64,000 nucleotides of DNA, taken from the IMG/VR virus record IMGVR_UViG_3300044712_001084, positions 10,006 to 74,005 of that record, one strand, 5' to 3'. The notes beneath the pieces were generated by a model. That model worked only from the letters and a program-made list of their open reading frames with translations, did no database searches and had not been told where the DNA came from. Position numbers and translations under genes: made by a program. Below are positions 1-64,000 of the stretch, one piece after another; within the stretch, counting starts at the first letter, position 1; each line of letters begins with the position of its first letter. Source of the DNA: a virus.

Positions 1-64
1 TCGTACTCGTATGACGTAGATAGGTAGGAGAGTTCTGCACCGCAAGCCCTGCAGTACCGTGGTT

Positions 65-292
65 TCATCGGCTGCGTGCGCCGCAATATGGGCAATAAAC
101 CACGTCAGCAGTGTCTTGCCAGACGTTATTGGATTGCAGGTCTGTATCTTGACCCTCAGCCGTTATGGTAATCAGCACGTAAGATGCTTCACAATTCCCA
201 CATCGCATGACAGGAAACTCGATAGATATGGGTACGAATTGGCGCCAATGGCGTGTATAGGTCGTCAATTTGGTGTCGCTAGTTTTGGCCAT
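65..292 (-). CDS. small hypothetical protein, possible Zn-ribbon
   Basis: 75 aa; CGNC...CPYC pairs; GAGGTG SD upstream. Confidence 0.6.
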   Translation of the reverse strand: MAKTSDTKLTTYTRHWRQFVPISIEFPVMRCGNCEASYVLITITAEGQDTDLQSNNVWQDTADVVYCPYCGARSR

Positions 293-300
293 GGTTCACC

Positions 301-510
301 TCAACTCAGAGATATATCGATGGTATCGATGTGGCCATTGAGATAATTAGACACCTTTGTCATGATATCCGTGGCCATTTCCAGCTTAGCCAGACCTTGT
401 GCATAGTGCTCTCTGCCATCATAGCCATCACCGCAAAAGGTCTGTGCTTCTATCGCCAGAGCCTTTAGCAGCAAATCCAGTGCTAATACCTTTCTCTCGT
501 TTATGTCCAT
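301..510 (-). CDS. hypothetical protein
   Basis: ATG at 510 with GAGGTGG SD directly after a conserved promoter-like motif. Confidence 0.65.
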   Translation of the reverse strand: MDINERKVLALDLLLKALAIEAQTFCGDGYDGREHYAQGLAKLEMATDIMTKVSNYLNGHIDTIDISLS

Positions 511-520
511 ATAATCCACC

Positions 521-540
521 TCTATCTATACTAAACTTGC
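521..540 (-). promoter_or_regulatory. conserved phage promoter-like motif, copy 1 (GCAAGTTTAGTATAGATAGA)
   Basis: 515-540 is identical over 26 bp to 1457-1482; the core recurs 9 times. Confidence 0.75.
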
Positions 541-550
541 TTATAAACAA

Positions 551-578
551 AATAAACCCAGGAATTCCTGGGTTTATT
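551..578 (-). terminator. intrinsic terminator
   Basis: perfect 28-bp palindrome AATAAACCCAGGAATTCCTGGGTTTATT with T-rich tail on the minus strand, after ORF 599-970. Confidence 0.75.
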
Positions 579-598
579 GTAATAATTAGTGGGTTATT

Positions 599-970
599 TT
601 ACGACTCGAATTTGTCCACCACGTCAGGCTCTTTGACACGCGGCTCAGCAAAGTCTACGGCATCGACAGCCGTGCCCATCTCCGCCATGCAGGAGCCGCA
701 GAAGTCGTAATGCCCGACACCAGGTCCGATGGGCAGCACCATGCGCAGAGCCGTCTCTACGCGCTGGTCGCAAGCTTCGCACTTCAGAGGATGGAATGCC
801 AATGGAGCAACCGCGTACAGCAGGTCTTCTAGGTCCATACCCAAAATGCGCCCATCGATAATGTCCATGACTTTCTTGACTTGGGCCACCTGAGTGGATT
901 TCAGCACTTTATCCATCGAGGATAGTTGGCGCTTGATATGCGCTTCACGAGTGATTACAGAGTACTTCAT
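599..970 (-). CDS. hypothetical protein with CxxC...CxxC
   Basis: 123 aa; GGAGGG SD; CEAC and CGSC. Confidence 0.7.
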   Translation of the reverse strand: MKYSVITREAHIKRQLSSMDKVLKSTQVAQVKKVMDIIDGRILGMDLEDLLYAVAPLAFHPLKCEACDQRVETALRMVLPIGPGVGHYDFCGSCMAEMGTAVDAVDFAEPRVKEPDVVDKFES

Positions 971-991
971 ATGCCCTCCAAGGTATACAGT

Positions 992-1010
992 CTTATCTTA
1001 CTAAACTTGC
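992..1010 (-). promoter_or_regulatory. conserved phage promoter-like motif, copy 2
   Basis: GCAAGTTTAGTAAGATAAG upstream of ORF 599-970. Confidence 0.75.
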
Positions 1011-1018
1011 TGGAAAGC

Positions 1019-1048
1019 AAAAGAGCCTCCATAATCGGAAGCTCTTTT
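1019..1048 (-). terminator. intrinsic terminator
   Basis: AAAAGAGC-CTCC...GGAA-GCTCTTTT hairpin. Confidence 0.6.
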
Positions 1049-1234
1049 GGAAAACATGGGCTCAAAGCCTGGTAATGCGTCTGCTGGAAATTACGCTCAA
1101 CGCGTCTGGCTTATGCTGGGTCAGCTAGCCTGAGTAGGTCCTAAGTGGAGAACATTGGCTGGCACTGAATGGCCAAGCCCTCGTTGGCTAGTATAACCCG
1201 GCTGGAATTGGAACCAGAAGCCCATGGAATTCCT

Positions 1235-1453
1235 TTACGAGTCCAGATATCTAGCCGTCATGGCCGCCATCAGACCCAGTATGCCCATAAAGACACTGGC
1301 CAGGAATGCGCCGCTAGCCATCAATGTATCTTGGATGCTGGATGCTTCCACGCCATACAGGAATAAGATTAGTGCTAGGACGAATAGCACAATACTGGCC
1401 ACTAAAACAGCAGCCGCAAGACAAGATCCACCACCATTCGATTGTTTAGCCAT
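1235..1453 (-). CDS. small membrane protein (2 TM)
   Basis: two hydrophobic segments; SD and promoter motif upstream. Confidence 0.7.
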   Translation of the reverse strand: MAKQSNGGGSCLAAAVLVASIVLFVLALILFLYGVEASSIQDTLMASGAFLASVFMGILGLMAAMTARYLDS

Positions 1454-1462
1454 AGTTCCACC

Positions 1463-1482
1463 TCTATCTATACTAAACTTGC
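1463..1482 (-). promoter_or_regulatory. conserved phage promoter-like motif, copy 3
   Basis: identical to copy 1. Confidence 0.75.
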
Positions 1483-1537
1483 GTCATTCCAAGTCATCCC
1501 ATCCCTGGGAACATTTCAAAAAATTTTATAAAAATTT

Positions 1538-1732
1538 TTATGGCTGTCCCCAGAAACGCACGACCACCCATAGCAGACCTAATAAGAAGAAGCCAGCACC
1601 TAGTATAAGCAAGCTATATAGCATGGTATCACTGGCTGTCCAGCTAGCCGACACGCTACCAGCGTCATCCATAAATGCTACTGCCAAGCTATACAATAGG
1701 AATACAATAAATACCAGCATAAGTTTCTTCAT
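1538..1732 (-). CDS. small membrane protein
   Basis: MKKLMLVFIVF...; two hydrophobic helices; starts right after the TerL stop. Confidence 0.55.
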   Translation of the reverse strand: MKKLMLVFIVFLLYSLAVAFMDDAGSVSASWTASDTMLYSLLILGAGFFLLGLLWVVVRFWGQP

Positions 1733-1733
1733 A

Positions 1734-3980
1734 TTAAAATACCATCCCACCGCCCATCGAGGAATTGTCCCAAAAGGCCAAGCAGACAGAGTCCCCATAG
1801 TCAGTGGATCTACCCAGCCGCTCAGATATGTCGTTTTTACTTTCCAGCTTGATTACAGCGTCTTTTTGCATCTCATACTTGGGCGTAGATAGGTCCAGCA
1901 CGAGTTCTTCCACCGGAGGGAGCATAACTTCAGAGCCGTATTCTGGATCCAATAGTTCCCGCATATTCCACCACATCGCAGCGCGTACATTTAGGAAGCG
2001 TAACTCCTTGCTACGATCCACCCAGGTCGTTCCACCCGACACCGTTATGGGTCGCAGCAGTGGTACATTGGACTCGTGTAATATATCGTAGAGCGATGCG
2101 CCAAGCCCTCCATCAGTCTCGATATGCAACTCATAGCCTCTGGAAAGACTCTTGACGTAGCCAGCAAGGGATGTAATTGGAAGCTTCGAAAAGTAGTACA
2201 TGTCGGAGATGACCAAGCGTTGTCTCCGTGCGCACACGGTTTTGTCAACCCCAGCACGCGCCACGTCCACGCCCAGGGCACGCTTGCCAGATTGCGGAGT
2301 CCTCCCGTTGGCGTGCCAAGCCTTCCAGCGCTCTGTAGCAGCCCTTATCCACGACAAAGGTATAACACCCTCTTCGCTAGAGTCAGCGAACTCCCCCAGG
2401 ACGCGATTGAGGAATATAGAAGAGGACGCGCCCCACTGGCGCTCCCTCTGGCGTACCCACTCGCTAGATATGCGCCCTGCCTTTATGGCTTCATCCACTG
2501 TTACATGTCTAGTCTTCCAATCCTCATACCCTGGCTTATGGGAGTGGATGTCGTAGAATTGGCCTGATGGATCTCCAGGGGTAGATATGGCGAATGCGAA
2601 TGCCTCATCTGTAGTACCATCGTGAACGCTGGCTTCCTGGTTAGAACCCATTGTACCATCGACCTCTCTGGGTTGCTGGGTTTTGCTGGGTAGTGGGTTA
2701 GTATGGGATGCCCTGGTTCCCTGGGTTCCTATGGGTTGCTGGGATATGCTGGTAGCCCTTGGGTTGCTGGATTCCCTGGGTCGTTGGGAAGTATGGACGC
2801 GATGGAGCACGCCAGAGGTGCGTGGACTCGATGGCTCAGGTTGGCTGGGGTGGTGTGGGGCAAAACCCACGTTATCACCCACTTTCGAAGCCACTCCCTC
2901 CCCCAAGCCATCACCCACTCCCTCACCCAAGTTATCCCCCATACCAAACTCCACTCCCTGATCCACGCTTATACCCACTCCCTCCCCCATACTTTCTAAC
3001 CCATCCCTAATACCCATCCCTGACATTCCAAGACTGATAGCTGCTGCTCCATCCGTTATTCTTCCACTCTTTACTCTATCCCTAATACTAGCCTCCCTTA
3101 CGCTATCCACTCCCTTTACGCTATTGCTTACGATCTCCGAGAATGGACCTCCAATCAAATTTTTCACAACCGCTAGCCCACTCGCATTAGTGGCTATACT
3201 AGGTGCTGGGTTCAGCTGGACTGCCTCCACAACCACTTTTCCTTTTATACCACCGTTGAATGGTAATCGCGTGATGGCCATCTTACCAGCGTATTTGCTA
3301 CCATCCTTTAGCGCTTCCCATCTATCGATATTTGGATCACCCTCTGTGTCCTCGATTGCCATCTTGATATTCTTGGCATTGCTAAATGCGCCCTCTGCTG
3401 CATCCCAAGTCACTCTTGGAATAGCCTTGGCCTCATCGAATATGTATGTTAATCTTCTGGCGTGAGCACCCTCTATCGTATTATGATCGTCAGATGCCAC
3501 TGCGAATGCCTCCACTGTTCCAGATGACAATCGTATGGCTAATGACAAGAACTCTTTGTTGGGATCATATGGCTCTCTACCTATCAATGCCCAATCCAAA
3601 TGCCCAGCCAACTTTCTTATCTCTGGCCATAGGTACTTTTCTAACTGGCGCCATGCACTTGCCGTGGTTATAGTCTTGGCATCTGCCTCTGCTGTTAGCA
3701 CTGAATGATGGGTTAGCAATGCTGCCATAAACGTCTTGCCTAATCCATGTGGACCTCTGACTGCCACTCTAGTATAGCCCTCGTCATAATACCCAAGAAT
3801 TTCTTCCTGGTAAAATGCTAGCCTCTTGCCTAATGCGCCCAGCATATCGTATGCGAATGCTACCCTGTCTTTAGCATACATGCGCTGGAATTTGCGGAAC
3901 TTGCCTGACGTGGATATCTGGGCATGGATAGCCAGCGAGAGGTCTGCTAAGTTGCCTGGTGTGCCAATTGACTGTAACAT
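1734..3980 (-). CDS. terL: terminase large subunit with ~256-aa low-complexity insertion
   Basis: Walker A GPHGLGKT, Walker B YIFDEAK, motif III ISTP, nuclease motifs LGVDVAR-GVDKT and RSTDYGD. Confidence 0.92.
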   Translation of the reverse strand: MLQSIGTPGNLADLSLAIHAQISTSGKFRKFQRMYAKDRVAFAYDMLGALGKRLAFYQEEILGYYDEGYTRVAVRGPHGLGKTFMAALLTHHSVLTAEADAKTITTASAWRQLEKYLWPEIRKLAGHLDWALIGREPYDPNKEFLSLAIRLSSGTVEAFAVASDDHNTIEGAHARRLTYIFDEAKAIPRVTWDAAEGAFSNAKNIKMAIEDTEGDPNIDRWEALKDGSKYAGKMAITRLPFNGGIKGKVVVEAVQLNPAPSIATNASGLAVVKNLIGGPFSEIVSNSVKGVDSVREASIRDRVKSGRITDGAAAISLGMSGMGIRDGLESMGEGVGISVDQGVEFGMGDNLGEGVGDGLGEGVASKVGDNVGFAPHHPSQPEPSSPRTSGVLHRVHTSQRPRESSNPRATSISQQPIGTQGTRASHTNPLPSKTQQPREVDGTMGSNQEASVHDGTTDEAFAFAISTPGDPSGQFYDIHSHKPGYEDWKTRHVTVDEAIKAGRISSEWVRQRERQWGASSSIFLNRVLGEFADSSEEGVIPLSWIRAATERWKAWHANGRTPQSGKRALGVDVARAGVDKTVCARRQRLVISDMYYFSKLPITSLAGYVKSLSRGYELHIETDGGLGASLYDILHESNVPLLRPITVSGGTTWVDRSKELRFLNVRAAMWWNMRELLDPEYGSEVMLPPVEELVLDLSTPKYEMQKDAVIKLESKNDISERLGRSTDYGDSVCLAFWDNSSMGGGMVF

Positions 3981-4069
3981 GTGGTTATCCTGTCTTTACT
4001 AGCCTGGAATGCTAATCCTTGGCTAGCCTTGGAATAGATGGACTAATGGTAATGGACTTTGGAATTACA

Positions 4070-4102
4070 AAGGCTAGCCAAGAGATATCCCTGGCTAGCC
4101 TT
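4070..4102 (-). terminator. hairpin, probable terminator
   Basis: AAGGCTAGCCA / TGGCTAGCCTT 11-bp stem after ORF 4125-6269. Confidence 0.55.
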
Positions 4103-4124
4103 ATGGCCTGTAAATATATACCGA

Positions 4125-6269
4125 TTAGATCATTACAAAATCATTGATCTGGACCGTTCCACCGTCTACCTTTATATCCACTGTATGCGATCCACGCCCA
4201 GCGTACCATATCAATTGATGTAACATATATTGCGATATATTCCATGACGCTGACCATGAGCCTCCATCTATACGCCAGGAGAATGACCCACCCGTTCCAG
4301 AAGCGCTCATGCCGAATGACGCAAACGTACCGCTATATGAGATTGTACTACCCGCTGAAGATGATGATCTAGCCGTTCCCACCGTTGTCCAGGTACCAGT
4401 TTCACCGTCATTAGCAGTGCCTAGTTTGGTTACTGGCTCATATTCAAAATCTACGCTTTCACTATACAGTCTGCTTGGCAATGGCGGTGTCCAATCCTGC
4501 GTTATATTAGGAAATGGAGTGACTGCCCAGGCTGCTTTGAAGGCATTGGTAATCGTGGTATGACCCAGATCGTTGGGGTGAACGTCATTATGCGCTGGAA
4601 AATATTTGTCTATGTTTACTTGCGTCAGAGGTTCACCCTCTATGGTGCGAATTTCAGTAGCTAGATTAGCTCCAATTTGTAAGCCATAATGCGTTGCAAG
4701 AGCTAACCATAGATCACGCGCAGCACGTTTGGTAGCGTCCATTAGGTCGTGTTCGTCTGGCCATGTATATATACCCAAACTTATGGCCGCGTTCGGCATA
4801 AGTGTGCGGATACGTCTTATAAGCGCTTCGGCAGCACCTCTAGCGTAATTAGGCGCAGAGCCTCTCAAAAATACCTCGCCATCATTGACGGCATAATCTA
4901 TAACAACCATGTCTGGAATTACTGCTTGCAATTCTGCCATTCTAGCTAGCGATGTCCAAGAGCCGCACCCACTATTGGATAACGAGGTACGAACGTATTT
5001 TTTATCACGATATGTAGTATTCCACCACGTAATTAGCTGTGTCTGGAATGGATTAGTGGACGTGCCTCCAGCTGTTATGCTACCACCTATGAACAGCACT
5101 TGTTCCGGTGGGTTCAGGTCAGAGTCAGTAAAAAAACCTTGCAAGTTGTCCCACTCTCCGTCTGTGCCTATGGCCCACAAACTAGCCTCTCCGGTGGCGA
5201 ACCCGCTAGCTGTAGCGGTGGTGGCTGTGGCGTTGAATGCTTGAGTGGTGGAATGCTTAGCTGTAACACCAACGTAAGTTTTGATGGTAGAACCGTTGGC
5301 AGTTATGTAAATATAGTAAGTTGTGCCGTTTGTCCAAGTTTGGGTTTTGCCAGCATCTAACTCGGTATCAACTCCGGCTTCGCGTTTATATAGCTTGATC
5401 GTATTGGCCGATTGAGTACATACCAATTTCAGGCAGTTGTCATCATCCGTGCGCCTGAATAATAGCGTCAATACGTCATTAGTGGCGCAAACCCATTTGG
5501 CAACCATATGCGTATTAGCGCTACCAGTGAGTACAGCGCCAGAGGTGGCGCTGTAGGCAGACGCTGCTCCAAATTGCGTAGCTAACCCTGATACAGCTTG
5601 CGAGGCATCTGCGCAACGTAAGAACGCTATTTGACTGGTTCTATAGGTCGTCATTACAAATGGATATTCGTTCCCACCGCTGCCTTCTGTAACGCGCAAT
5701 AAAGTGTAATGCGGATAGCTAGTGCCAGACTTTATAAAATATAGCGCTCCATTATTAGGTCGCAATATAACTGCCAAATCATGATACACGGCCACGTTGC
5801 TATATGAACCTACTCCAGCAATATCCGTGCCCATCTCACGTAAGCCAACCGATACTGAGTTGGTATTGTATTGACCCAGAGCTAGCATAACACCTTGATT
5901 GTTAATACCTGTAGCAGTTCTAGCGCCAGCAAATCCGACTCTAGGACCGACCACGCCAGCGGTGGATACGTTATTATGATATACTCTGGCAAATACTCCA
6001 GCGCCATTAGCACGCGTGACGGAATCTAACCATAAAATTGGATCTGCTACGCTACCACCGCCAGATGAAAAAACCAATTCACCATTGGCTATAGTTATAT
6101 AATGCCCAGTATCTACTACCAAACGATTGCCTGGCCCAGGCTCTGCTGGAGTACCGTTGACGTTATCCACCAAGCGTGCAGTATCAAACTCATCGCGCAT
6201 TAGATAACGATAACTAATGCCGCTGGATGATCTATTGAATGCTAAGCGATTTATGCGCAAATTATTCAT
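4125..6269 (-). CDS. SGNH/GDSL hydrolase-domain protein, probably virion-associated
   Basis: FIGGSITAG (block I), DYAVND (block III), DVHPN (block V), flanked by Thr/Gly-rich beta-sandwich-like regions. Confidence 0.7.
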   Translation of the reverse strand: MNNLRINRLAFNRSSSGISYRYLMRDEFDTARLVDNVNGTPAEPGPGNRLVVDTGHYITIANGELVFSSGGGSVADPILWLDSVTRANGAGVFARVYHNNVSTAGVVGPRVGFAGARTATGINNQGVMLALGQYNTNSVSVGLREMGTDIAGVGSYSNVAVYHDLAVILRPNNGALYFIKSGTSYPHYTLLRVTEGSGGNEYPFVMTTYRTSQIAFLRCADASQAVSGLATQFGAASAYSATSGAVLTGSANTHMVAKWVCATNDVLTLLFRRTDDDNCLKLVCTQSANTIKLYKREAGVDTELDAGKTQTWTNGTTYYIYITANGSTIKTYVGVTAKHSTTQAFNATATTATASGFATGEASLWAIGTDGEWDNLQGFFTDSDLNPPEQVLFIGGSITAGGTSTNPFQTQLITWWNTTYRDKKYVRTSLSNSGCGSWTSLARMAELQAVIPDMVVIDYAVNDGEVFLRGSAPNYARGAAEALIRRIRTLMPNAAISLGIYTWPDEHDLMDATKRAARDLWLALATHYGLQIGANLATEIRTIEGEPLTQVNIDKYFPAHNDVHPNDLGHTTITNAFKAAWAVTPFPNITQDWTPPLPSRLYSESVDFEYEPVTKLGTANDGETGTWTTVGTARSSSSAGSTISYSGTFASFGMSASGTGGSFSWRIDGGSWSASWNISQYMLHQLIWYAGRGSHTVDIKVDGGTVQINDFVMI

Positions 6270-6270
6270 G

Positions 6271-6612
6271 TCATGCTAGCCATTGATACTGAAGGCTTGC
6301 CGTGGCTTCCTCTTGAATGACTCGAATATCTGTGCCGGACACATAAACGATAACCGGGTCAGCGCCAGCACGTAATTGGAAACCAATCGATGCCGTTGGA
6401 TTGGTTCCATCCAAACGGAACCTTACATTTTTGGTTATGGCCTGAATCATGATTTGCGTGGCACCAGCTGGTTTCGTTAGCGTGACTGCGCTGGAAATAG
6501 TGGGCCCAGAGCCGTGCGTTGAAACTGGCGCGTAGGCTTGATTGGTTTGATTACTGACCAGGCTCTTCATTTGCTGCCATAGCCGTTCCAGGTAAACTTC
6601 AGCTGATAACAT
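6271..6612 (-). CDS. hypothetical beta-rich protein, possible virion component
   Basis: 113 aa; SD; tightly coupled to the next gene. Confidence 0.65.
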   Translation of the reverse strand: MLSAEVYLERLWQQMKSLVSNQTNQAYAPVSTHGSGPTISSAVTLTKPAGATQIMIQAITKNVRFRLDGTNPTASIGFQLRAGADPVIVYVSGTDIRVIQEEATASLQYQWLA

Positions 6613-6838
6613 TATACACCGTCCCTCTCTTATAAGTATAAGGATATATACTGGCTAGCTATCACCGCGTGACGCAGCCTTACATAATCCCCACGTGAAT
6701 AAACTTGCCACTATAACGTAAATGATAATAGCTATCCACATTGATTAGCCTCTCTATCACTCTATACGCTTAGAAGCCTTTACAGCGTCAATCGCTTCTT
6801 GTACAGTGAGTATACCTCTGCCGAACTTCATAGCCAAG

Positions 6839-8008
6839 TCATCTGATATAGAGTCCATTGGAAAGTTGGACGCGTCTGCCAGCGTGCCAGCGGAATCCGC
6901 TTCCTTTACCACCCTTGAGTCTTATTACCTCTTTACGCTCTGAGCCTCCAGCGCGCACGCCAAACTTCATAGAGCCGTCTTTGTAATACACTTTGACAAT
7001 CGTGGCTTTACTCTCGTCAACGACCTCGAACTGGTCGTTGATGTAGATAATCCGCTCAATATCGCTAGCGCTTGCCTCCTTGGCGCTCGTTGGCGTAGAC
7101 GGCTGCACTAGAGGATATATAGCATTGATTTGTCGGTATAATTCCTTCCACACATAATCAACCTCGTGCATATGACCGCTATAGTCTAGCCGGGCAATCT
7201 CAGCTAACGTCTCGTTGATAGCCAGTGAGCTATATGGATCAGCCTGATAGTATGACCTGCTATATGCCGTCACACCATCTTTGGTGCGTAATTCCTCGGC
7301 ATTATCCTCGATGTAGCGCATAATGACGTAGGATTGGTACTTATTTTCATAATCGGCATTACGCAAATTGCCGTCAGGCTTCATAATATATTCCAGCCTG
7401 GGCACACCTTTATCCATCTGCTCACGCATAATATTATCTATATCATACTTATCACGAGTATACTGCTCACTGAACATTTGCCATTTATCGTGCATGACTT
7501 CGTGAGCCAGTACAGTCTTGGATATTTGATTATCCTCATTGGTATTATTATTACGTTGGAATGCTTCGTCATATAATCTTATATGCCTATCTATAGGACT
7601 ATAATCTCCAGCAGCCTTCCATTTTACGTCACCGACTTGGAAAGGATATCCAACACCCTCGTAAGATATTAGAGCGGCATCATAACCCAAGCGCTCTGCT
7701 AAATGAGGAATTTGATCACGGAATGCCTCAACACGTTCTCTATGCTCTCTAGATAATCGATGTAGCGCAGCACGCTTGGCAGCCGTCTTATCAGCGAACT
7801 TTGGATCAGCTTCAATAGCGGCTGCTCGTAAACCAATGCGCGCATGGCCGCCACCTTTAGCAGAGCCGCCACGCAAGCCTGGTCTGCCTTTATGACCGTA
7901 ATTACCAGAGGTGGGCCCACCTTTGAGTCGGATAACTGACTTGGGTGTATGCAGCCAGTTCTCCCATTCAAAATCATCCAATAAATCTATATCTAGGTTA
8001 GTTGCCAT
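6839..8008 (-). CDS. motif-tagged zincin metallopeptidase
   Basis: N-terminal IRLKGG..SGNYGHKGRPG..GGS cassette; HEVMH (HExxH) and NETLAE; degenerate second cassette at the C-terminus. Confidence 0.7.
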   Translation of the reverse strand: MATNLDIDLLDDFEWENWLHTPKSVIRLKGGPTSGNYGHKGRPGLRGGSAKGGGHARIGLRAAAIEADPKFADKTAAKRAALHRLSREHRERVEAFRDQIPHLAERLGYDAALISYEGVGYPFQVGDVKWKAAGDYSPIDRHIRLYDEAFQRNNNTNEDNQISKTVLAHEVMHDKWQMFSEQYTRDKYDIDNIMREQMDKGVPRLEYIMKPDGNLRNADYENKYQSYVIMRYIEDNAEELRTKDGVTAYSRSYYQADPYSSLAINETLAEIARLDYSGHMHEVDYVWKELYRQINAIYPLVQPSTPTSAKEASASDIERIIYINDQFEVVDESKATIVKVYYKDGSMKFGVRAGGSERKEVIRLKGGKGSGFRWHAGRRVQLSNGLYIR

Positions 8009-9527
8009 AATCCCAATCCTCTATATAAAAATCCATAGTATCGTCAGTGTTCAGCGTCACCACCTCTCCAATATCATCTGAAAATGTAATAGGTGGCGCC
8101 ACTCCAGCATCTCTGGGCAATATCCATACATCTTCCGCTTTCACAGTTCTAGATAGCACCAATCCAGTCAACCGTCTCGATTTATTACTGGCGAATAAGT
8201 AGGCTCTACCTCTATTATTAGAGAACGATGATAATCCATAAACTTTAGCAGTCACGTGTTTATCGGCATCTTCTATCGTTATACCAGCCTTCTCCAGCAT
8301 AGCGGTGCGTAATTTACCAGCATAACGTCCATTTACACCTCTATACATGACTACTTCTTCGCCATACAACTCTCTGAACAAGGCTTGATTATATTCCTGC
8401 CTAGCCTTGAAACCGGCAATCTGCCTATCCGTCAGTTGGACGTCAATCAAACCTTTAGGTTTATTCTTATTAGTCGTCAACGTGTTTATAGCAGCCCATT
8501 CATTATAAGCGCTGCCTGGCGACATAGTCCAATTTTCTTGCGAACCCATTACAAATAACATAGTTTCACGATCTGTCTTGGACTCTATATATTGCGCCAT
8601 AGCGTAATCACGCGTCAGATTGCCTTGCCCTCGAAACACGCGCTGACCCAAATGAAAATATGAAGCTGAATATGAATCACCTCCATAAAACTTAGCATAT
8701 TTGCGCTCATTAGCAAGTAGATACTGATGTAAATCCTCGATATATGGGTCATCTTCCGCTAACTGCGTGACTATAGCGCTAGATGGCGCAGAGCCGCCAA
8801 CCTTACCAGGACGTCCTGCGTGGTCAAAATTACCGCTGCCTTCTCCACCTTTGAGTCGGATAGCGCCACGCTCTTTCTTCACCTCGCCATTATTATACAG
8901 GCTCTTTATATAGTCATAGAATTTGCCTGGATTGCTGTAACCCATAGCCTTTATAGCCGTGCGAACAGCTTGCTGCGTGGACACGATACCTGTTTTGGGT
9001 GATAGAGCGTAATCACTGGTATGTAAGCGTAATTGATTCAAACCAAATCTACGCTCCCATTGAAAATACTGGCTGCCACCTCTCGAATAGATCATATAAT
9101 CAAACTCTGCTTCAGACATCTTCAGCAAAGGCTGTAATTCATTCCATCCGATTAGATTGGCGGCTGGGTGCTCAGCTGCATAACCTTTCAACGCGTGTAA
9201 TAGATAGCCCACCGACATCTTATCTTGCGCAGATGCCTTTGGAATATCTGGCCCAGGCTCGTTTATAGAGGCAATAAAATCCTCTCTTGATACATCACCC
9301 CATACGATATTCTGTATGCGTTTATTGACATGATCCGCATAGCCTCTAATATCAGGCTGCTGAAGTCTGGCGTAAGTGGCAATATTGACGTTCTGATCCC
9401 AAGCCAAGCGCTGGTCACTTGTAAGAGCCGCATCACCATCGACCACGCTACCACCAACTTGGCCTGGTCTACCAGCGTGACCGAAGTTTCCAGAGCCTTT
9501 ACCACCCTTCAATCTAATAACTGCCAT
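7998..9527 (-). CDS. motif-tagged two-module protein with C-terminal ADP-ribosyltransferase-like domain
   Basis: two GGxGSGNFxHAGRPGxVGGS cassettes; VMYRGV ... LSSFS ... GEVV (R-S-E ART pattern). Confidence 0.65.
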   Translation of the reverse strand: MAVIRLKGGKGSGNFGHAGRPGQVGGSVVDGDAALTSDQRLAWDQNVNIATYARLQQPDIRGYADHVNKRIQNIVWGDVSREDFIASINEPGPDIPKASAQDKMSVGYLLHALKGYAAEHPAANLIGWNELQPLLKMSEAEFDYMIYSRGGSQYFQWERRFGLNQLRLHTSDYALSPKTGIVSTQQAVRTAIKAMGYSNPGKFYDYIKSLYNNGEVKKERGAIRLKGGEGSGNFDHAGRPGKVGGSAPSSAIVTQLAEDDPYIEDLHQYLLANERKYAKFYGGDSYSASYFHLGQRVFRGQGNLTRDYAMAQYIESKTDRETMLFVMGSQENWTMSPGSAYNEWAAINTLTTNKNKPKGLIDVQLTDRQIAGFKARQEYNQALFRELYGEEVVMYRGVNGRYAGKLRTAMLEKAGITIEDADKHVTAKVYGLSSFSNNRGRAYLFASNKSRRLTGLVLSRTVKAEDVWILPRDAGVAPPITFSDDIGEVVTLNTDDTMDFYIEDWDYGN

Positions 9528-9530
9528 GGT

Positions 9531-10298
9531 TCACTTCCCTAATAAAGATTTGAGTTGCGTGAGGTCTTTTGCCTGGTCTAACTGGCGCTGCTCCATCCTA
9601 GCTAGAATATCAGCCACATAATCAGGCCTGGACTGATATGCGATATACTGGCGCAGAGCCGTCTCGTCACCGTTGAAAACAACGATATCCATTGGACGTT
9701 CAGCGCAACCTGGTAATATAAACCTATCCGCTGATATCTGCCACAACTGACAAGTGCCAACGGTATTGCCTGGGTTCCAGGACGTAGCTCTAATCTTGCT
9801 ATGTAAATCAGCCCATGACAATCTGGTCGTGTTAGCAGGATAGAATGTATAAGGATATCTGGCCCAGGTATAACGCTCGCTGGGCCACTTGGATAGATAG
9901 GATATGAACCAACCTCCAGTATAGATATCGAATGACCAGGCAGCCGTCACCATATCCACAAATTTCTGTACATCAGCCGCATACGTAACAGCTGCGTAAT
10001 TCTCTGGAGGCTTGACCTCGATATCCAGCATAACGTGCGTAGCCTCTTTGGGCATATGCGCACGCAACCAGTCAAAATTAGCTCTTGCGTTTACCCAGGG
10101 ATTGTATACAAAATAGGGCCAGCGCAAGAAGTTAGCAGCCTGGTCCCACTGGGCTTGAAAATTGGCATCGAGGTGATGCCCACCGTTCATGTTATTGAGC
10201 CTGACGATTATGGCACGCACTCCAGCATCCCATAATATCTGCTCTTCAATGTCCAGGCTTCCTTCCCAAACGTCCACAGCTAGCGTATAAGTAAGCAT
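9531..10298 (-). CDS. endolysin, GH25 muramidase-like
   Basis: AVDVWEG N-terminus, PYFVY, LDIE (DxE), IYTGGW, LWQ. Confidence 0.75.
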   Translation of the reverse strand: MLTYTLAVDVWEGSLDIEEQILWDAGVRAIIVRLNNMNGGHHLDANFQAQWDQAANFLRWPYFVYNPWVNARANFDWLRAHMPKEATHVMLDIEVKPPENYAAVTYAADVQKFVDMVTAAWSFDIYTGGWFISYLSKWPSERYTWARYPYTFYPANTTRLSWADLHSKIRATSWNPGNTVGTCQLWQISADRFILPGCAERPMDIVVFNGDETALRQYIAYQSRPDYVADILARMEQRQLDQAKDLTQLKSLLGK

Positions 10299-10300
10299 AA

Positions 10301-11728
10301 TTACTTAGCTCCAATTGATCTACTTCCTAGCGTGTCTTTTTCCACGTGAATACCAAATTGCGTAAGGAATGGCCCACTAGATGGTGCTGTACTGGATGCG
10401 GCAATCCTCGTGACCTTGGCCAAAATACGTCCACCCATTTTCATGTTGGCATCCAATAGCGTGCCTATAGATGTAGTAATCTCTGACATATCGTCAGTAT
10501 TGGCAGGCACCGTTGTCTCAGCGCTAATGGTCACCGTATCCGAGTAAATAGGGAATGGCGCGGCAATAGCTGGTCCAGTGGTATATGAATACTCTATTTG
10601 CCATTTTACATAACGATCTGACGCATCCGATACACCAGTCACCCAGTGAATATGGAATTCTATAGAGCTTCCTTCTTTATAAGCGTGCGACACCTCTTGC
10701 GCGTCAAATTCTACCGATTGATTGGTATTGAATCTGTAGGCATAAAACCCATTCGGCATTGCTAATAATGCCGCGCCAGTCACTCTTGCCGAGGATATAG
10801 AACACGCGATATCATCGAAGACTGTCGCAGAGCCGTTGAATTTGATCGTACCGTCAGTCTCTATCGTGGTATTATTCGTGCTATCACCTAATACCAGTGG
10901 ATAGGTGAGCATAGGTTCCCAGTCTGGATAGCCTCCAACGACCTTTAGCACCTCACCCGTTGAACCTATAGGAAGCCGCGTAGGACTGGATAGAACTGAC
11001 GATAGCGTGAATTCACGCGTATCCGAGTATAAGGGCCACCCACCGTTCAATTGCGCTGTTACGACATAGCGTCCGTCAGTTGGCGCGTTATCTAAGTAAG
11101 AAGATGTCCACTGCTGCTCGTGGCCAGCTGATGAGTCAGTTCCGAAGCGCGCACTTTTGCTGCCAAGAACAGTTCCAGTCAAGGACTCTTTGCGCACGCG
11201 CAACGTGTAATCCTTATACACGCCATAAGCAATACCGCTGACCCATATATTCCAAGTGACGGTAATCGAGGTGCCAACGTCCACCGTCAAATCCATATCC
11301 GCAATTATCACTTCGCTCGTGGAATTGTGTATAAGCTCTAATATATATGGCGTAGGATTGGATACCACTGTATTGGGCCCAAGGTAAATCATATCACCTT
11401 CAGCCGTCATAGGGTTCGGCATAATCCCTATGTTATCAATAGCCTCTAGAGCCTCTTGAACAGTATCGTCAGCGACATCAAAGACTTTCGTGAAACTGGA
11501 CGTGTCCACCGATATAATCGAGGCAGGATGACCTGATGTAGTGAGACCACTCAACGCTGAATGCGCGATAGCCTCAGCGCTCTGCGACACGTCAACCCAT
11601 GAAGCACCGTTGAACCAATACAACACTGGTTCGTCTGTCAGAAACCACGTACCTTCTCTGACAGTCGTAAATGCCAGCATTTCTACCTCTGTACCAATAT
11701 ATAACGGTGCTCCATGAGTCTTGACCAT
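10301..11728 (-). CDS. putative virion structural protein (fibre/decoration-like)
   Basis: Ser/Thr-rich beta segments; PMTAEGDMIY...TRLPIGSTGEVLKV fibre-type segment. Confidence 0.55.
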   Translation of the reverse strand: MVKTHGAPLYIGTEVEMLAFTTVREGTWFLTDEPVLYWFNGASWVDVSQSAEAIAHSALSGLTTSGHPASIISVDTSSFTKVFDVADDTVQEALEAIDNIGIMPNPMTAEGDMIYLGPNTVVSNPTPYILELIHNSTSEVIIADMDLTVDVGTSITVTWNIWVSGIAYGVYKDYTLRVRKESLTGTVLGSKSARFGTDSSAGHEQQWTSSYLDNAPTDGRYVVTAQLNGGWPLYSDTREFTLSSVLSSPTRLPIGSTGEVLKVVGGYPDWEPMLTYPLVLGDSTNNTTIETDGTIKFNGSATVFDDIACSISSARVTGAALLAMPNGFYAYRFNTNQSVEFDAQEVSHAYKEGSSIEFHIHWVTGVSDASDRYVKWQIEYSYTTGPAIAAPFPIYSDTVTISAETTVPANTDDMSEITTSIGTLLDANMKMGGRILAKVTRIAASSTAPSSGPFLTQFGIHVEKDTLGSRSIGAK

Positions 11729-11730
11729 TT

Positions 11731-11946
11731 CTAATCCTTGCTGCGCAACTGAAACTTCTTTTTACGAGGGCCACTGGGTGTCGTAATGGCCGCCAACGCA
11801 GCCCTCCAGGCATCATCCAAGGCTTCGTCCTTTACTTCCTCAGTCCAGATACTGGCACCAGTCGGTTTACCATTATCATCCACGATCTGGCCGTCCGGCT
11901 GCGTCTCTGGCTCAACGGTTTTGGCGCTGCTTAGCTTTACTCTCAT
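11731..11946 (-). CDS. small hypothetical protein
   Basis: ATG at 11946 with GGAGAGG SD; fills the gap between neighbours. Confidence 0.55.
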   Translation of the reverse strand: MRVKLSSAKTVEPETQPDGQIVDDNGKPTGASIWTEEVKDEALDDAWRAALAAITTPSGPRKKKFQLRSKD

Positions 11947-13168
11947 AGTATGCCTCTCCAACTCGATAGCTCAATGAATCATCTGCCATATACTTTATGG
12001 CTTGCCAACTGGAATTCAGCATGGACTCTTTACCTAATTTGAAACCATCTGGACCTACGAATGCCGCAATCTCCCAAGAGTGCTGTAAGGAATCCAACGT
12101 GGATCTAGGCATAGCCGTATTATAGCGCTGGCTCCACATACGCTCCAATTTGGCTTGAGCGCCAATCAGATACGTCTCGTGCCTGAAATCGAAGCCCATC
12201 CTGGCCCACGCGTACCCACCTACGTCAATATTGGCGTAAATAGTGACCTCTTTGATGCCAGCTTCTTTATAAGTCACTTCACTGGATTGATACCAGGCAG
12301 AGCCGAACCCAGTACCTTGCTGACTACCATTCAGAGTGAATAGGTCGTGATGAACTTCCTTCAACTTTACATAAATAGAGCGTGTAAAGCCACCGACATA
12401 ACTACCATCGGCAGTTCGCACAATACCTTCCACTTCAACCGTTGGACCTCTAGACCCATCCTTCAACGTTATCGATTGAACTATACCACGCGTACCCGTA
12501 GTTTCATCCACAGTATTCCAAGCTTCTTCTACAAAATCCTCGATGGGCTTGGTATATCCTGCTTTTGTCCAGGCTTCTAATACGTCTCTATCAGTAACAC
12601 TGAGCGGTCCTCGCAATTGATTTTTCACCTCGGAAGCCAGAGGCTCAACCTTCAGACCTTTCTTTGGATTGATAGCCTTATCAGCTGGCTTGGGATAATC
12701 CATAGTAGGCTCAGTCATACGCGGCTTGGGGTGTGACCATAGGTCCCATTCCTCCATAGCTCTTTGCCGCGCCAGCCCTGCCTCGAATGATGCTGTCACA
12801 TTACCCCAACCTTGCTCACGCGATATGCGATATTGTAAATCATATGCCTCTTGGCCGCGCAACTCACGCGTAGCGTTATCGCGCAAATCCGCATCCCATA
12901 TCTCATACTGGCGCTGTCTCGCATCACGCCCATAATCCTCTGCCATGGTACGTGACCAACCAGCACGCATCTGGCGCGTGACCTCGGTGGAGCGTGCTCG
13001 TTCTCCAGCATTCAATCTATCGCGTCTGGCTTGCTGCTCTGGCGTCAATTCTCTGGGCGCTGAACCACGTGCTGGCGCTGAACCTCCGACACGCCCAGGT
13101 CTGCCAGCGTGACCAAAGTTCCCAGAATTATCATTGCCTTCTTTCCAAGTGACCACTATCTTACCCAT
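11912..13168 (-). CDS. motif-tagged GNAT-fold acetyltransferase-like protein
   Basis: start MGKIVVTWKEG followed by SGNFGHAGRPGRVGGS; QQGTGFGS (acetyl-CoA loop) and GGYAWARMGF. Confidence 0.7.
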   Translation of the reverse strand: MGKIVVTWKEGNDNSGNFGHAGRPGRVGGSAPARGSAPRELTPEQQARRDRLNAGERARSTEVTRQMRAGWSRTMAEDYGRDARQRQYEIWDADLRDNATRELRGQEAYDLQYRISREQGWGNVTASFEAGLARQRAMEEWDLWSHPKPRMTEPTMDYPKPADKAINPKKGLKVEPLASEVKNQLRGPLSVTDRDVLEAWTKAGYTKPIEDFVEEAWNTVDETTGTRGIVQSITLKDGSRGPTVEVEGIVRTADGSYVGGFTRSIYVKLKEVHHDLFTLNGSQQGTGFGSAWYQSSEVTYKEAGIKEVTIYANIDVGGYAWARMGFDFRHETYLIGAQAKLERMWSQRYNTAMPRSTLDSLQHSWEIAAFVGPDGFKLGKESMLNSSWQAIKYMADDSLSYRVGEAYYESKAKQRQNR

Positions 13169-13853
13169 CTTGAACCTCGCTGTAATCTGGAAGATAAACT
13201 TCGCTGCGCCGCATATCGACATTCTGAGCAACTTCTCCACCCAGTCTAGCCGCTAACTCACGTGCCGCACGTTCTCGCACGTTTGGATCCGTGATATACT
13301 TTGAGAATAAATCAGCCACCGTGGCTCGTAATAATAAAACTTGCGCAGCCGTGAGTGTATTGCGGGCATCGGTGCGCGATATCTTTTCCACCAGCGTGCC
13401 TATGGATCCAATGACATTCAAAAACCGATTGAGCCATATCCCATAATTATCATCCCCAGGCTCTGGAAATAAGGACACCATTTCAGCATAAATAGCCTTG
13501 GCCGTAGCCAACTCATAATCGAGGTTCAATAACTTACCACGATCTTGATTCAGATATTCCTGGATCTGGTCATTGAGCCGCGTGCGCGTCACAAACGCTG
13601 TGCGCCCAGTGCGAATGTTGGGATTGGCTGATGTATTTCCACCGTGAAACGCGCACGCGCCTGTACCAACGTGCCAAGTCTTATACCCAGCTGGGTTGGT
13701 GCAGCGCAACGCGTGATCTTTATGCATGCGCCTGAAACAGATTGCCTTTTCCTCTCGATTGGCTGGCAACTTGACAAAATAGGTCGTGCCACCCGGTGTG
13801 CCAGGCTCTTCGCGTATATTTCCAGCGCGTATTTTTGAGAATTCAACCGACAT
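13161..13853 (-). CDS. putative terminase small subunit (HGG-motif protein)
   Basis: C...C...GACAFHGGNT motif followed by a helical region; GAGG SD before ATG 13853. Confidence 0.55.
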   Translation of the reverse strand: MSVEFSKIRAGNIREEPGTPGGTTYFVKLPANREEKAICFRRMHKDHALRCTNPAGYKTWHVGTGACAFHGGNTSANPNIRTGRTAFVTRTRLNDQIQEYLNQDRGKLLNLDYELATAKAIYAEMVSLFPEPGDDNYGIWLNRFLNVIGSIGTLVEKISRTDARNTLTAAQVLLLRATVADLFSKYITDPNVRERAARELAARLGGEVAQNVDMRRSEVYLPDYSEVQDG

Positions 13854-13871
13854 ATGGACCTCTACATATAA

Positions 13872-13901
13872 ATTCACGTCAGTATATTTACTGACGTGAA
13901 T
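13872..13901. terminator. 13-bp-stem hairpin (terminator or operator)
   Basis: ATTCACGTCAGTA / TACTGACGTGAAT. Confidence 0.5.
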
Positions 13902-13925
13902 GTTTACCAGGAATAATGACAATTA

Positions 13926-14384
13926 TCACGACTCTATAGCGGCATTATCTGGACTTTCTTCGCAAGTGGGTGCTTGCCACAAGTCTGGCGTCCAAACCGG
14001 AATTTGCTTCAAGCTCAGGATTTGCCTGTGTAAACTCTCGATGCCCACCATGAGGTAGGCCAGCCTGTCTGCGTAAGCGTTGACTACTAACCTCAACTGG
14101 TGTATAAGTCTGGCCTGGGAGTGGTATTGGCGCTCTAGCCGCGTCACCTTCTCGTTCAATTCCTCTATCATGGCAGAAGCCGTCTGGCGTATCTGCTCTG
14201 CCCATTGAGCGCGCAATAGCTGCGCCTTCTCTTCCGTCTCGATAGCCTCTGCGCGTCTCTTTTTACGCTCTAATACCGCTAACACCAGTGTAGTGACAAT
14301 ACCTGAGCCCAGTAAGGCAGTGAATAACGATACTACAGCCGTCACCACTATATTAGTATTATCCACAGTCTCCAGTAAATTCAT
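13926..14384 (-). CDS. membrane protein with coiled coil (lysis-module-like)
   Basis: N-terminal TM followed by a heptad-rich helix. Confidence 0.6.
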   Translation of the reverse strand: MNLLETVDNTNIVVTAVVSLFTALLGSGIVTTLVLAVLERKKRRAEAIETEEKAQLLRAQWAEQIRQTASAMIEELNEKVTRLERQYHSQARLIHQLRLVVNAYADRLAYLMVGIESLHRQILSLKQIPVWTPDLWQAPTCEESPDNAAIES

Positions 14385-14656
14385 AAATCCACCAATCCTT
14401 CTGCGGCAGAGGCAGTCAGCATGAAGGTCAACGCCAATAGCAATAAGTAGCCGCTAACGTCCTGCATGGACGTGATATGAGTAAAATCCAATATAATGAC
14501 AATCAACGCATACAAGCTGGCTGATGCCTGAGTCAACCGCACCACCGATTTATTTTTCAAACGATATCGCTTAGCATAAGCTACGTTGGCTATCACTGCT
14601 ACAATCGCCATAGCGGCAGCTAGTATCTTCACGACATCAGTCAGCATATGCGTCAT
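14381..14656 (-). CDS. 3-TM membrane protein, holin candidate
   Basis: three hydrophobic helices in 91 aa. Confidence 0.55.
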   Translation of the reverse strand: MTHMLTDVVKILAAAMAIVAVIANVAYAKRYRLKNKSVVRLTQASASLYALIVIILDFTHITSMQDVSGYLLLLALTFMLTASAAEGLVDL

Positions 14657-15078
14657 TCCTTACCAGTCATAAAGGCTGATATAGCCTTTTTTACCGCGTT
14701 ATTACCCATGTCGAATAAACCAGTGCTGGCCAAACCGAATGCCAGGCAGAAGATAACCGTCTCCACCCAGGGATTGAGTTGCGGGAACATTGTCATAAGT
14801 TTGTATATAAATCCCACAACCACGCTGATGATCAGGGCCACTAGCATCAAGGTATTGCCCTTTACACCAAAACGTTTGACCAACTCGACATAACCCATAA
14901 CCAGCATTATAAGACTCACGCCGCCAATGGTTGGGTCCATAGGCAATGCGGGCTGCGCGCTGGGATCAATGGGCACCGCGTCCTGCGATAATGGCGCGGC
15001 ATAAGCCACGCCCACGAAAGTGGCGCACATGACAATCATCAGCGCCAGCAACACAATCGTACGAATTGCATGCTTCAT
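14653..15078 (-). CDS. holin-like membrane protein
   Basis: signal-like N-terminus; VELVKRFG...GLASTGLFD holin-like pattern. Confidence 0.6.
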   Translation of the reverse strand: MKHAIRTIVLLALMIVMCATFVGVAYAAPLSQDAVPIDPSAQPALPMDPTIGGVSLIMLVMGYVELVKRFGVKGNTLMLVALIISVVVGFIYKLMTMFPQLNPWVETVIFCLAFGLASTGLFDMGNNAVKKAISAFMTGKE

Positions 15079-15119
15079 AATCTATCCTTTCTCTAGTCGA
15101 TATTGCCTGACAACTATAT

Positions 15120-15905
15120 TTACTGAGGCAGTTTTATCATCATACCTGCGAATATCGCACGCACTCGCTTGTAATCTACCTCTCCAAGCACAGTACGCAA
15201 ATCACGTAACAACGTGAATTCACCTCCATCACTATAATCATCTAGCGATGCGTTGCTCAGATGAAGGTTGCGTAAGAATATAAGGCTGGAATTGTATATG
15301 ATTGTCATGATGGGAACTGGTATACTAGCTAGCTGAGCAATCTGCGTTATCGCGTCCCGGCTGCGCTGCTCTCGACATAGCGAACTGTAAATGAGTTCTG
15401 ACACTTCATCCAAGATGATACAAGGTATAGATGGGAAGCGTTGCCGATTGTAATGCGTAAGATCCACCAATATAGCATCCTCGCATAGCTTGTCGAATGC
15501 CAGCGTGGATTGACAATCCTCTAGCCCATCCTCCAGTGAATCAACCTCGTCACTATCCTCTGACGGCTTGGCGAAGTCGTCTAGTAAGATCACGCGGCTC
15601 TCTTTAGTTGAATAGGTGCGGCATATATTATGGATCACAGTCGTGAAGTAATTATGCAGCGTGGATACACCTGGATTGAAATAGCGGCTGGAATGCTGGA
15701 TTTTCATCAAGGCTTCTTGAATCAAATCCTCTCTATCGTTGGGATCATAAATGCTAACTATGGCTTCAACTAGGTATTGAGATAATTCAACAATTCTAGC
15801 CATGATAGCAGGATTTTCAGATTGCTGCCAATCCAACACTAACTCGGTGACTCTAGCGTTGTCAAATATTAGAGCCGTTTTATCAGCGCGTAGTGTGCCA
15901 GACAT
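15120..15905 (-). CDS. sigma-70-like RNA polymerase sigma factor (candidate late sigma)
   Basis: region-2-like DREDLIQEALMKI...FNP...TLHNYFTTVIHN. Confidence 0.7.
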   Translation of the reverse strand: MSGTLRADKTALIFDNARVTELVLDWQQSENPAIMARIVELSQYLVEAIVSIYDPNDREDLIQEALMKIQHSSRYFNPGVSTLHNYFTTVIHNICRTYSTKESRVILLDDFAKPSEDSDEVDSLEDGLEDCQSTLAFDKLCEDAILVDLTHYNRQRFPSIPCIILDEVSELIYSSLCREQRSRDAITQIAQLASIPVPIMTIIYNSSLIFLRNLHLSNASLDDYSDGGEFTLLRDLRTVLGEVDYKRVRAIFAGMMIKLPQ

Positions 15906-16360
15906 AATGCCTCCGCCATACCGTCATTAGGTTTATAGCACCTCGGTGTGGGTAATAATGATGCTGAAGGGTACGCCATACGGCAGAATGCAATAGCCGC
16001 ATCTTTATCTTTTTTGGTTCCAGCCAATACAATCTTCTTCCACGCTTGCGGTGTAACCATATACCGTGGAATTTGTAGCGCACCTAACACACCGTGGATT
16101 ATACCAGTAGACATACCAAACGAGAACATACTGGTGACACCCTGGCCTGGCATAGCGCTGACTTTCTCGATACAAGCTGCGACATGCTCAGGCTGCTGGT
16201 GATTATCGTATATTTCCATGAACCAGGCAGCAATGCGCTCTGGATCCACCCCATGACCAGATTGAGGCATAGGTGCTGTATAGATAGCTTGGCTAGCGCC
16301 ATAAATGGCTGCCAGCCCTCCACCCATACCTGGATCTATGCCAAAATACAGGCTATTCAT
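15869..16360 (-). CDS. ruvC: RuvC-like Holliday junction resolvase
   Basis: GIDPG, IEKV, MFSFG, PQAWKK, DGMAEA. Confidence 0.85.
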   Translation of the reverse strand: MNSLYFGIDPGMGGGLAAIYGASQAIYTAPMPQSGHGVDPERIAAWFMEIYDNHQQPEHVAACIEKVSAMPGQGVTSMFSFGMSTGIIHGVLGALQIPRYMVTPQAWKKIVLAGTKKDKDAAIAFCRMAYPSASLLPTPRCYKPNDGMAEALCLAHYALIKRL

Positions 16361-17318
16361 ACGATATCCTGCGACAATGGATAACTGGCACGCGCCATTT
16401 ACCAGCACGTATAGACGGCTGTTTCAACTTGGTCATTGCCATAGGCATGCCGTCCATCAAAGATACAAACGCATTACGCAAAAGGTATTGCTTTATGCGC
16501 TTAGCGTTTGCTGGTCTATAATCTCCAATAGCATCGAGTATAGCTTGCCTAGAACCCACCCTATCTGCGTAGAGGGCCATTATATAGATATTCTTGCATA
16601 TCCGTTCAAATCCGAACGTTAGAATGGCGCTAGACAATCTATCTGACAGTACGGCTGGCCCAGGATAGCTGCCAGTGGCCGCGTTGGTGATATTCGTTAG
16701 CTCTCGGAATTCTTTGAATAGTTTGCTAGCCGTCTTTTCACCGATACCAGGCACACCTGGGATATTATCACTTGAGTCGCCAATCAGTGCGCGCCAATCC
16801 ACGTAATTCGAGAATGCTATATCATAGTCAGTCTCTACATCGACCATCGTGTACACTTTATCTTTAGAGGGATAATACACGCTCACGCCCAACTCATCAT
16901 CGATGGCCTGGAATAGGTCTTTATCCCCACTAACGATCATATTGTCACCTTCCAGCATACGGCTGGCGTGATACAAGTGATCGTCAGCCTCTGCGCCAAG
17001 TTTGCGAACGCTGACCACGCCCATCATAGGGAACACGTAATCAGTAAGCTCTTGGACTTGGCGCAGAAAGTCTTGATATTCGAGTGGGTCACCATGGTCA
17101 CGATTGGCTTTATACTCTGGTACAGCTTTGCGCCTGAACTCAGGCACTCCACCATCCCAGCATACCACTATGGATGAAGGCTTGAAGCGCTTTATCAAGC
17201 TGGCCACGTTGCGCAAGAAGCCATAGGTCACGCTTACATCTACCCCATGGTGCGATAGATGAAACGCATGACGACATCGATGAGCCAGATTATTTCCATC
17301 AATAAGTAAATTCAACAT
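16353..17318 (-). CDS. 5'-3' exonuclease / flap endonuclease
   Basis: LLIDGNN, YKANR, EADD, SGDKDL, GDSSDNIPGVPGIGEKTA. Confidence 0.92.
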   Translation of the reverse strand: MLNLLIDGNNLAHRCRHAFHLSHHGVDVSVTYGFLRNVASLIKRFKPSSIVVCWDGGVPEFRRKAVPEYKANRDHGDPLEYQDFLRQVQELTDYVFPMMGVVSVRKLGAEADDHLYHASRMLEGDNMIVSGDKDLFQAIDDELGVSVYYPSKDKVYTMVDVETDYDIAFSNYVDWRALIGDSSDNIPGVPGIGEKTASKLFKEFRELTNITNAATGSYPGPAVLSDRLSSAILTFGFERICKNIYIMALYADRVGSRQAILDAIGDYRPANAKRIKQYLLRNAFVSLMDGMPMAMTKLKQPSIRAGKWRVPVIHCRRISYE

Positions 17319-17321
17319 GTT

Positions 17322-18386
17322 CTATTCCTCGCCAGACTCATCTTCAGTAGAAGGCTGCTCTTCTGGATTAGCGTGCTGTACAACCGCCAGCGGGTCATAG
17401 GCTAGAACCAACTCAGCTATGGCGGCATATTCCTCTCTGTAAAAGTCAGGCCAATCTGCCCTCGACAACTCGATATCCTCGTCACCCAATGATAATATAT
17501 AGCTGCGTCCCTCTTGCCGCAATAGGTCTGCATCTTTCAGATATAACCATGTGGCGGCTGGGTCATCTATTCCTTCACCAAAGTAAATCGGAAAAGTGGC
17601 TGACCTGAACGGCTTGGCCATTTTATTCTTTACCACGGTGGCACGCGTAAGCATACCCAAGATGCGCTTCTTGCCGTTCTTAGCTTTATCACTCTTGATC
17701 TTGCTGGAGAGGTCCAATTGAACGCGCACTGATGAATGAAATGGAATAGCCTTGCCGCCAAAGGTAGATGTATCATCGCCAAACATTACGCCAATCTTCT
17801 GGCGCGTCTGGTTGAGGAATAAAGCACATATGCGTTGGTCAGATAGGATACGCGTGAATTTGCGCAAGGATTGCGATATAATACGCGCATGGCTGGCCAT
17901 AGTAGCTTTGCCATATTCGTGCGTCATTTCATATTCATCCGAGGTGGCAGCCACGCTATCCCAAACCAGTAGCATATCCGTGTCAGGAAACTTCTTGTCT
18001 TTCAACTCAGCCACTGTCTCAAAGAATTCAAATACTTCCTCGATTGTGTCTGGTGAATAATAGATCAAGTTGCCCACGTCCACGCCCAGCATTTTCATCA
18101 TATCGATAGACACAGCCGTCTCTGTATCCACGTACCCGCATATGATGCCAGATTGCTGGGCCAGCGCCACCGTCTGCGCTGCTATCAGGCTCTTGCCGCT
18201 AGATGGGTCACCGAACATCTCAGTCAACCGTCCAACTGGCAAACCTTTGCCCATAATAGCGTCCAGCACGAGGCATCCGGTGGGCATAAACGCGTTTACC
18301 ACGCAAGGGCTGTCGTCATCCGATAACAATGACACATCTATCTTGCGCTTCATAGCCTTTACCAAGTCTGATGCTTTACTCGCCAT
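17322..18386 (-). CDS. recA: RecA/UvsX recombinase
   Basis: GLPVGRLTEMFGDPSSGKS, WDSVAA, NQTRQKIGVMFG, GGKAIPF. Confidence 0.92.
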   Translation of the reverse strand: MASKASDLVKAMKRKIDVSLLSDDDSPCVVNAFMPTGCLVLDAIMGKGLPVGRLTEMFGDPSSGKSLIAAQTVALAQQSGIICGYVDTETAVSIDMMKMLGVDVGNLIYYSPDTIEEVFEFFETVAELKDKKFPDTDMLLVWDSVAATSDEYEMTHEYGKATMASHARIISQSLRKFTRILSDQRICALFLNQTRQKIGVMFGDDTSTFGGKAIPFHSSVRVQLDLSSKIKSDKAKNGKKRILGMLTRATVVKNKMAKPFRSATFPIYFGEGIDDPAATWLYLKDADLLRQEGRSYILSLGDEDIELSRADWPDFYREEYAAIAELVLAYDPLAVVQHANPEEQPSTEDESGEE

Positions 18387-18387
18387 A

Positions 18388-19584
18388 TCATCCTCCAAGT
18401 TCACGATTCACTGTATTGATAATATCTCTAGCCACTGGCAGCGTGCCTTCTATAAACGCGTCACTTTTACCTAGTAAGCGCATATACATCTCAACCAGGG
18501 CATCCGGTGTCATACCAACGTTGAAGATATCCGCATCCATACGCGCACCATTATCGCGTTCATCCGATAGCGGAACCATGACAATACCTGCCATACTGAA
18601 TACGTGTTTATGCTCTAATGCGGTCAATATTTGCCGTTTATCCAGGCGCATTAGAGCCTCTTTGCTAGCCTGGACTATCACTTTGACAATCGCTCCATTC
18701 AAGGCAGCCAACTCCAACTTCTGTAACACTTTCTTGGTGGGATTATCGGCTTCCGTTTTGACGCGTATTGTTACATATGGCCTGGCATCCAACTCGATAT
18801 ATTCCCAGTCAGCGCGTCCTGGAGCGATATCGATAATGATAAATCCTTTGGGCTCTTTTTCCTCGTTGAAAGACACGCGTTCTATTGAGCCAGAGTAAAC
18901 CACTGGAGGATTATCATTGAGGCATTGATGGGTGTGTAAGTGACCTAGTGCTACATAATCCCATACGGTATCCGCTAACACGCCAATATCCACATCTGAT
19001 TCATCCTCTAGCACATAGCCACGCTCTACACCATAGCTAGCGCCAGATACAGAAAAATGACCCACTAAAATGGATGGCATAGTGTCATCGATACCTTCAC
19101 CAAGCGCATAGATAGCTTGCTCAGCCGTGACACGCAAATCCTCTTTGGCGCAATCTAGCGTGCGCCTGGATGGGTACGGTGCTGTAGCAACTTGTATAGG
19201 GCCAGACTTGGTATCAATAACATGAACCTCATAACGATTGCCAATTGTAACTCCCTCGATACCCAAGCTGCCGTATATCTCTATGGCGCTGGACGTTGGC
19301 GACATATCGTGATTACCAACCAGCATAACCAATGGCGCAATATTCTTTAGCCGTCTAACACGCTCTGCGAACGCTGTCTGATACATAGGGTGAGGGTTAT
19401 GGCGATGAAAGGCATCACCAGCGAATATTGATAAATCGACTTGCTCACTCTCAGCAAAGTCGATTATGGCATCAAGCGTATCCAAATAATCCAAGACACG
19501 TTCGCTCATTCCAGTAATTGGATCGATTGAACCAGCAGAGTCTACACCTATGTGGGCATCAGCAAAATGTAAGACTTTCATCAT
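18388..19584 (-). CDS. sbcD: SbcD/Mre11-family nuclease
   Basis: ADAHIG, AGDAF, GNHD, YVALGHLH, YSGSIER. Confidence 0.9.
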   Translation of the reverse strand: MMKVLHFADAHIGVDSAGSIDPITGMSERVLDYLDTLDAIIDFAESEQVDLSIFAGDAFHRHNPHPMYQTAFAERVRRLKNIAPLVMLVGNHDMSPTSSAIEIYGSLGIEGVTIGNRYEVHVIDTKSGPIQVATAPYPSRRTLDCAKEDLRVTAEQAIYALGEGIDDTMPSILVGHFSVSGASYGVERGYVLEDESDVDIGVLADTVWDYVALGHLHTHQCLNDNPPVVYSGSIERVSFNEEKEPKGFIIIDIAPGRADWEYIELDARPYVTIRVKTEADNPTKKVLQKLELAALNGAIVKVIVQASKEALMRLDKRQILTALEHKHVFSMAGIVMVPLSDERDNGARMDADIFNVGMTPDALVEMYMRLLGKSDAFIEGTLPVARDIINTVNRELGG

Positions 19585-19596
19585 CCAGCCCTTACA

Positions 19597-19634
19597 AATA
19601 ACCTGGTCAGGCTATATACTCTGACCAGGTTATT
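19597..19634 (-). terminator. intrinsic terminator after SSB
   Basis: 14-bp stem AATAACCTGGTCAG / CTGACCAGGTTATT. Confidence 0.7.
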
Positions 19635-19655
19635 ATCAAAAGGATGCGGGCGCAG

Positions 19656-20633
19656 CTAGCGTCTGGCGGACCTGCGTGCCATGCGGCTCTTGACGTCCGA
19701 ATTTACCGCTGAACGCTTGGCGGGACGCACTTCTTCCTCTTCCTCGTCCTCTTCGCTGGCGTCATCCTCAGTATCTTCATCCTCTTCTTCAGGCTCCGGC
19801 TCCGGTGCTGGCTTCTTGGCGTTGCGTGCAGCCGTGGCCGCTTGCTTGGCGTTATTGGATTTTGAGGGCTTCTCTTCCTCTTCGTCCGCAGAAACACCTT
19901 CATCCAGCTTGAGTTCCTTGATAATCCGATTGTACGGCAGGACATACAGCGCATGGCCGTCCGACAACTCTTTATCCTCGTTTGGATCTTCGGAGACCTC
20001 GACATAGCTCAGGTCTTTGGCTTTGTCCACCCATTCCTGGCTCAAGTCAGCGTCATCGGTCAGCGGAGTCGGCTTGGGCTTGGGTAACACCTCGTACTCG
20101 GTGTCCAGGCCAGAACCCTTGCGCACAATGGTAATATCGAAGCCCTCATTGAGGTCTGTAATATCGCCATAATCCGGATCTGAAATGAGGGTGATAAGCG
20201 AACCGAAGATCGTGGTACCTGGCGTGAAGATCATCGGTCCCTGGCTCTCCTGGCCGCGCACGATAACGTTCATCCACCAAGTGCGCCGCACACGCAGGTC
20301 GTTGGCCATGGCCTTCTGAGCCTTGTCGCCTGACTTCGACATCTGAGACACGATCTCACAAACCGGGCATTCCAGTTCACCCTCACTGGTGAAGTTGGGG
20401 CAGTACGCGTACTTCTTGCCGTCTGGAGGGAATGAGTGCTTCCCAACCTGCTGGAAAAAATACTGCATGGTGCCCACTTCCGGCAGGATGCGGATCACGT
20501 TGCGCCCTTCTTTGGGTGTCCAGAAACCTGAACTGCCACCCAAATCCATGCCCTTCATCTTACTGCGCAGTGCAGCCAAACGATCTTGCCCACCTGCGAC
20601 TGACTTGCCTTTAGCTAGCGGCTTGGTTGCCAT
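19656..20633 (-). CDS. single-stranded DNA-binding protein (gp32-like)
   Basis: FWTPKEGRNVIRILP, C...CPVC, YGDITD..GFD, acidic tail; located next to recombination genes. Confidence 0.8.
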   Translation of the reverse strand: MATKPLAKGKSVAGGQDRLAALRSKMKGMDLGGSSGFWTPKEGRNVIRILPEVGTMQYFFQQVGKHSFPPDGKKYAYCPNFTSEGELECPVCEIVSQMSKSGDKAQKAMANDLRVRRTWWMNVIVRGQESQGPMIFTPGTTIFGSLITLISDPDYGDITDLNEGFDITIVRKGSGLDTEYEVLPKPKPTPLTDDADLSQEWVDKAKDLSYVEVSEDPNEDKELSDGHALYVLPYNRIIKELKLDEGVSADEEEEKPSKSNNAKQAATAARNAKKPAPEPEPEEEDEDTEDDASEEDEEEEEVRPAKRSAVNSDVKSRMARRSARR

Positions 20634-20647
20634 TTACAGAACTCCTT

Positions 20648-20700
20648 GGTAAAAGTGGTGAAATATGTGATCAGGAATATCCCTGGGTAAAAGTGGTGAA
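20648..20700 (-). repeat. 15-bp direct repeat in the SSB leader
   Basis: GGTAAAAGTGGTGAA at 20648-20662 and 20686-20700. Confidence 0.85.
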
Positions 20701-20707
20701 TTCCTAG

Positions 20708-20727
20708 CTCTATAATAATAAACTTGC
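20708..20727 (-). promoter_or_regulatory. conserved phage promoter-like motif, copy 4
   Basis: GCAAGTTTATTATTATAGAG upstream of SSB. Confidence 0.7.
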
Positions 20728-20733
20728 TTTTTG

Positions 20734-21288
20734 TCATTTTCCACGCTTGGAGCGCATTATGGATTTGACATCGCTTATGCTCTGGTCCAGGTCATGAACC
20801 TCGTTGGAACGTATATTCATGCCAGTCATGTCCATTTCTTTACGCATCTGGGAGCCAAGTGAGATTAGCATATCAGCGCGTTGCTTCAGAGCATCAGTGA
20901 TAGCCTTTAGCAACTTGAACTGGTACTCAGCTTCAAAGTAGGCAGCTTGCTTCGCTATATACTCGGCATCGGTGGTGATACACGCTTTGACTTGCGGCTC
21001 AGTCATTTTCTGGTCGTTGACCGCTGCTGCTTCACGCACGGCTGAATCAGTGCGGGCATACTCGACATCTTTGTCAAAATCGGCTCTATTGCGATAATCC
21101 TCTGCCATGGACGTGAGCACTGCGAAGTGCCCATATAGAGCCGCTTGCTGCATGTATTCTTCGCTTAGCGCTTCGCCATTGACGTTGAGAAGCTCTATCG
21201 CGTTATATGCAGCGCGTTTACCGTCTGGGCCCATAACCGTGATGGTAAAGCCCTCGATAGCTTGAATAACTGGCTTGGCCTGTCCCAT
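20734..21288 (-). CDS. UvsY-like recombination mediator
   Basis: helical protein, KMTEPQVKACITTD..Y...LKQRADML; next to SSB and RecA. Confidence 0.55.
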   Translation of the reverse strand: MGQAKPVIQAIEGFTITVMGPDGKRAAYNAIELLNVNGEALSEEYMQQAALYGHFAVLTSMAEDYRNRADFDKDVEYARTDSAVREAAAVNDQKMTEPQVKACITTDAEYIAKQAAYFEAEYQFKLLKAITDALKQRADMLISLGSQMRKEMDMTGMNIRSNEVHDLDQSISDVKSIMRSKRGK

Positions 21289-21290
21289 GC

Positions 21291-21605
21291 CTAATCCTCC
21301 GACAATTCGTGGATATCATCCTCAATGATAATCCCTGCGTTGAGCAAGGCTTGTAAAATCTCTGCGCCAGTCTTGGTGCGCCACACGTCAGCGTTATCTG
21401 GGTTCTTGAAGAACTCGAATAATTCCATCAACTCACCCAAGGTGAACTGAATAGCGCTAACGTCTGCGCACTGCTGATGGTTCAAAGGTATCGTGGTGGG
21501 CTGCGCTCCATATTCCTCGGCATGCTGTTCGCATACCAGAGTGATATCGTAAGGTCCATCTTGGACATAGTGCGTAGCTGGATTTTGACAATTGATCAGT
21601 TTCAT
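21291..21605 (-). CDS. hypothetical protein
   Basis: 104 aa; GAGG SD. Confidence 0.6.
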   Translation of the reverse strand: MKLINCQNPATHYVQDGPYDITLVCEQHAEEYGAQPTTIPLNHQQCADVSAIQFTLGELMELFEFFKNPDNADVWRTKTGAEILQALLNAGIIIEDDIHELSED

Positions 21606-21617
21606 CGTAGCCTCTCT

Positions 21618-24308
21618 TTACATCAATGATAATTCTAGCGCCAACTCTTTATCGCAAGGCTGGCCATATTCCTCTAGCCATTCATCCAATCCCATCTCAG
21701 CGCCATAATGCGTACCAACCTCAATATCTGCCTTGAGTGGGGTTCTGAGCCAAGAAAAGTCCAGCCCAGGCGCATACTGGGCCGCGTAAGTGGCTACATT
21801 CTCCATAACGTCTTTGCATAATCCGGCATATGCTACAATCTCATGTCGTGGAGAGTCTGCCACCAACGAGTCATGTACTGTATTTACTAGCTTAGAATAC
21901 AGTCCAGTGTCTCGCAACTTACGATCTATTATTGTCAAGGCAGTCAATAACGTGTCGCTGGCAGCCGATTGAACTGGCATGTTGACGGCTGCGCGCCTGT
22001 CTTTATTCTGGAAGCCTCTATCGCGTGGATCATTGATATATGGCAAGTGCTCACGTCTTCCAAAGGGTGATTCAATATAACCATTATCCTCTGCGAAGCT
22101 CTGCGTCCACTTACGATAATCCAGTACCTCTGGAAAGATATCGTAATATATCTCAACTGTTTCCTCGGCATCCTCTAGAGGGATATCGTACAGCCTGTGG
22201 AGCGTATAAGCATCGCCACCATATAGCAACGTCCAGTTTGTCCATTTATAGCGATAGCGCACTGGCTTGGGCAGAGCCTTTATTTCACCATCTTCGACAT
22301 CAAACGGAGATTTATGCGTCATGGCCATAATAGCCACGACTGAATGAAAATCCTTGCCTGACTTGATGATATCGATCATGGGCTGGCAATTAGCCAGTGA
22401 GGCAAACACCCGCAATTCCATACCAGAATAGTCCGCTGCCACGAGTGCGCCGCTATCATAGATATTATCATATACAGGCCACGGATTGTACCCAAAGATA
22501 TCAGCAAAGACCTCTAGCCAATCGGAATGCGTGAATACATTCTTGATAGGCATATGCTCCAGTATCGTACCCGGCTCTTTCTCTGGAGTGGGTATGTTTT
22601 GGAGATTCAATGGCCTGGATGATGATAACCGTCCAGTAACCGTGCCATGCTGATTATAGGTCGTGCGCACTTTACCATCGCTAGATGACCACTTACCTTC
22701 GGCTGCTGGCCGCAAGTAAGTTCCCAGCATCTTAGACAATAACTTGTAATAACGAATTTTGTACAAGATGGGGTGCTTGGACTCTAGCGGACGATAGGAT
22801 TTTGACGAGGTGGTTGGTGCTCCAGACTTCGTTTTGCCCACCTCTGGTAATTTGTAGTGTAAGAAGTACAAATCGCGTAATTGATTGGCAGAGCCTGGAT
22901 TGAAAATATACGGCTTGGGCTGGCGCTTCTTACCAACGCTATCTTGCCGTAATTTTTTATTCACCTTGCTCATCATACTCTTTACTTTGGGATCATCCAA
23001 AACCACTTGGAAGGCTTTATCGCGCAATAGCTCGTATATTCCAGCATAGCGCTTAGCCACGTAAGCATCCAATGGCAATCCGTTGCTCTGGATATGACGC
23101 AAAGCATTAGTGGCCGCCACCACTAACTCATGGTATAAAGTCTTTTGCGTATCCGATAATTCTGGATACAACTTGCGCTCCAACTGAAGCGTAGCCCAAG
23201 AGTCTTTGGCACCATAAGGTAATAGAATATCCAACGGTATTTTAGCGTAACTGCCACCGCGTTCTGGATTAGCCTCTGGGTGCTGCTTCTTATATACCTC
23301 TAGCTCTGAATCATAATCATACATTCCCAAGTGAACGCCAGCAAGACGTTTCAACCCATGTACACCCTGTCTAGAGTCCAGCAAATGACTGATTAGCATC
23401 GTATCACCGCCAGCGTCCACGTCTATACCCAACCTGGCGCTAACGTGCATCAAGTCAAACTTTACATTATGCCCAGATAAATGACCGCTATGGCTCTGGA
23501 ATATATCGCGCAATATTGTCTTTAGCTTAGCATTACCTAGAAACCACGACTCAGGGTGATCCACAGGCAGAGAGTACGCTACACTCCCGGCTGCGAATGA
23601 CAATGATAATAGTAAGCTACCATCCAAATATGGATCAAGTGTAGAGGTCTCAACGTCAAACGTAATATCAGTGTGCTGGGCTAGATAGCCTTGCATAGCT
23701 TTGACCTCTGCCAACGTCTCTGGATATATGTATTGACAATCCTCTCGTTGCTCAGCGTCAATCGCGTTGGTGATAGCTTCTAGCCATTCATCCATGTGGC
23801 TAGAGTCACGCAAAATATAGGCTGGGTGATAAAGAGGCACAAAGCGCACAGTGAATTTGTCGCCATAGCCGTCTTCCACCTCTTTATCGATAATAGAGCC
23901 GTGCCAGTTTGTAATACCATTCTCACCCAGCACGCCAGATAATGCGCTGCCACCCATCAAAAACACCAAGGCTGGCTTATAATCGAGGATATCTTGCAGC
24001 GCAAATCGACTGCAATGATTCATCGCCATCTTGGTGATCTTGTTGTCTGGTGGGCGGCAGCGCACCACGTTCGTGAAGCGCACGTCAGCGTCAACGTCAA
24101 ATAATTCCTCTAATACCTGGCGCAGTAAGGCACCCGACTTGCCTACAAAAGGTTGACCCTGGCGGTCCTCATCCTCTCCAGGTGCCTCACCGATAACCAG
24201 CAATCCAGGCTCTTCAGAGCCGTATGACTCCATGAACGGTGTCTTACAACCCTGCCACAGATCGCATTTGACGCATATATCGTTGCGCTTACCTGGCCGC
24301 TTGGTCAT
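21618..24308 (-). CDS. polA: family A DNA polymerase with N-terminal family-4 uracil-DNA-glycosylase-like domain
   Basis: CxxC, GEAPG..ED..G.PFVG, HPAY (UDG); FDVET (3'-5' exo); TGRLSS, DYSGMELR, VHDS (pol). Confidence 0.93.
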   Translation of the reverse strand: MTKRPGKRNDICVKCDLWQGCKTPFMESYGSEEPGLLVIGEAPGEDEDRQGQPFVGKSGALLRQVLEELFDVDADVRFTNVVRCRPPDNKITKMAMNHCSRFALQDILDYKPALVFLMGGSALSGVLGENGITNWHGSIIDKEVEDGYGDKFTVRFVPLYHPAYILRDSSHMDEWLEAITNAIDAEQREDCQYIYPETLAEVKAMQGYLAQHTDITFDVETSTLDPYLDGSLLLSLSFAAGSVAYSLPVDHPESWFLGNAKLKTILRDIFQSHSGHLSGHNVKFDLMHVSARLGIDVDAGGDTMLISHLLDSRQGVHGLKRLAGVHLGMYDYDSELEVYKKQHPEANPERGGSYAKIPLDILLPYGAKDSWATLQLERKLYPELSDTQKTLYHELVVAATNALRHIQSNGLPLDAYVAKRYAGIYELLRDKAFQVVLDDPKVKSMMSKVNKKLRQDSVGKKRQPKPYIFNPGSANQLRDLYFLHYKLPEVGKTKSGAPTTSSKSYRPLESKHPILYKIRYYKLLSKMLGTYLRPAAEGKWSSSDGKVRTTYNQHGTVTGRLSSSRPLNLQNIPTPEKEPGTILEHMPIKNVFTHSDWLEVFADIFGYNPWPVYDNIYDSGALVAADYSGMELRVFASLANCQPMIDIIKSGKDFHSVVAIMAMTHKSPFDVEDGEIKALPKPVRYRYKWTNWTLLYGGDAYTLHRLYDIPLEDAEETVEIYYDIFPEVLDYRKWTQSFAEDNGYIESPFGRREHLPYINDPRDRGFQNKDRRAAVNMPVQSAASDTLLTALTIIDRKLRDTGLYSKLVNTVHDSLVADSPRHEIVAYAGLCKDVMENVATYAAQYAPGLDFSWLRTPLKADIEVGTHYGAEMGLDEWLEEYGQPCDKELALELSLM

Positions 24309-24886
24309 TTGGAACTGTAATAATCGTAGTACCACTGAATAAGAACTGCGTCATCCTCCAGCGTGGGCGCATCTGATACGGTGGCACGAATCCGCTGGGC
24401 CAGTTCAGGCTCGTTGAATTCTTCCTTTACCGTGTCTGCGCCAGACAATACGCGCATGATAATATAGCTGCGTACGTCCTGGAGTAATTGCGATTGTCCA
24501 TCATCTAAACTGCGCAGAATCAACTCTGGGAACAATACTGGCGCGTGCCAGTGGGACACCTTGGAGAATTTATCCATAAGATTATCGGACACCTTATGGA
24601 CAACCTCTTGCTCATATTCCCAGCGCAGCCGCAATAGGGCCAGCAACCCATAGGCCACGGTGTCGCGCATCGTTTCCTCGATATCCTCGTCAGCCACCAT
24701 AGCCTTGCGCCCATCAGATAACGTCTCCAACCGTGTGAGTTTATCCTTGATGCGGATCAATGGAGTGAAAATACCGTTGGCTTGCCAGGCATCGCCATAA
24801 TCAGCGTTCTTCTTGATAATCGTGTCCAGTAAACCGTCCACGATGGTTTGCAAGGCTTCTTTAGTAACATTCACTTTATCGCTCAT
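24305..24886 (-). CDS. nucleotide-modification-associated (DUF1599/Nmad1-like) protein
   Basis: KKNADYGDAW...IRIKDKLTRL...ETMRDTVAYGLL. Confidence 0.7.
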   Translation of the reverse strand: MSDKVNVTKEALQTIVDGLLDTIIKKNADYGDAWQANGIFTPLIRIKDKLTRLETLSDGRKAMVADEDIEETMRDTVAYGLLALLRLRWEYEQEVVHKVSDNLMDKFSKVSHWHAPVLFPELILRSLDDGQSQLLQDVRSYIIMRVLSGADTVKEEFNEPELAQRIRATVSDAPTLEDDAVLIQWYYDYYSSK

Positions 24887-25149
24887 AATACTGGTTTCCT
24901 TTTCGTGATAAATATCCTGGGCGTGCGATTGGATTTGTAAACGGTACCCAGCCCAAAGTGGCACGATGGCATAGCCGTCTCCACGCACTTCATATTACCT
25001 AGCTGTGCCATGGCCTCACCTTTAGCTCTATCCTCGCCACGCACCAATAACCATTGCGGCTGATATCCCACACGCTCTATGAAAGACTTCTTGGCCGCTG
25101 CCAACGAGTCTGAAGTCAATCCATGTTTGTCATAGTACATTTTGAACAT
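24883..25149 (-). CDS. hypothetical protein
   Basis: lies between a promoter motif and the Nmad1-like gene; start uncertain. Confidence 0.55.
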   Translation of the reverse strand: MFKMYYDKHGLTSDSLAAAKKSFIERVGYQPQWLLVRGEDRAKGEAMAQLGNMKCVETAMPSCHFGLGTVYKSNRTPRIFITKRKPVL

Positions 25150-25173
25150 AGTCACCGTCCACAACTAGGTTAG

Positions 25174-25193
25174 CTCTATATTACTAAACTTGC
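25174..25193 (-). promoter_or_regulatory. conserved phage promoter-like motif, copy 5
   Basis: GCAAGTTTAGTAATATAGAG, identical to copy 6. Confidence 0.75.
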
Positions 25194-25387
25194 GGGTGAC
25201 GTATGCCTGGATATACAACTGGTTGCCTGTAGATAGCCGTGGGACATTTGGAAGCGTGCTTTAGCCATTGCCAGGCATGGCACGTCTCGCAATACACTTG
25301 CGGGAACTGGGCTGTTAGCTCAGCTATGCGTTGCGGAGACGTAACCCAAGTCACTTTTCCATGGGACATCAGCCTGCATCTGTGCAT
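25184..25387 (-). CDS. small Cys/His protein
   Basis: 67 aa; CETCH...H..KC; fills the intergenic gap. Confidence 0.4.
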   Translation of the reverse strand: MHRCRLMSHGKVTWVTSPQRIAELTAQFPQVYCETCHAWQWLKHASKCPTAIYRQPVVYPGIRHPQV

Positions 25388-25392
25388 ACGAT

Positions 25393-26280
25393 CTACCTAA
25401 GTTGCGGTGGCACGAATTTGGAACGCGGCTTGCCTTCGCCAGTCAGAACGCGCATATATTTATCCCATTCGCATAACGAGTGTTCCACGTCTCGCATTTC
25501 CAGTGGATCCATCCAGTAGGCTAGATACTCCGGTGACAGTTCTAGCAAGGTCCGCATTGCCATTATACACTCTGCACGGCTTGGAAAGTCTTTGGTACCA
25601 TGTCTAGCGTCTTGACCCATCAAGCGCACAATCCCTCGAATGGCTCCGGGACCAGGATTTGCCCAAGTCAATATATCGGCTGCGTTGCATAGATAACGCG
25701 TCCAGCGCAAATCGGTGATAACCTCGTAAGTGATAAAGTGGCCGTATCCAGGCACTTTACCGTCTAGCCGATTGAACGCCATTTCTAGCGTATCTCCTGG
25801 TTGCGGCTCTAGCTCTCTGCGTTTATTCCACAGAATAGCAAACGATATATTGAAAATCTGTTCAATCTTGGTTGGCGGCATGTAACCACTAGCGTCCCGA
25901 ATGTTACCGCACAGCATATGAGCGCCAGTGAAAATCTGACCGCCAGAGGCTCTGCGCTGAAACATGTGCTGCGTATAGCGGTCAGCGTCATAATCCTCGA
26001 TATAACCCAAGGCTTGCTGCGTCTCGATTAGGTTATACCGTCTATAGGCAGCGATGTTGAAAAACAGTTCAGGATGCGCTGCGTACGGCTCCCTAATGGC
26101 CTCCCGGCAATGAACTGTGCCACGGTCAAGCTCTCTGTATACATTAGTGAATTTATACGTCTGAAGTATCGGGTCAAGTGTCCATGGCCAAGGATGACCG
26201 TTCGCACGCCTGAGATACACGGCATGGCGTTCATTCATGAATTCAAAGAACTGCTGGATATTGTCACTAAGTAATTCCAT
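25393..26280 (-). CDS. aGPT-PPase clade-1-like base-hypermodification protein
   Basis: ERH..Y.RR..G..WPWT.DPILQTYKFTNVYRELDRGT; GPGAIRG; EHSLCEWDKY. Confidence 0.85.
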   Translation of the reverse strand: MELLSDNIQQFFEFMNERHAVYLRRANGHPWPWTLDPILQTYKFTNVYRELDRGTVHCREAIREPYAAHPELFFNIAAYRRYNLIETQQALGYIEDYDADRYTQHMFQRRASGGQIFTGAHMLCGNIRDASGYMPPTKIEQIFNISFAILWNKRRELEPQPGDTLEMAFNRLDGKVPGYGHFITYEVITDLRWTRYLCNAADILTWANPGPGAIRGIVRLMGQDARHGTKDFPSRAECIMAMRTLLELSPEYLAYWMDPLEMRDVEHSLCEWDKYMRVLTGEGKPRSKFVPPQLR

Positions 26281-26296
26281 AAAGCCCTCTCTAATG

Positions 26297-26331
26297 CTAG
26301 TGCCCCCAAGTATAGCTACTGGGGGCACTAG
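26297..26331 (-). terminator. hairpin terminator
   Basis: 12-bp stem CTAGTGCCCCCA / TGGGGGCACTAG. Confidence 0.65.
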
Positions 26332-26356
26332 TCACGTACCTGGCGCTGGCTAGAGG

Positions 26357-27199
26357 CTAGCCGCGCACCGCATCACGCTGCTTGCGCGTCTGGTATTCAG
26401 GCTTGTACTTTTCCACGCCCATGTGTTCGCGCATGGCCTGGGTCAGCCGAATCATGTTGACGCGTTCGTCTTTGTCATCTTCCCACTTCACACCCTCTTT
26501 CTTGGCGCGATTGCGCTTTTCAGCGGCAGTGAGTTGATTCCATTCCTCGTCAAACTTGAGGTACTCCTGCGTGCAGACCTCTTCGAGGTAGGCTTTGCCA
26601 GTCAGCTTGCCGGCAGCGCTAGCGGCAGCGCGTCCAGAGGCAGGGCCAACCGTCCATTTACCATCAGCCGTCTTGGTGATGACGATCACCTGACCAGTGC
26701 TCATGGCTTCCATCATAGCGGGCAGCAATTCTTCCATGACCTGGCTGGACACGGTTTTGAGTTTCAGGCTGGGAGCGGCAACTTTGGCTGGCGCTTCTTC
26801 AACCACGTCTTCTTCCACAACCGGGTCCGGCTCAACGATCTTGGCCACAGGCTTGGCGGCTGGCTTCACGGCAACTTTGGCGGCTGGCGGAGGCACAACG
26901 ACTTTCTTGGCGGGAGCGGCTGGAGGCTCAACCTTCGCGGCTGGCTTGGCGGCTGGCTTGGCGGCAACTGGCGGCACAACAACTTTCTTAGTGGAGACGG
27001 TGGGAACCACTGCCTTCTTGGTCGGCTTGGCGGGAGGCTCAGGCTCTTCTTCCTCGTCAGCGTCATCCGCTTCGGCATCATCTTCTTCGACATCCACATC
27101 GATGTCTTCCGGCTCAACCTGGGTGTCCAGGACTTCTTCCACTTCTTCCTCTTCCACAGGCTTGGAAGCAGGTTTGCCAATACGTCTTCGAACTACCAT
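26357..27199 (-). CDS. low-complexity acidic and PAAK-repeat protein
   Basis: Glu/Asp tract, then Pro/Ala/Lys/Val repeats, then a globular C-terminus; strong GC3 bias. Confidence 0.7.
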   Translation of the reverse strand: MVVRRRIGKPASKPVEEEEVEEVLDTQVEPEDIDVDVEEDDAEADDADEEEEPEPPAKPTKKAVVPTVSTKKVVVPPVAAKPAAKPAAKVEPPAAPAKKVVVPPPAAKVAVKPAAKPVAKIVEPDPVVEEDVVEEAPAKVAAPSLKLKTVSSQVMEELLPAMMEAMSTGQVIVITKTADGKWTVGPASGRAAASAAGKLTGKAYLEEVCTQEYLKFDEEWNQLTAAEKRNRAKKEGVKWEDDKDERVNMIRLTQAMREHMGVEKYKPEYQTRKQRDAVRG

Positions 27200-27212
27200 G
27201 ATAATCCTCTCT

Positions 27213-27737
27213 TTACGCAATCTTCTTAGCTGTCTTGGGCATCGCTAGCACGCAGAACGCGGCTTCGATACACACTTTACATTCTTCGCTATGCGGCTCA
27301 AAATACTTTCCAAAACATTCTGGCCTATTGGCCTCACGGCTCTGGCGGCATAGCGTAGCAACCTTGCACTTGCGACACGCTGGGTCTTTGTCATCCTCGA
27401 ATGCGAAGCAATCGGGCATTTTATCCTGCGTGGCGCTAACGTTCAGCGACTTGCTGGCACCGGATACGTCTGCTGCTGTATTATCATCCCCCATCTCAAG
27501 AATGTTACCATCTTCATCTGTCAACGCAGCCGATATGCAAAACTCAGCTAGCGTCTCGGAACACTCTTGAAATTCTGGTACACCCTCCTCAATTAGATTG
27601 TCATAAATAGCCTTGGCCAGTTTCTTGGCAGTGGTAGCCTCTGGAGACACGTGCATGCCTAATTCCTCGGCAACCGCCATAAGCTCATCCTTGCGAAAGT
27701 CTTTGACCAGAGTGGTAATATCCTCGTTAGTGAGCAT
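27213..27737 (-). CDS. Cys-rich hypothetical protein
   Basis: tandem CF....D...C..C....C repeats at the C-terminus. Confidence 0.65.
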   Translation of the reverse strand: MLTNEDITTLVKDFRKDELMAVAEELGMHVSPEATTAKKLAKAIYDNLIEEGVPEFQECSETLAEFCISAALTDEDGNILEMGDDNTAADVSGASKSLNVSATQDKMPDCFAFEDDKDPACRKCKVATLCRQSREANRPECFGKYFEPHSEECKVCIEAAFCVLAMPKTAKKIA

Positions 27738-28410
27738 CCAACACCTCGTTATACAACTTGCGTATGGCGGTGAATGCGGCTTGCGCTTCTGTCTCTGTTA
27801 TACATAGCGCTTGCGACACCATCCACGGCTTGATGCGTATCGTGGGATTTGCGAACACTGCGTACTGGCGCTGCGTATGAACCAAGAGGATATTCGTCAA
27901 CCGTTCGTCACCCTGACCTAATACCAGGCAATCAAATACCTTTACGTGCACCGGATTAGTCAATCTGCTGCGCACCTCCATCACTCTATCCATAGAGTGC
28001 TGCATAGCCGCCAAATAATGCTCCGGTGTGGGCTCATTAGAGGTGAGAGATTCGCACGCCGCGTCTGACTCGATGGACTTGGTGCCCTGACCTAGTTTGC
28101 GATGCGTCCCATAATAGCGGTGGCGTAACTCGCTAACTCGATTGCGCAAGATTGTCTTCATAACGTTGAGCTTGGGCTCACCGTCATCCATCTTGGCATA
28201 GGTCTTGAGACCTTTGGCCAATTCCTCTAGTAATTCACTGGCAACCTCTTCTGGCTCCATAAGCACATCCACTGGATAATATTGCCAAGCCAGTTTCCAG
28301 ATAAACTTGATCAACTTACTGTAGATCACTTGGTCCTCGCTGGCTTCCTGGCTCAGTCCTGTCTCTATATTACTAAACTTGCGTGTAGACAATTTTTGCA
28401 GGGTATCCAT
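27727..28410 (-). CDS. divergent sigma-factor-like protein (candidate middle sigma)
   Basis: FIWKLAWQY...MEPEEVASELLEEL...KTILRNRVSEL (region-2-like); C-terminal HTH-like VSQALCITE. Confidence 0.55.
   Translation of the reverse strand: MDTLQKLSTRKFSNIETGLSQEASEDQVIYSKLIKFIWKLAWQYYPVDVLMEPEEVASELLEELAKGLKTYAKMDDGEPKLNVMKTILRNRVSELRHRYYGTHRKLGQGTKSIESDAACESLTSNEPTPEHYLAAMQHSMDRVMEVRSRLTNPVHVKVFDCLVLGQGDERLTNILLVHTQRQYAVFANPTIRIKPWMVSQALCITETEAQAAFTAIRKLYNEVLDAH
28363..28382 (-). promoter_or_regulatory. conserved phage promoter-like motif, copy 6 (inside the sigma-like CDS)
   Basis: GCAAGTTTAGTAATATAGAG. Confidence 0.65.
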
Positions 28411-28423
28411 GATAATTCTCCAA

Positions 28424-30751
28424 TTAGTCGTTCACAAAAACGAGTTCGTGTAAAGTGCGCGTATAAGCCACGTATTCAATGTTGCGCTCTTGGCGCTTCT
28501 CCCAATCCTTCTTGGCCATAGGGTGAGGTAACAACTCAGGGTGTAAGATATAAACTCTCTCAGCCTCCAAGCCCTTGGCGCGGTGGATAGATGAAAATAC
28601 CACACCCTCACTCTTGTCGCTGAAAATAGCGTCAATCTTAGCCTCTACCTGACCCACGTTAGTGCAGCCGTCTGCCAGAGCGATGATTGTCTGGATCTTA
28701 TCTTCCAGAGCCTGGGCTTGGGTGTTCTTCTCGGCAGCCACCAGCTTAGCCACTTCCACTTTCTGATACTCGCTAGCTTTTATCACTAGATCGTGGATAT
28801 CCACAGCGCGCATCTTGCGAATAAACGCTACCAGACCTTTACCGATATCGCGCCCACGGATGGTGGCTTTGATGCCTCTGCGAATGAGTTCGAATACAGG
28901 TTCCACGAGTGGGGCATTGGTGCGGCAAATTACCATGTCGCCAACTTTATACTCGTCAATAGCCTTCTCGCCAGAGACGGAGCGAATGATGCCCTCTTCT
29001 GCCCACTCGGCAGCCTCAATCGGAATCTCAGGCCACTTCTGATTACATAGCCGAACCACGCACTTGGGATTGCGGTACGTGATCGATAATGGTAAAGTTT
29101 CGGCGTCCAGCATATGGATCAAGTTGGGAATGGCTTCGGCATCTGCCCCACGGAAGCCGTAAATGCTCTGGTACCGATCACCCACACCGATTAGGATGCC
29201 ACCAGGCTTTACTAACCGGATAGCTAGCTGTCCCATACACTTGTTGGTGTCCTGGAATTCATCGACAAATACCACATCGTACTGCTCACCGCGTAAGTTC
29301 AAAATCACGGGCAACCAGCACATATCGTCAAAGTCGATGATATTGGTAATCTTGGCCGCGTGCTCAATAACGTAAGCCACAGCCTGATAAATAACCTCTT
29401 CGTCACCGTTCAATTCGATGCCGTGATAATCTGCCAGCTGCGATAAATTCTCTGGAGTGGGCTCAACCAGATTTGCCTTGACTAACTCCACGAGAGATTT
29501 GACTGGACCGTATAAATGCTTCTGGGTCGTGCGGTCCAAGACTGGTTCCAATATCATATCTGTCTTGCAAATACCTAGCTCGTCATCCAACTTGATCTCA
29601 GAGCCGTTATCCAGAGCCTTGACAAGAATGCCGAACCCAAGAGAGTGGTACGTGGATACCTTGACGTGTTTGGGAGCCTTCTTGCGATTGGCGATAGCGA
29701 TGCCCTTGTTATACGAGACAAAGACCACGCTGAACTGGGTGGGGATGCGCTCAAGCATTTTCAACCCGGTGGTGGTTTTGCCGGACCCTGCTACTGCCTC
29801 AACCACGAGGGCACGAATATAGCTAGCCGACACCTGAACGGTATCCGTGACCCAATTCCAGATAGCCGTCTGGTATTTACTCGGTGCGAATTCCTTGGGC
29901 TTGGCCGTCTCTGCTGGCTGCGACTCTAGCGCTGGAATAAGAGTGTTGGAAAGTTTACTGGATAATGAGGCTTGATAATCTGGATCTGACTCAAAGGCTG
30001 CGCGCTCTTCCTGAGCCTCACGGTCCGCAAAGCGCTGCTTCATTTCCATCTTTTCGTTGATAGCTTGCTGGCTGGCTAGATCCACCGTGCTGGTCGTGTC
30101 GGTGTCCACATCGTTGAGGTTACGCGTACCGTTGCAGGATGGATAACGCGTGCAACCGTAAAATTGGCTGCCATCGCTGCGCCGCGTACGCATGGCCATA
30201 GGAGCGTTGCACTTTGGGCACGTTGGCGCTACTGGAATGGGCTTGCCTGTTAAGGTCTGGAGAGGCTTGGCCGCCATAGGCTGGGCCGCGTCTTCTATAT
30301 TACGCGTGCCATTGCAGGATGGAAATTTGCGGCAGCCGTAAAATTGGCCACCATCCGATTTGCGCGTGCGCGCTACCATCTCACCGCCACACTTGGGACA
30401 CGTTGGCGTATTGTAAAGGCTCTGGGCTGTCTCTAGTACCTGGTCTATGACCTTGGATAATCGCGTAACCCAGCCCGGTGCGCGTGTGACGTATGCCTGC
30501 TCTTTTTTAGCTAGCGGCTTGCCCTGGTCGTTAGTAAGCCATACACGGATTGAGTTCTCACCCGTATCGGCTGCGTACCCGCTATGATCGATGGAAGAAT
30601 TGATCTGGATTTGATAATCCGGACGAATGTGTAAGGTGTAACGTAATTCACCCTGCACAAAACCCACCATGCGCCAAGACAAGGATTTTGCCGTGGCGAT
30701 GATGATTAGTGTATCTTCAAACTGGGTCTTGGAAAATTTGTCGGTAGACAT
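28424..30751 (-). CDS. UvrD/Rep-like SF1 helicase with two topoisomerase-type C4 zinc ribbons
   Basis: AVAGSGKTT, DEFQD, GDRYQSIYGFRGA, HRAKGLE, YVAYTR; two copies of CPKC...FYGC..(F/Y)PSC. Confidence 0.9.
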   Translation of the reverse strand: MSTDKFSKTQFEDTLIIIATAKSLSWRMVGFVQGELRYTLHIRPDYQIQINSSIDHSGYAADTGENSIRVWLTNDQGKPLAKKEQAYVTRAPGWVTRLSKVIDQVLETAQSLYNTPTCPKCGGEMVARTRKSDGGQFYGCRKFPSCNGTRNIEDAAQPMAAKPLQTLTGKPIPVAPTCPKCNAPMAMRTRRSDGSQFYGCTRYPSCNGTRNLNDVDTDTTSTVDLASQQAINEKMEMKQRFADREAQEERAAFESDPDYQASLSSKLSNTLIPALESQPAETAKPKEFAPSKYQTAIWNWVTDTVQVSASYIRALVVEAVAGSGKTTTGLKMLERIPTQFSVVFVSYNKGIAIANRKKAPKHVKVSTYHSLGFGILVKALDNGSEIKLDDELGICKTDMILEPVLDRTTQKHLYGPVKSLVELVKANLVEPTPENLSQLADYHGIELNGDEEVIYQAVAYVIEHAAKITNIIDFDDMCWLPVILNLRGEQYDVVFVDEFQDTNKCMGQLAIRLVKPGGILIGVGDRYQSIYGFRGADAEAIPNLIHMLDAETLPLSITYRNPKCVVRLCNQKWPEIPIEAAEWAEEGIIRSVSGEKAIDEYKVGDMVICRTNAPLVEPVFELIRRGIKATIRGRDIGKGLVAFIRKMRAVDIHDLVIKASEYQKVEVAKLVAAEKNTQAQALEDKIQTIIALADGCTNVGQVEAKIDAIFSDKSEGVVFSSIHRAKGLEAERVYILHPELLPHPMAKKDWEKRQERNIEYVAYTRTLHELVFVND

Positions 30752-30823
30752 AGATGCCCTCTGTATAACCTCTGCCAAGGTTGGAAATGGACTGACCCGG
30801 CTGGCTAGCGCCAACCTACTAAC

Positions 30824-30852
30824 ATTATAACCGTTATCCTAATAAAAGTAAA
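30824..30852 (-). promoter_or_regulatory. sigma70-type early promoter
   Basis: TTTACT-17 bp-TATAAT. Confidence 0.75.
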
Positions 30853-30886
30853 GTGGTTCATTATGGTAAATTCCAAGTTATTTCAG

Positions 30887-30959
30887 CACCCTCGGTGGGA
30901 TTCGAACCCACAACCGTCAGCTTAGAAGGCTGCTGCTCTATCCGTTGAGCTACAAGGGC
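30887..30959 (-). tRNA. tRNA-Arg(TCT)
   Basis: cloverleaf GCCCTTG..GCTC/GAGC..CT-TCT-AA..GTGGG-TTCGAAT-CCCAC..CGAGGGT; no encoded CCA. Confidence 0.9.
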
Positions 30960-30961
30960 AA

Positions 30962-30983
30962 AGCCCTCTCTTGCGAGAGGGCT
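30962..30983 (-). terminator. GCAA-loop hairpin immediately 5' of tRNA-Arg
   Basis: AGCCCTCTC-GCAA-GAGAGGGCT followed by TT. Confidence 0.5.
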
Positions 30984-30988
30984 GGCTA

Positions 30989-31291
30989 TTACTCTTTGAA
31001 CGCTATATAACCGATAATCGAGGTGCCTATGTTGGACAACGCTTGGGCCGCTTGATAATCGCCATAGAGCCTGTCCAAGTAAGCGCTTACGTAATCGCGC
31101 ACCATCCTTTCTATCCAATTTTTGGGTGGAGCAGCCATAACCAGCGCTTTCAATACATCTGCCATACGTGCATAATCTGCGGCATACTGTAAAAGGTCTT
31201 GCTGGAATAACGTGGATTTGATAGGCTTGGCACGATATAAAATCCACAGCGCTAGATACACTCCCAAGGGCAGACTCAATAACTGCGGCAT
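30989..31291 (-). CDS. hypothetical protein
   Basis: 100 aa; GGAGG SD. Confidence 0.65.
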   Translation of the reverse strand: MPQLLSLPLGVYLALWILYRAKPIKSTLFQQDLLQYAADYARMADVLKALVMAAPPKNWIERMVRDYVSAYLDRLYGDYQAAQALSNIGTSIIGYIAFKE

Positions 31292-31309
31292 AAGACCTCC
31301 ATGATAATC

Positions 31310-31831
31310 TTAGCTAGACGGTGACACCAGGACCCAAGGCTGTTCGTCTAACAATACGGCTGGAAATAGCAGAACCAGGCAATTGCGTGATAGACTGGCC
31401 ATCCAGGTCAGCACCTGGCCACCGTTCAATCCCACAGCCGTCTTGATGGTTTCTGGAACAGCTGCCGCGCTGACCGTTTGCCAGCCGTTCGTTTTGAGAT
31501 AGTTCACGAATTGCTCAGCGTTGGTGAAGTTGATCAAGTTGCCAGTCATGCGATAATTATACACGGCTTGCTGGGATGGGTTCACGCCCACAAATCCGAA
31601 CCCGGACTCCATCCCCCAGCCAAAGATATACTTACCACCCTGCTCCATGATAATCGTACCTGCTCTGGACTCCAGAGCCTGTCGAATGCCGAACTGCACG
31701 GTACCCGGCTGGATGCCCACGACATCGCCAGCAATGGGCTGCGGAGGCTGATAGCCAGCCATAACAGCCAGAGCCATAACCACAGTAACCAGAAGAGCGA
31801 TAAAACCCATGATATACTTCATATCAACCAT
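31310..31831 (-). CDS. membrane-anchored or secreted hypothetical protein
   Basis: N-terminal hydrophobic helix; AAAGGA SD. Confidence 0.65.
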   Translation of the reverse strand: MVDMKYIMGFIALLVTVVMALAVMAGYQPPQPIAGDVVGIQPGTVQFGIRQALESRAGTIIMEQGGKYIFGWGMESGFGFVGVNPSQQAVYNYRMTGNLINFTNAEQFVNYLKTNGWQTVSAAAVPETIKTAVGLNGGQVLTWMASLSRNCLVLLFPAVLLDEQPWVLVSPSS

Positions 31832-31878
31832 CCATCCTTTCTGCTAATATAGTGGACCGTCACCATGACAATCCTGAA

Positions 31879-31950
31879 TGGGCCCAGATGGACTCGAACC
31901 ATCAACCAAACGATTATGAGACGCGTGCTCCGCCATTGAGCTATGGGCCC
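31879..31950 (-). tRNA. tRNA with CAT anticodon (Ile2 or Met), weak anticodon stem
   Basis: GGGCCCA/TGGGCCC acceptor, GCTC/GAGC D-stem, CT-CAT-AA loop, GATGG-TTCGAGT-CCATC T-arm. Confidence 0.8.
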
Positions 31951-31973
31951 AGCATTACCAGTAAACTTTACCG

Positions 31974-32561
31974 CTAAACTTTAGGTACCGTTATACCACG
32001 CTGACCCTGGTATTTACCTTTCTTGTCTGCGTATGACTTGAGGCATACCTGGTCTGCTTCAAAAAATAACACCTGCGCGATGCCCTCGTTAGCGTATATC
32101 TTGGCCGGGAGTGGAGTTGTATTGCTAATCTCTATAGTGACGTGCCCTTGCCACTCCGGCTCAAATGCCGTGATATTGGCCACGATGCCGCACCTGGCGT
32201 AGGTGGATTTGCCGAGACATATTGTCAATACGCCACGAGGAATGCGGAAGTACTCCACGCTGCGCGCTAGAGCGAAAGAGTTTGGCGGTACGATCACGTA
32301 CCCATCATTGGCGCAGACTTCCTCTACAAACTTGATGTCAAAGTTCTTTGGATCTATGATCCCAGGCCAGATGTTGGAGAAGATTTTGAATTCCTCGGCA
32401 ACCCGCATATCGTACCCATACGATGACACGCCATAGCTGACGACCTTGGATGCGTGACGATACGGTGTAGCCTCTAAATGACTGACCTGGTCTGCTGAGA
32501 ACGGCTCTATCATGCCGCGTTCGGCTTGGTCAATAATCCATGCATCATTTTTCAATCCCAT
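31974..32561 (-). CDS. dcd: dCTP deaminase
   Basis: [35 protein letters not shown]. Confidence 0.95.
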
Positions 32562-32613
32562 CGGTAATTCTCCGAGTTTGCTAGAGAGTAATAAGTTGGT
32601 TATATTTACCAGC

Positions 32614-32631
32614 CTAGTATAATAAACTTGC
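32614..32631 (-). promoter_or_regulatory. conserved phage promoter-like motif, copy 7
   Basis: GCAAGTTTATTATACTAG upstream of dcd, overlapping a terminator stem. Confidence 0.65.
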
Positions 32632-32660
32632 GCACCCATCGATTTGACTGGGTGCGCAAG
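32627..32660 (-). terminator. terminator after the VWA gene
   Basis: 12-bp stem CTTGCGCACCCA / TGGGTGCGCAAG then TTT. Confidence 0.7.
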
Positions 32661-32680
32661 AGGTCTTGGAAAGTATTGGA

Positions 32681-34000
32681 TTACATGCTGGAAGTGATAA
32701 ACTCGCTAATGATCTGGCGCAGTAAACCAGGCAGCGTGTCTCGATTAGCAGGATATTGAACGCACCGCTTCGGAAGCGTTCCATCGCTCCATTCATTCTC
32801 ACGCATGAAGTTCAGCATGACCGTCTGGAGATTGCCATTACGTCTCTCCTGTATCTCATCAGCCTTGCGGATATCGCTGGGATGCTCCAAAACAGCGTCT
32901 GTGAGCACAATATCTAGCCGTGCGCAACCCGGCTCACTTTCTTCCTTCTCCCAGCGCTCAATCTGCTCAAACAATGGATAGATCCATGTATCTTCACCGC
33001 TGAAAATCGAGTTACCGCTGCCCAGATAACGTGGGTGGAATTCACTGAACTCTGCCAGAGCCAATCCGTTCTCGGCATCCTTCTCTGGGTCATAATATGG
33101 GCTCAGTCGTAAGCGCTCTGCGCGTTTACCAATCTCACTATCCTCGGAGCCTTGATTCAACCCGAACTTGAAGAATGCTACATAAAGATCGTTGGGATGC
33201 TCTGCGTGGAGTTGCTTGAGAGTCAAACCCATATCACGGAAGGCAATGGCCGCGTCCATATGAACACCGTTGTAATACATCGAGTTCGTGCAATCCAGTG
33301 TAAGCGTGATCTGCAACTTGACGCCACCTGGTCTGCGTACTTCCTCGCTGAAACCATAGCCAGTCGTGTAGCCGTCTACCACGTCATCCAGATAATCGCC
33401 AGCATCCCTGCCACTCAACTCAAAGACATCGAACGCAGTGGCAAAATCGCTAGCGATAGCGCCAGTCACCAATTCCACATTCTTGTTGACCGTGTCGGCT
33501 GCCTCTCGATTGAGCTTGGCCACCTCTGCCTCTCTGGCTTTGCGCTCTTTCTCCCAGCGCTGATTATATTCCTCGTCACGCTTGCGCTGAACCTGCTCCA
33601 GCACCAACTTCTTATTGATATAGCCCTTTACCAGGTGCGTGTAGAACTCCACCCAAATCCCATCTTTACGAGGTGACTTGGCTTTTATCATTCTGCGCGC
33701 ACGGCTGTCGCTAGCCTGGACATACATCAGCCAGCGCTCTGGCTCGTACTGGTCTGGGTCATAAACGTTAGCGATATCCTCCAAATTGAACCGCATCGTG
33801 GAATGCTTCAAAAGATAGTAGCACTGGTCATCGCTCAGGCTCATTAGCCAGCTATCCGCTAACCCGCTAGCCGTGTAATTGCTCTCGAACCATTCCCAAG
33901 CGCTCTTGCTGGAACCGCGTCCCTCGTCATCGTAACTGTAGCTAGAGCCGCCACCGTAGCCACCGCGTCCTGATCTGTAACGAACATCACCGTTTGGCAT
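32681..34000 (-). CDS. von Willebrand A domain protein (MoxR partner)
   Basis: MIDAS-like [15 protein letters not shown]; directly downstream of the AAA+ gene. Confidence 0.7.
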
Positions 34001-34014
34001 CGTTTTATCCCTCG

Positions 34015-35235
34015 TTAGTTATTGCGAACAAATTGGCGTAGCACGTCTTCCGCAGCGCGTGCCTCAACCTGGCTGTCGATGGAGCCAATGACAGCCTTGC
34101 GCAAAGCCTTTACCACGTCTTCCTCGATACCGTTATTGATCAGCGTGATGGCATCGATCAATCTGCGCGTGGTGATCTGATAGCGGAAACGCCCACGCTC
34201 ATAGGCATCCCACATCGCCTGACCGAACTTGACAATCGTATTGGCCCAGTGACCATCGTTGGCGATGGATGCGCCCTCTGGCAAACCGTGAGCCTCCAGG
34301 ATGCGCCGCAAACCCTGCTCATTCGGGAATGGGACCTGAATGGAAAAGAAGCGGTCCTTGAACGACTGCGGAAGAGGCTTGGTACCGATCAAGCCTGGGT
34401 TATAAGAAATGATCAAGCGAAAGTCTGGATGAACTGGGTATGCCTTGCCGTTGATAGAGACGGTATAAGGCTCTGCCATTTGCGTGTTCATGTACATAAT
34501 GGCGTCAGGCTCAGCCGCGTTGATCTCAGTCGCCAGTACCCACCATCCGTTGACGGCTGCTGCTGCGTACTCGGCAACCTCGAAAAATGATGTACCGTTG
34601 ACAATCTGGGATGACCCAGAGAGGTCTTTGCGCCGCAACCCGGCATCGCCACCCACGACCACGAGAGGCTTGCCGAGGGCTGACGCTAACTGGATAATGG
34701 CCGTGTCTTTGCCGACACCTGGAGGGCCAGCCAGCGCTATGTGCTTGCCCAGCATGAGCATGCGTTCCATAATGGGGTACCAGTCGGGCTGACGGAAATA
34801 ATCCTTGAAGTCCGGGATTGGCGGCATCTGCGGCCATACCATCTTGGCCTCAAGATTGTCATCCGAGGATGCTTGGCGTCCATTTACGAGTGCCTGGAGT
34901 AATTGCGACAAATCTGACGTATTGAGAGTGGGCTGCGAGTCATCGCTAACGATAACCTTGGATTTGCTGCGACTGTCGGTGGAAATAGGTTGCGGTGCTC
35001 GTACGATTGGAGAGTGGTACGCTACGGTCTGGCTATTGGCGTCCCAATTTTTGACGATTGAGACGTTGTCCGTCATCTTCATAAGCCACTGAAACATATA
35101 ACCCCACTGCTTCTGGCCACCTACCTCTGCGAGTTGGGTATTGGATAACGGCTGGCCATTCGCTGCCTCGAATGCCTCGAAAATATTATCAATCGGGCTG
35201 CCCTTCTTGATCCTGAGTAAATACTGTTCTTTCAT
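34015..35235 (-). CDS. MoxR/CbbQ-type AAA+ ATPase
   Basis: GPPGVGKD, ATEINAA, HPDFRLIISYNP, FKDRF, ITTRRL. Confidence 0.88.
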   Translation of the reverse strand: MKEQYLLRIKKGSPIDNIFEAFEAANGQPLSNTQLAEVGGQKQWGYMFQWLMKMTDNVSIVKNWDANSQTVAYHSPIVRAPQPISTDSRSKSKVIVSDDSQPTLNTSDLSQLLQALVNGRQASSDDNLEAKMVWPQMPPIPDFKDYFRQPDWYPIMERMLMLGKHIALAGPPGVGKDTAIIQLASALGKPLVVVGGDAGLRRKDLSGSSQIVNGTSFFEVAEYAAAAVNGWWVLATEINAAEPDAIMYMNTQMAEPYTVSINGKAYPVHPDFRLIISYNPGLIGTKPLPQSFKDRFFSIQVPFPNEQGLRRILEAHGLPEGASIANDGHWANTIVKFGQAMWDAYERGRFRYQITTRRLIDAITLINNGIEEDVVKALRKAVIGSIDSQVEARAAEDVLRQFVRNN

Positions 35236-35285
35236 TGCCTTGTCCTCTGGTACGGCTTGGATTTGACGTAATTAGCCGTGATTAG

Positions 35286-35314
35286 ATTATAGCTGGACCT
35301 ATGCAAAAAGTAAA
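35286..35314 (-). promoter_or_regulatory. sigma70-type early promoter
   Basis: TTTACT-17 bp-TATAAT; shares CCACTTTACTTTT with the 30824-30852 promoter. Confidence 0.75.
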
Positions 35315-35326
35315 GTGGGATTTTGC

Positions 35327-36232
35327 TCAAAATCCAAGACTATACATGATTTGAGTCTTGGAGTTGTAGGGAACTTCTGTAAATACGCTATCAGGCTCAG
35401 CCGGGTCACCCTTCTGAAATTTCCATAGCGTGACACGCTTCCCATTGCGATGTAGAGCCTGGGCCAGATGTTGTATAGAGGTCCACGCGTCTGGCTCAAC
35501 CGTAATGATAAAGTGCTCCACAGCGCTAGCTATCAAGCGCTCCAACTTTTCTGGCGGTGCCTCTTTTCCTACCAACGCCAGAGCATTCTCCCCAACCGCC
35601 ATGGCGCTGAAGCAACCCTCGCATATCACGACCTCGTTATACAATTCCAACGCTTCGCTATTGAATAGGTGACACTTGGACTCTGCCTTAGGATTGAGGT
35701 ACTTAGGCTCTAGCCAACTATATATGGATCTACCCTGCCAATACTCATCCTCCACCGGAATTATCAAACGACCTTCCACACTCGGTGCGTATCCTAGTTG
35801 ATAGCGTTCGGCATGCCGTCTGGTAAATCCTCTGCGTTTGAGATAGCGCATAAACGGTTTACTAGATACATCGCCTGACCGCAATACACAAAAGTCATCA
35901 GGCAATCCACGCATCTTGGGCTTTGCGTCATGGACTTCGCTAGTCAACCGCGTCACCTGGCTAGCAAAATCTTTAGCCTTGGGAACTACGTATAATTCAG
36001 CCAGCGCGTGTACATAATCGAGTCCAGAGGTGTCAATGACAAAACCTATCCACGTGGACTTGTAACCGCATCTGAAGCAATGCACTACGTGACGCTCAAG
36101 GCTCACGTATAGATGCTGCTTAGAATCACCTCCGCTGCAATAAGGGCAATCTATACGATAATCTGTTGTAGGATTGCCATAAGGCAATATAGGTGTGAAA
36201 TTGCGCTCTATATAGCCCTCTATGCTAAGCAT
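35327..36232 (-). CDS. DNA primase (Zn finger + TOPRIM)
   Basis: CPYC...HCFRC; RLIIP, WQGR, ICEGCFSA, EPD. Confidence 0.85.
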   Translation of the reverse strand: MLSIEGYIERNFTPILPYGNPTTDYRIDCPYCSGGDSKQHLYVSLERHVVHCFRCGYKSTWIGFVIDTSGLDYVHALAELYVVPKAKDFASQVTRLTSEVHDAKPKMRGLPDDFCVLRSGDVSSKPFMRYLKRRGFTRRHAERYQLGYAPSVEGRLIIPVEDEYWQGRSIYSWLEPKYLNPKAESKCHLFNSEALELYNEVVICEGCFSAMAVGENALALVGKEAPPEKLERLIASAVEHFIITVEPDAWTSIQHLAQALHRNGKRVTLWKFQKGDPAEPDSVFTEVPYNSKTQIMYSLGF

Positions 36233-37505
36233 CCTGCTCCTTGGACTTCATCTTACCGAACCCGGTGGTGATCAAAGCCATACTATCACCGTAATATTTG
36301 CAGTTGATCAAATTCAACTTGCGGCTGGAGTCACGTATCTTGGCCAAATATAATCTAGCCTGGTCTGCCTGTTCCTCGTCATAGGTCTGACATAACGCCA
36401 CGATCACGTCCGCAATATTAGCTTTACCGATATCCTCTGCGATATCTGCCATAGTGATAATCTCTTTAGCCAACGCTTCGCGTCTTGCCTGGCTAGCCGT
36501 CCATACTGGGCATAGATATTCTTCGCTGATGGCGCGTAATTCCTCGTAGTTGGCGCTCAGTTCAAAACGTCTGTCTGTGTAACGTCTGCTGGGTATTAGC
36601 AAATCCGCATAGTCATCGATTATCAATCCAGGGTCAAAGCCTTCGCTGCGCAAACGATCTAAGTGCTGGCGCATTTCCAAGAAAGTCATCTTATACGCAC
36701 CACCAATTACTCGGATTTTACCTGGAACAGTACGCCTGGCAGCCTCCATCAAGCTGTCCTCATACTCTGGCAAGTTGCCTTCTTTGGATGGGAAGCGAAA
36801 CACCATCCTGGCTGCGTAGCGTTTACATACCTGCGACACTTTCATCTCATGGGTAAAGTGCACGACATTCTTGCCAGAGCCCAACCCGGCTGCGCCATAG
36901 CCTATGCTAATCAGCGCCAGAGATTTGCCACGATTAGGAGGAGCCATGATAACACCTAGCTCAGGCACGCCCAACCCACCGTCCAGCACCATATCCAAAT
37001 GATGTAATCCAGTACGCACTTTATCTGCCCAATACTCGTACAACCATTTGTCAACGTCTCTAATTGGATCTATACCAGGTGACATAATCGAGTCACCCAC
37101 AGAGACGGCTTCTTTCATGCGATCAACTAGCTGATCCACGTCTCCAGCGTTGATTTCATCGACACTCTCGATGACCGCTAGCTTGACTGCCTGCAGCCTG
37201 GCAAAATCTCTGGCTTTACTCTCTGCCAATGACAATTCACCAGTCTCATAAATATCATATATCTTGTACACCAATTCGGCATACTTTACAGAGGCTAGCG
37301 CAATTACATCGTCCGGATCATTAGGCAAGCGATTATAGGATGCCTTGTAATCCAAGATAGCCTTGGCCACGGCTTCTTCATCCTCTTGCTCAAAATATTC
37401 TGGCTTGATTAGAGCCGTACCGTATCTGGACATCCACACGCCATCCAGCATCAACGCTAACAACTTCAATCTAAATGGCCGTTCGAACTCGTAAGTTGTA
37501 CTCAT
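36225..37505 (-). CDS. dnaB: DnaB-like replicative helicase
   Basis: APPNRGKS, HEM, IIDDYAD, WTASQ, KIRD. Confidence 0.88.
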   Translation of the reverse strand: MSTTYEFERPFRLKLLALMLDGVWMSRYGTALIKPEYFEQEDEEAVAKAILDYKASYNRLPNDPDDVIALASVKYAELVYKIYDIYETGELSLAESKARDFARLQAVKLAVIESVDEINAGDVDQLVDRMKEAVSVGDSIMSPGIDPIRDVDKWLYEYWADKVRTGLHHLDMVLDGGLGVPELGVIMAPPNRGKSLALISIGYGAAGLGSGKNVVHFTHEMKVSQVCKRYAARMVFRFPSKEGNLPEYEDSLMEAARRTVPGKIRVIGGAYKMTFLEMRQHLDRLRSEGFDPGLIIDDYADLLIPSRRYTDRRFELSANYEELRAISEEYLCPVWTASQARREALAKEIITMADIAEDIGKANIADVIVALCQTYDEEQADQARLYLAKIRDSSRKLNLINCKYYGDSMALITTGFGKMKSKEQDA

Positions 37506-38068
37506 TTCAATACACCAATAAAATCATTATAGTCGTGCGCAGATCGCAATGATAATTCCTCGGATAATACATCAATCGCTCTGGTAATAAGTAATTGGCG
37601 TTCTGGAAGCTTGTCTCGATACATGCGCAACCAGGATGGGCTCAGTAGCGGCTCTATACTCATCACCAAATCCGACATGCGCACACGACCCAGCATGGCT
37701 ATGTATTGCCGCGCCACGGTCAACTCCGATTGCAATAATTCCACGTCATTCGTGTCTATAATTTCCACCGATTGAGAGCCGTGCACTTTCATAAAGCGCT
37801 TCATGGCCCATGGGCTCAGGAATATATGAGAGGGAATGTGAGGCAATTCACGACCTATAGCCCAACGCTTCAATATCCTGGTAACAGTGAACGCGTATTC
37901 ACGACTGGATATGCCTTGGTGCATCAAACTGGCTTCCAAATCCGAGAACTTGGGCCATAACTTAGATGACACATAAACGGTCACGCCAAACACCTCACTC
38001 TGTGCGCGTTGATAGTGCATGACAATGCCTGGCTTACATATAGCGGACTTCGAAACCTTCTGCATCAT
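37502..38068 (-). CDS. hypothetical protein
   Basis: ORF between the two helicases; start uncertain. Confidence 0.6.
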   Translation of the reverse strand: MMQKVSKSAICKPGIVMHYQRAQSEVFGVTVYVSSKLWPKFSDLEASLMHQGISSREYAFTVTRILKRWAIGRELPHIPSHIFLSPWAMKRFMKVHGSQSVEIIDTNDVELLQSELTVARQYIAMLGRVRMSDLVMSIEPLLSPSWLRMYRDKLPERQLLITRAIDVLSEELSLRSAHDYNDFIGVLK

Positions 38069-39407
38069 ATGTGTCCATCCTCTCACTAGATTGGTGTAAT
38101 AAATGCTCGTTGGTATCATCGATAAAATCCATAACTAGCAATCGATTATCACCAACCTCTTTCTGGCGCAGACCTCTGCCAATGCGTTGTAACAGTTTTA
38201 CAGAGGATGCGCCAGACCCAGCTAGAACCACGGCATTTACGCTGGGCACGTCTACGCCCTCGTCAAAAATAGATGTAGCTATGAAAATCCCTTTACCCAG
38301 GCGCATTCTATCCAAAATAGACAAGCGCTTTTCAGTACTATCAGAGCCGCTTACAAATATAGACTCCCGCATAAGACTTTCCAGCAACTTGCCGTGCTCT
38401 ATCCGATTTACCAGTATCAATACAGCACCGGATATGCTACGGGCAAATTTGACGATAGCGGCATTACGTTTATCGTGATTTACAATCAACTTGCTGTAAG
38501 CATCTTGATAATTCATATCCCACAAGTCATCGTCTTTTTCCTCGATAACCGCTATATGAACTATAGGCTCAGCTGAATAGCCTTTAGTGATCATGAACGC
38601 ATTAGTCACCTCGTATACTATGGGCCCAGTGGCTGCCATCAATTTGAGGTCGTTCAGAGCCTCACGCTTGAGAGGTGTACCAGACACGCCATAGCGATAA
38701 TTCCCAGGTATACTCATAAATACGTCCATGGCCTGGTCTGATGGCAGTATGTGGCACTCGTCAATAAATACGATCTTATTGTCACTATAGGTTGGCCACA
38801 ATTCATCGATAACCGCTAGACGGCTGGACAGCGTCTGGATCATGGCTACGGTCACATAATCTGGTGACCAAATCCCATCGCCAACCATACCCACGTTAGT
38901 TATACCACGTTTGATAAAACGCTCTGCTGTTTGATACATTAGCTCTTTGCGGTGCGTCAGTATAATAGCAGGCAATTCCATAGCCTTTAGTACAGCCGCC
39001 ATAACCTCTGTTTTACCTGAATTGGTGGCCATCTTAGCCACGCCGCGTCTGGCGTATATTAGAGCATTGGCAGCTTCCACTTGATAATCGCGCAGCGTTA
39101 TATCCTTTAATATAGAAGAGTCCACCACCTTGTCCATAGGATTAGCCACGTCATTGGTGTAAACGCACTCCACGCTATGGCCATTATTCAATAAGGCTTG
39201 CCGAACTAACTCCAGCAAGCCACTTGGGAAACTGCCAAAATCCTTCATTAGGGATATATAACCATCCCAAAATCCAGCCTTGAATTTTGGCATGTATTGA
39301 TAGTTATTAGGTCTTGCGCGGCATATATCGCGTATAACTGCTAATGCAGCCGCGTTATGAACTGGGTCGTGGATAGAGGAATATAGATCACCAACTAGAA
39401 TTTTCAT
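38034..39407 (-). CDS. SF2 (UvsW-like) helicase
   Basis: LRDYQ, ATNSGKT, DECH, SGTP, EGVDVP, QRIGRGLR. Confidence 0.92.
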   Translation of the reverse strand: MKILVGDLYSSIHDPVHNAAALAVIRDICRARPNNYQYMPKFKAGFWDGYISLMKDFGSFPSGLLELVRQALLNNGHSVECVYTNDVANPMDKVVDSSILKDITLRDYQVEAANALIYARRGVAKMATNSGKTEVMAAVLKAMELPAIILTHRKELMYQTAERFIKRGITNVGMVGDGIWSPDYVTVAMIQTLSSRLAVIDELWPTYSDNKIVFIDECHILPSDQAMDVFMSIPGNYRYGVSGTPLKREALNDLKLMAATGPIVYEVTNAFMITKGYSAEPIVHIAVIEEKDDDLWDMNYQDAYSKLIVNHDKRNAAIVKFARSISGAVLILVNRIEHGKLLESLMRESIFVSGSDSTEKRLSILDRMRLGKGIFIATSIFDEGVDVPSVNAVVLAGSGASSVKLLQRIGRGLRQKEVGDNRLLVMDFIDDTNEHLLHQSSERMDTYDAEGFEVRYM

Positions 39408-39425
39408 GGCCGCCAGCCTTGCTTG

Positions 39426-39465
39426 AAAGATAGATGCGAAGTTGCTATACCTCGCATCTATCTTT
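39426..39465 (-). terminator. 14-bp-stem hairpin at the tail/replication boundary
   Basis: AAAGATAGATGCGA / TCGCATCTATCTTT. Confidence 0.6.
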
Positions 39466-39476
39466 ACTAAACTTGC
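39458..39476 (-). promoter_or_regulatory. conserved phage promoter-like motif, copy 8
   Basis: GCAAGTTTAGTAAAGATAG upstream of the SF2 helicase. Confidence 0.7.
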
Positions 39477-39485
39477 GGAGCTAAC

Positions 39486-39983
39486 CTACGCTGGCCGCTT
39501 AGCTAGATACAACGTAGTTTCCATTGTATCTGCAGCGGCAGCCACGGCTGTCTTATCATAAACCTTTATGATGTAAGCTTCCGGCAGAATGAGGCCACTC
39601 GGCAGCGTCACGGTCAGGTAATCGGTATTTATGAAACTGGACATCTGCGACAAGCCCAACCCAAATTGATAATACCTGGTCAAAGACTCTGCCTGGACTG
39701 CTCCAGCCATAATGCGCGCTATGATAGCCGATGCATTAGTCAGGAATTCCAGAGTCAGTACGCGATTGCCAGCCGTAGCGGACGAGACGTATTTGACGTG
39801 CAATCCATCCAGCCGCCATTCCTGGTCAGCGGTCACTGCCCACGTTTTGACGCTCAGTGACGGAGTTATATCACGCGTGATTTCATTTACAAAACCATCG
39901 CGCATGATCAGACGTCCCTCGGTGTCGCATAAATTCCAATAGGACGATCCACTACCAGTCTTGTTAGTATTGCCTACACCCAT
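39486..39983 (-). CDS. minor structural protein (putative)
   Basis: beta-rich; last gene of the tail operon. Confidence 0.55.
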   Translation of the reverse strand: MGVGNTNKTGSGSSYWNLCDTEGRLIMRDGFVNEITRDITPSLSVKTWAVTADQEWRLDGLHVKYVSSATAGNRVLTLEFLTNASAIIARIMAGAVQAESLTRYYQFGLGLSQMSSFINTDYLTVTLPSGLILPEAYIIKVYDKTAVAAAADTMETTLYLAKRPA

Positions 39984-39984
39984 A

Positions 39985-40818
39985 TTATCCCTCCACTATG
40001 TGCTTGGATAGCACTACATCTATTTCAGCCATGGCAGCCGCTAACTGATTGGTTACATCCGATATACTGAAGATCACCCTTGGGTCTTCTACAATATCTG
40101 CCTCGGATACATAAGTCATGCCATAATAGAGCCGTATATAAGCCAATGGAAATATACCAGCTGGCACGGCTTGCTTTATTGGCGCTGGCTCTAGCGTAAG
40201 CTCTCCGTCAACCACTACAGCTGTATTCGTGCTTACGCTCAACCCAACTAGCACAGTACGAAAATAATCCACGGTGCCTGGTACATAAGACACTAATGAC
40301 AAATAATTAGTGCCATCGTACGTAACAAACGCACCGTTTACAGAATATCTAGCTGGAGCTACGCCCACGGATACGTCAGACAATAACGTATAAACACGCA
40401 ACGGTGCGATAGCTCTTGGAAATACAGACACAGCATCGATACCTGGAGCCATGTCAGGCCACTCGTGCGTGTTTCGGTGTCTAACTAGGTTATAAGTCAT
40501 GCCGTTCGCGTCATCTGGCATCATGACAAACGCAGACCAATTCACGCCAATAACCATGCGCCTGAACGGAGCGGCTGGCTCTTTAGAGATTAGCACTGGT
40601 AAACCAACCAGAGTTTGAACTGATGGATTGAAGCATTGGTATATGGCACCGTCCTGGCTCTCTTCGCGTACCCATATATAATTAGCTTTACCGTCCACCG
40701 AACAATCGTTGCTGTAATCTATGCCAACTGTTACACCTCTAGCGTAATTGCGCTTGGACTCGAATGACTGGTCCTCACGCTTGGCCGATGCTTTGATAAT
40801 ATCCCTGGTTGACGCCAT
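39985..40818 (-). CDS. minor tail protein (putative)
   Basis: position; VPAGIFPLAYIRL...DI pattern of tail-tip proteins. Confidence 0.55.
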   Translation of the reverse strand: MASTRDIIKASAKREDQSFESKRNYARGVTVGIDYSNDCSVDGKANYIWVREESQDGAIYQCFNPSVQTLVGLPVLISKEPAAPFRRMVIGVNWSAFVMMPDDANGMTYNLVRHRNTHEWPDMAPGIDAVSVFPRAIAPLRVYTLLSDVSVGVAPARYSVNGAFVTYDGTNYLSLVSYVPGTVDYFRTVLVGLSVSTNTAVVVDGELTLEPAPIKQAVPAGIFPLAYIRLYYGMTYVSEADIVEDPRVIFSISDVTNQLAAAMAEIDVVLSKHIVEG

Positions 40819-40824
40819 ACTGCC

Positions 40825-43674
40825 TCACTTGTCGCAAATGTTGTAGATGTATATACCGTGCACGGTCATACGTGTAACACCAGCACGCGTTGCTCCGGAT
40901 ATGCGTATCATATAATCAAATCCACAGTTATCCGAGTTGTTGCTATCCGGTGCCTTCATATACAACTTATCTGTAACTGGCTTTACATAGCACCATGAAT
41001 ACGAGGTCGTGCCATCACTATCACCAAAAGCCAGTAAAAAGTCTGACCATACCGCGCCACCTATAATCTCCACACCAAGAGGGCCAGTTGACACCCCATC
41101 TGTTATGGCAAAGTATAAATATTGCGGTCCTGAGCATCCAGGAAGCGCTGTCCAGTAACCGCTGTAGGACTCCACCTTATATACACTTCCAGGCACTAGA
41201 TTGTCAATCACCATATAAGGGTTATAGTAATTGACGTTCAGTGCAAAATCCGCTAGCACAGCGCCATCAGTGAACTCATATCCAGGTCTGGCCACGGCTT
41301 GGAACACTAGCGCATCGATGACCTGCGCCTCCGCCAAATTCAAGAACCTTACCACGCGATAGCCGCAACCGTTATTATCCGTGTACAGCGTCACCGTGCC
41401 TGTAGCCACGTTCACGCCATTACGCTGGCCATAAACGCGTATCCAATCCACAGTCTGCGTGGGTTCCCACACGCTGCTCAAGCGCTCGTAAAAGCACCCA
41501 TCAATGATAATATACGTCCATTGACCGTCCAGAACAGAGGATTTGCGTAGCACGACCTCGCATGGCACGGTAATCTGCGTAGAACCATAAGCACTCTCAG
41601 AGAATATATCGAAGCCGCCATGAGAGAATGGACCATTATAGCCTGGATTTATAGCCAAGCTGCACTCGTTGGGCCATACCGTGACTATATTATCAACCCA
41701 CCCATCACCTGGTATCTTGGGAGGCAATATTGATGGCGGCTTGAATGGATTAGGTGGAACCACTGGTAAAGTTGGAGGAAGAACTGGTGGATACGTGGGA
41801 TTGGTGGTATTATCGGGAATCTCCGGAACTATGACGGTCACGCCATCCACGCTATCCTCTATAACTGGCTCTAATCCGATTGTGGGCAAAGCCAAGCCAG
41901 CACTCATATCTAATCCGCTATCAACCGTGCGTATCAGATAATCGCCAACCAATCCAACACCTCTAGCAAAATAAGACCCAGGAATATTCAGAGTGATAAA
42001 CTGCTGGGGCACCACGTCCACCGGATAATTACCTGCCAGACCCAGCGACACTTCTTTCACAGTGGATTGTAATATGGCATAGAGCCGTCCAGATATGAAA
42101 TTCAGCTGCTCTTGGCTCTCTAATACCTGGCGCTCCACAGACGCGTGTGAAGATCCAACGGCATCTGGTAAAGTGCCTGGAGCCAATGACATTATAGGCA
42201 AGTATTTATCCGTGGCATCATCCCAATACACGCCAGACACCGTAATGGATGCCGTGTCATTATCCTCGTTTCTGGAGAATTCCACGCCAGAGTCTAGCCG
42301 TCTATCGGTATCTTCCATTTCAAATAGAGCCAAGCTATCTATGCGCCGCGCATCTGATAATGTATTGTAATCCTCGGTGACATAAACCTGGCCACCTTTG
42401 TTACAGCATACATGGGCAAATATACCGTATTGGCGCGCAAAATTATCCGGCATAGAGTACAGAGTACCAGTTTCCAGGTCATCGCAAGCTGGTAAGCGTA
42501 AGGTATTATCAGTGGGTAGAAATACATCAGCGATATCCATCAACGTGGAATGCCACTGCCAGAAATAATGAAGCACGCCAGACACGGTCAGAGGCTCTTT
42601 GTACTGATACCAAGTAGTGGGGTCATCCGCTACTTCCTCAACGCTCATGGAATACATATAAAACGAGTCCAGTATGCCGTCCACAGTGACCAATGACAAA
42701 CTAGCCGTATTGTTGGCATCGTCTCTAGAGGATTTATCAGAGCGTATATACCCAGCAAATTTTATATTGCCGCACGCGTCCATGTAATAGGTATCACCGT
42801 CAAATGTTTCCTCAGTCCATAAGATTATCATGGAGTTGTCTGGTATAACTGACGTAGAAGCATTAGCGCCATGTAGCTGTATAGAGGCTTGCCAGCCGCC
42901 ATCATTCCAACTGCCAGCTGGCTTGGACTCTAGTTCGAAGTCCAGTATGGGCGCATGGGTACCAGTCGGCTCGTGGATACGAATAGGTCTGCGCGTGGTG
43001 CGCGTTTTATCATTCGAGTCTGTAACGGTCAGACTCAGCCAATATAAACCCGGCTCTGTAAACGTGATCAGAGTTTGAGCTATATTAGGATTAGTTATAG
43101 TACCACCAGTGCACTCCCAGTAATATCCTGTAATCGTGGCTCCATGAGCTATGGTATAGCTAGCCAACGCGTTCAGCGCCATAGATAGCTGCGTACTTCG
43201 CAGCATACCCACCTTGGGACAACCCGCTATGGCAACTGGCGGTGGGTACAACGTCTGGTCCAAATACGCTATGTCACGGTCCTTGTAGAACGTATAAGCA
43301 TCAGAGTCATCTATCCAAGGATATATTGGCCACAATTCCCAATAACGATATATGCGCAAACCCATATCCAGACTCCAAACGATATTATTTTCATCCAGAG
43401 TCAGTGTATGGTTATCTATAGAGCGCAATCTGCGCTTGGACACAATAGCGCCAGAAGCTATGTCATAGACCTCTATAGTATTGCCTGGCCTGGCATCCGT
43501 TATAGAGCCTGACAAATCGCTAACTGTTATGACGCGTGCGCCACGCTCTGGAACGTATAACCCAGTTACATGGCCTGTATAAATTTCCACTGGGGTGATA
43601 GCCGTCATATACAGCTTGACCTTGTGTGGATGCTTACCACGCAAACGCGATAATTGTTGGGCAGTTAGACTCAT
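40825..43674 (-). CDS. large tail-tip/hub protein with PKD-like domain
   Basis: ITFTEPGLYWLSLTVTDS (PKD-like); Pro-rich linker; two genes after the tape measure. Confidence 0.65.
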   Translation of the reverse strand: MSLTAQQLSRLRGKHPHKVKLYMTAITPVEIYTGHVTGLYVPERGARVITVSDLSGSITDARPGNTIEVYDIASGAIVSKRRLRSIDNHTLTLDENNIVWSLDMGLRIYRYWELWPIYPWIDDSDAYTFYKDRDIAYLDQTLYPPPVAIAGCPKVGMLRSTQLSMALNALASYTIAHGATITGYYWECTGGTITNPNIAQTLITFTEPGLYWLSLTVTDSNDKTRTTRRPIRIHEPTGTHAPILDFELESKPAGSWNDGGWQASIQLHGANASTSVIPDNSMIILWTEETFDGDTYYMDACGNIKFAGYIRSDKSSRDDANNTASLSLVTVDGILDSFYMYSMSVEEVADDPTTWYQYKEPLTVSGVLHYFWQWHSTLMDIADVFLPTDNTLRLPACDDLETGTLYSMPDNFARQYGIFAHVCCNKGGQVYVTEDYNTLSDARRIDSLALFEMEDTDRRLDSGVEFSRNEDNDTASITVSGVYWDDATDKYLPIMSLAPGTLPDAVGSSHASVERQVLESQEQLNFISGRLYAILQSTVKEVSLGLAGNYPVDVVPQQFITLNIPGSYFARGVGLVGDYLIRTVDSGLDMSAGLALPTIGLEPVIEDSVDGVTVIVPEIPDNTTNPTYPPVLPPTLPVVPPNPFKPPSILPPKIPGDGWVDNIVTVWPNECSLAINPGYNGPFSHGGFDIFSESAYGSTQITVPCEVVLRKSSVLDGQWTYIIIDGCFYERLSSVWEPTQTVDWIRVYGQRNGVNVATGTVTLYTDNNGCGYRVVRFLNLAEAQVIDALVFQAVARPGYEFTDGAVLADFALNVNYYNPYMVIDNLVPGSVYKVESYSGYWTALPGCSGPQYLYFAITDGVSTGPLGVEIIGGAVWSDFLLAFGDSDGTTSYSWCYVKPVTDKLYMKAPDSNNSDNCGFDYMIRISGATRAGVTRMTVHGIYIYNICDK

Positions 43675-44111
43675 GATGAAGGATATACCTGGAGATTGAT
43701 AAATCGCAATTGAACCGTCTGCACCACGTAAGGTGACTTGGCCACAGGCATGCCCTCTGGACCGTGAAGCAAGGGCTTCCACATAACGCAACTATAGGTG
43801 GCAAAGGCATTGCGCGGCAGCGCGTTGGTACCGTCTCGCAAATCGGTATAGATATACACGCTGGCTGATTCTCCACCGTCCAGGTAGGCTAGTAAATTGG
43901 ACAAACGCGCCAAACTTATCATGTCCCATACCCAAAACGCGGTGGCATAGCCGTCTCCAACGCGGCTGTAATCAGCCCGCATGTAGAATGCGCTAGCTGG
44001 CTGGAATATAACCTGATCTGGTACAGCTACACCTAGATCACGCAAACGCGCCATTGACCCAGCACTTCTTCCTATCTTATAATCGGTATCAAGCACGTAT
44101 CGATTTGCCAT
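43671..44111 (-). CDS. distal tail protein (putative)
   Basis: ~146 aa directly after the tape measure. Confidence 0.55.
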   Translation of the reverse strand: MANRYVLDTDYKIGRSAGSMARLRDLGVAVPDQVIFQPASAFYMRADYSRVGDGYATAFWVWDMISLARLSNLLAYLDGGESASVYIYTDLRDGTNALPRNAFATYSCVMWKPLLHGPEGMPVAKSPYVVQTVQLRFINLQVYPSS

Positions 44112-46638
44112 TGCGTGCCCTTTCAATCTCATACAAAGTATTCAAAACCACGCGCTGAATGTAGGGTTCCATTTGTGGCGCATCTAGCTTTACAGTAATA
44201 TCTACCGCTTCGCGATTAGAGCCGCCAACTGATGGCACTCTAGCTGGCGATGGAGGCATTGACCCCAGGGCAGATGCGGTCATAGTCGTTGGCGTAAGCA
44301 TAGAGGATACTAAACCAGCTTGGCCTATTTTACCGTCATTGTCATAATCCCTGTTATCGCGTATCTCCTGATCATGGAGGTCTTCGGTCACGCTGCTGCC
44401 AGCCTCTCCACCTCCAGGATTAGATATAATCTCATCAGAGCCGCCAGACGTTCCACCTCCGGACATACCGCTATAATAAGAGTTTATAGCCTCACCCAAC
44501 GCTTTGAAATAGCCACCCCAGTCATCGAGTAAAGTCTGTAAACCCTCTCTGGTGACGGCATCCATTCCAGCAAATTGCTTCACCATATCATCCAGCATCT
44601 TGCGCGTCTGACGATCACGATCTTCCTGCGCCCACTGGTCGTGTAATTCCTTTAGCTGGCGCTGTCTATCCAGATTGCGCTGATATGACTCCAATTCCTT
44701 TACGCGTGCCTCTTCTGCCTTGGCCAGCTGCTCCTGCATGGTGGCATTGATCTGCTCCATAGCCTTGTCAAAATTCTCTTGAGCTTTTTTACGGCTGTCT
44801 TCATAGGTCTTCTTCTCTTGCTCAAGCTGGCGCTTGTTACTGCGAATAAGAGCCAGTAAACCCACGGCATCACGTCTGCGCGCTAGCTCGCTAGCGTTGA
44901 AGTTGAATTCCTCTTGGATTTGCTGTAAGCGCTTACGATAATCCTCTTCTGCGTTCAGCCGTGCCTCGTTTGCCTGCTCCAGCAAATGAGTCTTGGAGTC
45001 CTCGCTGCCTTCCATAATCTGACGTATGCGCTCAGCGTGGGTGCGGGCCATATCTTCCTTGGCCCACTGACCTCGCAGTTCTTCCTCTATCGCATCGCGT
45101 TGGGCTTTGATCTGGCGCTCCAACGCGTCATCCTCCATACTCTCTTTCATTTGTTTCAGCTTAGCATTGGCTAATGACAATGCGTCAGCCAATTTATTGG
45201 CCTGTATCTCAGCGTATTTGCTGGTAGCCTCTCCTGCATTCTCTGTAGCCGTCTCGTTCTCTTTGATCAACTCGGTGGACTCTCGAACTGATTCATTGAA
45301 CCAATCCTGAACCTGCTGCCATTTATCCACTTTGAATGTATCTGATATGGCATCCCTGGCTTGCATAGCCTCTGCTATAGTGTTAGCGTTTATGGAAGAT
45401 GGATCCAAAGGATTTATAGACGCGGCAGCCTTGACAATCGTAAGCAAATTCAAGCCTATTTGAACACCCTGCTCCCAGGCTTTGAATAAAGCTGTAAATC
45501 CAGCGCGCACGAGGATGACAGACTTGGTAGCCGTGTCTAATATACCTGCCACGTCAGTCAAACTGTCTAGAAAATCTGACATGGCCTGTGGATTAGTCGA
45601 TAACAATTCAAACAATTGCGATATCGACTGCCAAGCCATATCTCCTACGCTGGCTATCTGACTCATGGCTTGTTTTATCGTATCCAATAATATAGATATC
45701 AAATCTCCGGCAGACGCAGCAGTAGCCTCCAACTCACTTTGGTGAGCCTTCAAAAAGTCCAGGATATCTGCCAGCAATTCTTTATAAGTGGTAACACCTT
45801 GAAGATAGCCAGCCTGGAATAGGCCACCAAAAATCATACTAATTTCTTCTTGATAACGCGGCAACGAGGTCAACTGCTTACCCACGGTACCCATAGCTGC
45901 CTCGTAAGTTCCTGCTATGACTTGACCTTGCCGCAAGACCTCGTTGAGCGCCACCTGCTTGCGCTCAGTGTAAGTCAACTGCTCAGCCGTCTTGCCAACC
46001 GTGGCAGCATAACGCGTATAAGCGCTCTGGAGGTCCACGGTGATATTCATATTACGTAATATCTCTGGCTGGAGAGTGACAATTGCGCTGGTAATTCTCT
46101 CGAATGCCTGGGCACTCGTGATGCCAGCGTTTACAGCCGCGTCTTGCGATACACGCGCCAGATCAGAAGCCTTGCTTAGATCCAATTCACTTTGGGCCAT
46201 TTGAATCAGCGCGTCTCTAGTCTGCTGCGTGGTAATTCCTCTGCTCTTTACCGACTCTTCGAACGCCGCCAACTGATCAGCCGTATAGCCAGCATTGCGG
46301 CCAGCAATATTGAGGGATACGCCCAACGTGTCTACCCTGGCTCGCAAATCCGCTGATGACTTGGCAAAATTGAAGAATGCGTCCACACCAGCTTCGGCCA
46401 TTTCTACCAGTTTCATAGTCAAGCCACCGATAATACCGCCAACCATACCCATCTTCAAGCCAGCATTATCTACACTTTCTTCCACACCCTTGAAACCGTT
46501 GGACGTTCTGCGCTCCATATTATCCAGACGGTCATCAAAATCCTCGAAGAACTTGTATGTCTGATCCTCTATAGAGGCTCTGAATAGCAAATCTCCGGCA
46601 TCTGGTACGGCTGGGATATCATGCGATGTTCTGGCCAT
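44089..46638 (-). CDS. tail tape measure protein
   Basis: 849 aa, Ala/Gln-rich helical with long coiled coil; follows the chaperone pair. Confidence 0.85.
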   Translation of the reverse strand: MARTSHDIPAVPDAGDLLFRASIEDQTYKFFEDFDDRLDNMERRTSNGFKGVEESVDNAGLKMGMVGGIIGGLTMKLVEMAEAGVDAFFNFAKSSADLRARVDTLGVSLNIAGRNAGYTADQLAAFEESVKSRGITTQQTRDALIQMAQSELDLSKASDLARVSQDAAVNAGITSAQAFERITSAIVTLQPEILRNMNITVDLQSAYTRYAATVGKTAEQLTYTERKQVALNEVLRQGQVIAGTYEAAMGTVGKQLTSLPRYQEEISMIFGGLFQAGYLQGVTTYKELLADILDFLKAHQSELEATAASAGDLISILLDTIKQAMSQIASVGDMAWQSISQLFELLSTNPQAMSDFLDSLTDVAGILDTATKSVILVRAGFTALFKAWEQGVQIGLNLLTIVKAAASINPLDPSSINANTIAEAMQARDAISDTFKVDKWQQVQDWFNESVRESTELIKENETATENAGEATSKYAEIQANKLADALSLANAKLKQMKESMEDDALERQIKAQRDAIEEELRGQWAKEDMARTHAERIRQIMEGSEDSKTHLLEQANEARLNAEEDYRKRLQQIQEEFNFNASELARRRDAVGLLALIRSNKRQLEQEKKTYEDSRKKAQENFDKAMEQINATMQEQLAKAEEARVKELESYQRNLDRQRQLKELHDQWAQEDRDRQTRKMLDDMVKQFAGMDAVTREGLQTLLDDWGGYFKALGEAINSYYSGMSGGGTSGGSDEIISNPGGGEAGSSVTEDLHDQEIRDNRDYDNDGKIGQAGLVSSMLTPTTMTASALGSMPPSPARVPSVGGSNREAVDITVKLDAPQMEPYIQRVVLNTLYEIERARNGKSIRA

Positions 46639-46645
46639 ATTTACC

Positions 46646-46891
46646 TCACTTCATCACTAACTCTTCTTGTAGTGTAGTCAACCACTGGCGTCCAACGCGT
46701 GCTGCTATCATAACATGTCTGGTGTATAATGGCAATGCGTACCATTGTTCATCGAACGCTATACCATGAGCCTGAGCCGTCTCTACAGCTAGCAAGCGCA
46801 CATTGAATTCCACCGGACTGGTGTCCATCTTAGTGGCGCTTGCGAACCTTTCTGCTAGTACCAGATGGAGAAGTTGGCCGTTCCACTTCAT
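46646..46891 (-). CDS. tail assembly chaperone, second ORF (possible frameshift extension)
   Basis: overlaps the upstream chaperone in the +1 frame; WYALP..TR..MIA pattern. Confidence 0.6.
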   Translation of the reverse strand: MKWNGQLLHLVLAERFASATKMDTSPVEFNVRLLAVETAQAHGIAFDEQWYALPLYTRHVMIAARVGRQWLTTLQEELVMK

Positions 46892-47432
46892 CCCGAAACC
46901 CTTGCAGGGCTGTCAGAATGCCCTGCATGGTTTCCTCCATATAAAGTGACGTTTGAATGACATTGGTAAAGTCGCTGGTTGTACGCAGCACTTGGCTCTT
47001 CATAAACGCCAGCATGCGTTTACCTGGATGCGTAGGAGCCTGAAAATCCTCGATACTGGCTTCTAGCTGCTGAACCCACTCAACGGAGTCCACGTCATAA
47101 GGTCCATCTACTATAGATACGCAATTAGCCAGTAAATAGTCACGCTTAGCCCTCTCCCGCAGCGCAGTTGCGCGCTCGTTATGGGCTTGGACCTGCTTGT
47201 GGCGCAAATATAGCGCTAGCTCTTCCTCCGAAGCATCCTCCGGCAATTTATCGGGCACGATGTAATCTTCTTCATACGTGTCACCAGAGGCTAGACGTAT
47301 TTTGCGCTTTACTGGGTTGGCGAATGGGAACGCATCCGTTATGAAATCGATATAATACGGTGGATATGGCCGCACGCTAACCGTGAAACCTGATGACAAT
47401 TTTAGTACTTTCTGCAATGAAGAGTGATCCAT
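46830..47432 (-). CDS. tail assembly chaperone
   Basis: between tail tube and tape measure; GAGG SD. Confidence 0.65.
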   Translation of the reverse strand: MDHSSLQKVLKLSSGFTVSVRPYPPYYIDFITDAFPFANPVKRKIRLASGDTYEEDYIVPDKLPEDASEEELALYLRHKQVQAHNERATALRERAKRDYLLANCVSIVDGPYDVDSVEWVQQLEASIEDFQAPTHPGKRMLAFMKSQVLRTTSDFTNVIQTSLYMEETMQGILTALQGFRDEVERPTSPSGTSRKVRKRH

Positions 47433-47447
47433 AATTCCTCTAGTAAA

Positions 47448-47482
47448 GAGGACCAGACGGCATGCTAACACGTCTGGTCCTC
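47448..47482 (-). terminator. terminator after the major tail gene
   Basis: 12-bp stem GAGGACCAGACG / CGTCTGGTCCTC then TTT. Confidence 0.7.
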
Positions 47483-47507
47483 ATACCAATATATTACAAC
47501 CGCTAAC

Positions 47508-49001
47508 TTAGATCAAACCGACTACCCTGGAGTTGGTGCGCGTAAGGAAGCCATAAGAGCCTTGCGGAGCACCACTCACCCACACCGTATTGTCATCCAC
47601 CAGGTACATGGAGCTCAAGCCAGAGTTGGCAGGAATGTTGAGGTTCCATAACCGGAATGATGCGCCACCATCGATGGACCGCAACACCTTGCCGCCAGCA
47701 GCCGTGGTCACAGCCACGTAAATGTTGGAGTCACCGGAGTTGACAATCTTTACCACAGCGGTGGGCACGACACCCTGCAGCGGCAGAGCATCCCACTCAC
47801 TGTCGCGCACAGATCCAAATACCTGACCAGCGTTATCGCCAACGAACACCGTACCATCCGGAGTGACGCATACGCAAGTCAAGTCTTCGCTGATAGTGCC
47901 TGGGCCTGTCAGAGCCGTCCAGCTTGTACCACCATCCTCGGATTTGACAATCAGATTGGAATTACCCACCGCATACACGGTGCCATCTGACAAACCAGCA
48001 ATGGCGTTGATATCCACCGCGCCAGCGCTGTAGGCAGCCGTCCAGCTAGCGCCACCGTCAATGGATTTATAGACATAGCCATCATCCGTGCTGGCATAAA
48101 CGTGCGCCCAGTCGATGAACAGCAAATCCTTGATATACTGGCCATCAACCGCGCCAACGTCCACCTTCACCCAAGTTGCCTGGCCCATGGACGTAATATC
48201 AGCATAAGCGATTTGCGCAGGGTCAGAGGGACGCGTGGTACCGTTGGACACGATAACGCGGTGACTATCTCTACGACCAACGACCACTATGGCGCTGATT
48301 GTCATGGAGGCATCGAATGGCGTGGTAGAGGTCTGCGTCCATGTCTCACCGCTATCATCCGTGTACCATACCTGGGCGATGTTACCAGCAGAGCCACCCA
48401 GCAAGCCTGAGCACAGATAGCCGTTCTCACCCACATCTTCCTGGGTGCGGAAGTCGGTCTGGCACTCGCCATTCATGAACGCGATGCCAGTAATAGCCTC
48501 TGTCTCAGCAATCGTGCGCGCTGATAAGAACCTGGTTAGCATGTCGTAAATGGCCATGGGCTCTTCCGACACGAAGGGTGTCTGGACACCCACAGACGCG
48601 TTATCACCCTCAATCTTGGACAAACGATCTACGCCCAGGTCACCACGCCGCGCACGCTCAAAGTGCACCACGACCTCGGAGGTGTACTGATTATCGGCTC
48701 TGTCGCACGCTCCCAGATGACCCTGGATATTGACAATGCGGTTCTTGAGGCCCATCATATAGTTCTGCGTGCGCTTCATGCGCGTCTCCAGCGTAAATGA
48801 GGGCAACGCTGGCTCACCAGTCACGATATCCGATATCACCGACATACCGCGCTGGGCAGGGTCCGGCTCACGAACAGCGTTCAGAGCACCCACCGGGTCA
48901 GTGATGTTTGTCAGGCCATAGGGCAGAAGCAGCTCAAACGGCTGGAACTTTCTGAGCTGGATCCATACACGGCCATCCCCAACTTTATAACTTGTTGCCA
49001 T
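47508..49001 (-). CDS. major tail protein fused to a BNR/Asp-box beta-propeller
   Basis: position; AGGAGG SD; own terminator; Asp-boxes TDDSGETW, SIDGGASW, SEDGGTSW, SIDGGASF. Confidence 0.65.
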   Translation of the reverse strand: MATSYKVGDGRVWIQLRKFQPFELLLPYGLTNITDPVGALNAVREPDPAQRGMSVISDIVTGEPALPSFTLETRMKRTQNYMMGLKNRIVNIQGHLGACDRADNQYTSEVVVHFERARRGDLGVDRLSKIEGDNASVGVQTPFVSEEPMAIYDMLTRFLSARTIAETEAITGIAFMNGECQTDFRTQEDVGENGYLCSGLLGGSAGNIAQVWYTDDSGETWTQTSTTPFDASMTISAIVVVGRRDSHRVIVSNGTTRPSDPAQIAYADITSMGQATWVKVDVGAVDGQYIKDLLFIDWAHVYASTDDGYVYKSIDGGASWTAAYSAGAVDINAIAGLSDGTVYAVGNSNLIVKSEDGGTSWTALTGPGTISEDLTCVCVTPDGTVFVGDNAGQVFGSVRDSEWDALPLQGVVPTAVVKIVNSGDSNIYVAVTTAAGGKVLRSIDGGASFRLWNLNIPANSGLSSMYLVDDNTVWVSGAPQGSYGFLTRTNSRVVGLI

Positions 49002-49011
49002 ACAAATCCTC

Positions 49012-49572
49012 CTACTGCGACTTTATTCGTCTGAATCCACGCCTGATTGCTGCCTCTACAACCGATTTGAATGCGCCTGGTTTATTAGAGGATAATTCAT
49101 CATACAGCGTTTTGGTAAAGTTACGAGGATATATACCTGGATGCATTACACGCTTCGGACGCATAAGGTGCGGGGCATCGCTGGATGGGAAACCAGGTAT
49201 GGCGGGATTCGGTAAACTTTTTGGAGAATGTGGAGTCATGAATGCCAGCCGTCCAGATTTATTCTCCTTTCTGGGCGCTATTAAATACGGTTTACCTTTA
49301 CCACCACGCAACGCTGTACCTTTATCCACCCAAGTGAAAATCTTACCTATCTTTTTGCGTTTATCCGTGGTTATCTCTAGCGTCCACGTCTTGGACGTAA
49401 CTGTCACTTTATAGGTGAATACAGGCTTGGTATTCCAAGAGCTAACTTCTTTGGTAATCGCTGCGACACCTTTTACACCTAGTTGCTGTAACGCACTTTG
49501 CACGCTGGCCAGTACTTCAGCGTGCATGCGTTTTGCCGAACGAGGTCTGCGCACCAACTTTATAGGACTCAT
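49012..49572 (-). CDS. neck / tail-completion protein (putative)
   Basis: basic; WVDKGT...KRVMHPGI.PR.F pattern. Confidence 0.6.
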   Translation of the reverse strand: MSPIKLVRRPRSAKRMHAEVLASVQSALQQLGVKGVAAITKEVSSWNTKPVFTYKVTVTSKTWTLEITTDKRKKIGKIFTWVDKGTALRGGKGKPYLIAPRKENKSGRLAFMTPHSPKSLPNPAIPGFPSSDAPHLMRPKRVMHPGIYPRNFTKTLYDELSSNKPGAFKSVVEAAIRRGFRRIKSQ

Positions 49573-50597
49573 GGCTGCGTTATGCTACCTGATTTTACGC
49601 AACTAGCCGCCAAACGACCACCTTGGCCAATACGCGTCATAGAATCATGCATCCAAGTGTCCACAGCACCTTTAGTGCGCCCATACGGTGTTAGTACAGC
49701 ATTATCATCCACCGTCATATCCTCTTGCCAATACTGAACCACTGGCTCGCAAGATGTGGGTGCGAAGGGCATCAGCGTGTGAGCCAAGCGACAAGTGTAT
49801 AAATCGATATCGCTAGATTCCCCACCGCATAGATAATTCAGCCGCACTCGATATGGATACACACTTGTCAGGTACTCAGCTGGAGTAGCAGAGCCAACTA
49901 ACCAAGTGGCTGGGTATACTCGGATAATACCCAACCGCGTGTCCACCGTCTCTATGTAGCCAGTCTGGCTCGTGGTGACAAACGAGGATGACGCAGTGTA
50001 GAGTAAAGTGACTGCCTGCGTCTCATCGTAGTACACACGCTTGACATCCACCGACTCAACAAAATTGTCGTCATCGTAATAATCCAAGCCCTCTTCCGAG
50101 TCACCCAGATTGTCATCCAGAGCCAACCGCGCCAGAGGAATAACAATAGTCACCGTGCCAGAGCCTAGCGTGACGCTATACGGCTTGACCTGGATATCGG
50201 TACCAGGCTTGAACACATAAACCTCGTCAATCGAGGAAAATGCCGAGGAAGCCAAGGTCAACGTCACATTAGGTCTGGCCACAGTAATGCTCTCATCCAG
50301 AGCCACGTCCACAACCGTGCGCACTCCCCACGCGTGAATCAGCTTGCGCTCAGTCACGTATAAGTTGGATTTGAACGCGTGTTCTTCCCCAGCAATATAG
50401 CGCTTGGTTGGATAATAACCCAAGAAGTTATAACGAGTGTTTTCAGCCAGCTGGATGAAGCGCTGTAAATCCTCTCGTTGCGTGCGCGTCCATATGGTAG
50501 CGCATTGATAGCGTTGTGGCTCGTTGGGATCATTCAGACCATTGAATGCCGCTATGGGCAAGCGCATTAGCTCTTGATAACGATCTAATGTTAACAT
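49569..50597 (-). CDS. head-tail connector/adaptor (putative)
   Basis: position; VRLNYLCG motif. Confidence 0.55.
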   Translation of the reverse strand: MLTLDRYQELMRLPIAAFNGLNDPNEPQRYQCATIWTRTQREDLQRFIQLAENTRYNFLGYYPTKRYIAGEEHAFKSNLYVTERKLIHAWGVRTVVDVALDESITVARPNVTLTLASSAFSSIDEVYVFKPGTDIQVKPYSVTLGSGTVTIVIPLARLALDDNLGDSEEGLDYYDDDNFVESVDVKRVYYDETQAVTLLYTASSSFVTTSQTGYIETVDTRLGIIRVYPATWLVGSATPAEYLTSVYPYRVRLNYLCGGESSDIDLYTCRLAHTLMPFAPTSCEPVVQYWQEDMTVDDNAVLTPYGRTKGAVDTWMHDSMTRIGQGGRLAASCVKSGSITQP

Positions 50598-50609
50598 GCG
50601 GTCACCTCT

Positions 50610-50924
50610 CTATGTAAACCGATAGAACAAACCAATGAACGCCACGCACCATAGCCATATATAAAATACTGACCACCATACCAGGCCACCTAGCGCCACA
50701 AACGCCAGAGCGATGACGGCAGATACCCACGTACCCAGGCACCAATGACAATCGAATAGCTTGGCGAAGAAGTTCACTGGTATATACTCGGCATCGTATC
50801 TGCATAGCATCATGCGCAAACGCCCAAAGATATCCCACGGTCCTTCCAAATCCTTGAGCATAACCAGCATCGTAAATGACACTGGAGCGCATACTAGACA
50901 AGCCAACGCGATATTGGCAATCAT
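50610..50924 (-). CDS. DUF1360-like membrane protein
   Basis: GPWDIFGRLR...LFDCHWCLGTWVS. Confidence 0.65.
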   Translation of the reverse strand: MIANIALACLVCAPVSFTMLVMLKDLEGPWDIFGRLRMMLCRYDAEYIPVNFFAKLFDCHWCLGTWVSAVIALAFVALGGLVWWSVFYIWLWCVAFIGLFYRFT

Positions 50925-52147
50925 CTGGTCTTGCCTTTCAGCCAGTTCACGACCTTGGCGCGATTGCGGCCACGCAACTCATTACGCAGCAGTAATCTAG
51001 CGATGTCTGGAGTGAGATTATCCAGCATCATAATCTGGTCTACAGACATGGTGGCAATATCGGGCACGTCATCTTCAACTGGCTTGCGTACCACCTCTCG
51101 TACCACGGCTGTGCGAGTGACCGCTTCCTCGACAACTTGCGGTGGAGGCTCAACCACTACAATAGGCTCTGGCGTGGGAGCGCTGGCTGACCGCACGACT
51201 CGCACAAAATACGTAGGCTTGGGTTCGTTGATCTGTCTAGCGTCAGATGGATCTACGTACAGATAATCCCCATAAGTCACCTTATGGGCCATGCCAGTCG
51301 TAATGCCATTGTAATAATGGCGGCCACGACCTTTACCACCCACGTACTGAACCAGCACCTTACCATCAGGCATGGTCAACGCCATAGAATTTACATCCAC
51401 AGTCGTTGGAATGGGCTGATTAGCCGCTACCAGCGCAGCCGCTGCGCGTCTTTTTCCACTGCACGAAGGACAAGCCATGTCGATATCTCCTATCAATTGA
51501 AGTACACGCCGCGCATATTGCGCAGAACGTTGCTTATAACTTTTGGTGCGCTGGTGCTCGTGCATGCGATATTCCACCAGAGGATGTGGGCAGCGCACCG
51601 CGCAATAGCGTAAAAACAATCTAGCGTTATATTCACCATCTTCGTAAAAGTCCAAATCCTCTCGATAGCCACCCACAGCATTGAATTGAGTTTTGCTGTA
51701 CAGCACATTTACGCTAGAGAAACCAACGTGCTTATATACGAGAGAACAATCAAAATCCAGTAAATGATAATGCTCAGTCACCTCTGCGCCAAACTTAGCT
51801 ACATCTGGATATACTGGAACACCTGTCCAATAGGTTAGTAAAGTGCTGATTGCCTCTGGCTTCAACCTATCATCGCAATCCAAGGGCAACACTAACGAGG
51901 TCTTGGCCACGCTTATGGCACGATTGCGGGCACTAGCCACGCCCACGTGATTGCCGTAAATTATAGAGCCGTCTAGATTATATTTACTGACGACCTTGCG
52001 TGGAGACAACGGTGATCCATCATCATATAGCGCTACAGAACAACCTTGCGTAGTAGCGCTAGCTAGACATTCATCTAACCACTCCATAGATTGCGCGTGA
52101 CTGCAATATACTGGAATGATAATCGTCACATCTTCAGGCTTATTCAT
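50921..52147 (-). CDS. GT2 glycosyltransferase with C-terminal extension
   Basis: IIIPVY, DDGS, GVASARN, LDCDD, EDGE. Confidence 0.85.
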   Translation of the reverse strand: MNKPEDVTIIIPVYCSHAQSMEWLDECLASATTQGCSVALYDDGSPLSPRKVVSKYNLDGSIIYGNHVGVASARNRAISVAKTSLVLPLDCDDRLKPEAISTLLTYWTGVPVYPDVAKFGAEVTEHYHLLDFDCSLVYKHVGFSSVNVLYSKTQFNAVGGYREDLDFYEDGEYNARLFLRYCAVRCPHPLVEYRMHEHQRTKSYKQRSAQYARRVLQLIGDIDMACPSCSGKRRAAAALVAANQPIPTTVDVNSMALTMPDGKVLVQYVGGKGRGRHYYNGITTGMAHKVTYGDYLYVDPSDARQINEPKPTYFVRVVRSASAPTPEPIVVVEPPPQVVEEAVTRTAVVREVVRKPVEDDVPDIATMSVDQIMMLDNLTPDIARLLLRNELRGRNRAKVVNWLKGKTR

Positions 52148-53832
52148 TTATCCTCGCCAAGCATGTGACGTAATTCCTTTACACGCTGGTCAAATGAACA
52201 ATTAGCCAAGACAAAATCCTGACCTCGTTTTGCTATGGCTTGGCGTTCCACGTCTCTAGCTAACCAATGCCGAATGAGGTCCGGCAACTCAGCCGTCTCT
52301 TTATAAGTGACGTAGTGCTCACCCTCTTTCATACCCAGCATGTACTCTATCTTAGGAAACCATTGCTGTAACGTGAAGCAACCCGCTGCCATGGATTGGA
52401 ATATGCGATTGGATACAAAATTTGTAGAGGGACGACCATCAGATATGGCAATCTTAGCTGCCTTATACAGTCTGCAGCCAGCATCATAATCGTATAAATT
52501 GCGGCCATTAGACGGTATACTGGAAGGCCATGATCCATAAATACCCACGTTCACGCCGCGCATAGAGCGTAAGGTACGACCTAATTCCACCCTGAATGGA
52601 TAGTGGCCATTACCAAGAAACAGTACGTCATGCCTGGGTGTTTTATTGATAGGCTCTGCGTTCGACACCTCGTAACCTATTTGCCAGTAGGCCCAAGGTA
52701 TATTGGCCACGTTATAATCTGTAGCCACGTCCACCGTGACAAACGTGGCCAAATCGAAGCGCTTCATCATTTCCATATACGGCTTGGCCAGAAAATTTTG
52801 TGGAAAATAATCCCCATTCCAGTTCACTAGCTTAGCGTGCTTGGGGCACACCTCTCGTAATAAATGAACCGTCTCACGACCGTATAACGAGGTGTCATGG
52901 ATCTGCGTCAATACCAGGTCAGGCTGCCAACCGCTAGCCGCGTCCAGTAAACCGTCTGGGTCAGCTAAGTAATCGAATTCATAAACATGATAATAACGGC
53001 TCAGCGCTTCGCGCAAACCACGCTTGGTTACGCGCTGTATGGCACTCCACTGCTCGTATATGGGAGCATATAATAAACGAGGTTTGTGGATACGAGGTTC
53101 ATCCACTATAGGCTTGGGTGCTACGTTAGGACCCAATAAACCATCTCTGGTCCACCTTTCTCGCCACGCTGTACTATCTGGGTGGCCAGTGGAAGGATGA
53201 TAATCCACAGCACCCATATTGATCTTACGCAACTCATCAGCCGCTACAAAATCTTGGATACACGCGCACGGAACTGGTTGGATCTTATAACCTAGCTCGT
53301 ATACACGGCAACTCAATTCGTTATCACCCGCATAGGTGTGGTATAAATCACCCCACCAACCCACGTAATCACCTAGCCAACGAGGCACTATGCATACCTG
53401 GCCATAAGGTCCATGGGATTGCTTACCGTCCACGACAATCGGCATATGCTCTACGTGCCACTCTTTTCCACCTCTATCCTGATAAAAGCATCCAATGCCA
53501 ACGTCTGGATTATCTTCCATGAACACGAAGGCATTGCGCAAGGTATCACCCACGAAGGCAATGTCATCGTTGGCGATAATTACATACTGACCTCTAGCCT
53601 CTTCAAAACCTGCTTGGAATGCCTTTACCGCGCCAACCAGTTTACCCTGCTCTATCAAGCGAATATCGGATTGCCGTTTACACCAGTCAATCGTGCCATC
53701 CTTGCTGCCACCGTCCACCAGCACTATCTCATACGGTAAACCAACGCCAATAGAGGCTCGCACGCTGTATACCATATTTTTCAGATATCCCAGCCGATTA
53801 TAAGTGCCTGACACGATTGATAATTGCTTCAT
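52144..53832 (-). CDS. bifunctional glycosyltransferase (GT2 + GT-B/CgeB-like)
   Basis: VDGGSKDGT, NDD; C-terminal SNRIFQSMAAG...IAKRG. Confidence 0.85.
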   Translation of the reverse strand: MKQLSIVSGTYNRLGYLKNMVYSVRASIGVGLPYEIVLVDGGSKDGTIDWCKRQSDIRLIEQGKLVGAVKAFQAGFEEARGQYVIIANDDIAFVGDTLRNAFVFMEDNPDVGIGCFYQDRGGKEWHVEHMPIVVDGKQSHGPYGQVCIVPRWLGDYVGWWGDLYHTYAGDNELSCRVYELGYKIQPVPCACIQDFVAADELRKINMGAVDYHPSTGHPDSTAWRERWTRDGLLGPNVAPKPIVDEPRIHKPRLLYAPIYEQWSAIQRVTKRGLREALSRYYHVYEFDYLADPDGLLDAASGWQPDLVLTQIHDTSLYGRETVHLLREVCPKHAKLVNWNGDYFPQNFLAKPYMEMMKRFDLATFVTVDVATDYNVANIPWAYWQIGYEVSNAEPINKTPRHDVLFLGNGHYPFRVELGRTLRSMRGVNVGIYGSWPSSIPSNGRNLYDYDAGCRLYKAAKIAISDGRPSTNFVSNRIFQSMAAGCFTLQQWFPKIEYMLGMKEGEHYVTYKETAELPDLIRHWLARDVERQAIAKRGQDFVLANCSFDQRVKELRHMLGEDK

Positions 53833-54455
53833 CTGATAACCCTCTTGAGTAATTTCCTATCACCCACGGCTTCCAAAAATTTTACCAGCATAGAGGTCTT
53901 GGGCGTAGATTCGACATCTATCCAACGCGCATAATCACCATAGTACTGCCCATACCGCTCAACCATATCTATCTTGGAGCGCAGTAAATCCAGGTTCAAT
54001 GGCCTGGCACCCGGCTTGCGCGTGCCTCTGCCCTCGATGCGTTTCACGCAACCCTCTAGCGTTGCGCGCAATTGAATGATAATCGGCTGGATCAAGAACT
54101 CACGCTCCATCTTCAGCAAATGCTCATATATGGGTGTCTTTATAGCCGTAATAAGCATGCCTTCAAATACTATCCCATGCAACGTTGGATAATTGGTATA
54201 AGTCGATATTAGAGCCTGTTTGACGTCATCCAAGGTATTGAAATTGTCGCAACCTCCCATCTTTTTATCTGGAGGATATACGCCAATCGCAGCCCAGCCG
54301 ATATCAGAGCACACCGTAGCAATAGCTTGCGCTTTGCCGTTGGGCAATTCCCATTCCAAAATCTCTTGCTCAGCGCCAGATAACGCTAGTAAATCCTTGA
54401 CTAACGAGGTCTTGCCTGAGCCGTTTGCGCCACGTATCTGCACGATCTTTGTCAT
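53829..54455 (-). CDS. P-loop kinase, 5-hmdU DNA kinase-like
   Basis: IRGANGSGKTS, GGCD, VFEG, CVKRI..R; sits in the AADT cluster. Confidence 0.75.
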   Translation of the reverse strand: MTKIVQIRGANGSGKTSLVKDLLALSGAEQEILEWELPNGKAQAIATVCSDIGWAAIGVYPPDKKMGGCDNFNTLDDVKQALISTYTNYPTLHGIVFEGMLITAIKTPIYEHLLKMEREFLIQPIIIQLRATLEGCVKRIEGRGTRKPGARPLNLDLLRSKIDMVERYGQYYGDYARWIDVESTPKTSMLVKFLEAVGDRKLLKRVIR

Positions 54456-55073
54456 TTATGCCTCATACCATCCAGACTCTGGCGCAGTCAGCCACCGTTT
54501 GACCAAGCGCTCCATTTTATCCCAGGCTGCACGCTCGTAATCAATCTGAACCACTTTGCTTGGGATACCGGCAGTCTCGTAATATTTACTGACTGGGTTA
54601 GTATAGCGCAATCGGCATTCATAGCGCAATCGGTCCTCCGTCCAGTAGTCGGCTCTGAACGTCTTGTGCTTGATATTACACCGATCAATGAGGAACTGCT
54701 TCCCTACGGCTTCGGAGGCCACAGGGATGATCATTTTCAGGCCACCGCCAACCTGCGTGAACGTATCGACAAGTAATTGATGCATACCACCAAAATACCG
54801 TGCGCTATCTAACACCCACATCATATCACGATCACGAATCATGGATGGAATGTCAACCAGCTTAGCCTCTTGCTTACCTTTCCAACGAGGCACGTCATGG
54901 CACACTAGCCACTCGTTATCCGTTGGCTCATAATGATACGAGTCAGCTGTATCTGCAATAACGCAGGTCAATCCAGCGTTATTAGGTAAAGCCAACGTTG
55001 TCCATTCATCCATATGCTTCTGGACAAAAGTCGTTTTGCCTGTAGCGAACATTCCATATATGGCGATTAGCAT
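54456..55073 (-). CDS. second P-loop kinase
   Basis: IYGMFATGKTT. Confidence 0.7.
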   Translation of the reverse strand: MLIAIYGMFATGKTTFVQKHMDEWTTLALPNNAGLTCVIADTADSYHYEPTDNEWLVCHDVPRWKGKQEAKLVDIPSMIRDRDMMWVLDSARYFGGMHQLLVDTFTQVGGGLKMIIPVASEAVGKQFLIDRCNIKHKTFRADYWTEDRLRYECRLRYTNPVSKYYETAGIPSKVVQIDYERAAWDKMERLVKRWLTAPESGWYEA

Positions 55074-55075
55074 TG

Positions 55076-55912
55076 TCAAGCTCCGATATTCCAAAACACG
55101 ATTGGCGGCTTGAGGTCATGAACGTTGCGCGCTAGCCACGTAAATGCCTTGGCATCGTAGTACTCGTTGCATGGGAACGGTATCCACTCGTTGGCCACTT
55201 TATCCTTATATTCGTAATTCTCATCCACTAGCTGGACTTGAGCACCCACCAACCAGTTAGACAAGCGCTGAACGTCTTTGTATATCTGCTCGTGGCTACG
55301 CGTGTAACCAAGATGTAACACCAGTTTACCTCGATAGCTTAGCTGCATCAAGCCCTTATAAACGGCTGCGCCCAGAGTGCCAGAGGATATCGACACGACC
55401 CAAGTGCCACCACGCGTCAAGTGTTTGGGCGTGTAGCTAGTCAATTCCTCCACCGTGGCATCGATAGACTCAACCAATTTCAGTCCATTAGGCATCATGA
55501 TACTATCCGCACCGTGACGCTCACGCAAGATGCGCTTGGCCTGGTTGTATAGCACTGCGCTCATACCAGCCTTCATGGGATACAAGGCTGCGCCAAACGA
55601 TTGGCACATTAGCTGATTCTTGCGCAATCCCACGTCACTCTTTAGCACTGGATAAAAGTCCACGCATGGCAATCCTAGCTCTTTGCACACATACGATACA
55701 CCCCAGCCAGCCTTGGAATGTTGCGTATCCATAACACCGATCACGACTGGGCCGCATTCCTCTTTTACAGAGGCTAGATATCTAGCCACGCCACGTATTT
55801 TTGAAAATCCTGGCCCAGGCTCTGGACTGGACAAATCCTCTCGCTTGACGTGAACCGGGCAACCATCCACGTCATACAATTCCCAAGGTGTGTTATCGCA
55901 CGTTAGCGGCAT
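55076..55912 (-). CDS. PLP-dependent enzyme (fold type II)
   Basis: VKREDL...SKIRG, SISSGT, YDAK, FWNIG. Confidence 0.8.
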   Translation of the reverse strand: MPLTCDNTPWELYDVDGCPVHVKREDLSSPEPGPGFSKIRGVARYLASVKEECGPVVIGVMDTQHSKAGWGVSYVCKELGLPCVDFYPVLKSDVGLRKNQLMCQSFGAALYPMKAGMSAVLYNQAKRILRERHGADSIMMPNGLKLVESIDATVEELTSYTPKHLTRGGTWVVSISSGTLGAAVYKGLMQLSYRGKLVLHLGYTRSHEQIYKDVQRLSNWLVGAQVQLVDENYEYKDKVANEWIPFPCNEYYDAKAFTWLARNVHDLKPPIVFWNIGA

Positions 55913-57312
55913 TATATACCTGTTACATCGTATCCCAAGCTGGTCCAGTACTCGATATCCGTCATAAAGTCCGGATTCCCAAAATGATAATCTTGTATGC
56001 GCCCAACCTGGTCGGGCATGAGGCATGAGTCCACGTTGTACCAATTCGTATCATCACCCTCTAGCTGAATGCTTTTCAACTGCTTGGACTCTAGAGCCGT
56101 GGCCTGTAATAAGACCTCGTTATTACATGCCTTGGTTCCAAAATCTGCGCAGTACAGGCAGCCTTTACGATAGCAACCAGGCAATGGCTGGAATGGCTGC
56201 CCAGGCTCTTCACGGAAGTGAACTGGTACGCCACGACCATGGCATTGATCCGAGGTCGTGAAATAGGGTGCCAGGTTAGCGCCAGCCTTGCCGTTGTCAT
56301 AATACTCGTAACAAGTGGACATCGTGATGCCCGCTGCACGCGTGCGCTCTAATAAGGCATTGAGCCAGTCCACGCGCAAATCTTGCTGGATAGTGTACAC
56401 GCCGCCAATCGTTTGGTTGAATAAGGACTCGAAAGTGTCCACGTTCGGCAGCTTAGCCAAGCGCTCCAGCAATAACTTCCGATTGTTGAATACCTGCTCA
56501 GCGAATTTGAAGATTATATGCTTCAATCCAGCCTGGGCCGCCATGTCCACGAGGTCCAAAAGCTCTTTCAGAGTGACAATACCCGGCAGCACCGGATTGC
56601 ACTGGAATGACGTGTAGATGCCCTTGGCGCTCAAATCGCTGACAGCCTTTAGCACCTCGTCAATGGAGAATGAACCTGGAGACAGCTTACGATACGTGGA
56701 ATTATTCGAGGTGTTTACACTCCACTGCATGTAGCTGTATGGATTGGCCTGGAGCGCATCGACTGCCCATGACGGAGGAATTCTGCGCGATAGATAGAAG
56801 ATAGGCAGGTTATGATCCACGAACACCTGCGACAAACGCTGCGTCACGTTGTATTTATCCTCTAGTAATTGAAACGGCTCTGTGAAGCTAGACATGTACG
56901 CTGCGCCGCTAACAGTCATCTTTTCCACCTGCTTACGCATAAAGTCAGGGTAATCAGGATTGACGGTGGAAATGCCCGTAGCGCGATAGCCTCTGGTGCC
57001 ATGATCTACATAGCAGAATTTACAACCGATATGGCAGAACCCGCCATACGGTGTCGTCAAGAGGGCTTCGGTATAGCATGGACGTGGGCGCACCCGGCTG
57101 GGTTCGTGTTTGCTCTTATACCAACCGCGCACCGCTGGATTAGAGGAATTGACAATGTGGCGCATAGGTCTGGTGTATACTTTGAATGGCCTGAGTTGGC
57201 CTCCCTTGACCATAGCCAGCGGAATCATCTTGAACTCGCCGTTCTCATCCACTCCAGCGTCCACAGCCTGTTCCAACTCAAATTGCTTTTGCTTCTTAGG
57301 TTCGTCAGTCAT
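55912..57312 (-). CDS. radical SAM enzyme
   Basis: CHIGCKFCY (CxxxCxxC); additional C-terminal Cys cluster. Confidence 0.88.
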   Translation of the reverse strand: MTDEPKKQKQFELEQAVDAGVDENGEFKMIPLAMVKGGQLRPFKVYTRPMRHIVNSSNPAVRGWYKSKHEPSRVRPRPCYTEALLTTPYGGFCHIGCKFCYVDHGTRGYRATGISTVNPDYPDFMRKQVEKMTVSGAAYMSSFTEPFQLLEDKYNVTQRLSQVFVDHNLPIFYLSRRIPPSWAVDALQANPYSYMQWSVNTSNNSTYRKLSPGSFSIDEVLKAVSDLSAKGIYTSFQCNPVLPGIVTLKELLDLVDMAAQAGLKHIIFKFAEQVFNNRKLLLERLAKLPNVDTFESLFNQTIGGVYTIQQDLRVDWLNALLERTRAAGITMSTCYEYYDNGKAGANLAPYFTTSDQCHGRGVPVHFREEPGQPFQPLPGCYRKGCLYCADFGTKACNNEVLLQATALESKQLKSIQLEGDDTNWYNVDSCLMPDQVGRIQDYHFGNPDFMTDIEYWTSLGYDVTGI

Positions 57313-58111
57313 TATTCCTCCACAACTCATAATAAGGTGTAAGCCAATATTCCAGGCAACTAGCTAAGTCACCGCAACCGTGTAAACCATGCATAATTTC
57401 CAACGTATCGTTGCCTGGAGGATAGTGACCATTGACATGCGACTTATACTTGCACGCAATCGTTTCAAGCTCTTGTATATTTACCTTGCGGTCAGCGTAT
57501 GGCGGAGCCACATAATTATCAAAATCGCTCTGTAACACGGCAAACGTCTCGTGAAGTTCATCTCTCGTTATCGGATGGTGCTGATCACCAAAACGAATAA
57601 GGGCTGCGCCCTTTACTGGGTCACGATATACGCCAATCTCTGCGTTGGAAAAGTCCACAGAACGTTGCAGAACACGCTCTGTCATATCCGCTATTTTCCA
57701 CGCTATCCATGGCCCAAATCCTCGGAATGACTGAGCGGCAGCCGATATCGACTGGAAATCATTGCCATTCGTCATAGCGTCCACCACTTTTTCAGGACTA
57801 CCATAGTTATGCAGGCCTGAAACGGTATCAATAAAGGCTTGGCCACGCATATGTCTGCGCTCGTGACCTCTGGGTGCGTGGGCCATATCCTCAGCATATA
57901 GAGCCTTATAAAAGCTATTCCCAGAACGCTCTGCGCAACGACACGCCACGCCAGCGCTGTAAAATATCCAGTAAGCCAGCATAAAGCGCTTCATAGTGGA
58001 CTCAGGCCAATCAGAGTTGGCTAGAATTACGTATAATGGATCCAAATCATAGGTATCCAATAATTGCGCACCAAAAGATTGATAATCCACCACCTCATAG
58101 GAATAGCCCAT
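57305..58111 (-). CDS. amino acid:DNA transferase (aGPT-PPase clade-2-like)
   Basis: DLDPLY, YWIFY, RGHERRHMRG, GFGPWIAWKIADM, QELETIACKYKSH. Confidence 0.85.
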   Translation of the reverse strand: MGYSYEVVDYQSFGAQLLDTYDLDPLYVILANSDWPESTMKRFMLAYWIFYSAGVACRCAERSGNSFYKALYAEDMAHAPRGHERRHMRGQAFIDTVSGLHNYGSPEKVVDAMTNGNDFQSISAAAQSFRGFGPWIAWKIADMTERVLQRSVDFSNAEIGVYRDPVKGAALIRFGDQHHPITRDELHETFAVLQSDFDNYVAPPYADRKVNIQELETIACKYKSHVNGHYPPGNDTLEIMHGLHGCGDLASCLEYWLTPYYELWRNND

Positions 58112-58121
58112 AAATACCTCA

Positions 58122-58140
58122 CTTATATTACTAAACTTGT
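58122..58140 (-). promoter_or_regulatory. conserved phage promoter-like motif, copy 9
   Basis: ACAAGTTTAGTAATATAAG between the capsid terminator and the AADT SD. Confidence 0.7.
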
Positions 58141-58148
58141 GTATAAAC

Positions 58149-58180
58149 GACTAACAGCGCCATAATTAGCGCTGTTAGTC
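58149..58180 (-). terminator. terminator after the major capsid gene
   Basis: 12-bp stem GACTAACAGCGC / GCGCTGTTAGTC. Confidence 0.7.
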
Positions 58181-58219
58181 CTTCGGGAGAAGAGGTGCAA
58201 AACCGAACTGGCTGGAGGA

Positions 58220-59659
58220 TTACACGTCAGGCGCTGCGAGGTGCAGCGGTGCCCCACCGGGCATATACTCCGGCTGGAACGGATCACCAGTGAGAGGTTG
58301 GCGCATGCGGGTCACGCACACGTCCTGGATGCGGGCCTGGGCCCATGGCGCAGAAAGGTAAATTTCAGGGCTGGTGCCCATCTGGAACTTGACGCACCAG
58401 TTACCCTCTTTACCTTTCATGGCGAAGCGGCCACCCTGTTCAACGCGAACAGAGAAGCCGGGCATGGCCTTCTGGATGCGGCTCTGGTACAGACTCAAAT
58501 CGAGGTACTCACCATAGAGCACGTCCATAGAGCCAATGCGCCGGGTCAGCAGATAGATATCCGTGCACCAGGTCGTAGCGGCATTCTTGGAAATGTCCAT
58601 GGCGTCATCCACGATGATGGGCAATCTGCGGCCAGACTTCAGCTGGATGTAGCCAACAGCCGTGGTGCCATCGTACAGAGGGCCAGCGTTGAGGCTGCGC
58701 CGTGATTCACGCGCCTGGGCACGCAGAGCCTGGTCTGAAATGTTGGTGGCATCCGTCACACCGCAAATGGTGTAGCAGGAATAGGCATCCAGAAGCTTGG
58801 TGGCCATGAACCGACTGGTGAGCAGAATCATATCCGCTTCGGCAATCGGGCCAATAGCGCTGGCACGCCACTCAATCTCAGTAACCAGTTCATCCAGATA
58901 ATCGAAGATGTTGCCGAGGTTATTCACCTCACCATCCAGATTATCGTGGGCCCAGTCGATGATCGAAGCGCCAATCTGCGGGCACGCTTCGCCATTATCA
59001 TTGAGATAGGTGGTGCGCACCAGACTTTCCAGGCCATCCATTTCATTGGCGTTGTTGTGGCTGCCGTGGATCTGACCACGCTGAATGTCCTGCTTCATGA
59101 CGTTCATGATGCCGTTCATCTGCCACTCAACGTCATCCATAATCTGAACACCGTTCAGCCGATAGCGCGGAGCCGTCTCGCAGCGCTCTTGCACGGTGGT
59201 GTGCGGGTCAAGCCCTTCACCAGCGCGATGATACCACGAGGTGTGGGTCAGTTCATAACCGCAAACAGCATATTCCCAGCCGTTGGGGTCAGCGCACGGA
59301 GCGCCAGCGCCAGAGGTAGGGCTGCCACCCACGGTGCCCTGCGGGCCATACCAGGGGATGAAATCAACGCGTCTGCGATAGAACTTGTTGGGCCGCCAGC
59401 CCAGCCAGTTCATCAGGCCAACCGTCTGGACCTGCAAACCGAAGATGTCTCCGGGTGAGCAAGGGTCAAAGATGGAATTGCGGCCATAAATCGAGGAAGT
59501 GCCCAGGGTGATGGAGGCTTCTTTGAAAGCCACTGCCTGGCCACGCGCTGAGCCCTGCTGGGCCTGAACAATCGCATTACCAATATAATTACCCAGGGTG
59601 GCCAGTTCCTTATTCCGGACGCCGCCAACCGTGCGGGTTCTACCATTCTTTACTTTCAC
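58220..59659 (-). CDS. major capsid protein
   Basis: follows protease-scaffold; strong codon bias; own terminator; IHGS....EMDGL HK97-fold-like segment. Confidence 0.8.
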   Translation of the reverse strand: MKVKNGRTRTVGGVRNKELATLGNYIGNAIVQAQQGSARGQAVAFKEASITLGTSSIYGRNSIFDPCSPGDIFGLQVQTVGLMNWLGWRPNKFYRRRVDFIPWYGPQGTVGGSPTSGAGAPCADPNGWEYAVCGYELTHTSWYHRAGEGLDPHTTVQERCETAPRYRLNGVQIMDDVEWQMNGIMNVMKQDIQRGQIHGSHNNANEMDGLESLVRTTYLNDNGEACPQIGASIIDWAHDNLDGEVNNLGNIFDYLDELVTEIEWRASAIGPIAEADMILLTSRFMATKLLDAYSCYTICGVTDATNISDQALRAQARESRRSLNAGPLYDGTTAVGYIQLKSGRRLPIIVDDAMDISKNAATTWCTDIYLLTRRIGSMDVLYGEYLDLSLYQSRIQKAMPGFSVRVEQGGRFAMKGKEGNWCVKFQMGTSPEIYLSAPWAQARIQDVCVTRMRQPLTGDPFQPEYMPGGAPLHLAAPDV

Positions 59660-60876
59660 TTCCCACCTCCAAGGATAAATTCGGTCATCGAACTGGCGGC
59701 ATTGCCTTCGATGTCGAGGATAGCTTCTTCTTTCTCTTCGGCCATATCCTCGTCATCTTCCTCATCATCCATGTCATCCGTGAACGGCTTGGCAGCCTTC
59801 TTGGACCCAGGCTTGCACGCGGCATCCTGCTTGAAGCGCATGATGCGCAGCTTGCCGTTGCGCGGAGCGGCTTCCACGACTTCTTTCAGCCGCTGGCGCT
59901 CGTCAGTTTCCAGAGCCTCTTTCAGCGCAGTGACCATATCGGTCAGCGCGTCCAGTTTCTCGGTCAGCGCATCGATGCCGGGCACTTCCTTGAGATTGAC
60001 CCCATCCTCGGCAGACAGATCAATTTCAACCTGGCTCAAGACCTCTTTCAAGGCTTCCGGCAGCAACGCGGTGAGCCGCTGATCAACGATATCGCTGAAT
60101 TGCTTCAGCACGTCCGTGTCCAGCGTGAACGTCTGGGTGTCTTCCTCGCCACTATCCTCGCCAAACTCTTTCAGCAGGACAGCGTCAGGGATGCCATCAA
60201 ACTCTTTCAGCTGGGCGTCCGATAGCTGGGCCAGCCGGGCATCAATCATAGCCTCCGGCACACCAGCCTCTTTCAAACGCTTGCGCAGTTCTTCCTTGGT
60301 CATAATTTTGACATCCTCCAATAAAGGTTTTGAAGCTGAGACACCCGTGAACGGAACGCATGGGATATCGGTGACCGTGACATCGAATGTCCTCGTTTTG
60401 CGAAAGTGCAGTTCCTTTAGCACTCCCTTGTATGAGATATGTACTTGCTTACAAACCGGGCAACGGAAGCCAACCTGCATGTGTTCCTTGGAGACCACCA
60501 AGCCAGAGCCGCACGATGGACAATCACCTTTAGCCTCTATAACGTAAAAGCCGCGGCTGACGCGCCACTTGCCATCGTTCTTGGCCAACCAATTCTCGCA
60601 TACCCAGTTTGAAAATGGATCATCATACGAGTGGCCTGTATCCACTGCGAATATGCCAACACGCTCCATCTTCTCAACTTTTCCAATACCTAGTTTACCG
60701 CTATGAAATACACGGAATTCTGGGTACTCGCCAGTTACGCGTGCCATCTCAGCGTCATAGTCCATAGCTTCCGTGTCAAACGTCTCGTTGCTACGATCTT
60801 TGATGGCAGCGGTGGAGACGGCTCTGATTAGCCAGCGACCATCGGCTTCTTTATGAACAGTGACTCTGGGCTTCAT
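59656..60876 (-). CDS. prohead protease-scaffold fusion with Zn-ribbon insert
   Basis: DRSNE, VFH, VSRGF, FDVTVTDIP (HK97-type protease); CPSC/CPVC insert; acidic coiled-coil C-terminus. Confidence 0.75.
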   Translation of the reverse strand: MKPRVTVHKEADGRWLIRAVSTAAIKDRSNETFDTEAMDYDAEMARVTGEYPEFRVFHSGKLGIGKVEKMERVGIFAVDTGHSYDDPFSNWVCENWLAKNDGKWRVSRGFYVIEAKGDCPSCGSGLVVSKEHMQVGFRCPVCKQVHISYKGVLKELHFRKTRTFDVTVTDIPCVPFTGVSASKPLLEDVKIMTKEELRKRLKEAGVPEAMIDARLAQLSDAQLKEFDGIPDAVLLKEFGEDSGEEDTQTFTLDTDVLKQFSDIVDQRLTALLPEALKEVLSQVEIDLSAEDGVNLKEVPGIDALTEKLDALTDMVTALKEALETDERQRLKEVVEAAPRNGKLRIMRFKQDAACKPGSKKAAKPFTDDMDDEEDDEDMAEEKEEAILDIEGNAASSMTEFILGGGK

Positions 60877-60898
60877 GATAATCCTCTCTAGATATGTA

Positions 60899-62095
60899 CT
60901 ACACCATACCGATAAACTGCGGCACATCCATATCCAGCGGCAGCTTGCGGAATTCCTCGTGACCTTGGCGGTCAGGACAATCTTCGCAATGCTCTGCGTG
61001 GGTCATATGCCATACAGCCTTTATCATCTTGAACTTGTCGTTGCGGCCAACCTCGGATAATTCCCAACGACACTTACAATTTACCAAGCACTCAGTGCTA
61101 CCGTCACCTGGTATCCAAGGCAAGGGTGGTATAGAGCCTTTCTTGCGCCGCGTACCGCCAGCGAACGGTCCTGCCTGCAGTAAGGCAGCCGTATAACGAG
61201 AGGCATTGCCATACATTCTAGCTCTGGCTTGTAGAGCCTCTAGCGACACGTCCTCACGATTAGTGGCTATATACTCGGCAAATCCGTGTAGATAACGATA
61301 CTGCGATTTGACCTCTGCGCCAATGCGTCCCCAATCGCTTTTTGATAGGTCTGCCCAAGAGCCTTTACCGATAGCGCCAGTTGCCGTGTGAAGGCTCTTT
61401 ATCATGCCCTTCATACCCTCTTCCCACTCACCCAAGGATATATCACCATTGTACAGCCGTTCTGTCAAGGCATCCGAGTCACCCTGGAATAGCGCAACCC
61501 GCTCAATCACTAGCGCTGACTTAGAATTGTCATCCATGAGTGGTACTTCTTTCTCCACCACGTCACCGGATAAAGGATAGTGACTAATTTCATCACCCCA
61601 AAATAGCGCTAACTCATTGAAGGTCTTGGGATACGTGACAGAACTGCTAGGTAACTCGATAGATAAATCATCGGTATAACCTAATGTCATATGCGGAGTG
61701 AAACCATGATTCTGAGTCAATTCCATAGCTAGCTCTGCACGTAAGGTCATTAGCAACGCTTGTCTGAAGGCTGGCAACGCTGCGCTGTCAAATAACGCCA
61801 CCACTGGAGAGGAATTATCATTATCAGACGTGGCTGCGAATAGTGCGAAGCCATTGAACTCACCGGATATACCAGCGTGCCTAGCGCCAAACGAGGTCAA
61901 TGCTTGTGACACGGCATCTTTATCTAATTGAGTGACGTCACCTAGATAAACCAAGGTAATGTGAGGATTAGCTGCCAACGCTTTACTAGCCACGTTAGCG
62001 CCCAACTCAGAACCATTCAAATCGAATGCCACAATAGCACTCGATTTGTAGGACTCTTTGACAATCGGGCTGCGCTGGACAAATCGCAGTTTCAT
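60899..62095 (-). CDS. 2H phosphoesterase fused to a MuF-like head morphogenesis domain
   Basis: HITLVY and HMTLGY (two HxT motifs); PGDGSTECLVNCKC and HCEDC. Confidence 0.75.
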   Translation of the reverse strand: MKLRFVQRSPIVKESYKSSAIVAFDLNGSELGANVASKALAANPHITLVYLGDVTQLDKDAVSQALTSFGARHAGISGEFNGFALFAATSDNDNSSPVVALFDSAALPAFRQALLMTLRAELAMELTQNHGFTPHMTLGYTDDLSIELPSSSVTYPKTFNELALFWGDEISHYPLSGDVVEKEVPLMDDNSKSALVIERVALFQGDSDALTERLYNGDISLGEWEEGMKGMIKSLHTATGAIGKGSWADLSKSDWGRIGAEVKSQYRYLHGFAEYIATNREDVSLEALQARARMYGNASRYTAALLQAGPFAGGTRRKKGSIPPLPWIPGDGSTECLVNCKCRWELSEVGRNDKFKMIKAVWHMTHAEHCEDCPDRQGHEEFRKLPLDMDVPQFIGMV

Positions 62096-62102
62096 TTAGC
62101 CT

Positions 62103-62744
62103 CTAGTCGTAGATAGAATAATCTCTGCCAGCTTGACGACCACCTGTGCGCCGCGTGCGCTTGGGTTTTGCGTATAACTTATCTTTATACAAATCAATCG
62201 ACTCTGCGGCATAGCGGGCAGCCGTCTCATAGCCATCCCAAGTAAATTCTCTGGGTGACCACAATACCTTATCAGAGCCTTTAGTAGCGGCAAATGATAC
62301 AGCCCACGCATTCTCAGAAAACACCAACGTAGCTTTGACGTCATTACGCGTCAACTCGTAAGCTGGCAGTTTGCCTTTAGTGGTATTGACCCAGTCACCG
62401 CCCAAATCCAGCTTACCCAAATCTGGCGCTGGTTTCAAGTCATCGAGGTACACGCGTTCATTTCCTTCGTCAATAACCATACGGCCACGATTATCGGCAT
62501 AAGGATGAACCAATGCGTAATACTTTTCAGCCTCTCGATCATAGAGCACTGAGCTAACTTCAACCTTGGTACCAGCTGCTATGGAACCCTTACGAGAACC
62601 CATAACAAACGTATCACCCTTCTTGACCTCTGGCTTCACAGAGCCACTGTCACTCGGTGCTGACCCACCAACCTCTCCGGGACGACCTTCGTGACCAAAA
62701 TTACCAGAACCTTCTCCACCTTTGAACCGCAAAGTAAGTTTCAT
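62103..62744 (-). CDS. motif-tagged hypothetical protein in the head module
   Basis: N-terminal LRFKGGEGSGNFGHEGRPGEVGGS; between portal and MuF. Confidence 0.75.
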   Translation of the reverse strand: MKLTLRFKGGEGSGNFGHEGRPGEVGGSAPSDSGSVKPEVKKGDTFVMGSRKGSIAAGTKVEVSSVLYDREAEKYYALVHPYADNRGRMVIDEGNERVYLDDLKPAPDLGKLDLGGDWVNTTKGKLPAYELTRNDVKATLVFSENAWAVSFAATKGSDKVLWSPREFTWDGYETAARYAAESIDLYKDKLYAKPKRTRRTGGRQAGRDYSIYD

Positions 62745-64000
62745 GACAATCCCTCGATTATAGCCGCTTCTTCTTCAACTGATGGAACGTAAGCGCTTAG
62801 CACTGGATGCTTGCGCCAGCGCTCTAATTCCTCTTGAACAACCTTGCGCGTTGGGCGTGAACCTCTGGATGCCTCCGCTTCTGGTATCGGCTCACCGCGT
62901 ATCTTACTGGTCGTGCCCAAAATCTCCGCTTCCTTGGCACGCAAGTAAGATAGCGCACCTTGGATAGTGGTAAAATCGATGGACTCAGCTGGAATAGGAA
63001 GTGCCTTCTGCTCTGTATACACGCCATCAACCACTTCCACGTCCAGTACGTCAATCTCTCGTGGACGGCTGTTGAGAATGATAGCTGGCAGTCTGCGCTC
63101 TTTCAGCACACCTTTCTCCCAGAAAATACACGTGGTGTCGTCTGGGTCACCATCCGTGTGGAATGGCTCAGCCGATTTATAACCCTGGCCCAGGTTATGG
63201 ACATCAGTGTCTTCTATCATAATACGCTCGTCATTTACCATCCAATCGGGAATGACGCCACGATCTGCCAAGAGCCGTAAAAATTGCACTTTGGTAATCA
63301 CCTGCTCCGCAGACTTTTGCTGGCCACCTGACATAGACTCCATATTGCCGCCAGTTTTGACACCCTGTATCATGGGCGTAGGCAGCGTAGGAGCACCGTT
63401 GGGCTTGTCTGGTCTTGGATTGCCTCTAGCTTTACCAACAACCTCTCCAGCGTCAGGTACCGCGCCACCTTGCTGGCCAGCTGGCTGTAGATTGTACAGA
63501 GGCAAGTAAGCATCCACCCAAGCCTTGGCTACGGCAGCCGCATTGGCATCTTCCTCGATATCCTGCGTGTCATAAGCGAACTCGCAACCAGTCAACTCGC
63601 CATTATACATACGCTCTGATATCGATAGGAATTCACCTGGACCTTTGCCCTTGGCTTTGAGATGTTGCACTTCGCTCTCACCAGCCGTACCCAATCCTCC
63701 GGACGTGAGGGACCAAAATTCTCGCACGTCCACACCAAAAGCCAGCGCTAGCGTCTGAACGTATTGCTCCACCACGACCTTGCGGTCAAACTGCTCCGGG
63801 ATTTGCGAGAACCCTTGAAAATCCACGCGCACCTGCGTATTGGCGTTGGATCCAATTAGCCATAACACTTGCGGAAAAGTCAGCGACTTATCTTGCTCAC
63901 GCTTGGCTTGCCATAACCGCAAGGCATCCTGGACTTCATCCATTGTCAATCCAGAGATAGCCGCCACACCCTCTGGAGGCAAATTGTCCAACTTTTCCTG
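62741..64000 (-). CDS. portal protein (5'-truncated by the window edge)
   Basis: ALAFGVDVREF...GTAGESEVQH portal-like segment; upstream of MuF, protease and capsid. Confidence 0.7.
   Translation of the reverse strand, partial: QEKLDNLPPEGVAAISGLTMDEVQDALRLWQAKREQDKSLTFPQVLWLIGSNANTQVRVDFQGFSQIPEQFDRKVVVEQYVQTLALAFGVDVREFWSLTSGGLGTAGESEVQHLKAKGKGPGEFLSISERMYNGELTGCEFAYDTQDIEEDANAAAVAKAWVDAYLPLYNLQPAGQQGGAVPDAGEVVGKARGNPRPDKPNGAPTLPTPMIQGVKTGGNMESMSGGQQKSAEQVITKVQFLRLLADRGVIPDWMVNDERIMIEDTDVHNLGQGYKSAEPFHTDGDPDDTTCIFWEKGVLKERRLPAIILNSRPREIDVLDVEVVDGVYTEQKALPIPAESIDFTTIQGALSYLRAKEAEILGTTSKIRGEPIPEAEASRGSRPTRKVVQEELERWRKHPVLSAYVPSVEEEAAIIEGLS

Follow-up and report, generated by a model that had tools for sequence, protein, structure and literature searches.

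Within the window, a stretch of 64,000 nucleotides corresponding to bases 10006–74005 of the 74,005-bp virus record IMGVR_UViG_3300044712_001084, a glycine-rich peptide cassette (hereafter, the tag) is encoded six times, with five of the copies intact and one decayed, in four ORFs and always on the minus strand (Table 1); the six copies listed in a preliminary description of this DNA were all found. The virus record ends in 127-bp terminal repeats; the map is therefore circular, and the separation of roughly 50 kb previously placed between carriers and head genes is an artefact of the linear window. The full circular 74-kb genome holds two further intact copies just beyond the window. When the 213-aa carrier protein was used as a query against the genome, the other intact copies were recovered with E values of 6.5e-14 to 1.1e-6, excluding a chance origin. 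Ser codons switch between AGY and TCN among the copies of this genome, and third-codon identity is only 0.39, indicating that conservation lies in the peptide and not in the DNA.

The tag had been presented as one cassette of 25 aa. The element is real, but it is not a single unit: it consists of two parts that evolve differently, a lineage-specific leader of 5–10 residues whose last residue is fixed per lineage (K in the present phage) and a near-invariant, glycine-rich core of 20 residues, GG-x-GSG-N-F-G-H-x-GRPG-x-V-GGS. Five of the six carrier genes begin with Met, followed by a leader of 6–8 residues and then the tag. The 509-aa ORF comprises two tag-headed modules, while the remaining five carriers have one module each and can be regarded as "solo" versions of polyvalent proteins. 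The decayed copy retains its whole leader, EVIRLKGG, but its core is degenerate, and the reading frame stops 22 aa further on; this terminal tag, which no module follows, has kept its leader and lost its core.

Table 1. Tag copies, carrier genes and head genes of the phage (window coordinates unless marked as genome).
Feature	Position	Strand	Remarks
Tag copy	62640-62744	-	213-aa ORF, N terminus
Tag copy	13058-13162	-	442-aa ORF; variant VVTWK/EGNDNSGNFGH
Tag copy	9426-9527	-	509-aa ORF, N terminus
Tag copy	8769-8873	-	509-aa ORF, residue ~220
Tag copy	7841-7945	-	389-aa ORF, residue ~25
Decayed in-frame tag copy	6833-6937	-	389-aa ORF, C terminus
Intact tag copies outside window	genome 7792-7896 and 8509-8613		N termini of 141-aa ORF, 237-aa HEYGH ORF
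213-aa carrier	62103..62744	-	Leader MKLTLRFK, tag core, module of no recognised family
GNAT-fold carrier (442-aa ORF)	11912..13168	-	Longest ORF start 13240
Two-module carrier, 509 aa	7998..9527	-	Tag, unknown-family module, tag, ART-like module
HExxH carrier, 389 aa	6839..8008	-	24-aa N-terminal stretch, leader and tag, LAHEVMH module, decayed tag
Prohead serine protease-scaffold fusion, 423 aa	59656..60927	-	gp21/assemblin-fold N-domain, zinc ribbon, coiled coil, acidic tail
Major capsid protein	58220..59659	-	Weak PHROG major head protein match
398-aa protein	60899..62095	-	2H/LigT phosphoesterase domain; C-terminal half with NCKCRW...CEDC cysteine motif
Presumed portal, C-terminal 419 aa (699 aa in total, crosses genome end)	62741..64000	-	From position and size only
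Large terminase (TerL)	1734..3980	-	phrog_2 terminase large subunit, E 7e-28

The modules of the window carriers are variable and unrelated, as had been proposed, and at an E value of up to 0.1 the carriers show no dUTPase or other Pfam match. The 213-aa carrier, located between the presumed portal and the 2H-phosphoesterase gene, has one weak PHROG match (function unknown) and none in Pfam. For the 442-aa ORF, translation most likely starts at Met25 (position 13168), which is preceded by a GAGG ribosome-binding site, so that this tag, too, is N-terminal. In its AF2 model, tag residues 1–37 have pLDDT ~30 and the domain at residues 190–418 exceeds 85; every top Foldseek match of this domain is a GNAT acetyltransferase (5c82 at E 1e-5; range 1e-5 to 1e-3, probability 1.0), and a QGxGxG acetyl-CoA loop is conserved in the alignment of its family. 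The C-terminal domain is thus, as modeled, a GNAT fold with putative acetyltransferase activity, confirming by fold an earlier GNAT-like call for a module that lacks any Pfam match. The ART-like assignment in the 509-aa carrier receives support at the level of a lead: the ESM Atlas comparison led to DRAT/ART clusters (score 0.91, TM 0.52) and also to a viral cluster with MuF in 99% and DRAT in 37% of its members. The HExxH module of the 389-aa carrier, whose gene has an 11-nt overlap with that of the 509-aa protein, clusters with 11 others; the motif is present in 11 of the 12, in line with the initial call, and one relative has a Zn_peptidase_2 match below cut-off. Together with the 237-aa HEYGH ORF, the phage genome encodes two HExxH modules.

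The head genes adjoining the 213-aa carrier include a prohead protease fused to a scaffold. The protease N-domain was predicted with pLDDT >90 (AF2 with 33 homologues) and aligns with T4 gp21 (5jbl) at a VIA-align Z of 10.6 and an rmsd of 3.2 Å over 133 residues, the next matches being 35 herpesvirus protease entries; His58 and Ser107-R-G-F are invariant. A scaffold block, PR.GKLR[IV].R[FY]K (RIMRFK at 59830–59847), lies in a disordered stretch, with its R kept in 109 and its K in 114 of 120. The capsid protein has a variable N-terminal segment of ~45 aa that ends in a conserved VAFK/EA (slashes mark candidate cut positions; K46/E47, about 59519–59524). K46 is kept in 116/120 homologues and E47 in 113/120, with the upstream part varying in both sequence and length, and VAFK/EA is a putative maturation site. 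The neighboring 398-aa gene, previously called MuF, instead encodes a 2H phosphoesterase (Pfam 2_5_RNA_ligase2, E 1.1e-11), and its C-terminal half is matched neither by Pfam MuF nor by a MuF profile built here (an hhalign match of only 14 columns, E 0.013). PF04233 (Pfam MuF) has no match anywhere in the phage genome, carriers included, at an E value of up to 10. The presumed portal has no Pfam, PHROG or PDB sequence match. TerL lies downstream of the three-carrier cluster; a "TerS" placed on the other side of that cluster finds no support in Pfam or PHROG searches, and the region between it and TerL also contains GH25 lysozyme and fibre-like genes.

A profile search with the cassette retrieved 5005 protein clusters, with up to 10 copies per protein, and tabulation of downstream modules and gene neighborhoods yielded many modules and a linkage to MuF and portal genes. 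The element is portable across phages, as first suggested, and heads unrelated enzyme modules in thousands of uncultured phages. An alignment of 703 copies shows about 100% invariance at 12 positions of the core; for the residue preceding GG, identity is 83% among the tags of one protein and 27% over the whole set. The core is near neutral and has a single Arg, and 45% of copies carry E at +4. Asn-dependent self-cleavage at N-F was rejected, as only 72% of copies have N there, the others having H, F, D or Y. The median tag-to-tag spacing is 221 aa, at least 45 aa follow the tag in 244/248 cases, and 90 of 190 tag proteins have a tag within their first 40 residues. N-terminal tags always have at least five leader residues and never begin MGG. 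Strict clustering of the modules left 355/750 as singletons. A relative (L027) encodes a 5-tag polyprotein of 1228 aa at the equivalent place, directly upstream of TerL, and the comparison reveals that modules fuse and split at tags; internal copies do punctuate polyproteins, as anticipated.

Head-gene linkage was likewise borne out, through MuF, portal and prohead protease. Among 49 tag-bearing viral records, 40 have Pfam MuF, on the same strand and mostly 0.1–6 kb away, and 13 of 19 bacterial genomes have a tag no more than 3.3 kb from MuF. Candidate tag-bearing prophages of cultured hosts are those of Clostridiales bacterium CCNA10 (AP018533.1, around 1.708–1.712 Mb; order portal-Nudix-tag-ART-like-tag) and of Oxalobacter paraformigenes HOxBLS (NZ_KI392031.1, around 876–883 kb; a tag protein of 1961 aa). 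DUF2213 is found in 31/49 records as compared to Peptidase_S78_2 in 1/49; an XkdF-type protease (PF14550), limited to 1/49 records, was rejected as the common partner. Fusions of portal, tag and module account for 29 of 89 loci, with the tag at the portal C terminus in one large lineage, and MuF and tags share one ORF at 15 loci. Other tag phages encode DUF2213, DUF6260 and MuF proteins, to which the protease, capsid and 398-aa proteins of the present phage have no detectable homology. Searches of cultured phages by tblastn with the 35-aa tag and a 5-tag protein gave no match, probably owing to low-complexity masking, and no phage in culture could thus be recognized as a tag carrier; the cultured phage closest to the portal-fusion lineage, FP_Brigit, is free of tags over the 20 kb inspected. 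The tag profile matched no PDB chain at an E value of up to 10, dUTPases included, there is no tag model in Pfam, PHROGs or NCBIfam, and exact-string and keyword searches of the literature returned no paper describing it. The tag is thus undescribed in the literature, Pfam, NCBIfam and PDB entries searched.

The pre-GG residue (K, D or L/A) follows the head lineage, and equivalent capsid and scaffold motifs are present in all three classes, although the loci are phylogenetically non-independent and this co-variation amounts to about three events. In the K class, which includes the present phage, tags read RLK/GG or RFK/GG, the capsid P-x-A-F-K/E and the scaffold R-[FY]-K/. D-class tags read x-D/GG, with RLD/GKS in the scaffold and RFD/SA in the capsid. 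In the L/A class, tags of the form R-x-[LA]/GG accompany [LF]R[SA]L/[SGA]P in the capsid and PR.[LA]/ in the scaffold. Pre-GG residues of other lineages are TL/GG, ER/GG, D/GG and N/GG, and a ubiquitin-tail or PLpro-like "RLKGG" site was dismissed as a general reading on these grounds. When a leader position matrix was scanned against the phage proteome, scaffold and capsid sites did not score above chance (the scaffold site ranked 12th, and shuffled proteomes scored higher), so that the argument for a cut site rests on positional conservation and not on motif score.

We favor the interpretation, with a probability of roughly 0.58, that the cassette is a two-part signal on capsid-internal cargo, in which the leader is both a prohead-protease site and a loading signal. 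The leader, often β-strand-like, would be a substrate of the assemblin-fold prohead protease that the phage itself encodes; as this protease is built into the procapsid via its scaffold part, the leader probably doubles as the loading signal. Cutting at K/GG in the K lineage would free each enzyme inside the capsid, to exit together with the DNA, and the core with a short G/S/P spacer would stay on the module as a new flexible N terminus. Modules could be supplied as portal fusions, MuF fusions, polyprotein strings or, as in this phage, single genes, and the predicted cargo here would comprise the GNAT, ART-like and HExxH modules along with unknowns. Cleavage, packaging and ejection, and any role of the core, are what we infer from the patterns above. 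Complex prediction of the tag with the protease domain, the capsid protein or the C-terminal half of the 398-aa protein gave an ipSAE of 0.00, which weighs neither way. Against the cargo-signal interpretation, portal and MuF fusions require no loading signal, and most carriers of this phage adjoin lysis and fibre-like genes instead of the capsid gene.

The tag might alternatively be an inter-module processing site only and not contribute to head loading. Cutting would then take place in the producing cell or following injection, and the enzyme would be either a polyprotein-borne peptidase (an HExxH zincin, termed "MPTase" by Iyer et al. 2017) or a protease of the host. We consider this unlikely, even though HExxH occurs 100 times in the 190 tag proteins as compared to about 9 expected (70 proteins carry one), two such modules are encoded in this genome, and MPTase processing of polyvalent proteins has been proposed (Iyer et al. 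2017, PMC5512222). The HExxH modules form several unrelated BLAST families, and in two phages rated complete, L015 (13 tags) and L029 (12 tags), the examined tag ORFs are without HExxH; one zincin family was discarded as the common processing enzyme for these reasons. Furthermore, single-module genes need no processing site yet retain leader and tag, and a host protease cannot explain why the pre-GG residue tracks the phage head lineage.

The capsid and scaffold sites have no core, indicating that the protease does not need one, and a protease-site model therefore leaves the most conserved part of the tag unexplained. That the core is near-invariant across phages with dissimilar capsid, protease and MuF sequences suggests, at the level of sequence comparison, a constraint beyond those recognized. 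One tentative and rather doubtful possibility is that the core is a universal transferable handle, docking proteins to a shared component of portal-bearing tailed phages (candidates are the packaged DNA and the interior of portal or capsid) for head retention and ejection; it would then do for phages what the cargo-loading peptide does for encapsulins, operating across head lineages with no detectable sequence similarity. Less probable still is a core that acts as a phosphate- or nucleic-acid-binding arm, tethering modules to the packaged DNA so that cargo is kept with the genome and leaves with it, a proposal compatible with the leader as protease site. Packaged DNA is the one component common to all tag phages, and retention of the core across phages whose head proteins have no detectable sequence similarity does point to a universal partner. 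The core also resembles dUTPase motif V, a flexible phosphate-binding arm (the E. coli Dut end ...GEGGFGHSGRQ and the tag GSGNFGH[AS]GRPG are identical at 7/11 positions), and its GRP is reminiscent of the AT-hook core. However, the dUTPase likeness is short, glycine-rich and statistically unsupported, given that the tag profile matched no PDB chain, and a near-neutral core with a single Arg is unlike DNA-binding hooks. Carriers as trimeric dUTPases were rejected, the resemblance being limited to this local stretch. Finally, the cassette could be a passive flexible linker, or a DNA-level recombination joint easing domain shuffling, with no recognition function. Predicted disorder of the tag (AF2) and its location exactly at module borders, where modules fuse and split, are consistent with such a role, which is nonetheless highly improbable: invariance of 12 positions in about 700 copies is far beyond the needs of a linker, the low third-codon identity and Ser codon switching leave no shared DNA to recombine, and the tag is kept at the extreme N terminus of single-module genes.

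If the cargo-signal interpretation is correct, the rule of leader, GG and core would flag thousands of head-carried, injected phage proteins and provide a catalogue of early host-takeover and anti-defence enzymes, mostly of no known family. The cleavage specificity of prohead proteases would become readable directly from genome sequence, and the tag could serve as a portable device for loading foreign proteins into capsids.

Several known systems offer partial parallels. Encapsulin cargo-loading peptides are usually C-terminal and uncleaved, with proven shell binding. The tag is similarly short and conserved, is joined to diverse enzymes through a flexible G/P/S linker and is putatively directed to the interior of an HK97-fold shell; the motifs differ, and for the tag shell binding is hypothetical. 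A match to Pfam Linocin_M18 was obtained for the capsid protein of one phage with tags. In T4, the internal proteins IPI–III and Alt bear capsid targeting sequences or propeptides cut by the prohead protease gp21, a signal of ~10 residues confined to T4-like phages. As in T4, a short N-terminal peptide heads putative cargo proteins that are otherwise unrelated, among them an ADP-ribosyltransferase (in this phage an ART-like module), and the gene beside that of the capsid protein encodes a prohead protease with the gp21 fold; the candidate cut site may likewise resemble those of capsid and scaffold, with the caveat of the matrix scan. In contrast to T4, a 20-residue core is common to phages with unrelated head-protein sequences, is repeated up to 10 times per polyprotein and probably stays on the cargo. 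By eye, the tag bears no likeness to the T4 signal (MK.Y.EF..E, cut after L/I-x-E), and it is at most an analogue of the T4 capsid targeting sequence, not a member. Loading order of the P1 Dar proteins depends on specific partner proteins, and we know of no motif that DarA, DarB or DdrB has in common with the tag. These P1 proteins are proteolytically processed, head-packed and injected anti-restriction proteins (summarised in PMC5512222), a route inferred for the tag modules as well.

MuF polymorphic toxins of temperate phages (Jamet et al. 2017, PMC5576092) also place variable toxic or enzymatic modules on a head-associated carrier, and tag genes are neighbors of MuF or form fusions with it. 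There, MuF is the covalently attached N-terminal part of a single toxin and an immunity gene follows, whereas in tag phages MuF is often a separate gene or itself a tag-headed module, and the window carriers have no MuF domain (PF04233). The phage polyvalent proteins of Iyer, Burroughs, Anand, de Souza and Aravind (2017, PMC5512222), the processing of which was assigned to MPTase, have a similar domain repertoire (ART, 2H, zincin, zeta-toxin kinase, GNAT and LPD1), MuF and portal fusions, a late-gene location and predicted delivery with the DNA. That paper contains neither "glycine" nor "linker" and describes no conserved junction motif. As in polyvalent proteins, at least two unrelated domains are combined in a single polypeptide in the 509-aa ORF, with relatives reaching 9–10 tag-headed modules; as for location among late or virion genes, one carrier lies between portal and protease and the others upstream of TerL. 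Unlike polyvalent proteins, the version in this phage is mostly split into single genes, each keeping its tag.

All six tags attributed to this phage in the preliminary description proved real and lay on the minus strand; the tag combines a lineage-specific leader with a near-invariant glycine-rich core starting with GG. With the 213-aa carrier (i.e., tag-bearing ORF) as query, the other intact copies were recovered from the genome at E values of 6.5e-14 to 1.1e-6, ruling out chance. The IMG/VR virus record is 74,005 bp long, with the window covering bases 10006-74005, and has 127-bp direct terminal repeats at its ends, and the map is therefore circular. Two more intact tags, both N-terminal, lie just beyond the window, bringing the genome to seven intact tags and a decayed one, spread over six carrier genes. 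At the end of the 389-aa ORF, the tag with nothing behind it has kept its leader and lost its core. With the start of the 442-aa ORF placed at Met25 from ribosome-binding sites, five of six carriers open with Met, followed by a leader of 6-8 residues and then the tag. Where copies have the same residue, their third codon positions were 39% identical, and serine codons alternated between AGY and TCN, which shows that selection acts on the peptide; codon comparison gave no sign of gene conversion or a DNA-level repeat among the copies in this genome.

A profile from seven tag copies, run against 1.84 billion cluster representatives (E up to 1e-3), matched 5005 proteins, the best being 1000-3000 aa long with up to 10 copies. 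In 703 aligned copies from 190 proteins, a sample biased towards multi-copy proteins and drawn with an anchor pattern that failed to catch 7% of profile hits, the core read GG-x-GSG-[N/H]-[F/H/Y/W]-G-H-x-GR-P-G-x-[V/R/I]-GGS, with 12 positions ~100% invariant and a short A/S-P-G/S-rich spacer after it. Tags are predicted to be disordered (AF2) and are spaced at a median of 221 aa; at least 45 residues lie downstream of 244 of 248 tags in 101 genomic loci. The residue directly before GG falls into K, L/A, R, D and N classes and is 83% identical within a protein and 27% overall, with neighbouring leader positions at 19-32% within a protein. N-terminal tags always keep at least five leader residues, commonly beta-like MKIVLK/GG (slash before GG), and never start with MGG.

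The residue before GG tracks head lineage: in three lineages a conserved motif at the end of the variable capsid-protein N terminus finishes with it, and it recurs in the scaffold of all three. In the K class, that of this phage, the leader is [IL]R[LF]K/GG or TWK/EG, the capsid protein carries P-x-A-[FLYM]-K/E (K 116/120, E 113/120) and a disordered stretch of the scaffold carries LR[IV].R[FY]K/ (R 109/120, K 114/120). The corresponding motifs are x-D/GG, [TR]RFD/SA and phi-R-L-D/GKS in the D class, and [RK]-x-[LA]/GG, [LF]R[SA]L/[SGA]P and PR.[LA]/ in the L/A class. This apparent match of leader, capsid propeptide and scaffold, drawn from sequence comparison, is new here and, the compared loci being phylogenetically related, amounts to about three events. 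Assemblin-fold proteases prefer K, acidic or Ala/Leu residues at P1 (HK97, T4 and phiKZ, herpesviruses). The 423-aa product encoded upstream of the capsid gene is a prohead protease fused to scaffold, as judged from its predicted fold (AF2, 33 homologues; pLDDT above 90 for residues 1-170). Its top structural match was T4 gp21 (Z 10.6, rmsd 3.2 Å over 133 aligned residues), with 35 herpesvirus assemblin entries ranking next, and His58 and Ser107 are invariant; this predicted protease fold is likewise a new result.

L027, a relative whose TerL is 51% identical to that of this phage, encodes a five-tag, 1228-aa polyprotein at the equivalent place upstream of TerL, indicating that genes fuse and split at tags, and the 509-aa and 389-aa carriers accordingly look like a recent split of one polyprotein. 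The "broken-up" layout of single genes in this phage is new here. Methionine aminopeptidase alone could expose a GG N terminus, yet single-module genes retain the leader, which argues that it is recognised and not merely removed. A leader matrix scan of this phage's proteome gave nothing above chance. Together, the lineage matches, the L027 polyprotein, the core-less terminal tag and the leaders of single genes support the leader as a putative prohead-protease site that probably also loads cargo. The core would be dispensable for cleavage, since capsid and scaffold sites lack it, and is near-invariant although the protease, capsid and MuF sequences of these phages show no detectable similarity. 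Its resemblance to dUTPase motif V (the E. coli Dut end is ...GEGGFGHSGRQ), which lacks statistical support, hints at a phosphate-binding arm.

Minus-strand genes follow one another around the circle as a sigma-factor-like gene, membrane proteins, an unassigned 253-aa ORF, the GNAT carrier, a 475-aa unknown, GH25 lysozyme, the 509-aa and 389-aa carriers, an SGNH-domain protein, TerL (phrog_2, E 7e-28), the 237-aa and 141-aa carriers, a 215-aa gene (methyltransferase-like by eye), a thymidylate-synthase-like gene, the presumed portal, the 213-aa carrier, the 2H-phosphoesterase protein, the protease-scaffold and the capsid protein. The 253-aa ORF had been called TerS, a label that found no support, and the neighbour called MuF is weakly labelled: Pfam gave its 2H domain only, PF04233 (MuF) had no match in the whole genome, and a custom MuF profile aligned over just 14 columns around NCKCRW. 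A low-complexity insertion of ~250 residues, rich in G/V/S/P, separates the two regions of TerL that match PHROGs, an N-terminal one (residues 27-204) and a C-terminal one (residues 455-739). Three ORFs that are unusual cargo for such a place lie directly downstream of the capsid gene; the 472-aa one contains CxxxCxxC and looks radical-SAM-like by eye.

Coordinates of features in this phage (window positions unless marked genome) and in compared loci
Feature	Position	Strand	Remark
213-aa carrier	62103-62744	-	
442-aa carrier	11912-13168	-	GNAT
509-aa carrier	7998-9527	-	
389-aa carrier	6839-8008	-	
Overlap of 509-aa and 389-aa carrier genes	7998-8008	-	11 nt; ATG within ...TATGGCAACTAA
141-aa carrier	genome 7471-7896		N-terminal intact tag; outside window
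237-aa carrier	genome 7906-8619		HEYGH; N-terminal intact tag; outside window
Large terminase (TerL)	1734-3980	-	
714-aa protein, GDSL/SGNH esterase domain	4125-6269	-	interleaved with carrier genes
GH25 lysozyme	9531-10298	-	interleaved with carrier genes
Sigma-70 region-2 protein	15120-15905	-	interleaved with carrier genes
tRNA-Arg(TCT) and tRNA-Met(CAT)	30886-30959 and 31878-31951	-	two tRNA genes
268-aa, 472-aa and 322-aa ORFs	55076-58111	-	
Capsid protein	58220-59659	-	
Protease-scaffold	59656-60927	-	
2H-phosphoesterase protein	60899-62095	-	
Clostridiales bacterium CCNA10 prophage portal fusion	L094:5193-8159		
Faecalibacterium phage FP_Brigit portal	L109:8989-11475		MG711465.1; cultured; 828 aa
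Capsid proteins of two L/A-class tag phages	L029:17477-18463 and L015:17253-18299		Pfam DUF6260

For one narrow tag pattern, 265 stretches were confirmed in IMG/VR; 25 came from GTDB genomes (Clostridia, Oxalobacter, Alphaproteobacteria, Eggerthellaceae, Elusimicrobiales, Omnitrophota and one archaeal MAG). Of 49 viral records that carry the tag, 40 had Pfam MuF, which shared the tag's strand and mostly lay 0.1-6 kb away from it; among 19 megabase-sized genomes of bacteria, 13 had MuF within 3.3 kb of the tag. DUF2213 followed MuF in 31 of the 49 records as the N-terminal domain of ~400-800-aa proteins, with a His...Ser-x-G-F motif by eye like that of this phage's protease; an XkdF-type protease occurred in one. 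The D-class tag protein is a portal fusion, in which portal, sometimes a Nudix domain, and then one to four tag-headed modules reach up to 2078 aa. Such fusions made up 29 of 89 tag loci, and MuF and tags shared one ORF in 15 of 89. As the portal C terminus faces the capsid interior, fused modules would sit in the head before any cleavage. The portal fusions and these linkage numbers are new here. One capsid protein of the L/A-class pair tabulated also matched Linocin_M18, the encapsulin shell family (30.3 bits; cut-off 24.3).

In the CCNA10 prophage fusion, the Nudix hydrolase domain (residues 567-664) joins the portal without an intervening tag, and a tag heads the ART-like module that comes next. 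A second tag, 14 residues from the C terminus, has an intact GRPG in two relatives and an altered form, GRSG or GVPG, in two. The GRPG tag is absent from the FP_Brigit portal, whose C-terminal extension contains "EADHPRDENGQF" and then a G/S-rich stretch; cargo proteins linked to portal or MuF may thus have a second type of junction motif.

Module diversity is high (by Pfam, ART families, zeta toxin, GNAT, DUF3626, DUF7178, 2H, topoisomerase I and LPD1), with 355 of 750 modules singletons under strict BLAST clustering. Among the modules proposed from the window, GNAT was confirmed by fold, HExxH is kept in 11 of 12 related modules, and the ART-like assignment stands as a lead.

The tag is absent from Pfam, NCBIfam and PDB, and from PHROGs as a named function, and exact-string searches of the literature for its motif returned no paper. 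Phage polyvalent proteins were described without any junction motif (Iyer et al. 2017, PMC5512222). The tag system belongs among these proteins and MuF-linked effectors, and would work in the manner of T4 capsid-targeting propeptides.

Follow-up and report, generated by a model that had tools for sequence, protein, structure and literature searches.

A predicted M6/YuA-type thymidine hypermodification cassette with an additional P-loop protein in an uncultured phage

The 5-NedU pathway has been described in the Pseudomonas phages M6 (gp51–gp54) and YuA (gp10–gp13) (Lee et al. 2018, 2021; PMC5889632, PMC8989533), and the functions of the M6 versions of the enzymes have been shown biochemically (PMC8989533). 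Two kinases in one phage are on record for Salmonella phage ViI and Bacillus phage SP10 ("Kinase" and "Kinase2"; PMC5889632 Table 3), and both ViI kinases (gp67 and gp243) phosphorylate 5-hmdU DNA in vitro (PMC8989533).

Here we analyse a stretch of 64,000 nucleotides (the window) from an uncultured, 74-kb phage. Five abutting genes form a cassette at window positions 53829–58111 on the minus strand. In the order of transcription, they are:

57305..58111, minus strand: amino-acid:DNA transferase (AADT), aGPT-Pplase clade 2, predicted glycine:DNA transferase (PF18724, E 1.4e-20)
55912..57330, minus strand: radical SAM enzyme, counterpart by homology of the M6 gp53 glycinyl-thymine isomerase
55076..55912, minus strand: PLP-dependent enzyme, fold type II, counterpart by homology of the M6 gp52 decarboxylase
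54456..55073, minus strand: P-loop protein X, 205 aa, kinase-like, true start ATG at 55073, Walker A motif GMFATGKT
53829..54455, minus strand: predicted 5-hmdU DNA kinase (5-HMUDK; HMUDK below) (PF18748, E 3.6e-7)

In order, the junctions are TAATG, in which the PLP enzyme start codon (ATG at 55912) shares bases with the radical SAM stop codon; a spacer of 2 nt; TAA with ATG immediately after it; and ATGA at the passage to the glycosyltransferase gene GT562. A sequence-only reading had proposed an M6-type thymidine-hypermodification operon here, with a second, different P-loop kinase-like gene and a location in the virion module. Our analysis bears this out: all five genes are present on the minus strand, each M6/YuA component has a full-length counterpart, the second P-loop gene is X, and the cassette stands after a terminator-like hairpin and a promoter-like motif.

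Counterparts of the M6 and YuA enzymes

Four of the five cassette genes match the YuA/M6 genes for 5-(2-aminoethyl)-dU with 27–44% identity. AADT is 40% identical to YuA gp10 and matches the PDB entries 25qc (E 1.5e-50) and 8z2m (E 2e-47), the latter deposited as the PaMx11 glycinyltransferase. The alignment keeps the metal ligands E-T, the Cys/Trp clamp, and the pocket residues Y47, Y51, E92, D262, and E265 (residue roles taken from PMC11472151). The radical SAM enzyme shares 39% identity with YuA gp12 across 431 residues (E 3e-101) and matches phrog_9252 (E 7e-93); its score for PF04055 (28.7 bits, E 1.8e-6) is slightly below the Pfam cut-off of 29.5. It keeps the CHIGCKFC (CxxxCxxC) cluster and a second conserved Cys cluster. 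The PLP enzyme (278 aa) matches PF00291 (E 2.2e-9) and phrog_7093 (E 6.5e-67), is 44% identical to YuA gp11 and FP1 from end to end, and retains the lysine motif SFSKIRG. TTG at 56044 was rejected as its start from alignments with YuA gp11 and with L003, the closest relative of the window phage. HMUDK scores 30.3 bits for PF18748 (cut-off, 27 bits), shares 29% identity with FP1 and 27% with the YuA gp13 kinase, and gives tblastn matches to the ViI-type gp67 locus.

The remaining pathway genes are encoded elsewhere in the same genome, among them:

25393..26328, minus strand: HMUDK_hel, aGPT-Pplase clade 1, counterpart of YuA gp14 (PF18723, E 3.9e-49)
31974..32639, minus strand: dCTP deaminase-like enzyme, predicted to supply dUMP for the pre-replicative arm (PF22769, E 9.7e-32)

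HMUDK_hel is 37% identical to YuA gp14. The thymidylate-synthase-like (TS-like) enzyme, which corresponds to YuA gp17, is nearest to the pyrimidine hydroxymethylase 5b6d (E 6e-15) and falls far under the ThyA equivalog cut-offs. Together with AADT, the PLP enzyme, the radical SAM enzyme, and HMUDK, these two proteins are 27–44% identical to YuA gp10–gp14 and gp17, mostly end to end.

As in M6 and YuA, the same four enzyme classes occur with full-length homology, and HMUDK_hel, the TS-like hydroxymethylase, and a family-A polymerase are encoded in the genome as well. The gene order differs from that of YuA (AADT, PLP, radical SAM, kinase, HMUDK_hel in YuA; AADT, radical SAM, PLP, X, kinase here), and the cassette lies in the virion module, ~28 kb from HMUDK_hel, DUF1599, and the polymerase. 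Unlike M6 and YuA, the phage encodes X and has an unrelated backbone; none of 50,697 phage records gives a nucleotide match to the window. Judged by its sequence, the cassette is a predicted new member of the known M6/YuA-type pathway of post-replicative thymidine hypermodification.

From these homologies we infer the following chemistry. The TS-like hydroxymethylase and the dCTP deaminase would supply 5-hmdUTP, and a UDG-fused family-A polymerase would build 5-hmdU into DNA. HMUDK, probably with the separately encoded HMUDK_hel, would phosphorylate the 5-hydroxymethyl group in DNA, and AADT would displace the phosphate with glycine. The radical SAM enzyme would isomerise the resulting N-alpha-glycinyl-thymidine, and the PLP enzyme would decarboxylate the isomer to 5-(2-aminoethyl)-2'-deoxyuridine. 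Because the identity to the characterised enzymes is only 27–44%, the pathway may use a different amino-acid donor or end in a different product.

Protein X

X has no family in Pfam, PHROG, or NCBIfam. Its own family comprises 63 representatives among 1.84 billion proteins (about 60 sequence clusters), in which G7, G12, K13, D41, and W144 are invariant. The AF2 model (pLDDT 97) has a P-loop kinase fold with PSTK and archaeal adenylate kinase as top matches, the Foldseek TM-scores being only about 0.5 for nucleotide kinases and PSTK alike. Apart from bare P-loop matches, the best profile and fold matches of X are to PSTK (O-phosphoseryl-tRNA(Sec) kinase) and the KTI12 clade. The substrate of PSTK is a hydroxyl borne by a nucleic acid. 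In a profile alignment with this Ser-tRNA(Sec) kinase, the Walker A motif, the Asp after strand 2 (X D41 on PSTK D41), and the lid Arg (X R131 on PSTK R120) are superimposed; we take PSTK Asp41 and Arg120 to be residues with roles in PSTK. However, X lacks the tRNA-binding C-terminal domain of PSTK and the E-value is only 2e-5 at that TM-score of about 0.5; the likeness is one of fold and motifs, not of family membership. X is predicted to be an active P-loop kinase whose family is nameless in the libraries searched. By hhalign (93% probability, E 2.5e-7), X and HMUDK are remotely related.

Of the 14 other loci with X, 13 have it adjoining hypermodification genes (radical SAM, PLP, DNA methylase, or HMUDK). 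The downstream sequence is readable in 10 loci; in 7 of these, HMUDK comes next after X or with one gene between. The X–HMUDK pair of G003 stands apart from the AADT, radical SAM, and PLP genes. Most likely, X is a second 5-hmdU DNA kinase, through which more sequence contexts, or a larger share of the 5-hmdU, would be drawn into the pathway; the two ViI kinases may do likewise.

As in ViI and SP10, two P-loop kinases per phage are tied to thymidine hypermodification, although in ViI the two genes lie scattered over the genome and here X is directly next to HMUDK. The X profile finds no kinase in the ViI genome (the sole match is the gp44 clamp loader) and tblastn with X gives no match in any cultured phage, indicating that X represents another family. 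Two-kinase phages are partly known already, then, but are not recorded for M6-type clusters, nor with the X family. YuA, FP1, and L003 lack X. L003 manages without it and purified M6 gp54 works without a partner in vitro (PMC8989533), both of which count against X as a second 5-hmdU DNA kinase.

Alternatively, X could be a nucleotide kinase that converts 5-hmdUMP to 5-hmdUDP and serves the pre-replicative arm rather than acting on DNA. The fold matches to adenylate, cytidylate, and deoxynucleoside kinases are level with that to PSTK. For phage SH-Ab 15599, phosphorylation of 5-hmdUMP has been attributed to dNMP/dNDP kinases of the host (PMC13458397), and a phage could thus conceivably encode a helper for this step. 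However, X sits with post-replicative genes in the 13 loci above, is never seen beside TS-like or dCTP deaminase genes, and appears to have accompanied the cassette on its move to the virion module. In addition, its invariant Asp, aligned with the PSTK Asp, would in our reading suit a hydroxyl over a phosphate acceptor. We therefore regard a nucleotide kinase as unlikely.

Two further roles for X are very improbable: a second phosphorylation of 5-PmdU, yielding the 5-pyrophosphoryl-oxymethyl form, or the feeding of a separate branch from 5-hmdU to plain thymine. In their favour, a 5-pyrophosphoryl-oxymethyl intermediate was reported for PhiW-14 in the 1980s, hypermodifying phages convert part of their 5-hmdU to thymine (both PMC8989533 introduction), and X and HMUDK are adjacent, remote paralogues. 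Against them, monophosphorylated 5-PmdU is competent for M6 gp51 in vitro, the monophosphate alone was seen (PMC8989533), and L003 has the same cassette without X.

The variable slot and the glycosyltransferase pair

The cassette is flanked by the following features:

58220..59659, minus strand: probable major capsid protein, 479 aa, upstream boundary of the variable slot
about 58145..58184, minus strand: terminator-like hairpin, 14-bp stem, weak T run, 3' of the stop codon of the capsid-like gene
58123..58139, minus strand: promoter-like motif CAAGTTTAGTAATATAA, 12 nt upstream of the AADT start
52144..53832, minus strand: GT562, two-domain glycosyltransferase (GT2 + Glyco_trans_1_2; Pfam), cassette neighbour
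50921..52147, minus strand: GT408, GT2 glycosyltransferase (Pfam), constant partner of GT562, cassette neighbour

About 29 related viral contigs share the arrangement capsid-like gene, variable slot, GT562, GT408, with GT408 after GT562 in nearly all. Only in the window phage and L003 does the slot hold the cassette; other relatives carry a homing endonuclease, sugar methyltransferases, further glycosyltransferases, or a 7-kb glycan island. In the relatives L004 and L012, as in YuA, the cassette still adjoins DUF1599 and PolA of the replication module. The ancestral cassette would have stood there, beside DUF1599 and the polymerase, and would have moved in the lineage of the window phage and L003 to a variable cargo slot, bounded on one side by the probable capsid gene, together with the terminator and promoter-like motif that follow it, and on the other by the conserved glycosyltransferase pair.

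The flanking genes had previously been labelled capsid and neck. The former label is probable only: homologues 60–72% identical occur in >100 metagenome clusters, none named, and the language-model neighbours of the protein include SU10_MCP clusters. A MuF-like gene and a 423-aa gene precede it. For the genes downstream of the cassette, no neck function could be demonstrated. The hairpin (RNA fold −26.2 kcal/mol, z −7.07; 0 of 200 shuffles equally stable) has equivalents 3' of the same capsid-like gene in L003, L028, L029, L032, L042, and L055. The window contains the CAAGTTTAGTAATATAA motif nine times, always on the minus strand, against a chance expectation of 0.04, and the other copies stand upstream of replication and nucleotide-metabolism genes. 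Rather than being the cassette's own, as had been thought, the copy before AADT is ancestral to the site, being present there in relatives without the cassette.

Coupling to the glycosyltransferases had also suggested a further-elaborated base. This is not supported: the pair is kept in the virion module of the roughly 29 contigs with or without the cassette, and 20 of 23 GT-bearing records searched lack an AADT match, although missing hypermodification genes weigh little where viral records are incomplete. The PF18748 genome profile search missed the window's own HMUDK, indicating that this first filter can lose weak matches. 

It is nevertheless conceivable that the pair acts on DNA, adding sugar either to residual 5-hmdU or to the aminoethyl group, so that, with X, the base would be more complex than 5-NedU. 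GT562 and the HMUDK stop codon overlap at ATGA, and the motif is not repeated before GT562, which makes its co-transcription with the cassette probable. Two close relatives, G006 and G022, carry a TS-like gene and the pair and lack both kinase and AADT, a pattern that would also suit a glycosyltransferase acting on 5-hmdU. However, the pair holds its place regardless of the cassette, and G009, G013, and G015 (two complete, one 89% complete) have it with no ThyA-like, ThyX, HMUDK, or AADT match. A Tet/JBP search was likewise empty; its control was uninformative. In G003, it lies ~30 kb from AADT, radical SAM, and PLP, adjoining genes for an RmlD-like protein and a rhamnosyl O-methyltransferase, as are typically used to build glycans. 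GT562 itself resembles bacterial two-domain polysaccharide glycosyltransferases, not known DNA glycosyltransferases. Action on DNA is thus very unlikely, and the ATGA overlap is best read as a result of insertion of the cassette directly before GT562.

The pair belongs to the virion module and probably has no part in the base pathway; its most likely targets are virion proteins or some molecule other than DNA. Virion glycosylation genes are described in mycobacteriophages (Freeman et al. 2023, as cited in PMC11600133 and PMC12619734); tandem phage glycosyltransferase genes adjoin sugar O-methyltransferase genes there too, an analogy for the neighbour genes only.

Overall reading

We consider it probable, as a whole, that the locus comprises an M6/YuA-type cassette with X as a kinase, relocated next to glycosyltransferases that are virion genes. 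Beyond the known pathway, it would add two points: the X family, and a glycosyltransferase link that looks positional only.

Composition of the cassette and its predicted pathway

The record containing the window is 74,005 bp long, has direct terminal repeats, is judged complete, and carries nearly all of its genes on the minus strand. In accordance with the sequence-only reading, which had claimed a five-gene hypermodification-like cluster, five abutting minus-strand genes run from 58111 down to 53829. A nucleotide search with this region against 50,697 phage records gave no cultured-phage match.

Genes of the cassette, with identities to proteins of Pseudomonas phage YuA
57305–58111, minus strand: amino-acid:DNA transferase (AADT); PF18724, E 1.4e-20; 40% to gp10
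55912–57330, minus strand: radical SAM enzyme; phrog_9252, E 7e-93; Pfam Radical_SAM, 28.7 bits, slightly below the 29.5 cut-off; 39% to gp12 over 431 residues
start ATG 55912, minus strand: PLP enzyme; PF00291, E 2.2e-9; phrog_7093, E 6.5e-67; 44% to gp11, end to end
start ATG 55073, minus strand: X, a 205-aa P-loop protein without a family match
53829–54455, minus strand: 5-hmdU DNA kinase (HMUDK); PF18748, 30.3 bits against a 27-bit cut-off; 27% to gp13 and 29% to the Bordetella phage FP1 kinase

The start of the PLP gene was corrected to the ATG at 55912, where it overlaps the radical SAM stop codon as TAATG, and the start of X to the ATG at 55073, with GGAG eight bases upstream. The HMUDK start directly abuts the X stop, and the HMUDK stop overlaps, as ATGA, the start of GT562, which forms a glycosyltransferase pair with GT408 downstream of the cassette. 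At the other boundary, a 479-aa gene ends at 58220 and is followed by a hairpin (−26.2 kcal/mol, z −7.1) and then by a copy of the motif CAAGTTTAGTAATATAA at 58123–58139, which bears out the claim of a promoter motif behind a terminator. The motif occurs in nine copies, all on the minus strand, against 0.04 expected. The eight further copies (window 523–39475) lie upstream of a gp32-like SSB, a DUF1599-polymerase operon, a dCTP deaminase, a helicase, and, close to where the window begins, three small genes; this distribution suggests that the CAAGTTTAKTA... motif marks a single class of promoters serving genes of replication and nucleotide metabolism.

All cassette genes except X have full-length counterparts in YuA (genus Yuavirus), a close relative of phage M6. 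The M6 enzymes have been characterized biochemically as a 5-hmdU DNA kinase, a glycine:DNA transferase, a glycinyl-thymine isomerase, and a PLP decarboxylase, and 5-(2-aminoethyl)-dU (5-NedU) is the joint product of the four (PMC8989533). The AADT aligns with solved transferases (PDB 25qc, E 1e-50; 8z2m, the PaMx11 glycinyltransferase, E 2e-47), and the alignment keeps the metal ligands Glu-Thr (E243/T244) and the base-clamp residues C247 and W146 of PaMx11 gp46. Further conserved residues of gp46 are R94/H95, K150, and pocket Tyr47, Tyr51, Glu92, Asp262, and Glu265; the position of F173 is occupied by Tyr. By PF18724, the PDB matches, and these residues, the AADT is a clade-2 aGPT-Pplase of the putative glycine-transferring type, with glycine as the predicted donor. 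The radical SAM enzyme keeps the CxxxCxxC cluster (CHIGCKFC aligned with CTVGCAFC) as well as a second Cys cluster, and the PLP enzyme conserves the lysine motif SFSKIRG.

The remaining YuA-type genes lie away from the cassette.

Other genes of the YuA-type set
21618–24335, minus strand: fusion of 905 aa comprising uracil-DNA glycosylase (UDG), 3'-5' exonuclease, and family-A DNA polymerase (PolA)
24305–24988, minus strand: DUF1599/Nmad1 protein, preceding the polymerase fusion
25393–26328, minus strand: HMUDK_hel (aGPT-Pplase clade 1), likewise preceding the fusion; PF18723, E 3.9e-49; 37% identity to YuA gp14
31974–32639, minus strand: dCTP deaminase
genome 1158–2342, outside the window: thymidylate-synthase-superfamily gene, a putative dUMP hydroxymethylase

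The domain order of the 905-aa polymerase fits that of the UDG-fused polymerases reported from phages with T-modified genomes (PMC13697223). The thymidylate-synthase-superfamily protein shares 32% identity with the hydroxymethyltransferases of YuA (gp17) and FP1, its closest solved structure is a CMP hydroxymethylase, and it misses the ThyA equivalog cut-offs by far; it is the predicted source of 5-hmdU in DNA.

Since the homology to YuA, the AADT residues, both Cys clusters, and the PLP lysine motif are all kept, we read the cassette as M6-type. It most likely specifies the M6 pathway with 5-NedU as its product, a chemistry that we infer from sequence. The claim of an M6-type operon therefore holds, all YuA components being matched at 27–44% identity: the cassette is real and well formed, and the pathway itself is already known.

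X, a second kinase-like family

X belongs to no Pfam, PHROG, or NCBIfam family, and tblastn against the 50,697 phage records gave zero matches. The family is detectable by exhaustive HMMER search but not by word-seeded protein search: the latter recovered X alone, whereas the former, run over 1.84 billion representatives, brought up 63 relatives, nearly every one about 200 aa long. An alignment of 45 sequences shows G7, G12, K13, D41, and W144 in every member and K71, R131, E152, and R156 in nearly every one.

The AlphaFold (AF2) model of X (pLDDT 97) finds P-loop kinases as its best Foldseek matches. These are O-phosphoseryl-tRNA kinase (PSTK), adenylate kinases from archaea, and gluconokinase; TM is about 0.5, and the probability for PSTK and the adenylate kinases is 1.00. 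The family profile matches PSTK with E 2e-5, and in the alignment with 3a4l, X Asp41 pairs with Asp41 and Arg131 with Arg120, which we take to be catalytic residues of PSTK. X combines a Walker A, a conserved acidic residue behind strand 2, and a lid arginine within a predicted fold of the kinase type. Alignment of the X profile with HMUDK by hhalign gives 93% probability over 135 columns, yet PF18748 matches 0 of the 45 family members at E up to 0.1. We therefore regard X as a distinct kinase-like family remotely related to HMUDK, which upholds the claim of a second, different P-loop kinase. Two other assignments were rejected. X is not a member of the HMUDK family, as none of the 45 members exceeds the PF18748 cut-off. 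Nor is it a misplaced small terminase, an idea raised by the match of the adjacent HMUDK to phrog_800 ('terminase small subunit'); this label, which the kinase genes of YuA (gp13) and Bordetella phage CN1 bear as well, is an annotation error for the HMUDK family.

Searches for related loci, among them one from a 10-sequence alignment, placed X in 14 further loci, and in 13 of these its neighbours include hypermodification genes. Downstream sequence is readable in ten loci; in seven of them HMUDK comes next after X or one gene later.

Gene order around X in related loci (L, metagenome or viral contigs; G, virus genomes)
L004 (genome G002), L012, L017: PLP enzyme, X, HMUDK
L015, L016, L018, L019: radical SAM or PLP enzyme immediately upstream of X
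L014, L020: X, DNA methylase, HMUDK
L016: X, then DNA methylase
L021: X, HMUDK
L022: X, X-paralogue
G003: X, HMUDK, well apart from AADT, radical SAM, and PLP enzyme
L013: X without a readable neighbour

The methylase of these three metagenome contigs is an N6/N4 DNA methyltransferase (PF01555, E about 1e-60; L014:688–1449, L016:1256–2047, L020:428–1204), and in L014 and L020 its gene stands between X and HMUDK. The radical SAM gene of G003 (L005:6600–9107, plus strand) is an 835-aa ORF with an intein (Intein_splicing, E 3.4e-12).

X is absent from the YuA and FP1 genomes by profile search, and the closest relative (L003/G001) carries an otherwise equal cassette in this very position but lacks X. 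Two kinases per phage have already been recorded for ViI and SP10 (PMC5889632, Table 3), and both ViI kinases act on 5-hmdU DNA (PMC8989533). Searched with the X profile, the ViI genome yields no kinase, the sole match, to a clamp loader, being spurious; X is thus of another family than the ViI kinases. X is new for M6-type clusters.

The best reading is that X, as a member of a conserved, unnamed family, would be a second kinase acting on 5-hmdU in DNA. On rival readings, X would phosphorylate 5-hmdUMP, form a pyrophosphate, or serve as a kinase for some other branch. A further reading, which we consider improbable, is that X and HMUDK split the fate of 5-hmdU in DNA, one marking the sites of amino-acid transfer and the other a different outcome. 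The marked base could then be reduced to thymine, pass through a pyrophosphate intermediate, or be handed over to the glycosyltransferases encoded downstream. The phage DNA would carry two thymine derivatives, distributed according to sequence, and one of the two may be a sugar-bearing base that is as yet undescribed.

The variable slot and the glycosyltransferase pair

A single-sequence search with GT562 found no related loci; relatives of GT562 came up in 31 viral loci once a degenerate pattern was drawn from three aligned sequences. The usual order, in most of these, is portal-like gene, MuF-like gene, p423, 479-aa capsid-like gene, a variable stretch (the slot), GT562, and GT408, and in most GT408 is followed by p104, p342, p186, p497, p213, and p849. 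Hypermodification genes occupy the slot in the window and in L003 only.

Slot contents in other relatives
L028, L032, L042: none; GT562 directly after the capsid-like gene
L029:3504–4364, plus strand: GIY-YIG/NUMOD3 homing endonuclease
L031: additional GT2 genes
L055: rhamnosyl O-methyltransferase
G003, L009:8175–15934, minus strand: 7-kb island with an RmlD-like reductase, a rhamnosyl O-methyltransferase, a second methyltransferase, three more glycosyltransferases, and an ADP-ribosyltransferase-exoenzyme-like gene

The homing endonuclease of L029 is consistent with a site that accepts mobile insertions. Wherever the 3' side of the capsid-like gene was inspected, it bears a hairpin and a CAAGTT(T/A)..TA motif. 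The motif thus resides in the slot and did not arrive with the cassette, and the proposal that the cassette has its 'own' promoter copy falls. In L004 and L012, the cassette adjoins DUF1599 and PolA, the same as in YuA. In the simplest history, the cassette would have moved from the replication module into the slot, immediately before GT562.

The cassette had been placed 'between capsid and neck genes'. The first half of this location is probably correct. The 479-aa gene (58220–59659) is a probable capsid gene and the best conserved nearby (60–72% identity in more than 100 clusters), and the language-model neighbours of its product include SU10 major-capsid clusters. All 175 homologues are unnamed; phmmer and profile searches against PDB sequences gave no match, Pfam and PHROGs gave none or, in one homologue, E 0.16 to SU10_MCP, and the AF2 model (pLDDT 34) is unusable. 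As to the second half, the genes downstream gave no evidence of a 'neck' function. Virion-module proteins at 47508–49001 and 40825–43791 (both minus strand) contain BNR/sialidase-like propeller repeats and a PKD domain, which suggests tail or host-recognition roles rather than 'neck'. In the head module, the N-terminal part of the protein at 60899–62095 (minus strand) is a 2H phosphoesterase (LigT-like) domain (PF13563, E 1.1e-11).

A coupling of the cassette to the two glycosyltransferases had also been claimed. By Pfam, GT562 comprises GT2 plus Glyco_trans_1_2 and GT408 a GT2 domain, and the pair resembles bacterial two-domain polysaccharide glycosyltransferases. An AADT match is absent in 20 of the 23 records bearing the pair. 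In G006 and G022 (96% complete) a TS-like gene is present, but neither AADT nor HMUDK is matched; the complete records G013 and G015, and G009 at 89%, have the pair and no ThyA-like, ThyX, or HMUDK match, and a Tet/JBP search of these three, run without a positive control, found none. The genome profile search with PF18748 missed the HMUDK of the window itself, and its negatives are therefore taken with care. By the matches in G009, G013, and G015, and by the 20 of 23 records without AADT, the pair does not show the co-occurrence with a route to hydroxymethyl-pyrimidine DNA that DNA-base glycosyltransferases would have. A functional link to the cassette is not supported, as the pair mostly stands without an AADT match and only the window and L003 have the cassette in front of it, and the association is most likely an accident of position. 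By analogy, the pair most likely serves virion glycosylation, a target that we infer; its precedent is virion glycosylation in mycobacteriophages (Freeman et al. 2023, as cited in PMC11600133 and PMC12619734).

Implications for thymidine hypermodification

Thymidine hypermodifications shield phage DNA from restriction enzymes and are a source of DNA-labelling enzymes. With this cassette the M6 pathway gains a distant member that has its full equipment and comes from a phage group that is abundant but entirely uncultured. The cassette also behaves as a portable unit, having landed in a virion-module variable slot downstream of a resident promoter-like motif; overlapping reading frames between neighbours alone are no proof of a shared pathway. 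What is new beyond the known pathway is this transfer into the slot and the conserved, unnamed second kinase family. Should X prove to be a second 5-hmdU DNA kinase that differs in sequence preference, it would contribute to explaining how phages set the fraction and pattern of modified thymines, and would also be a new tool enzyme.
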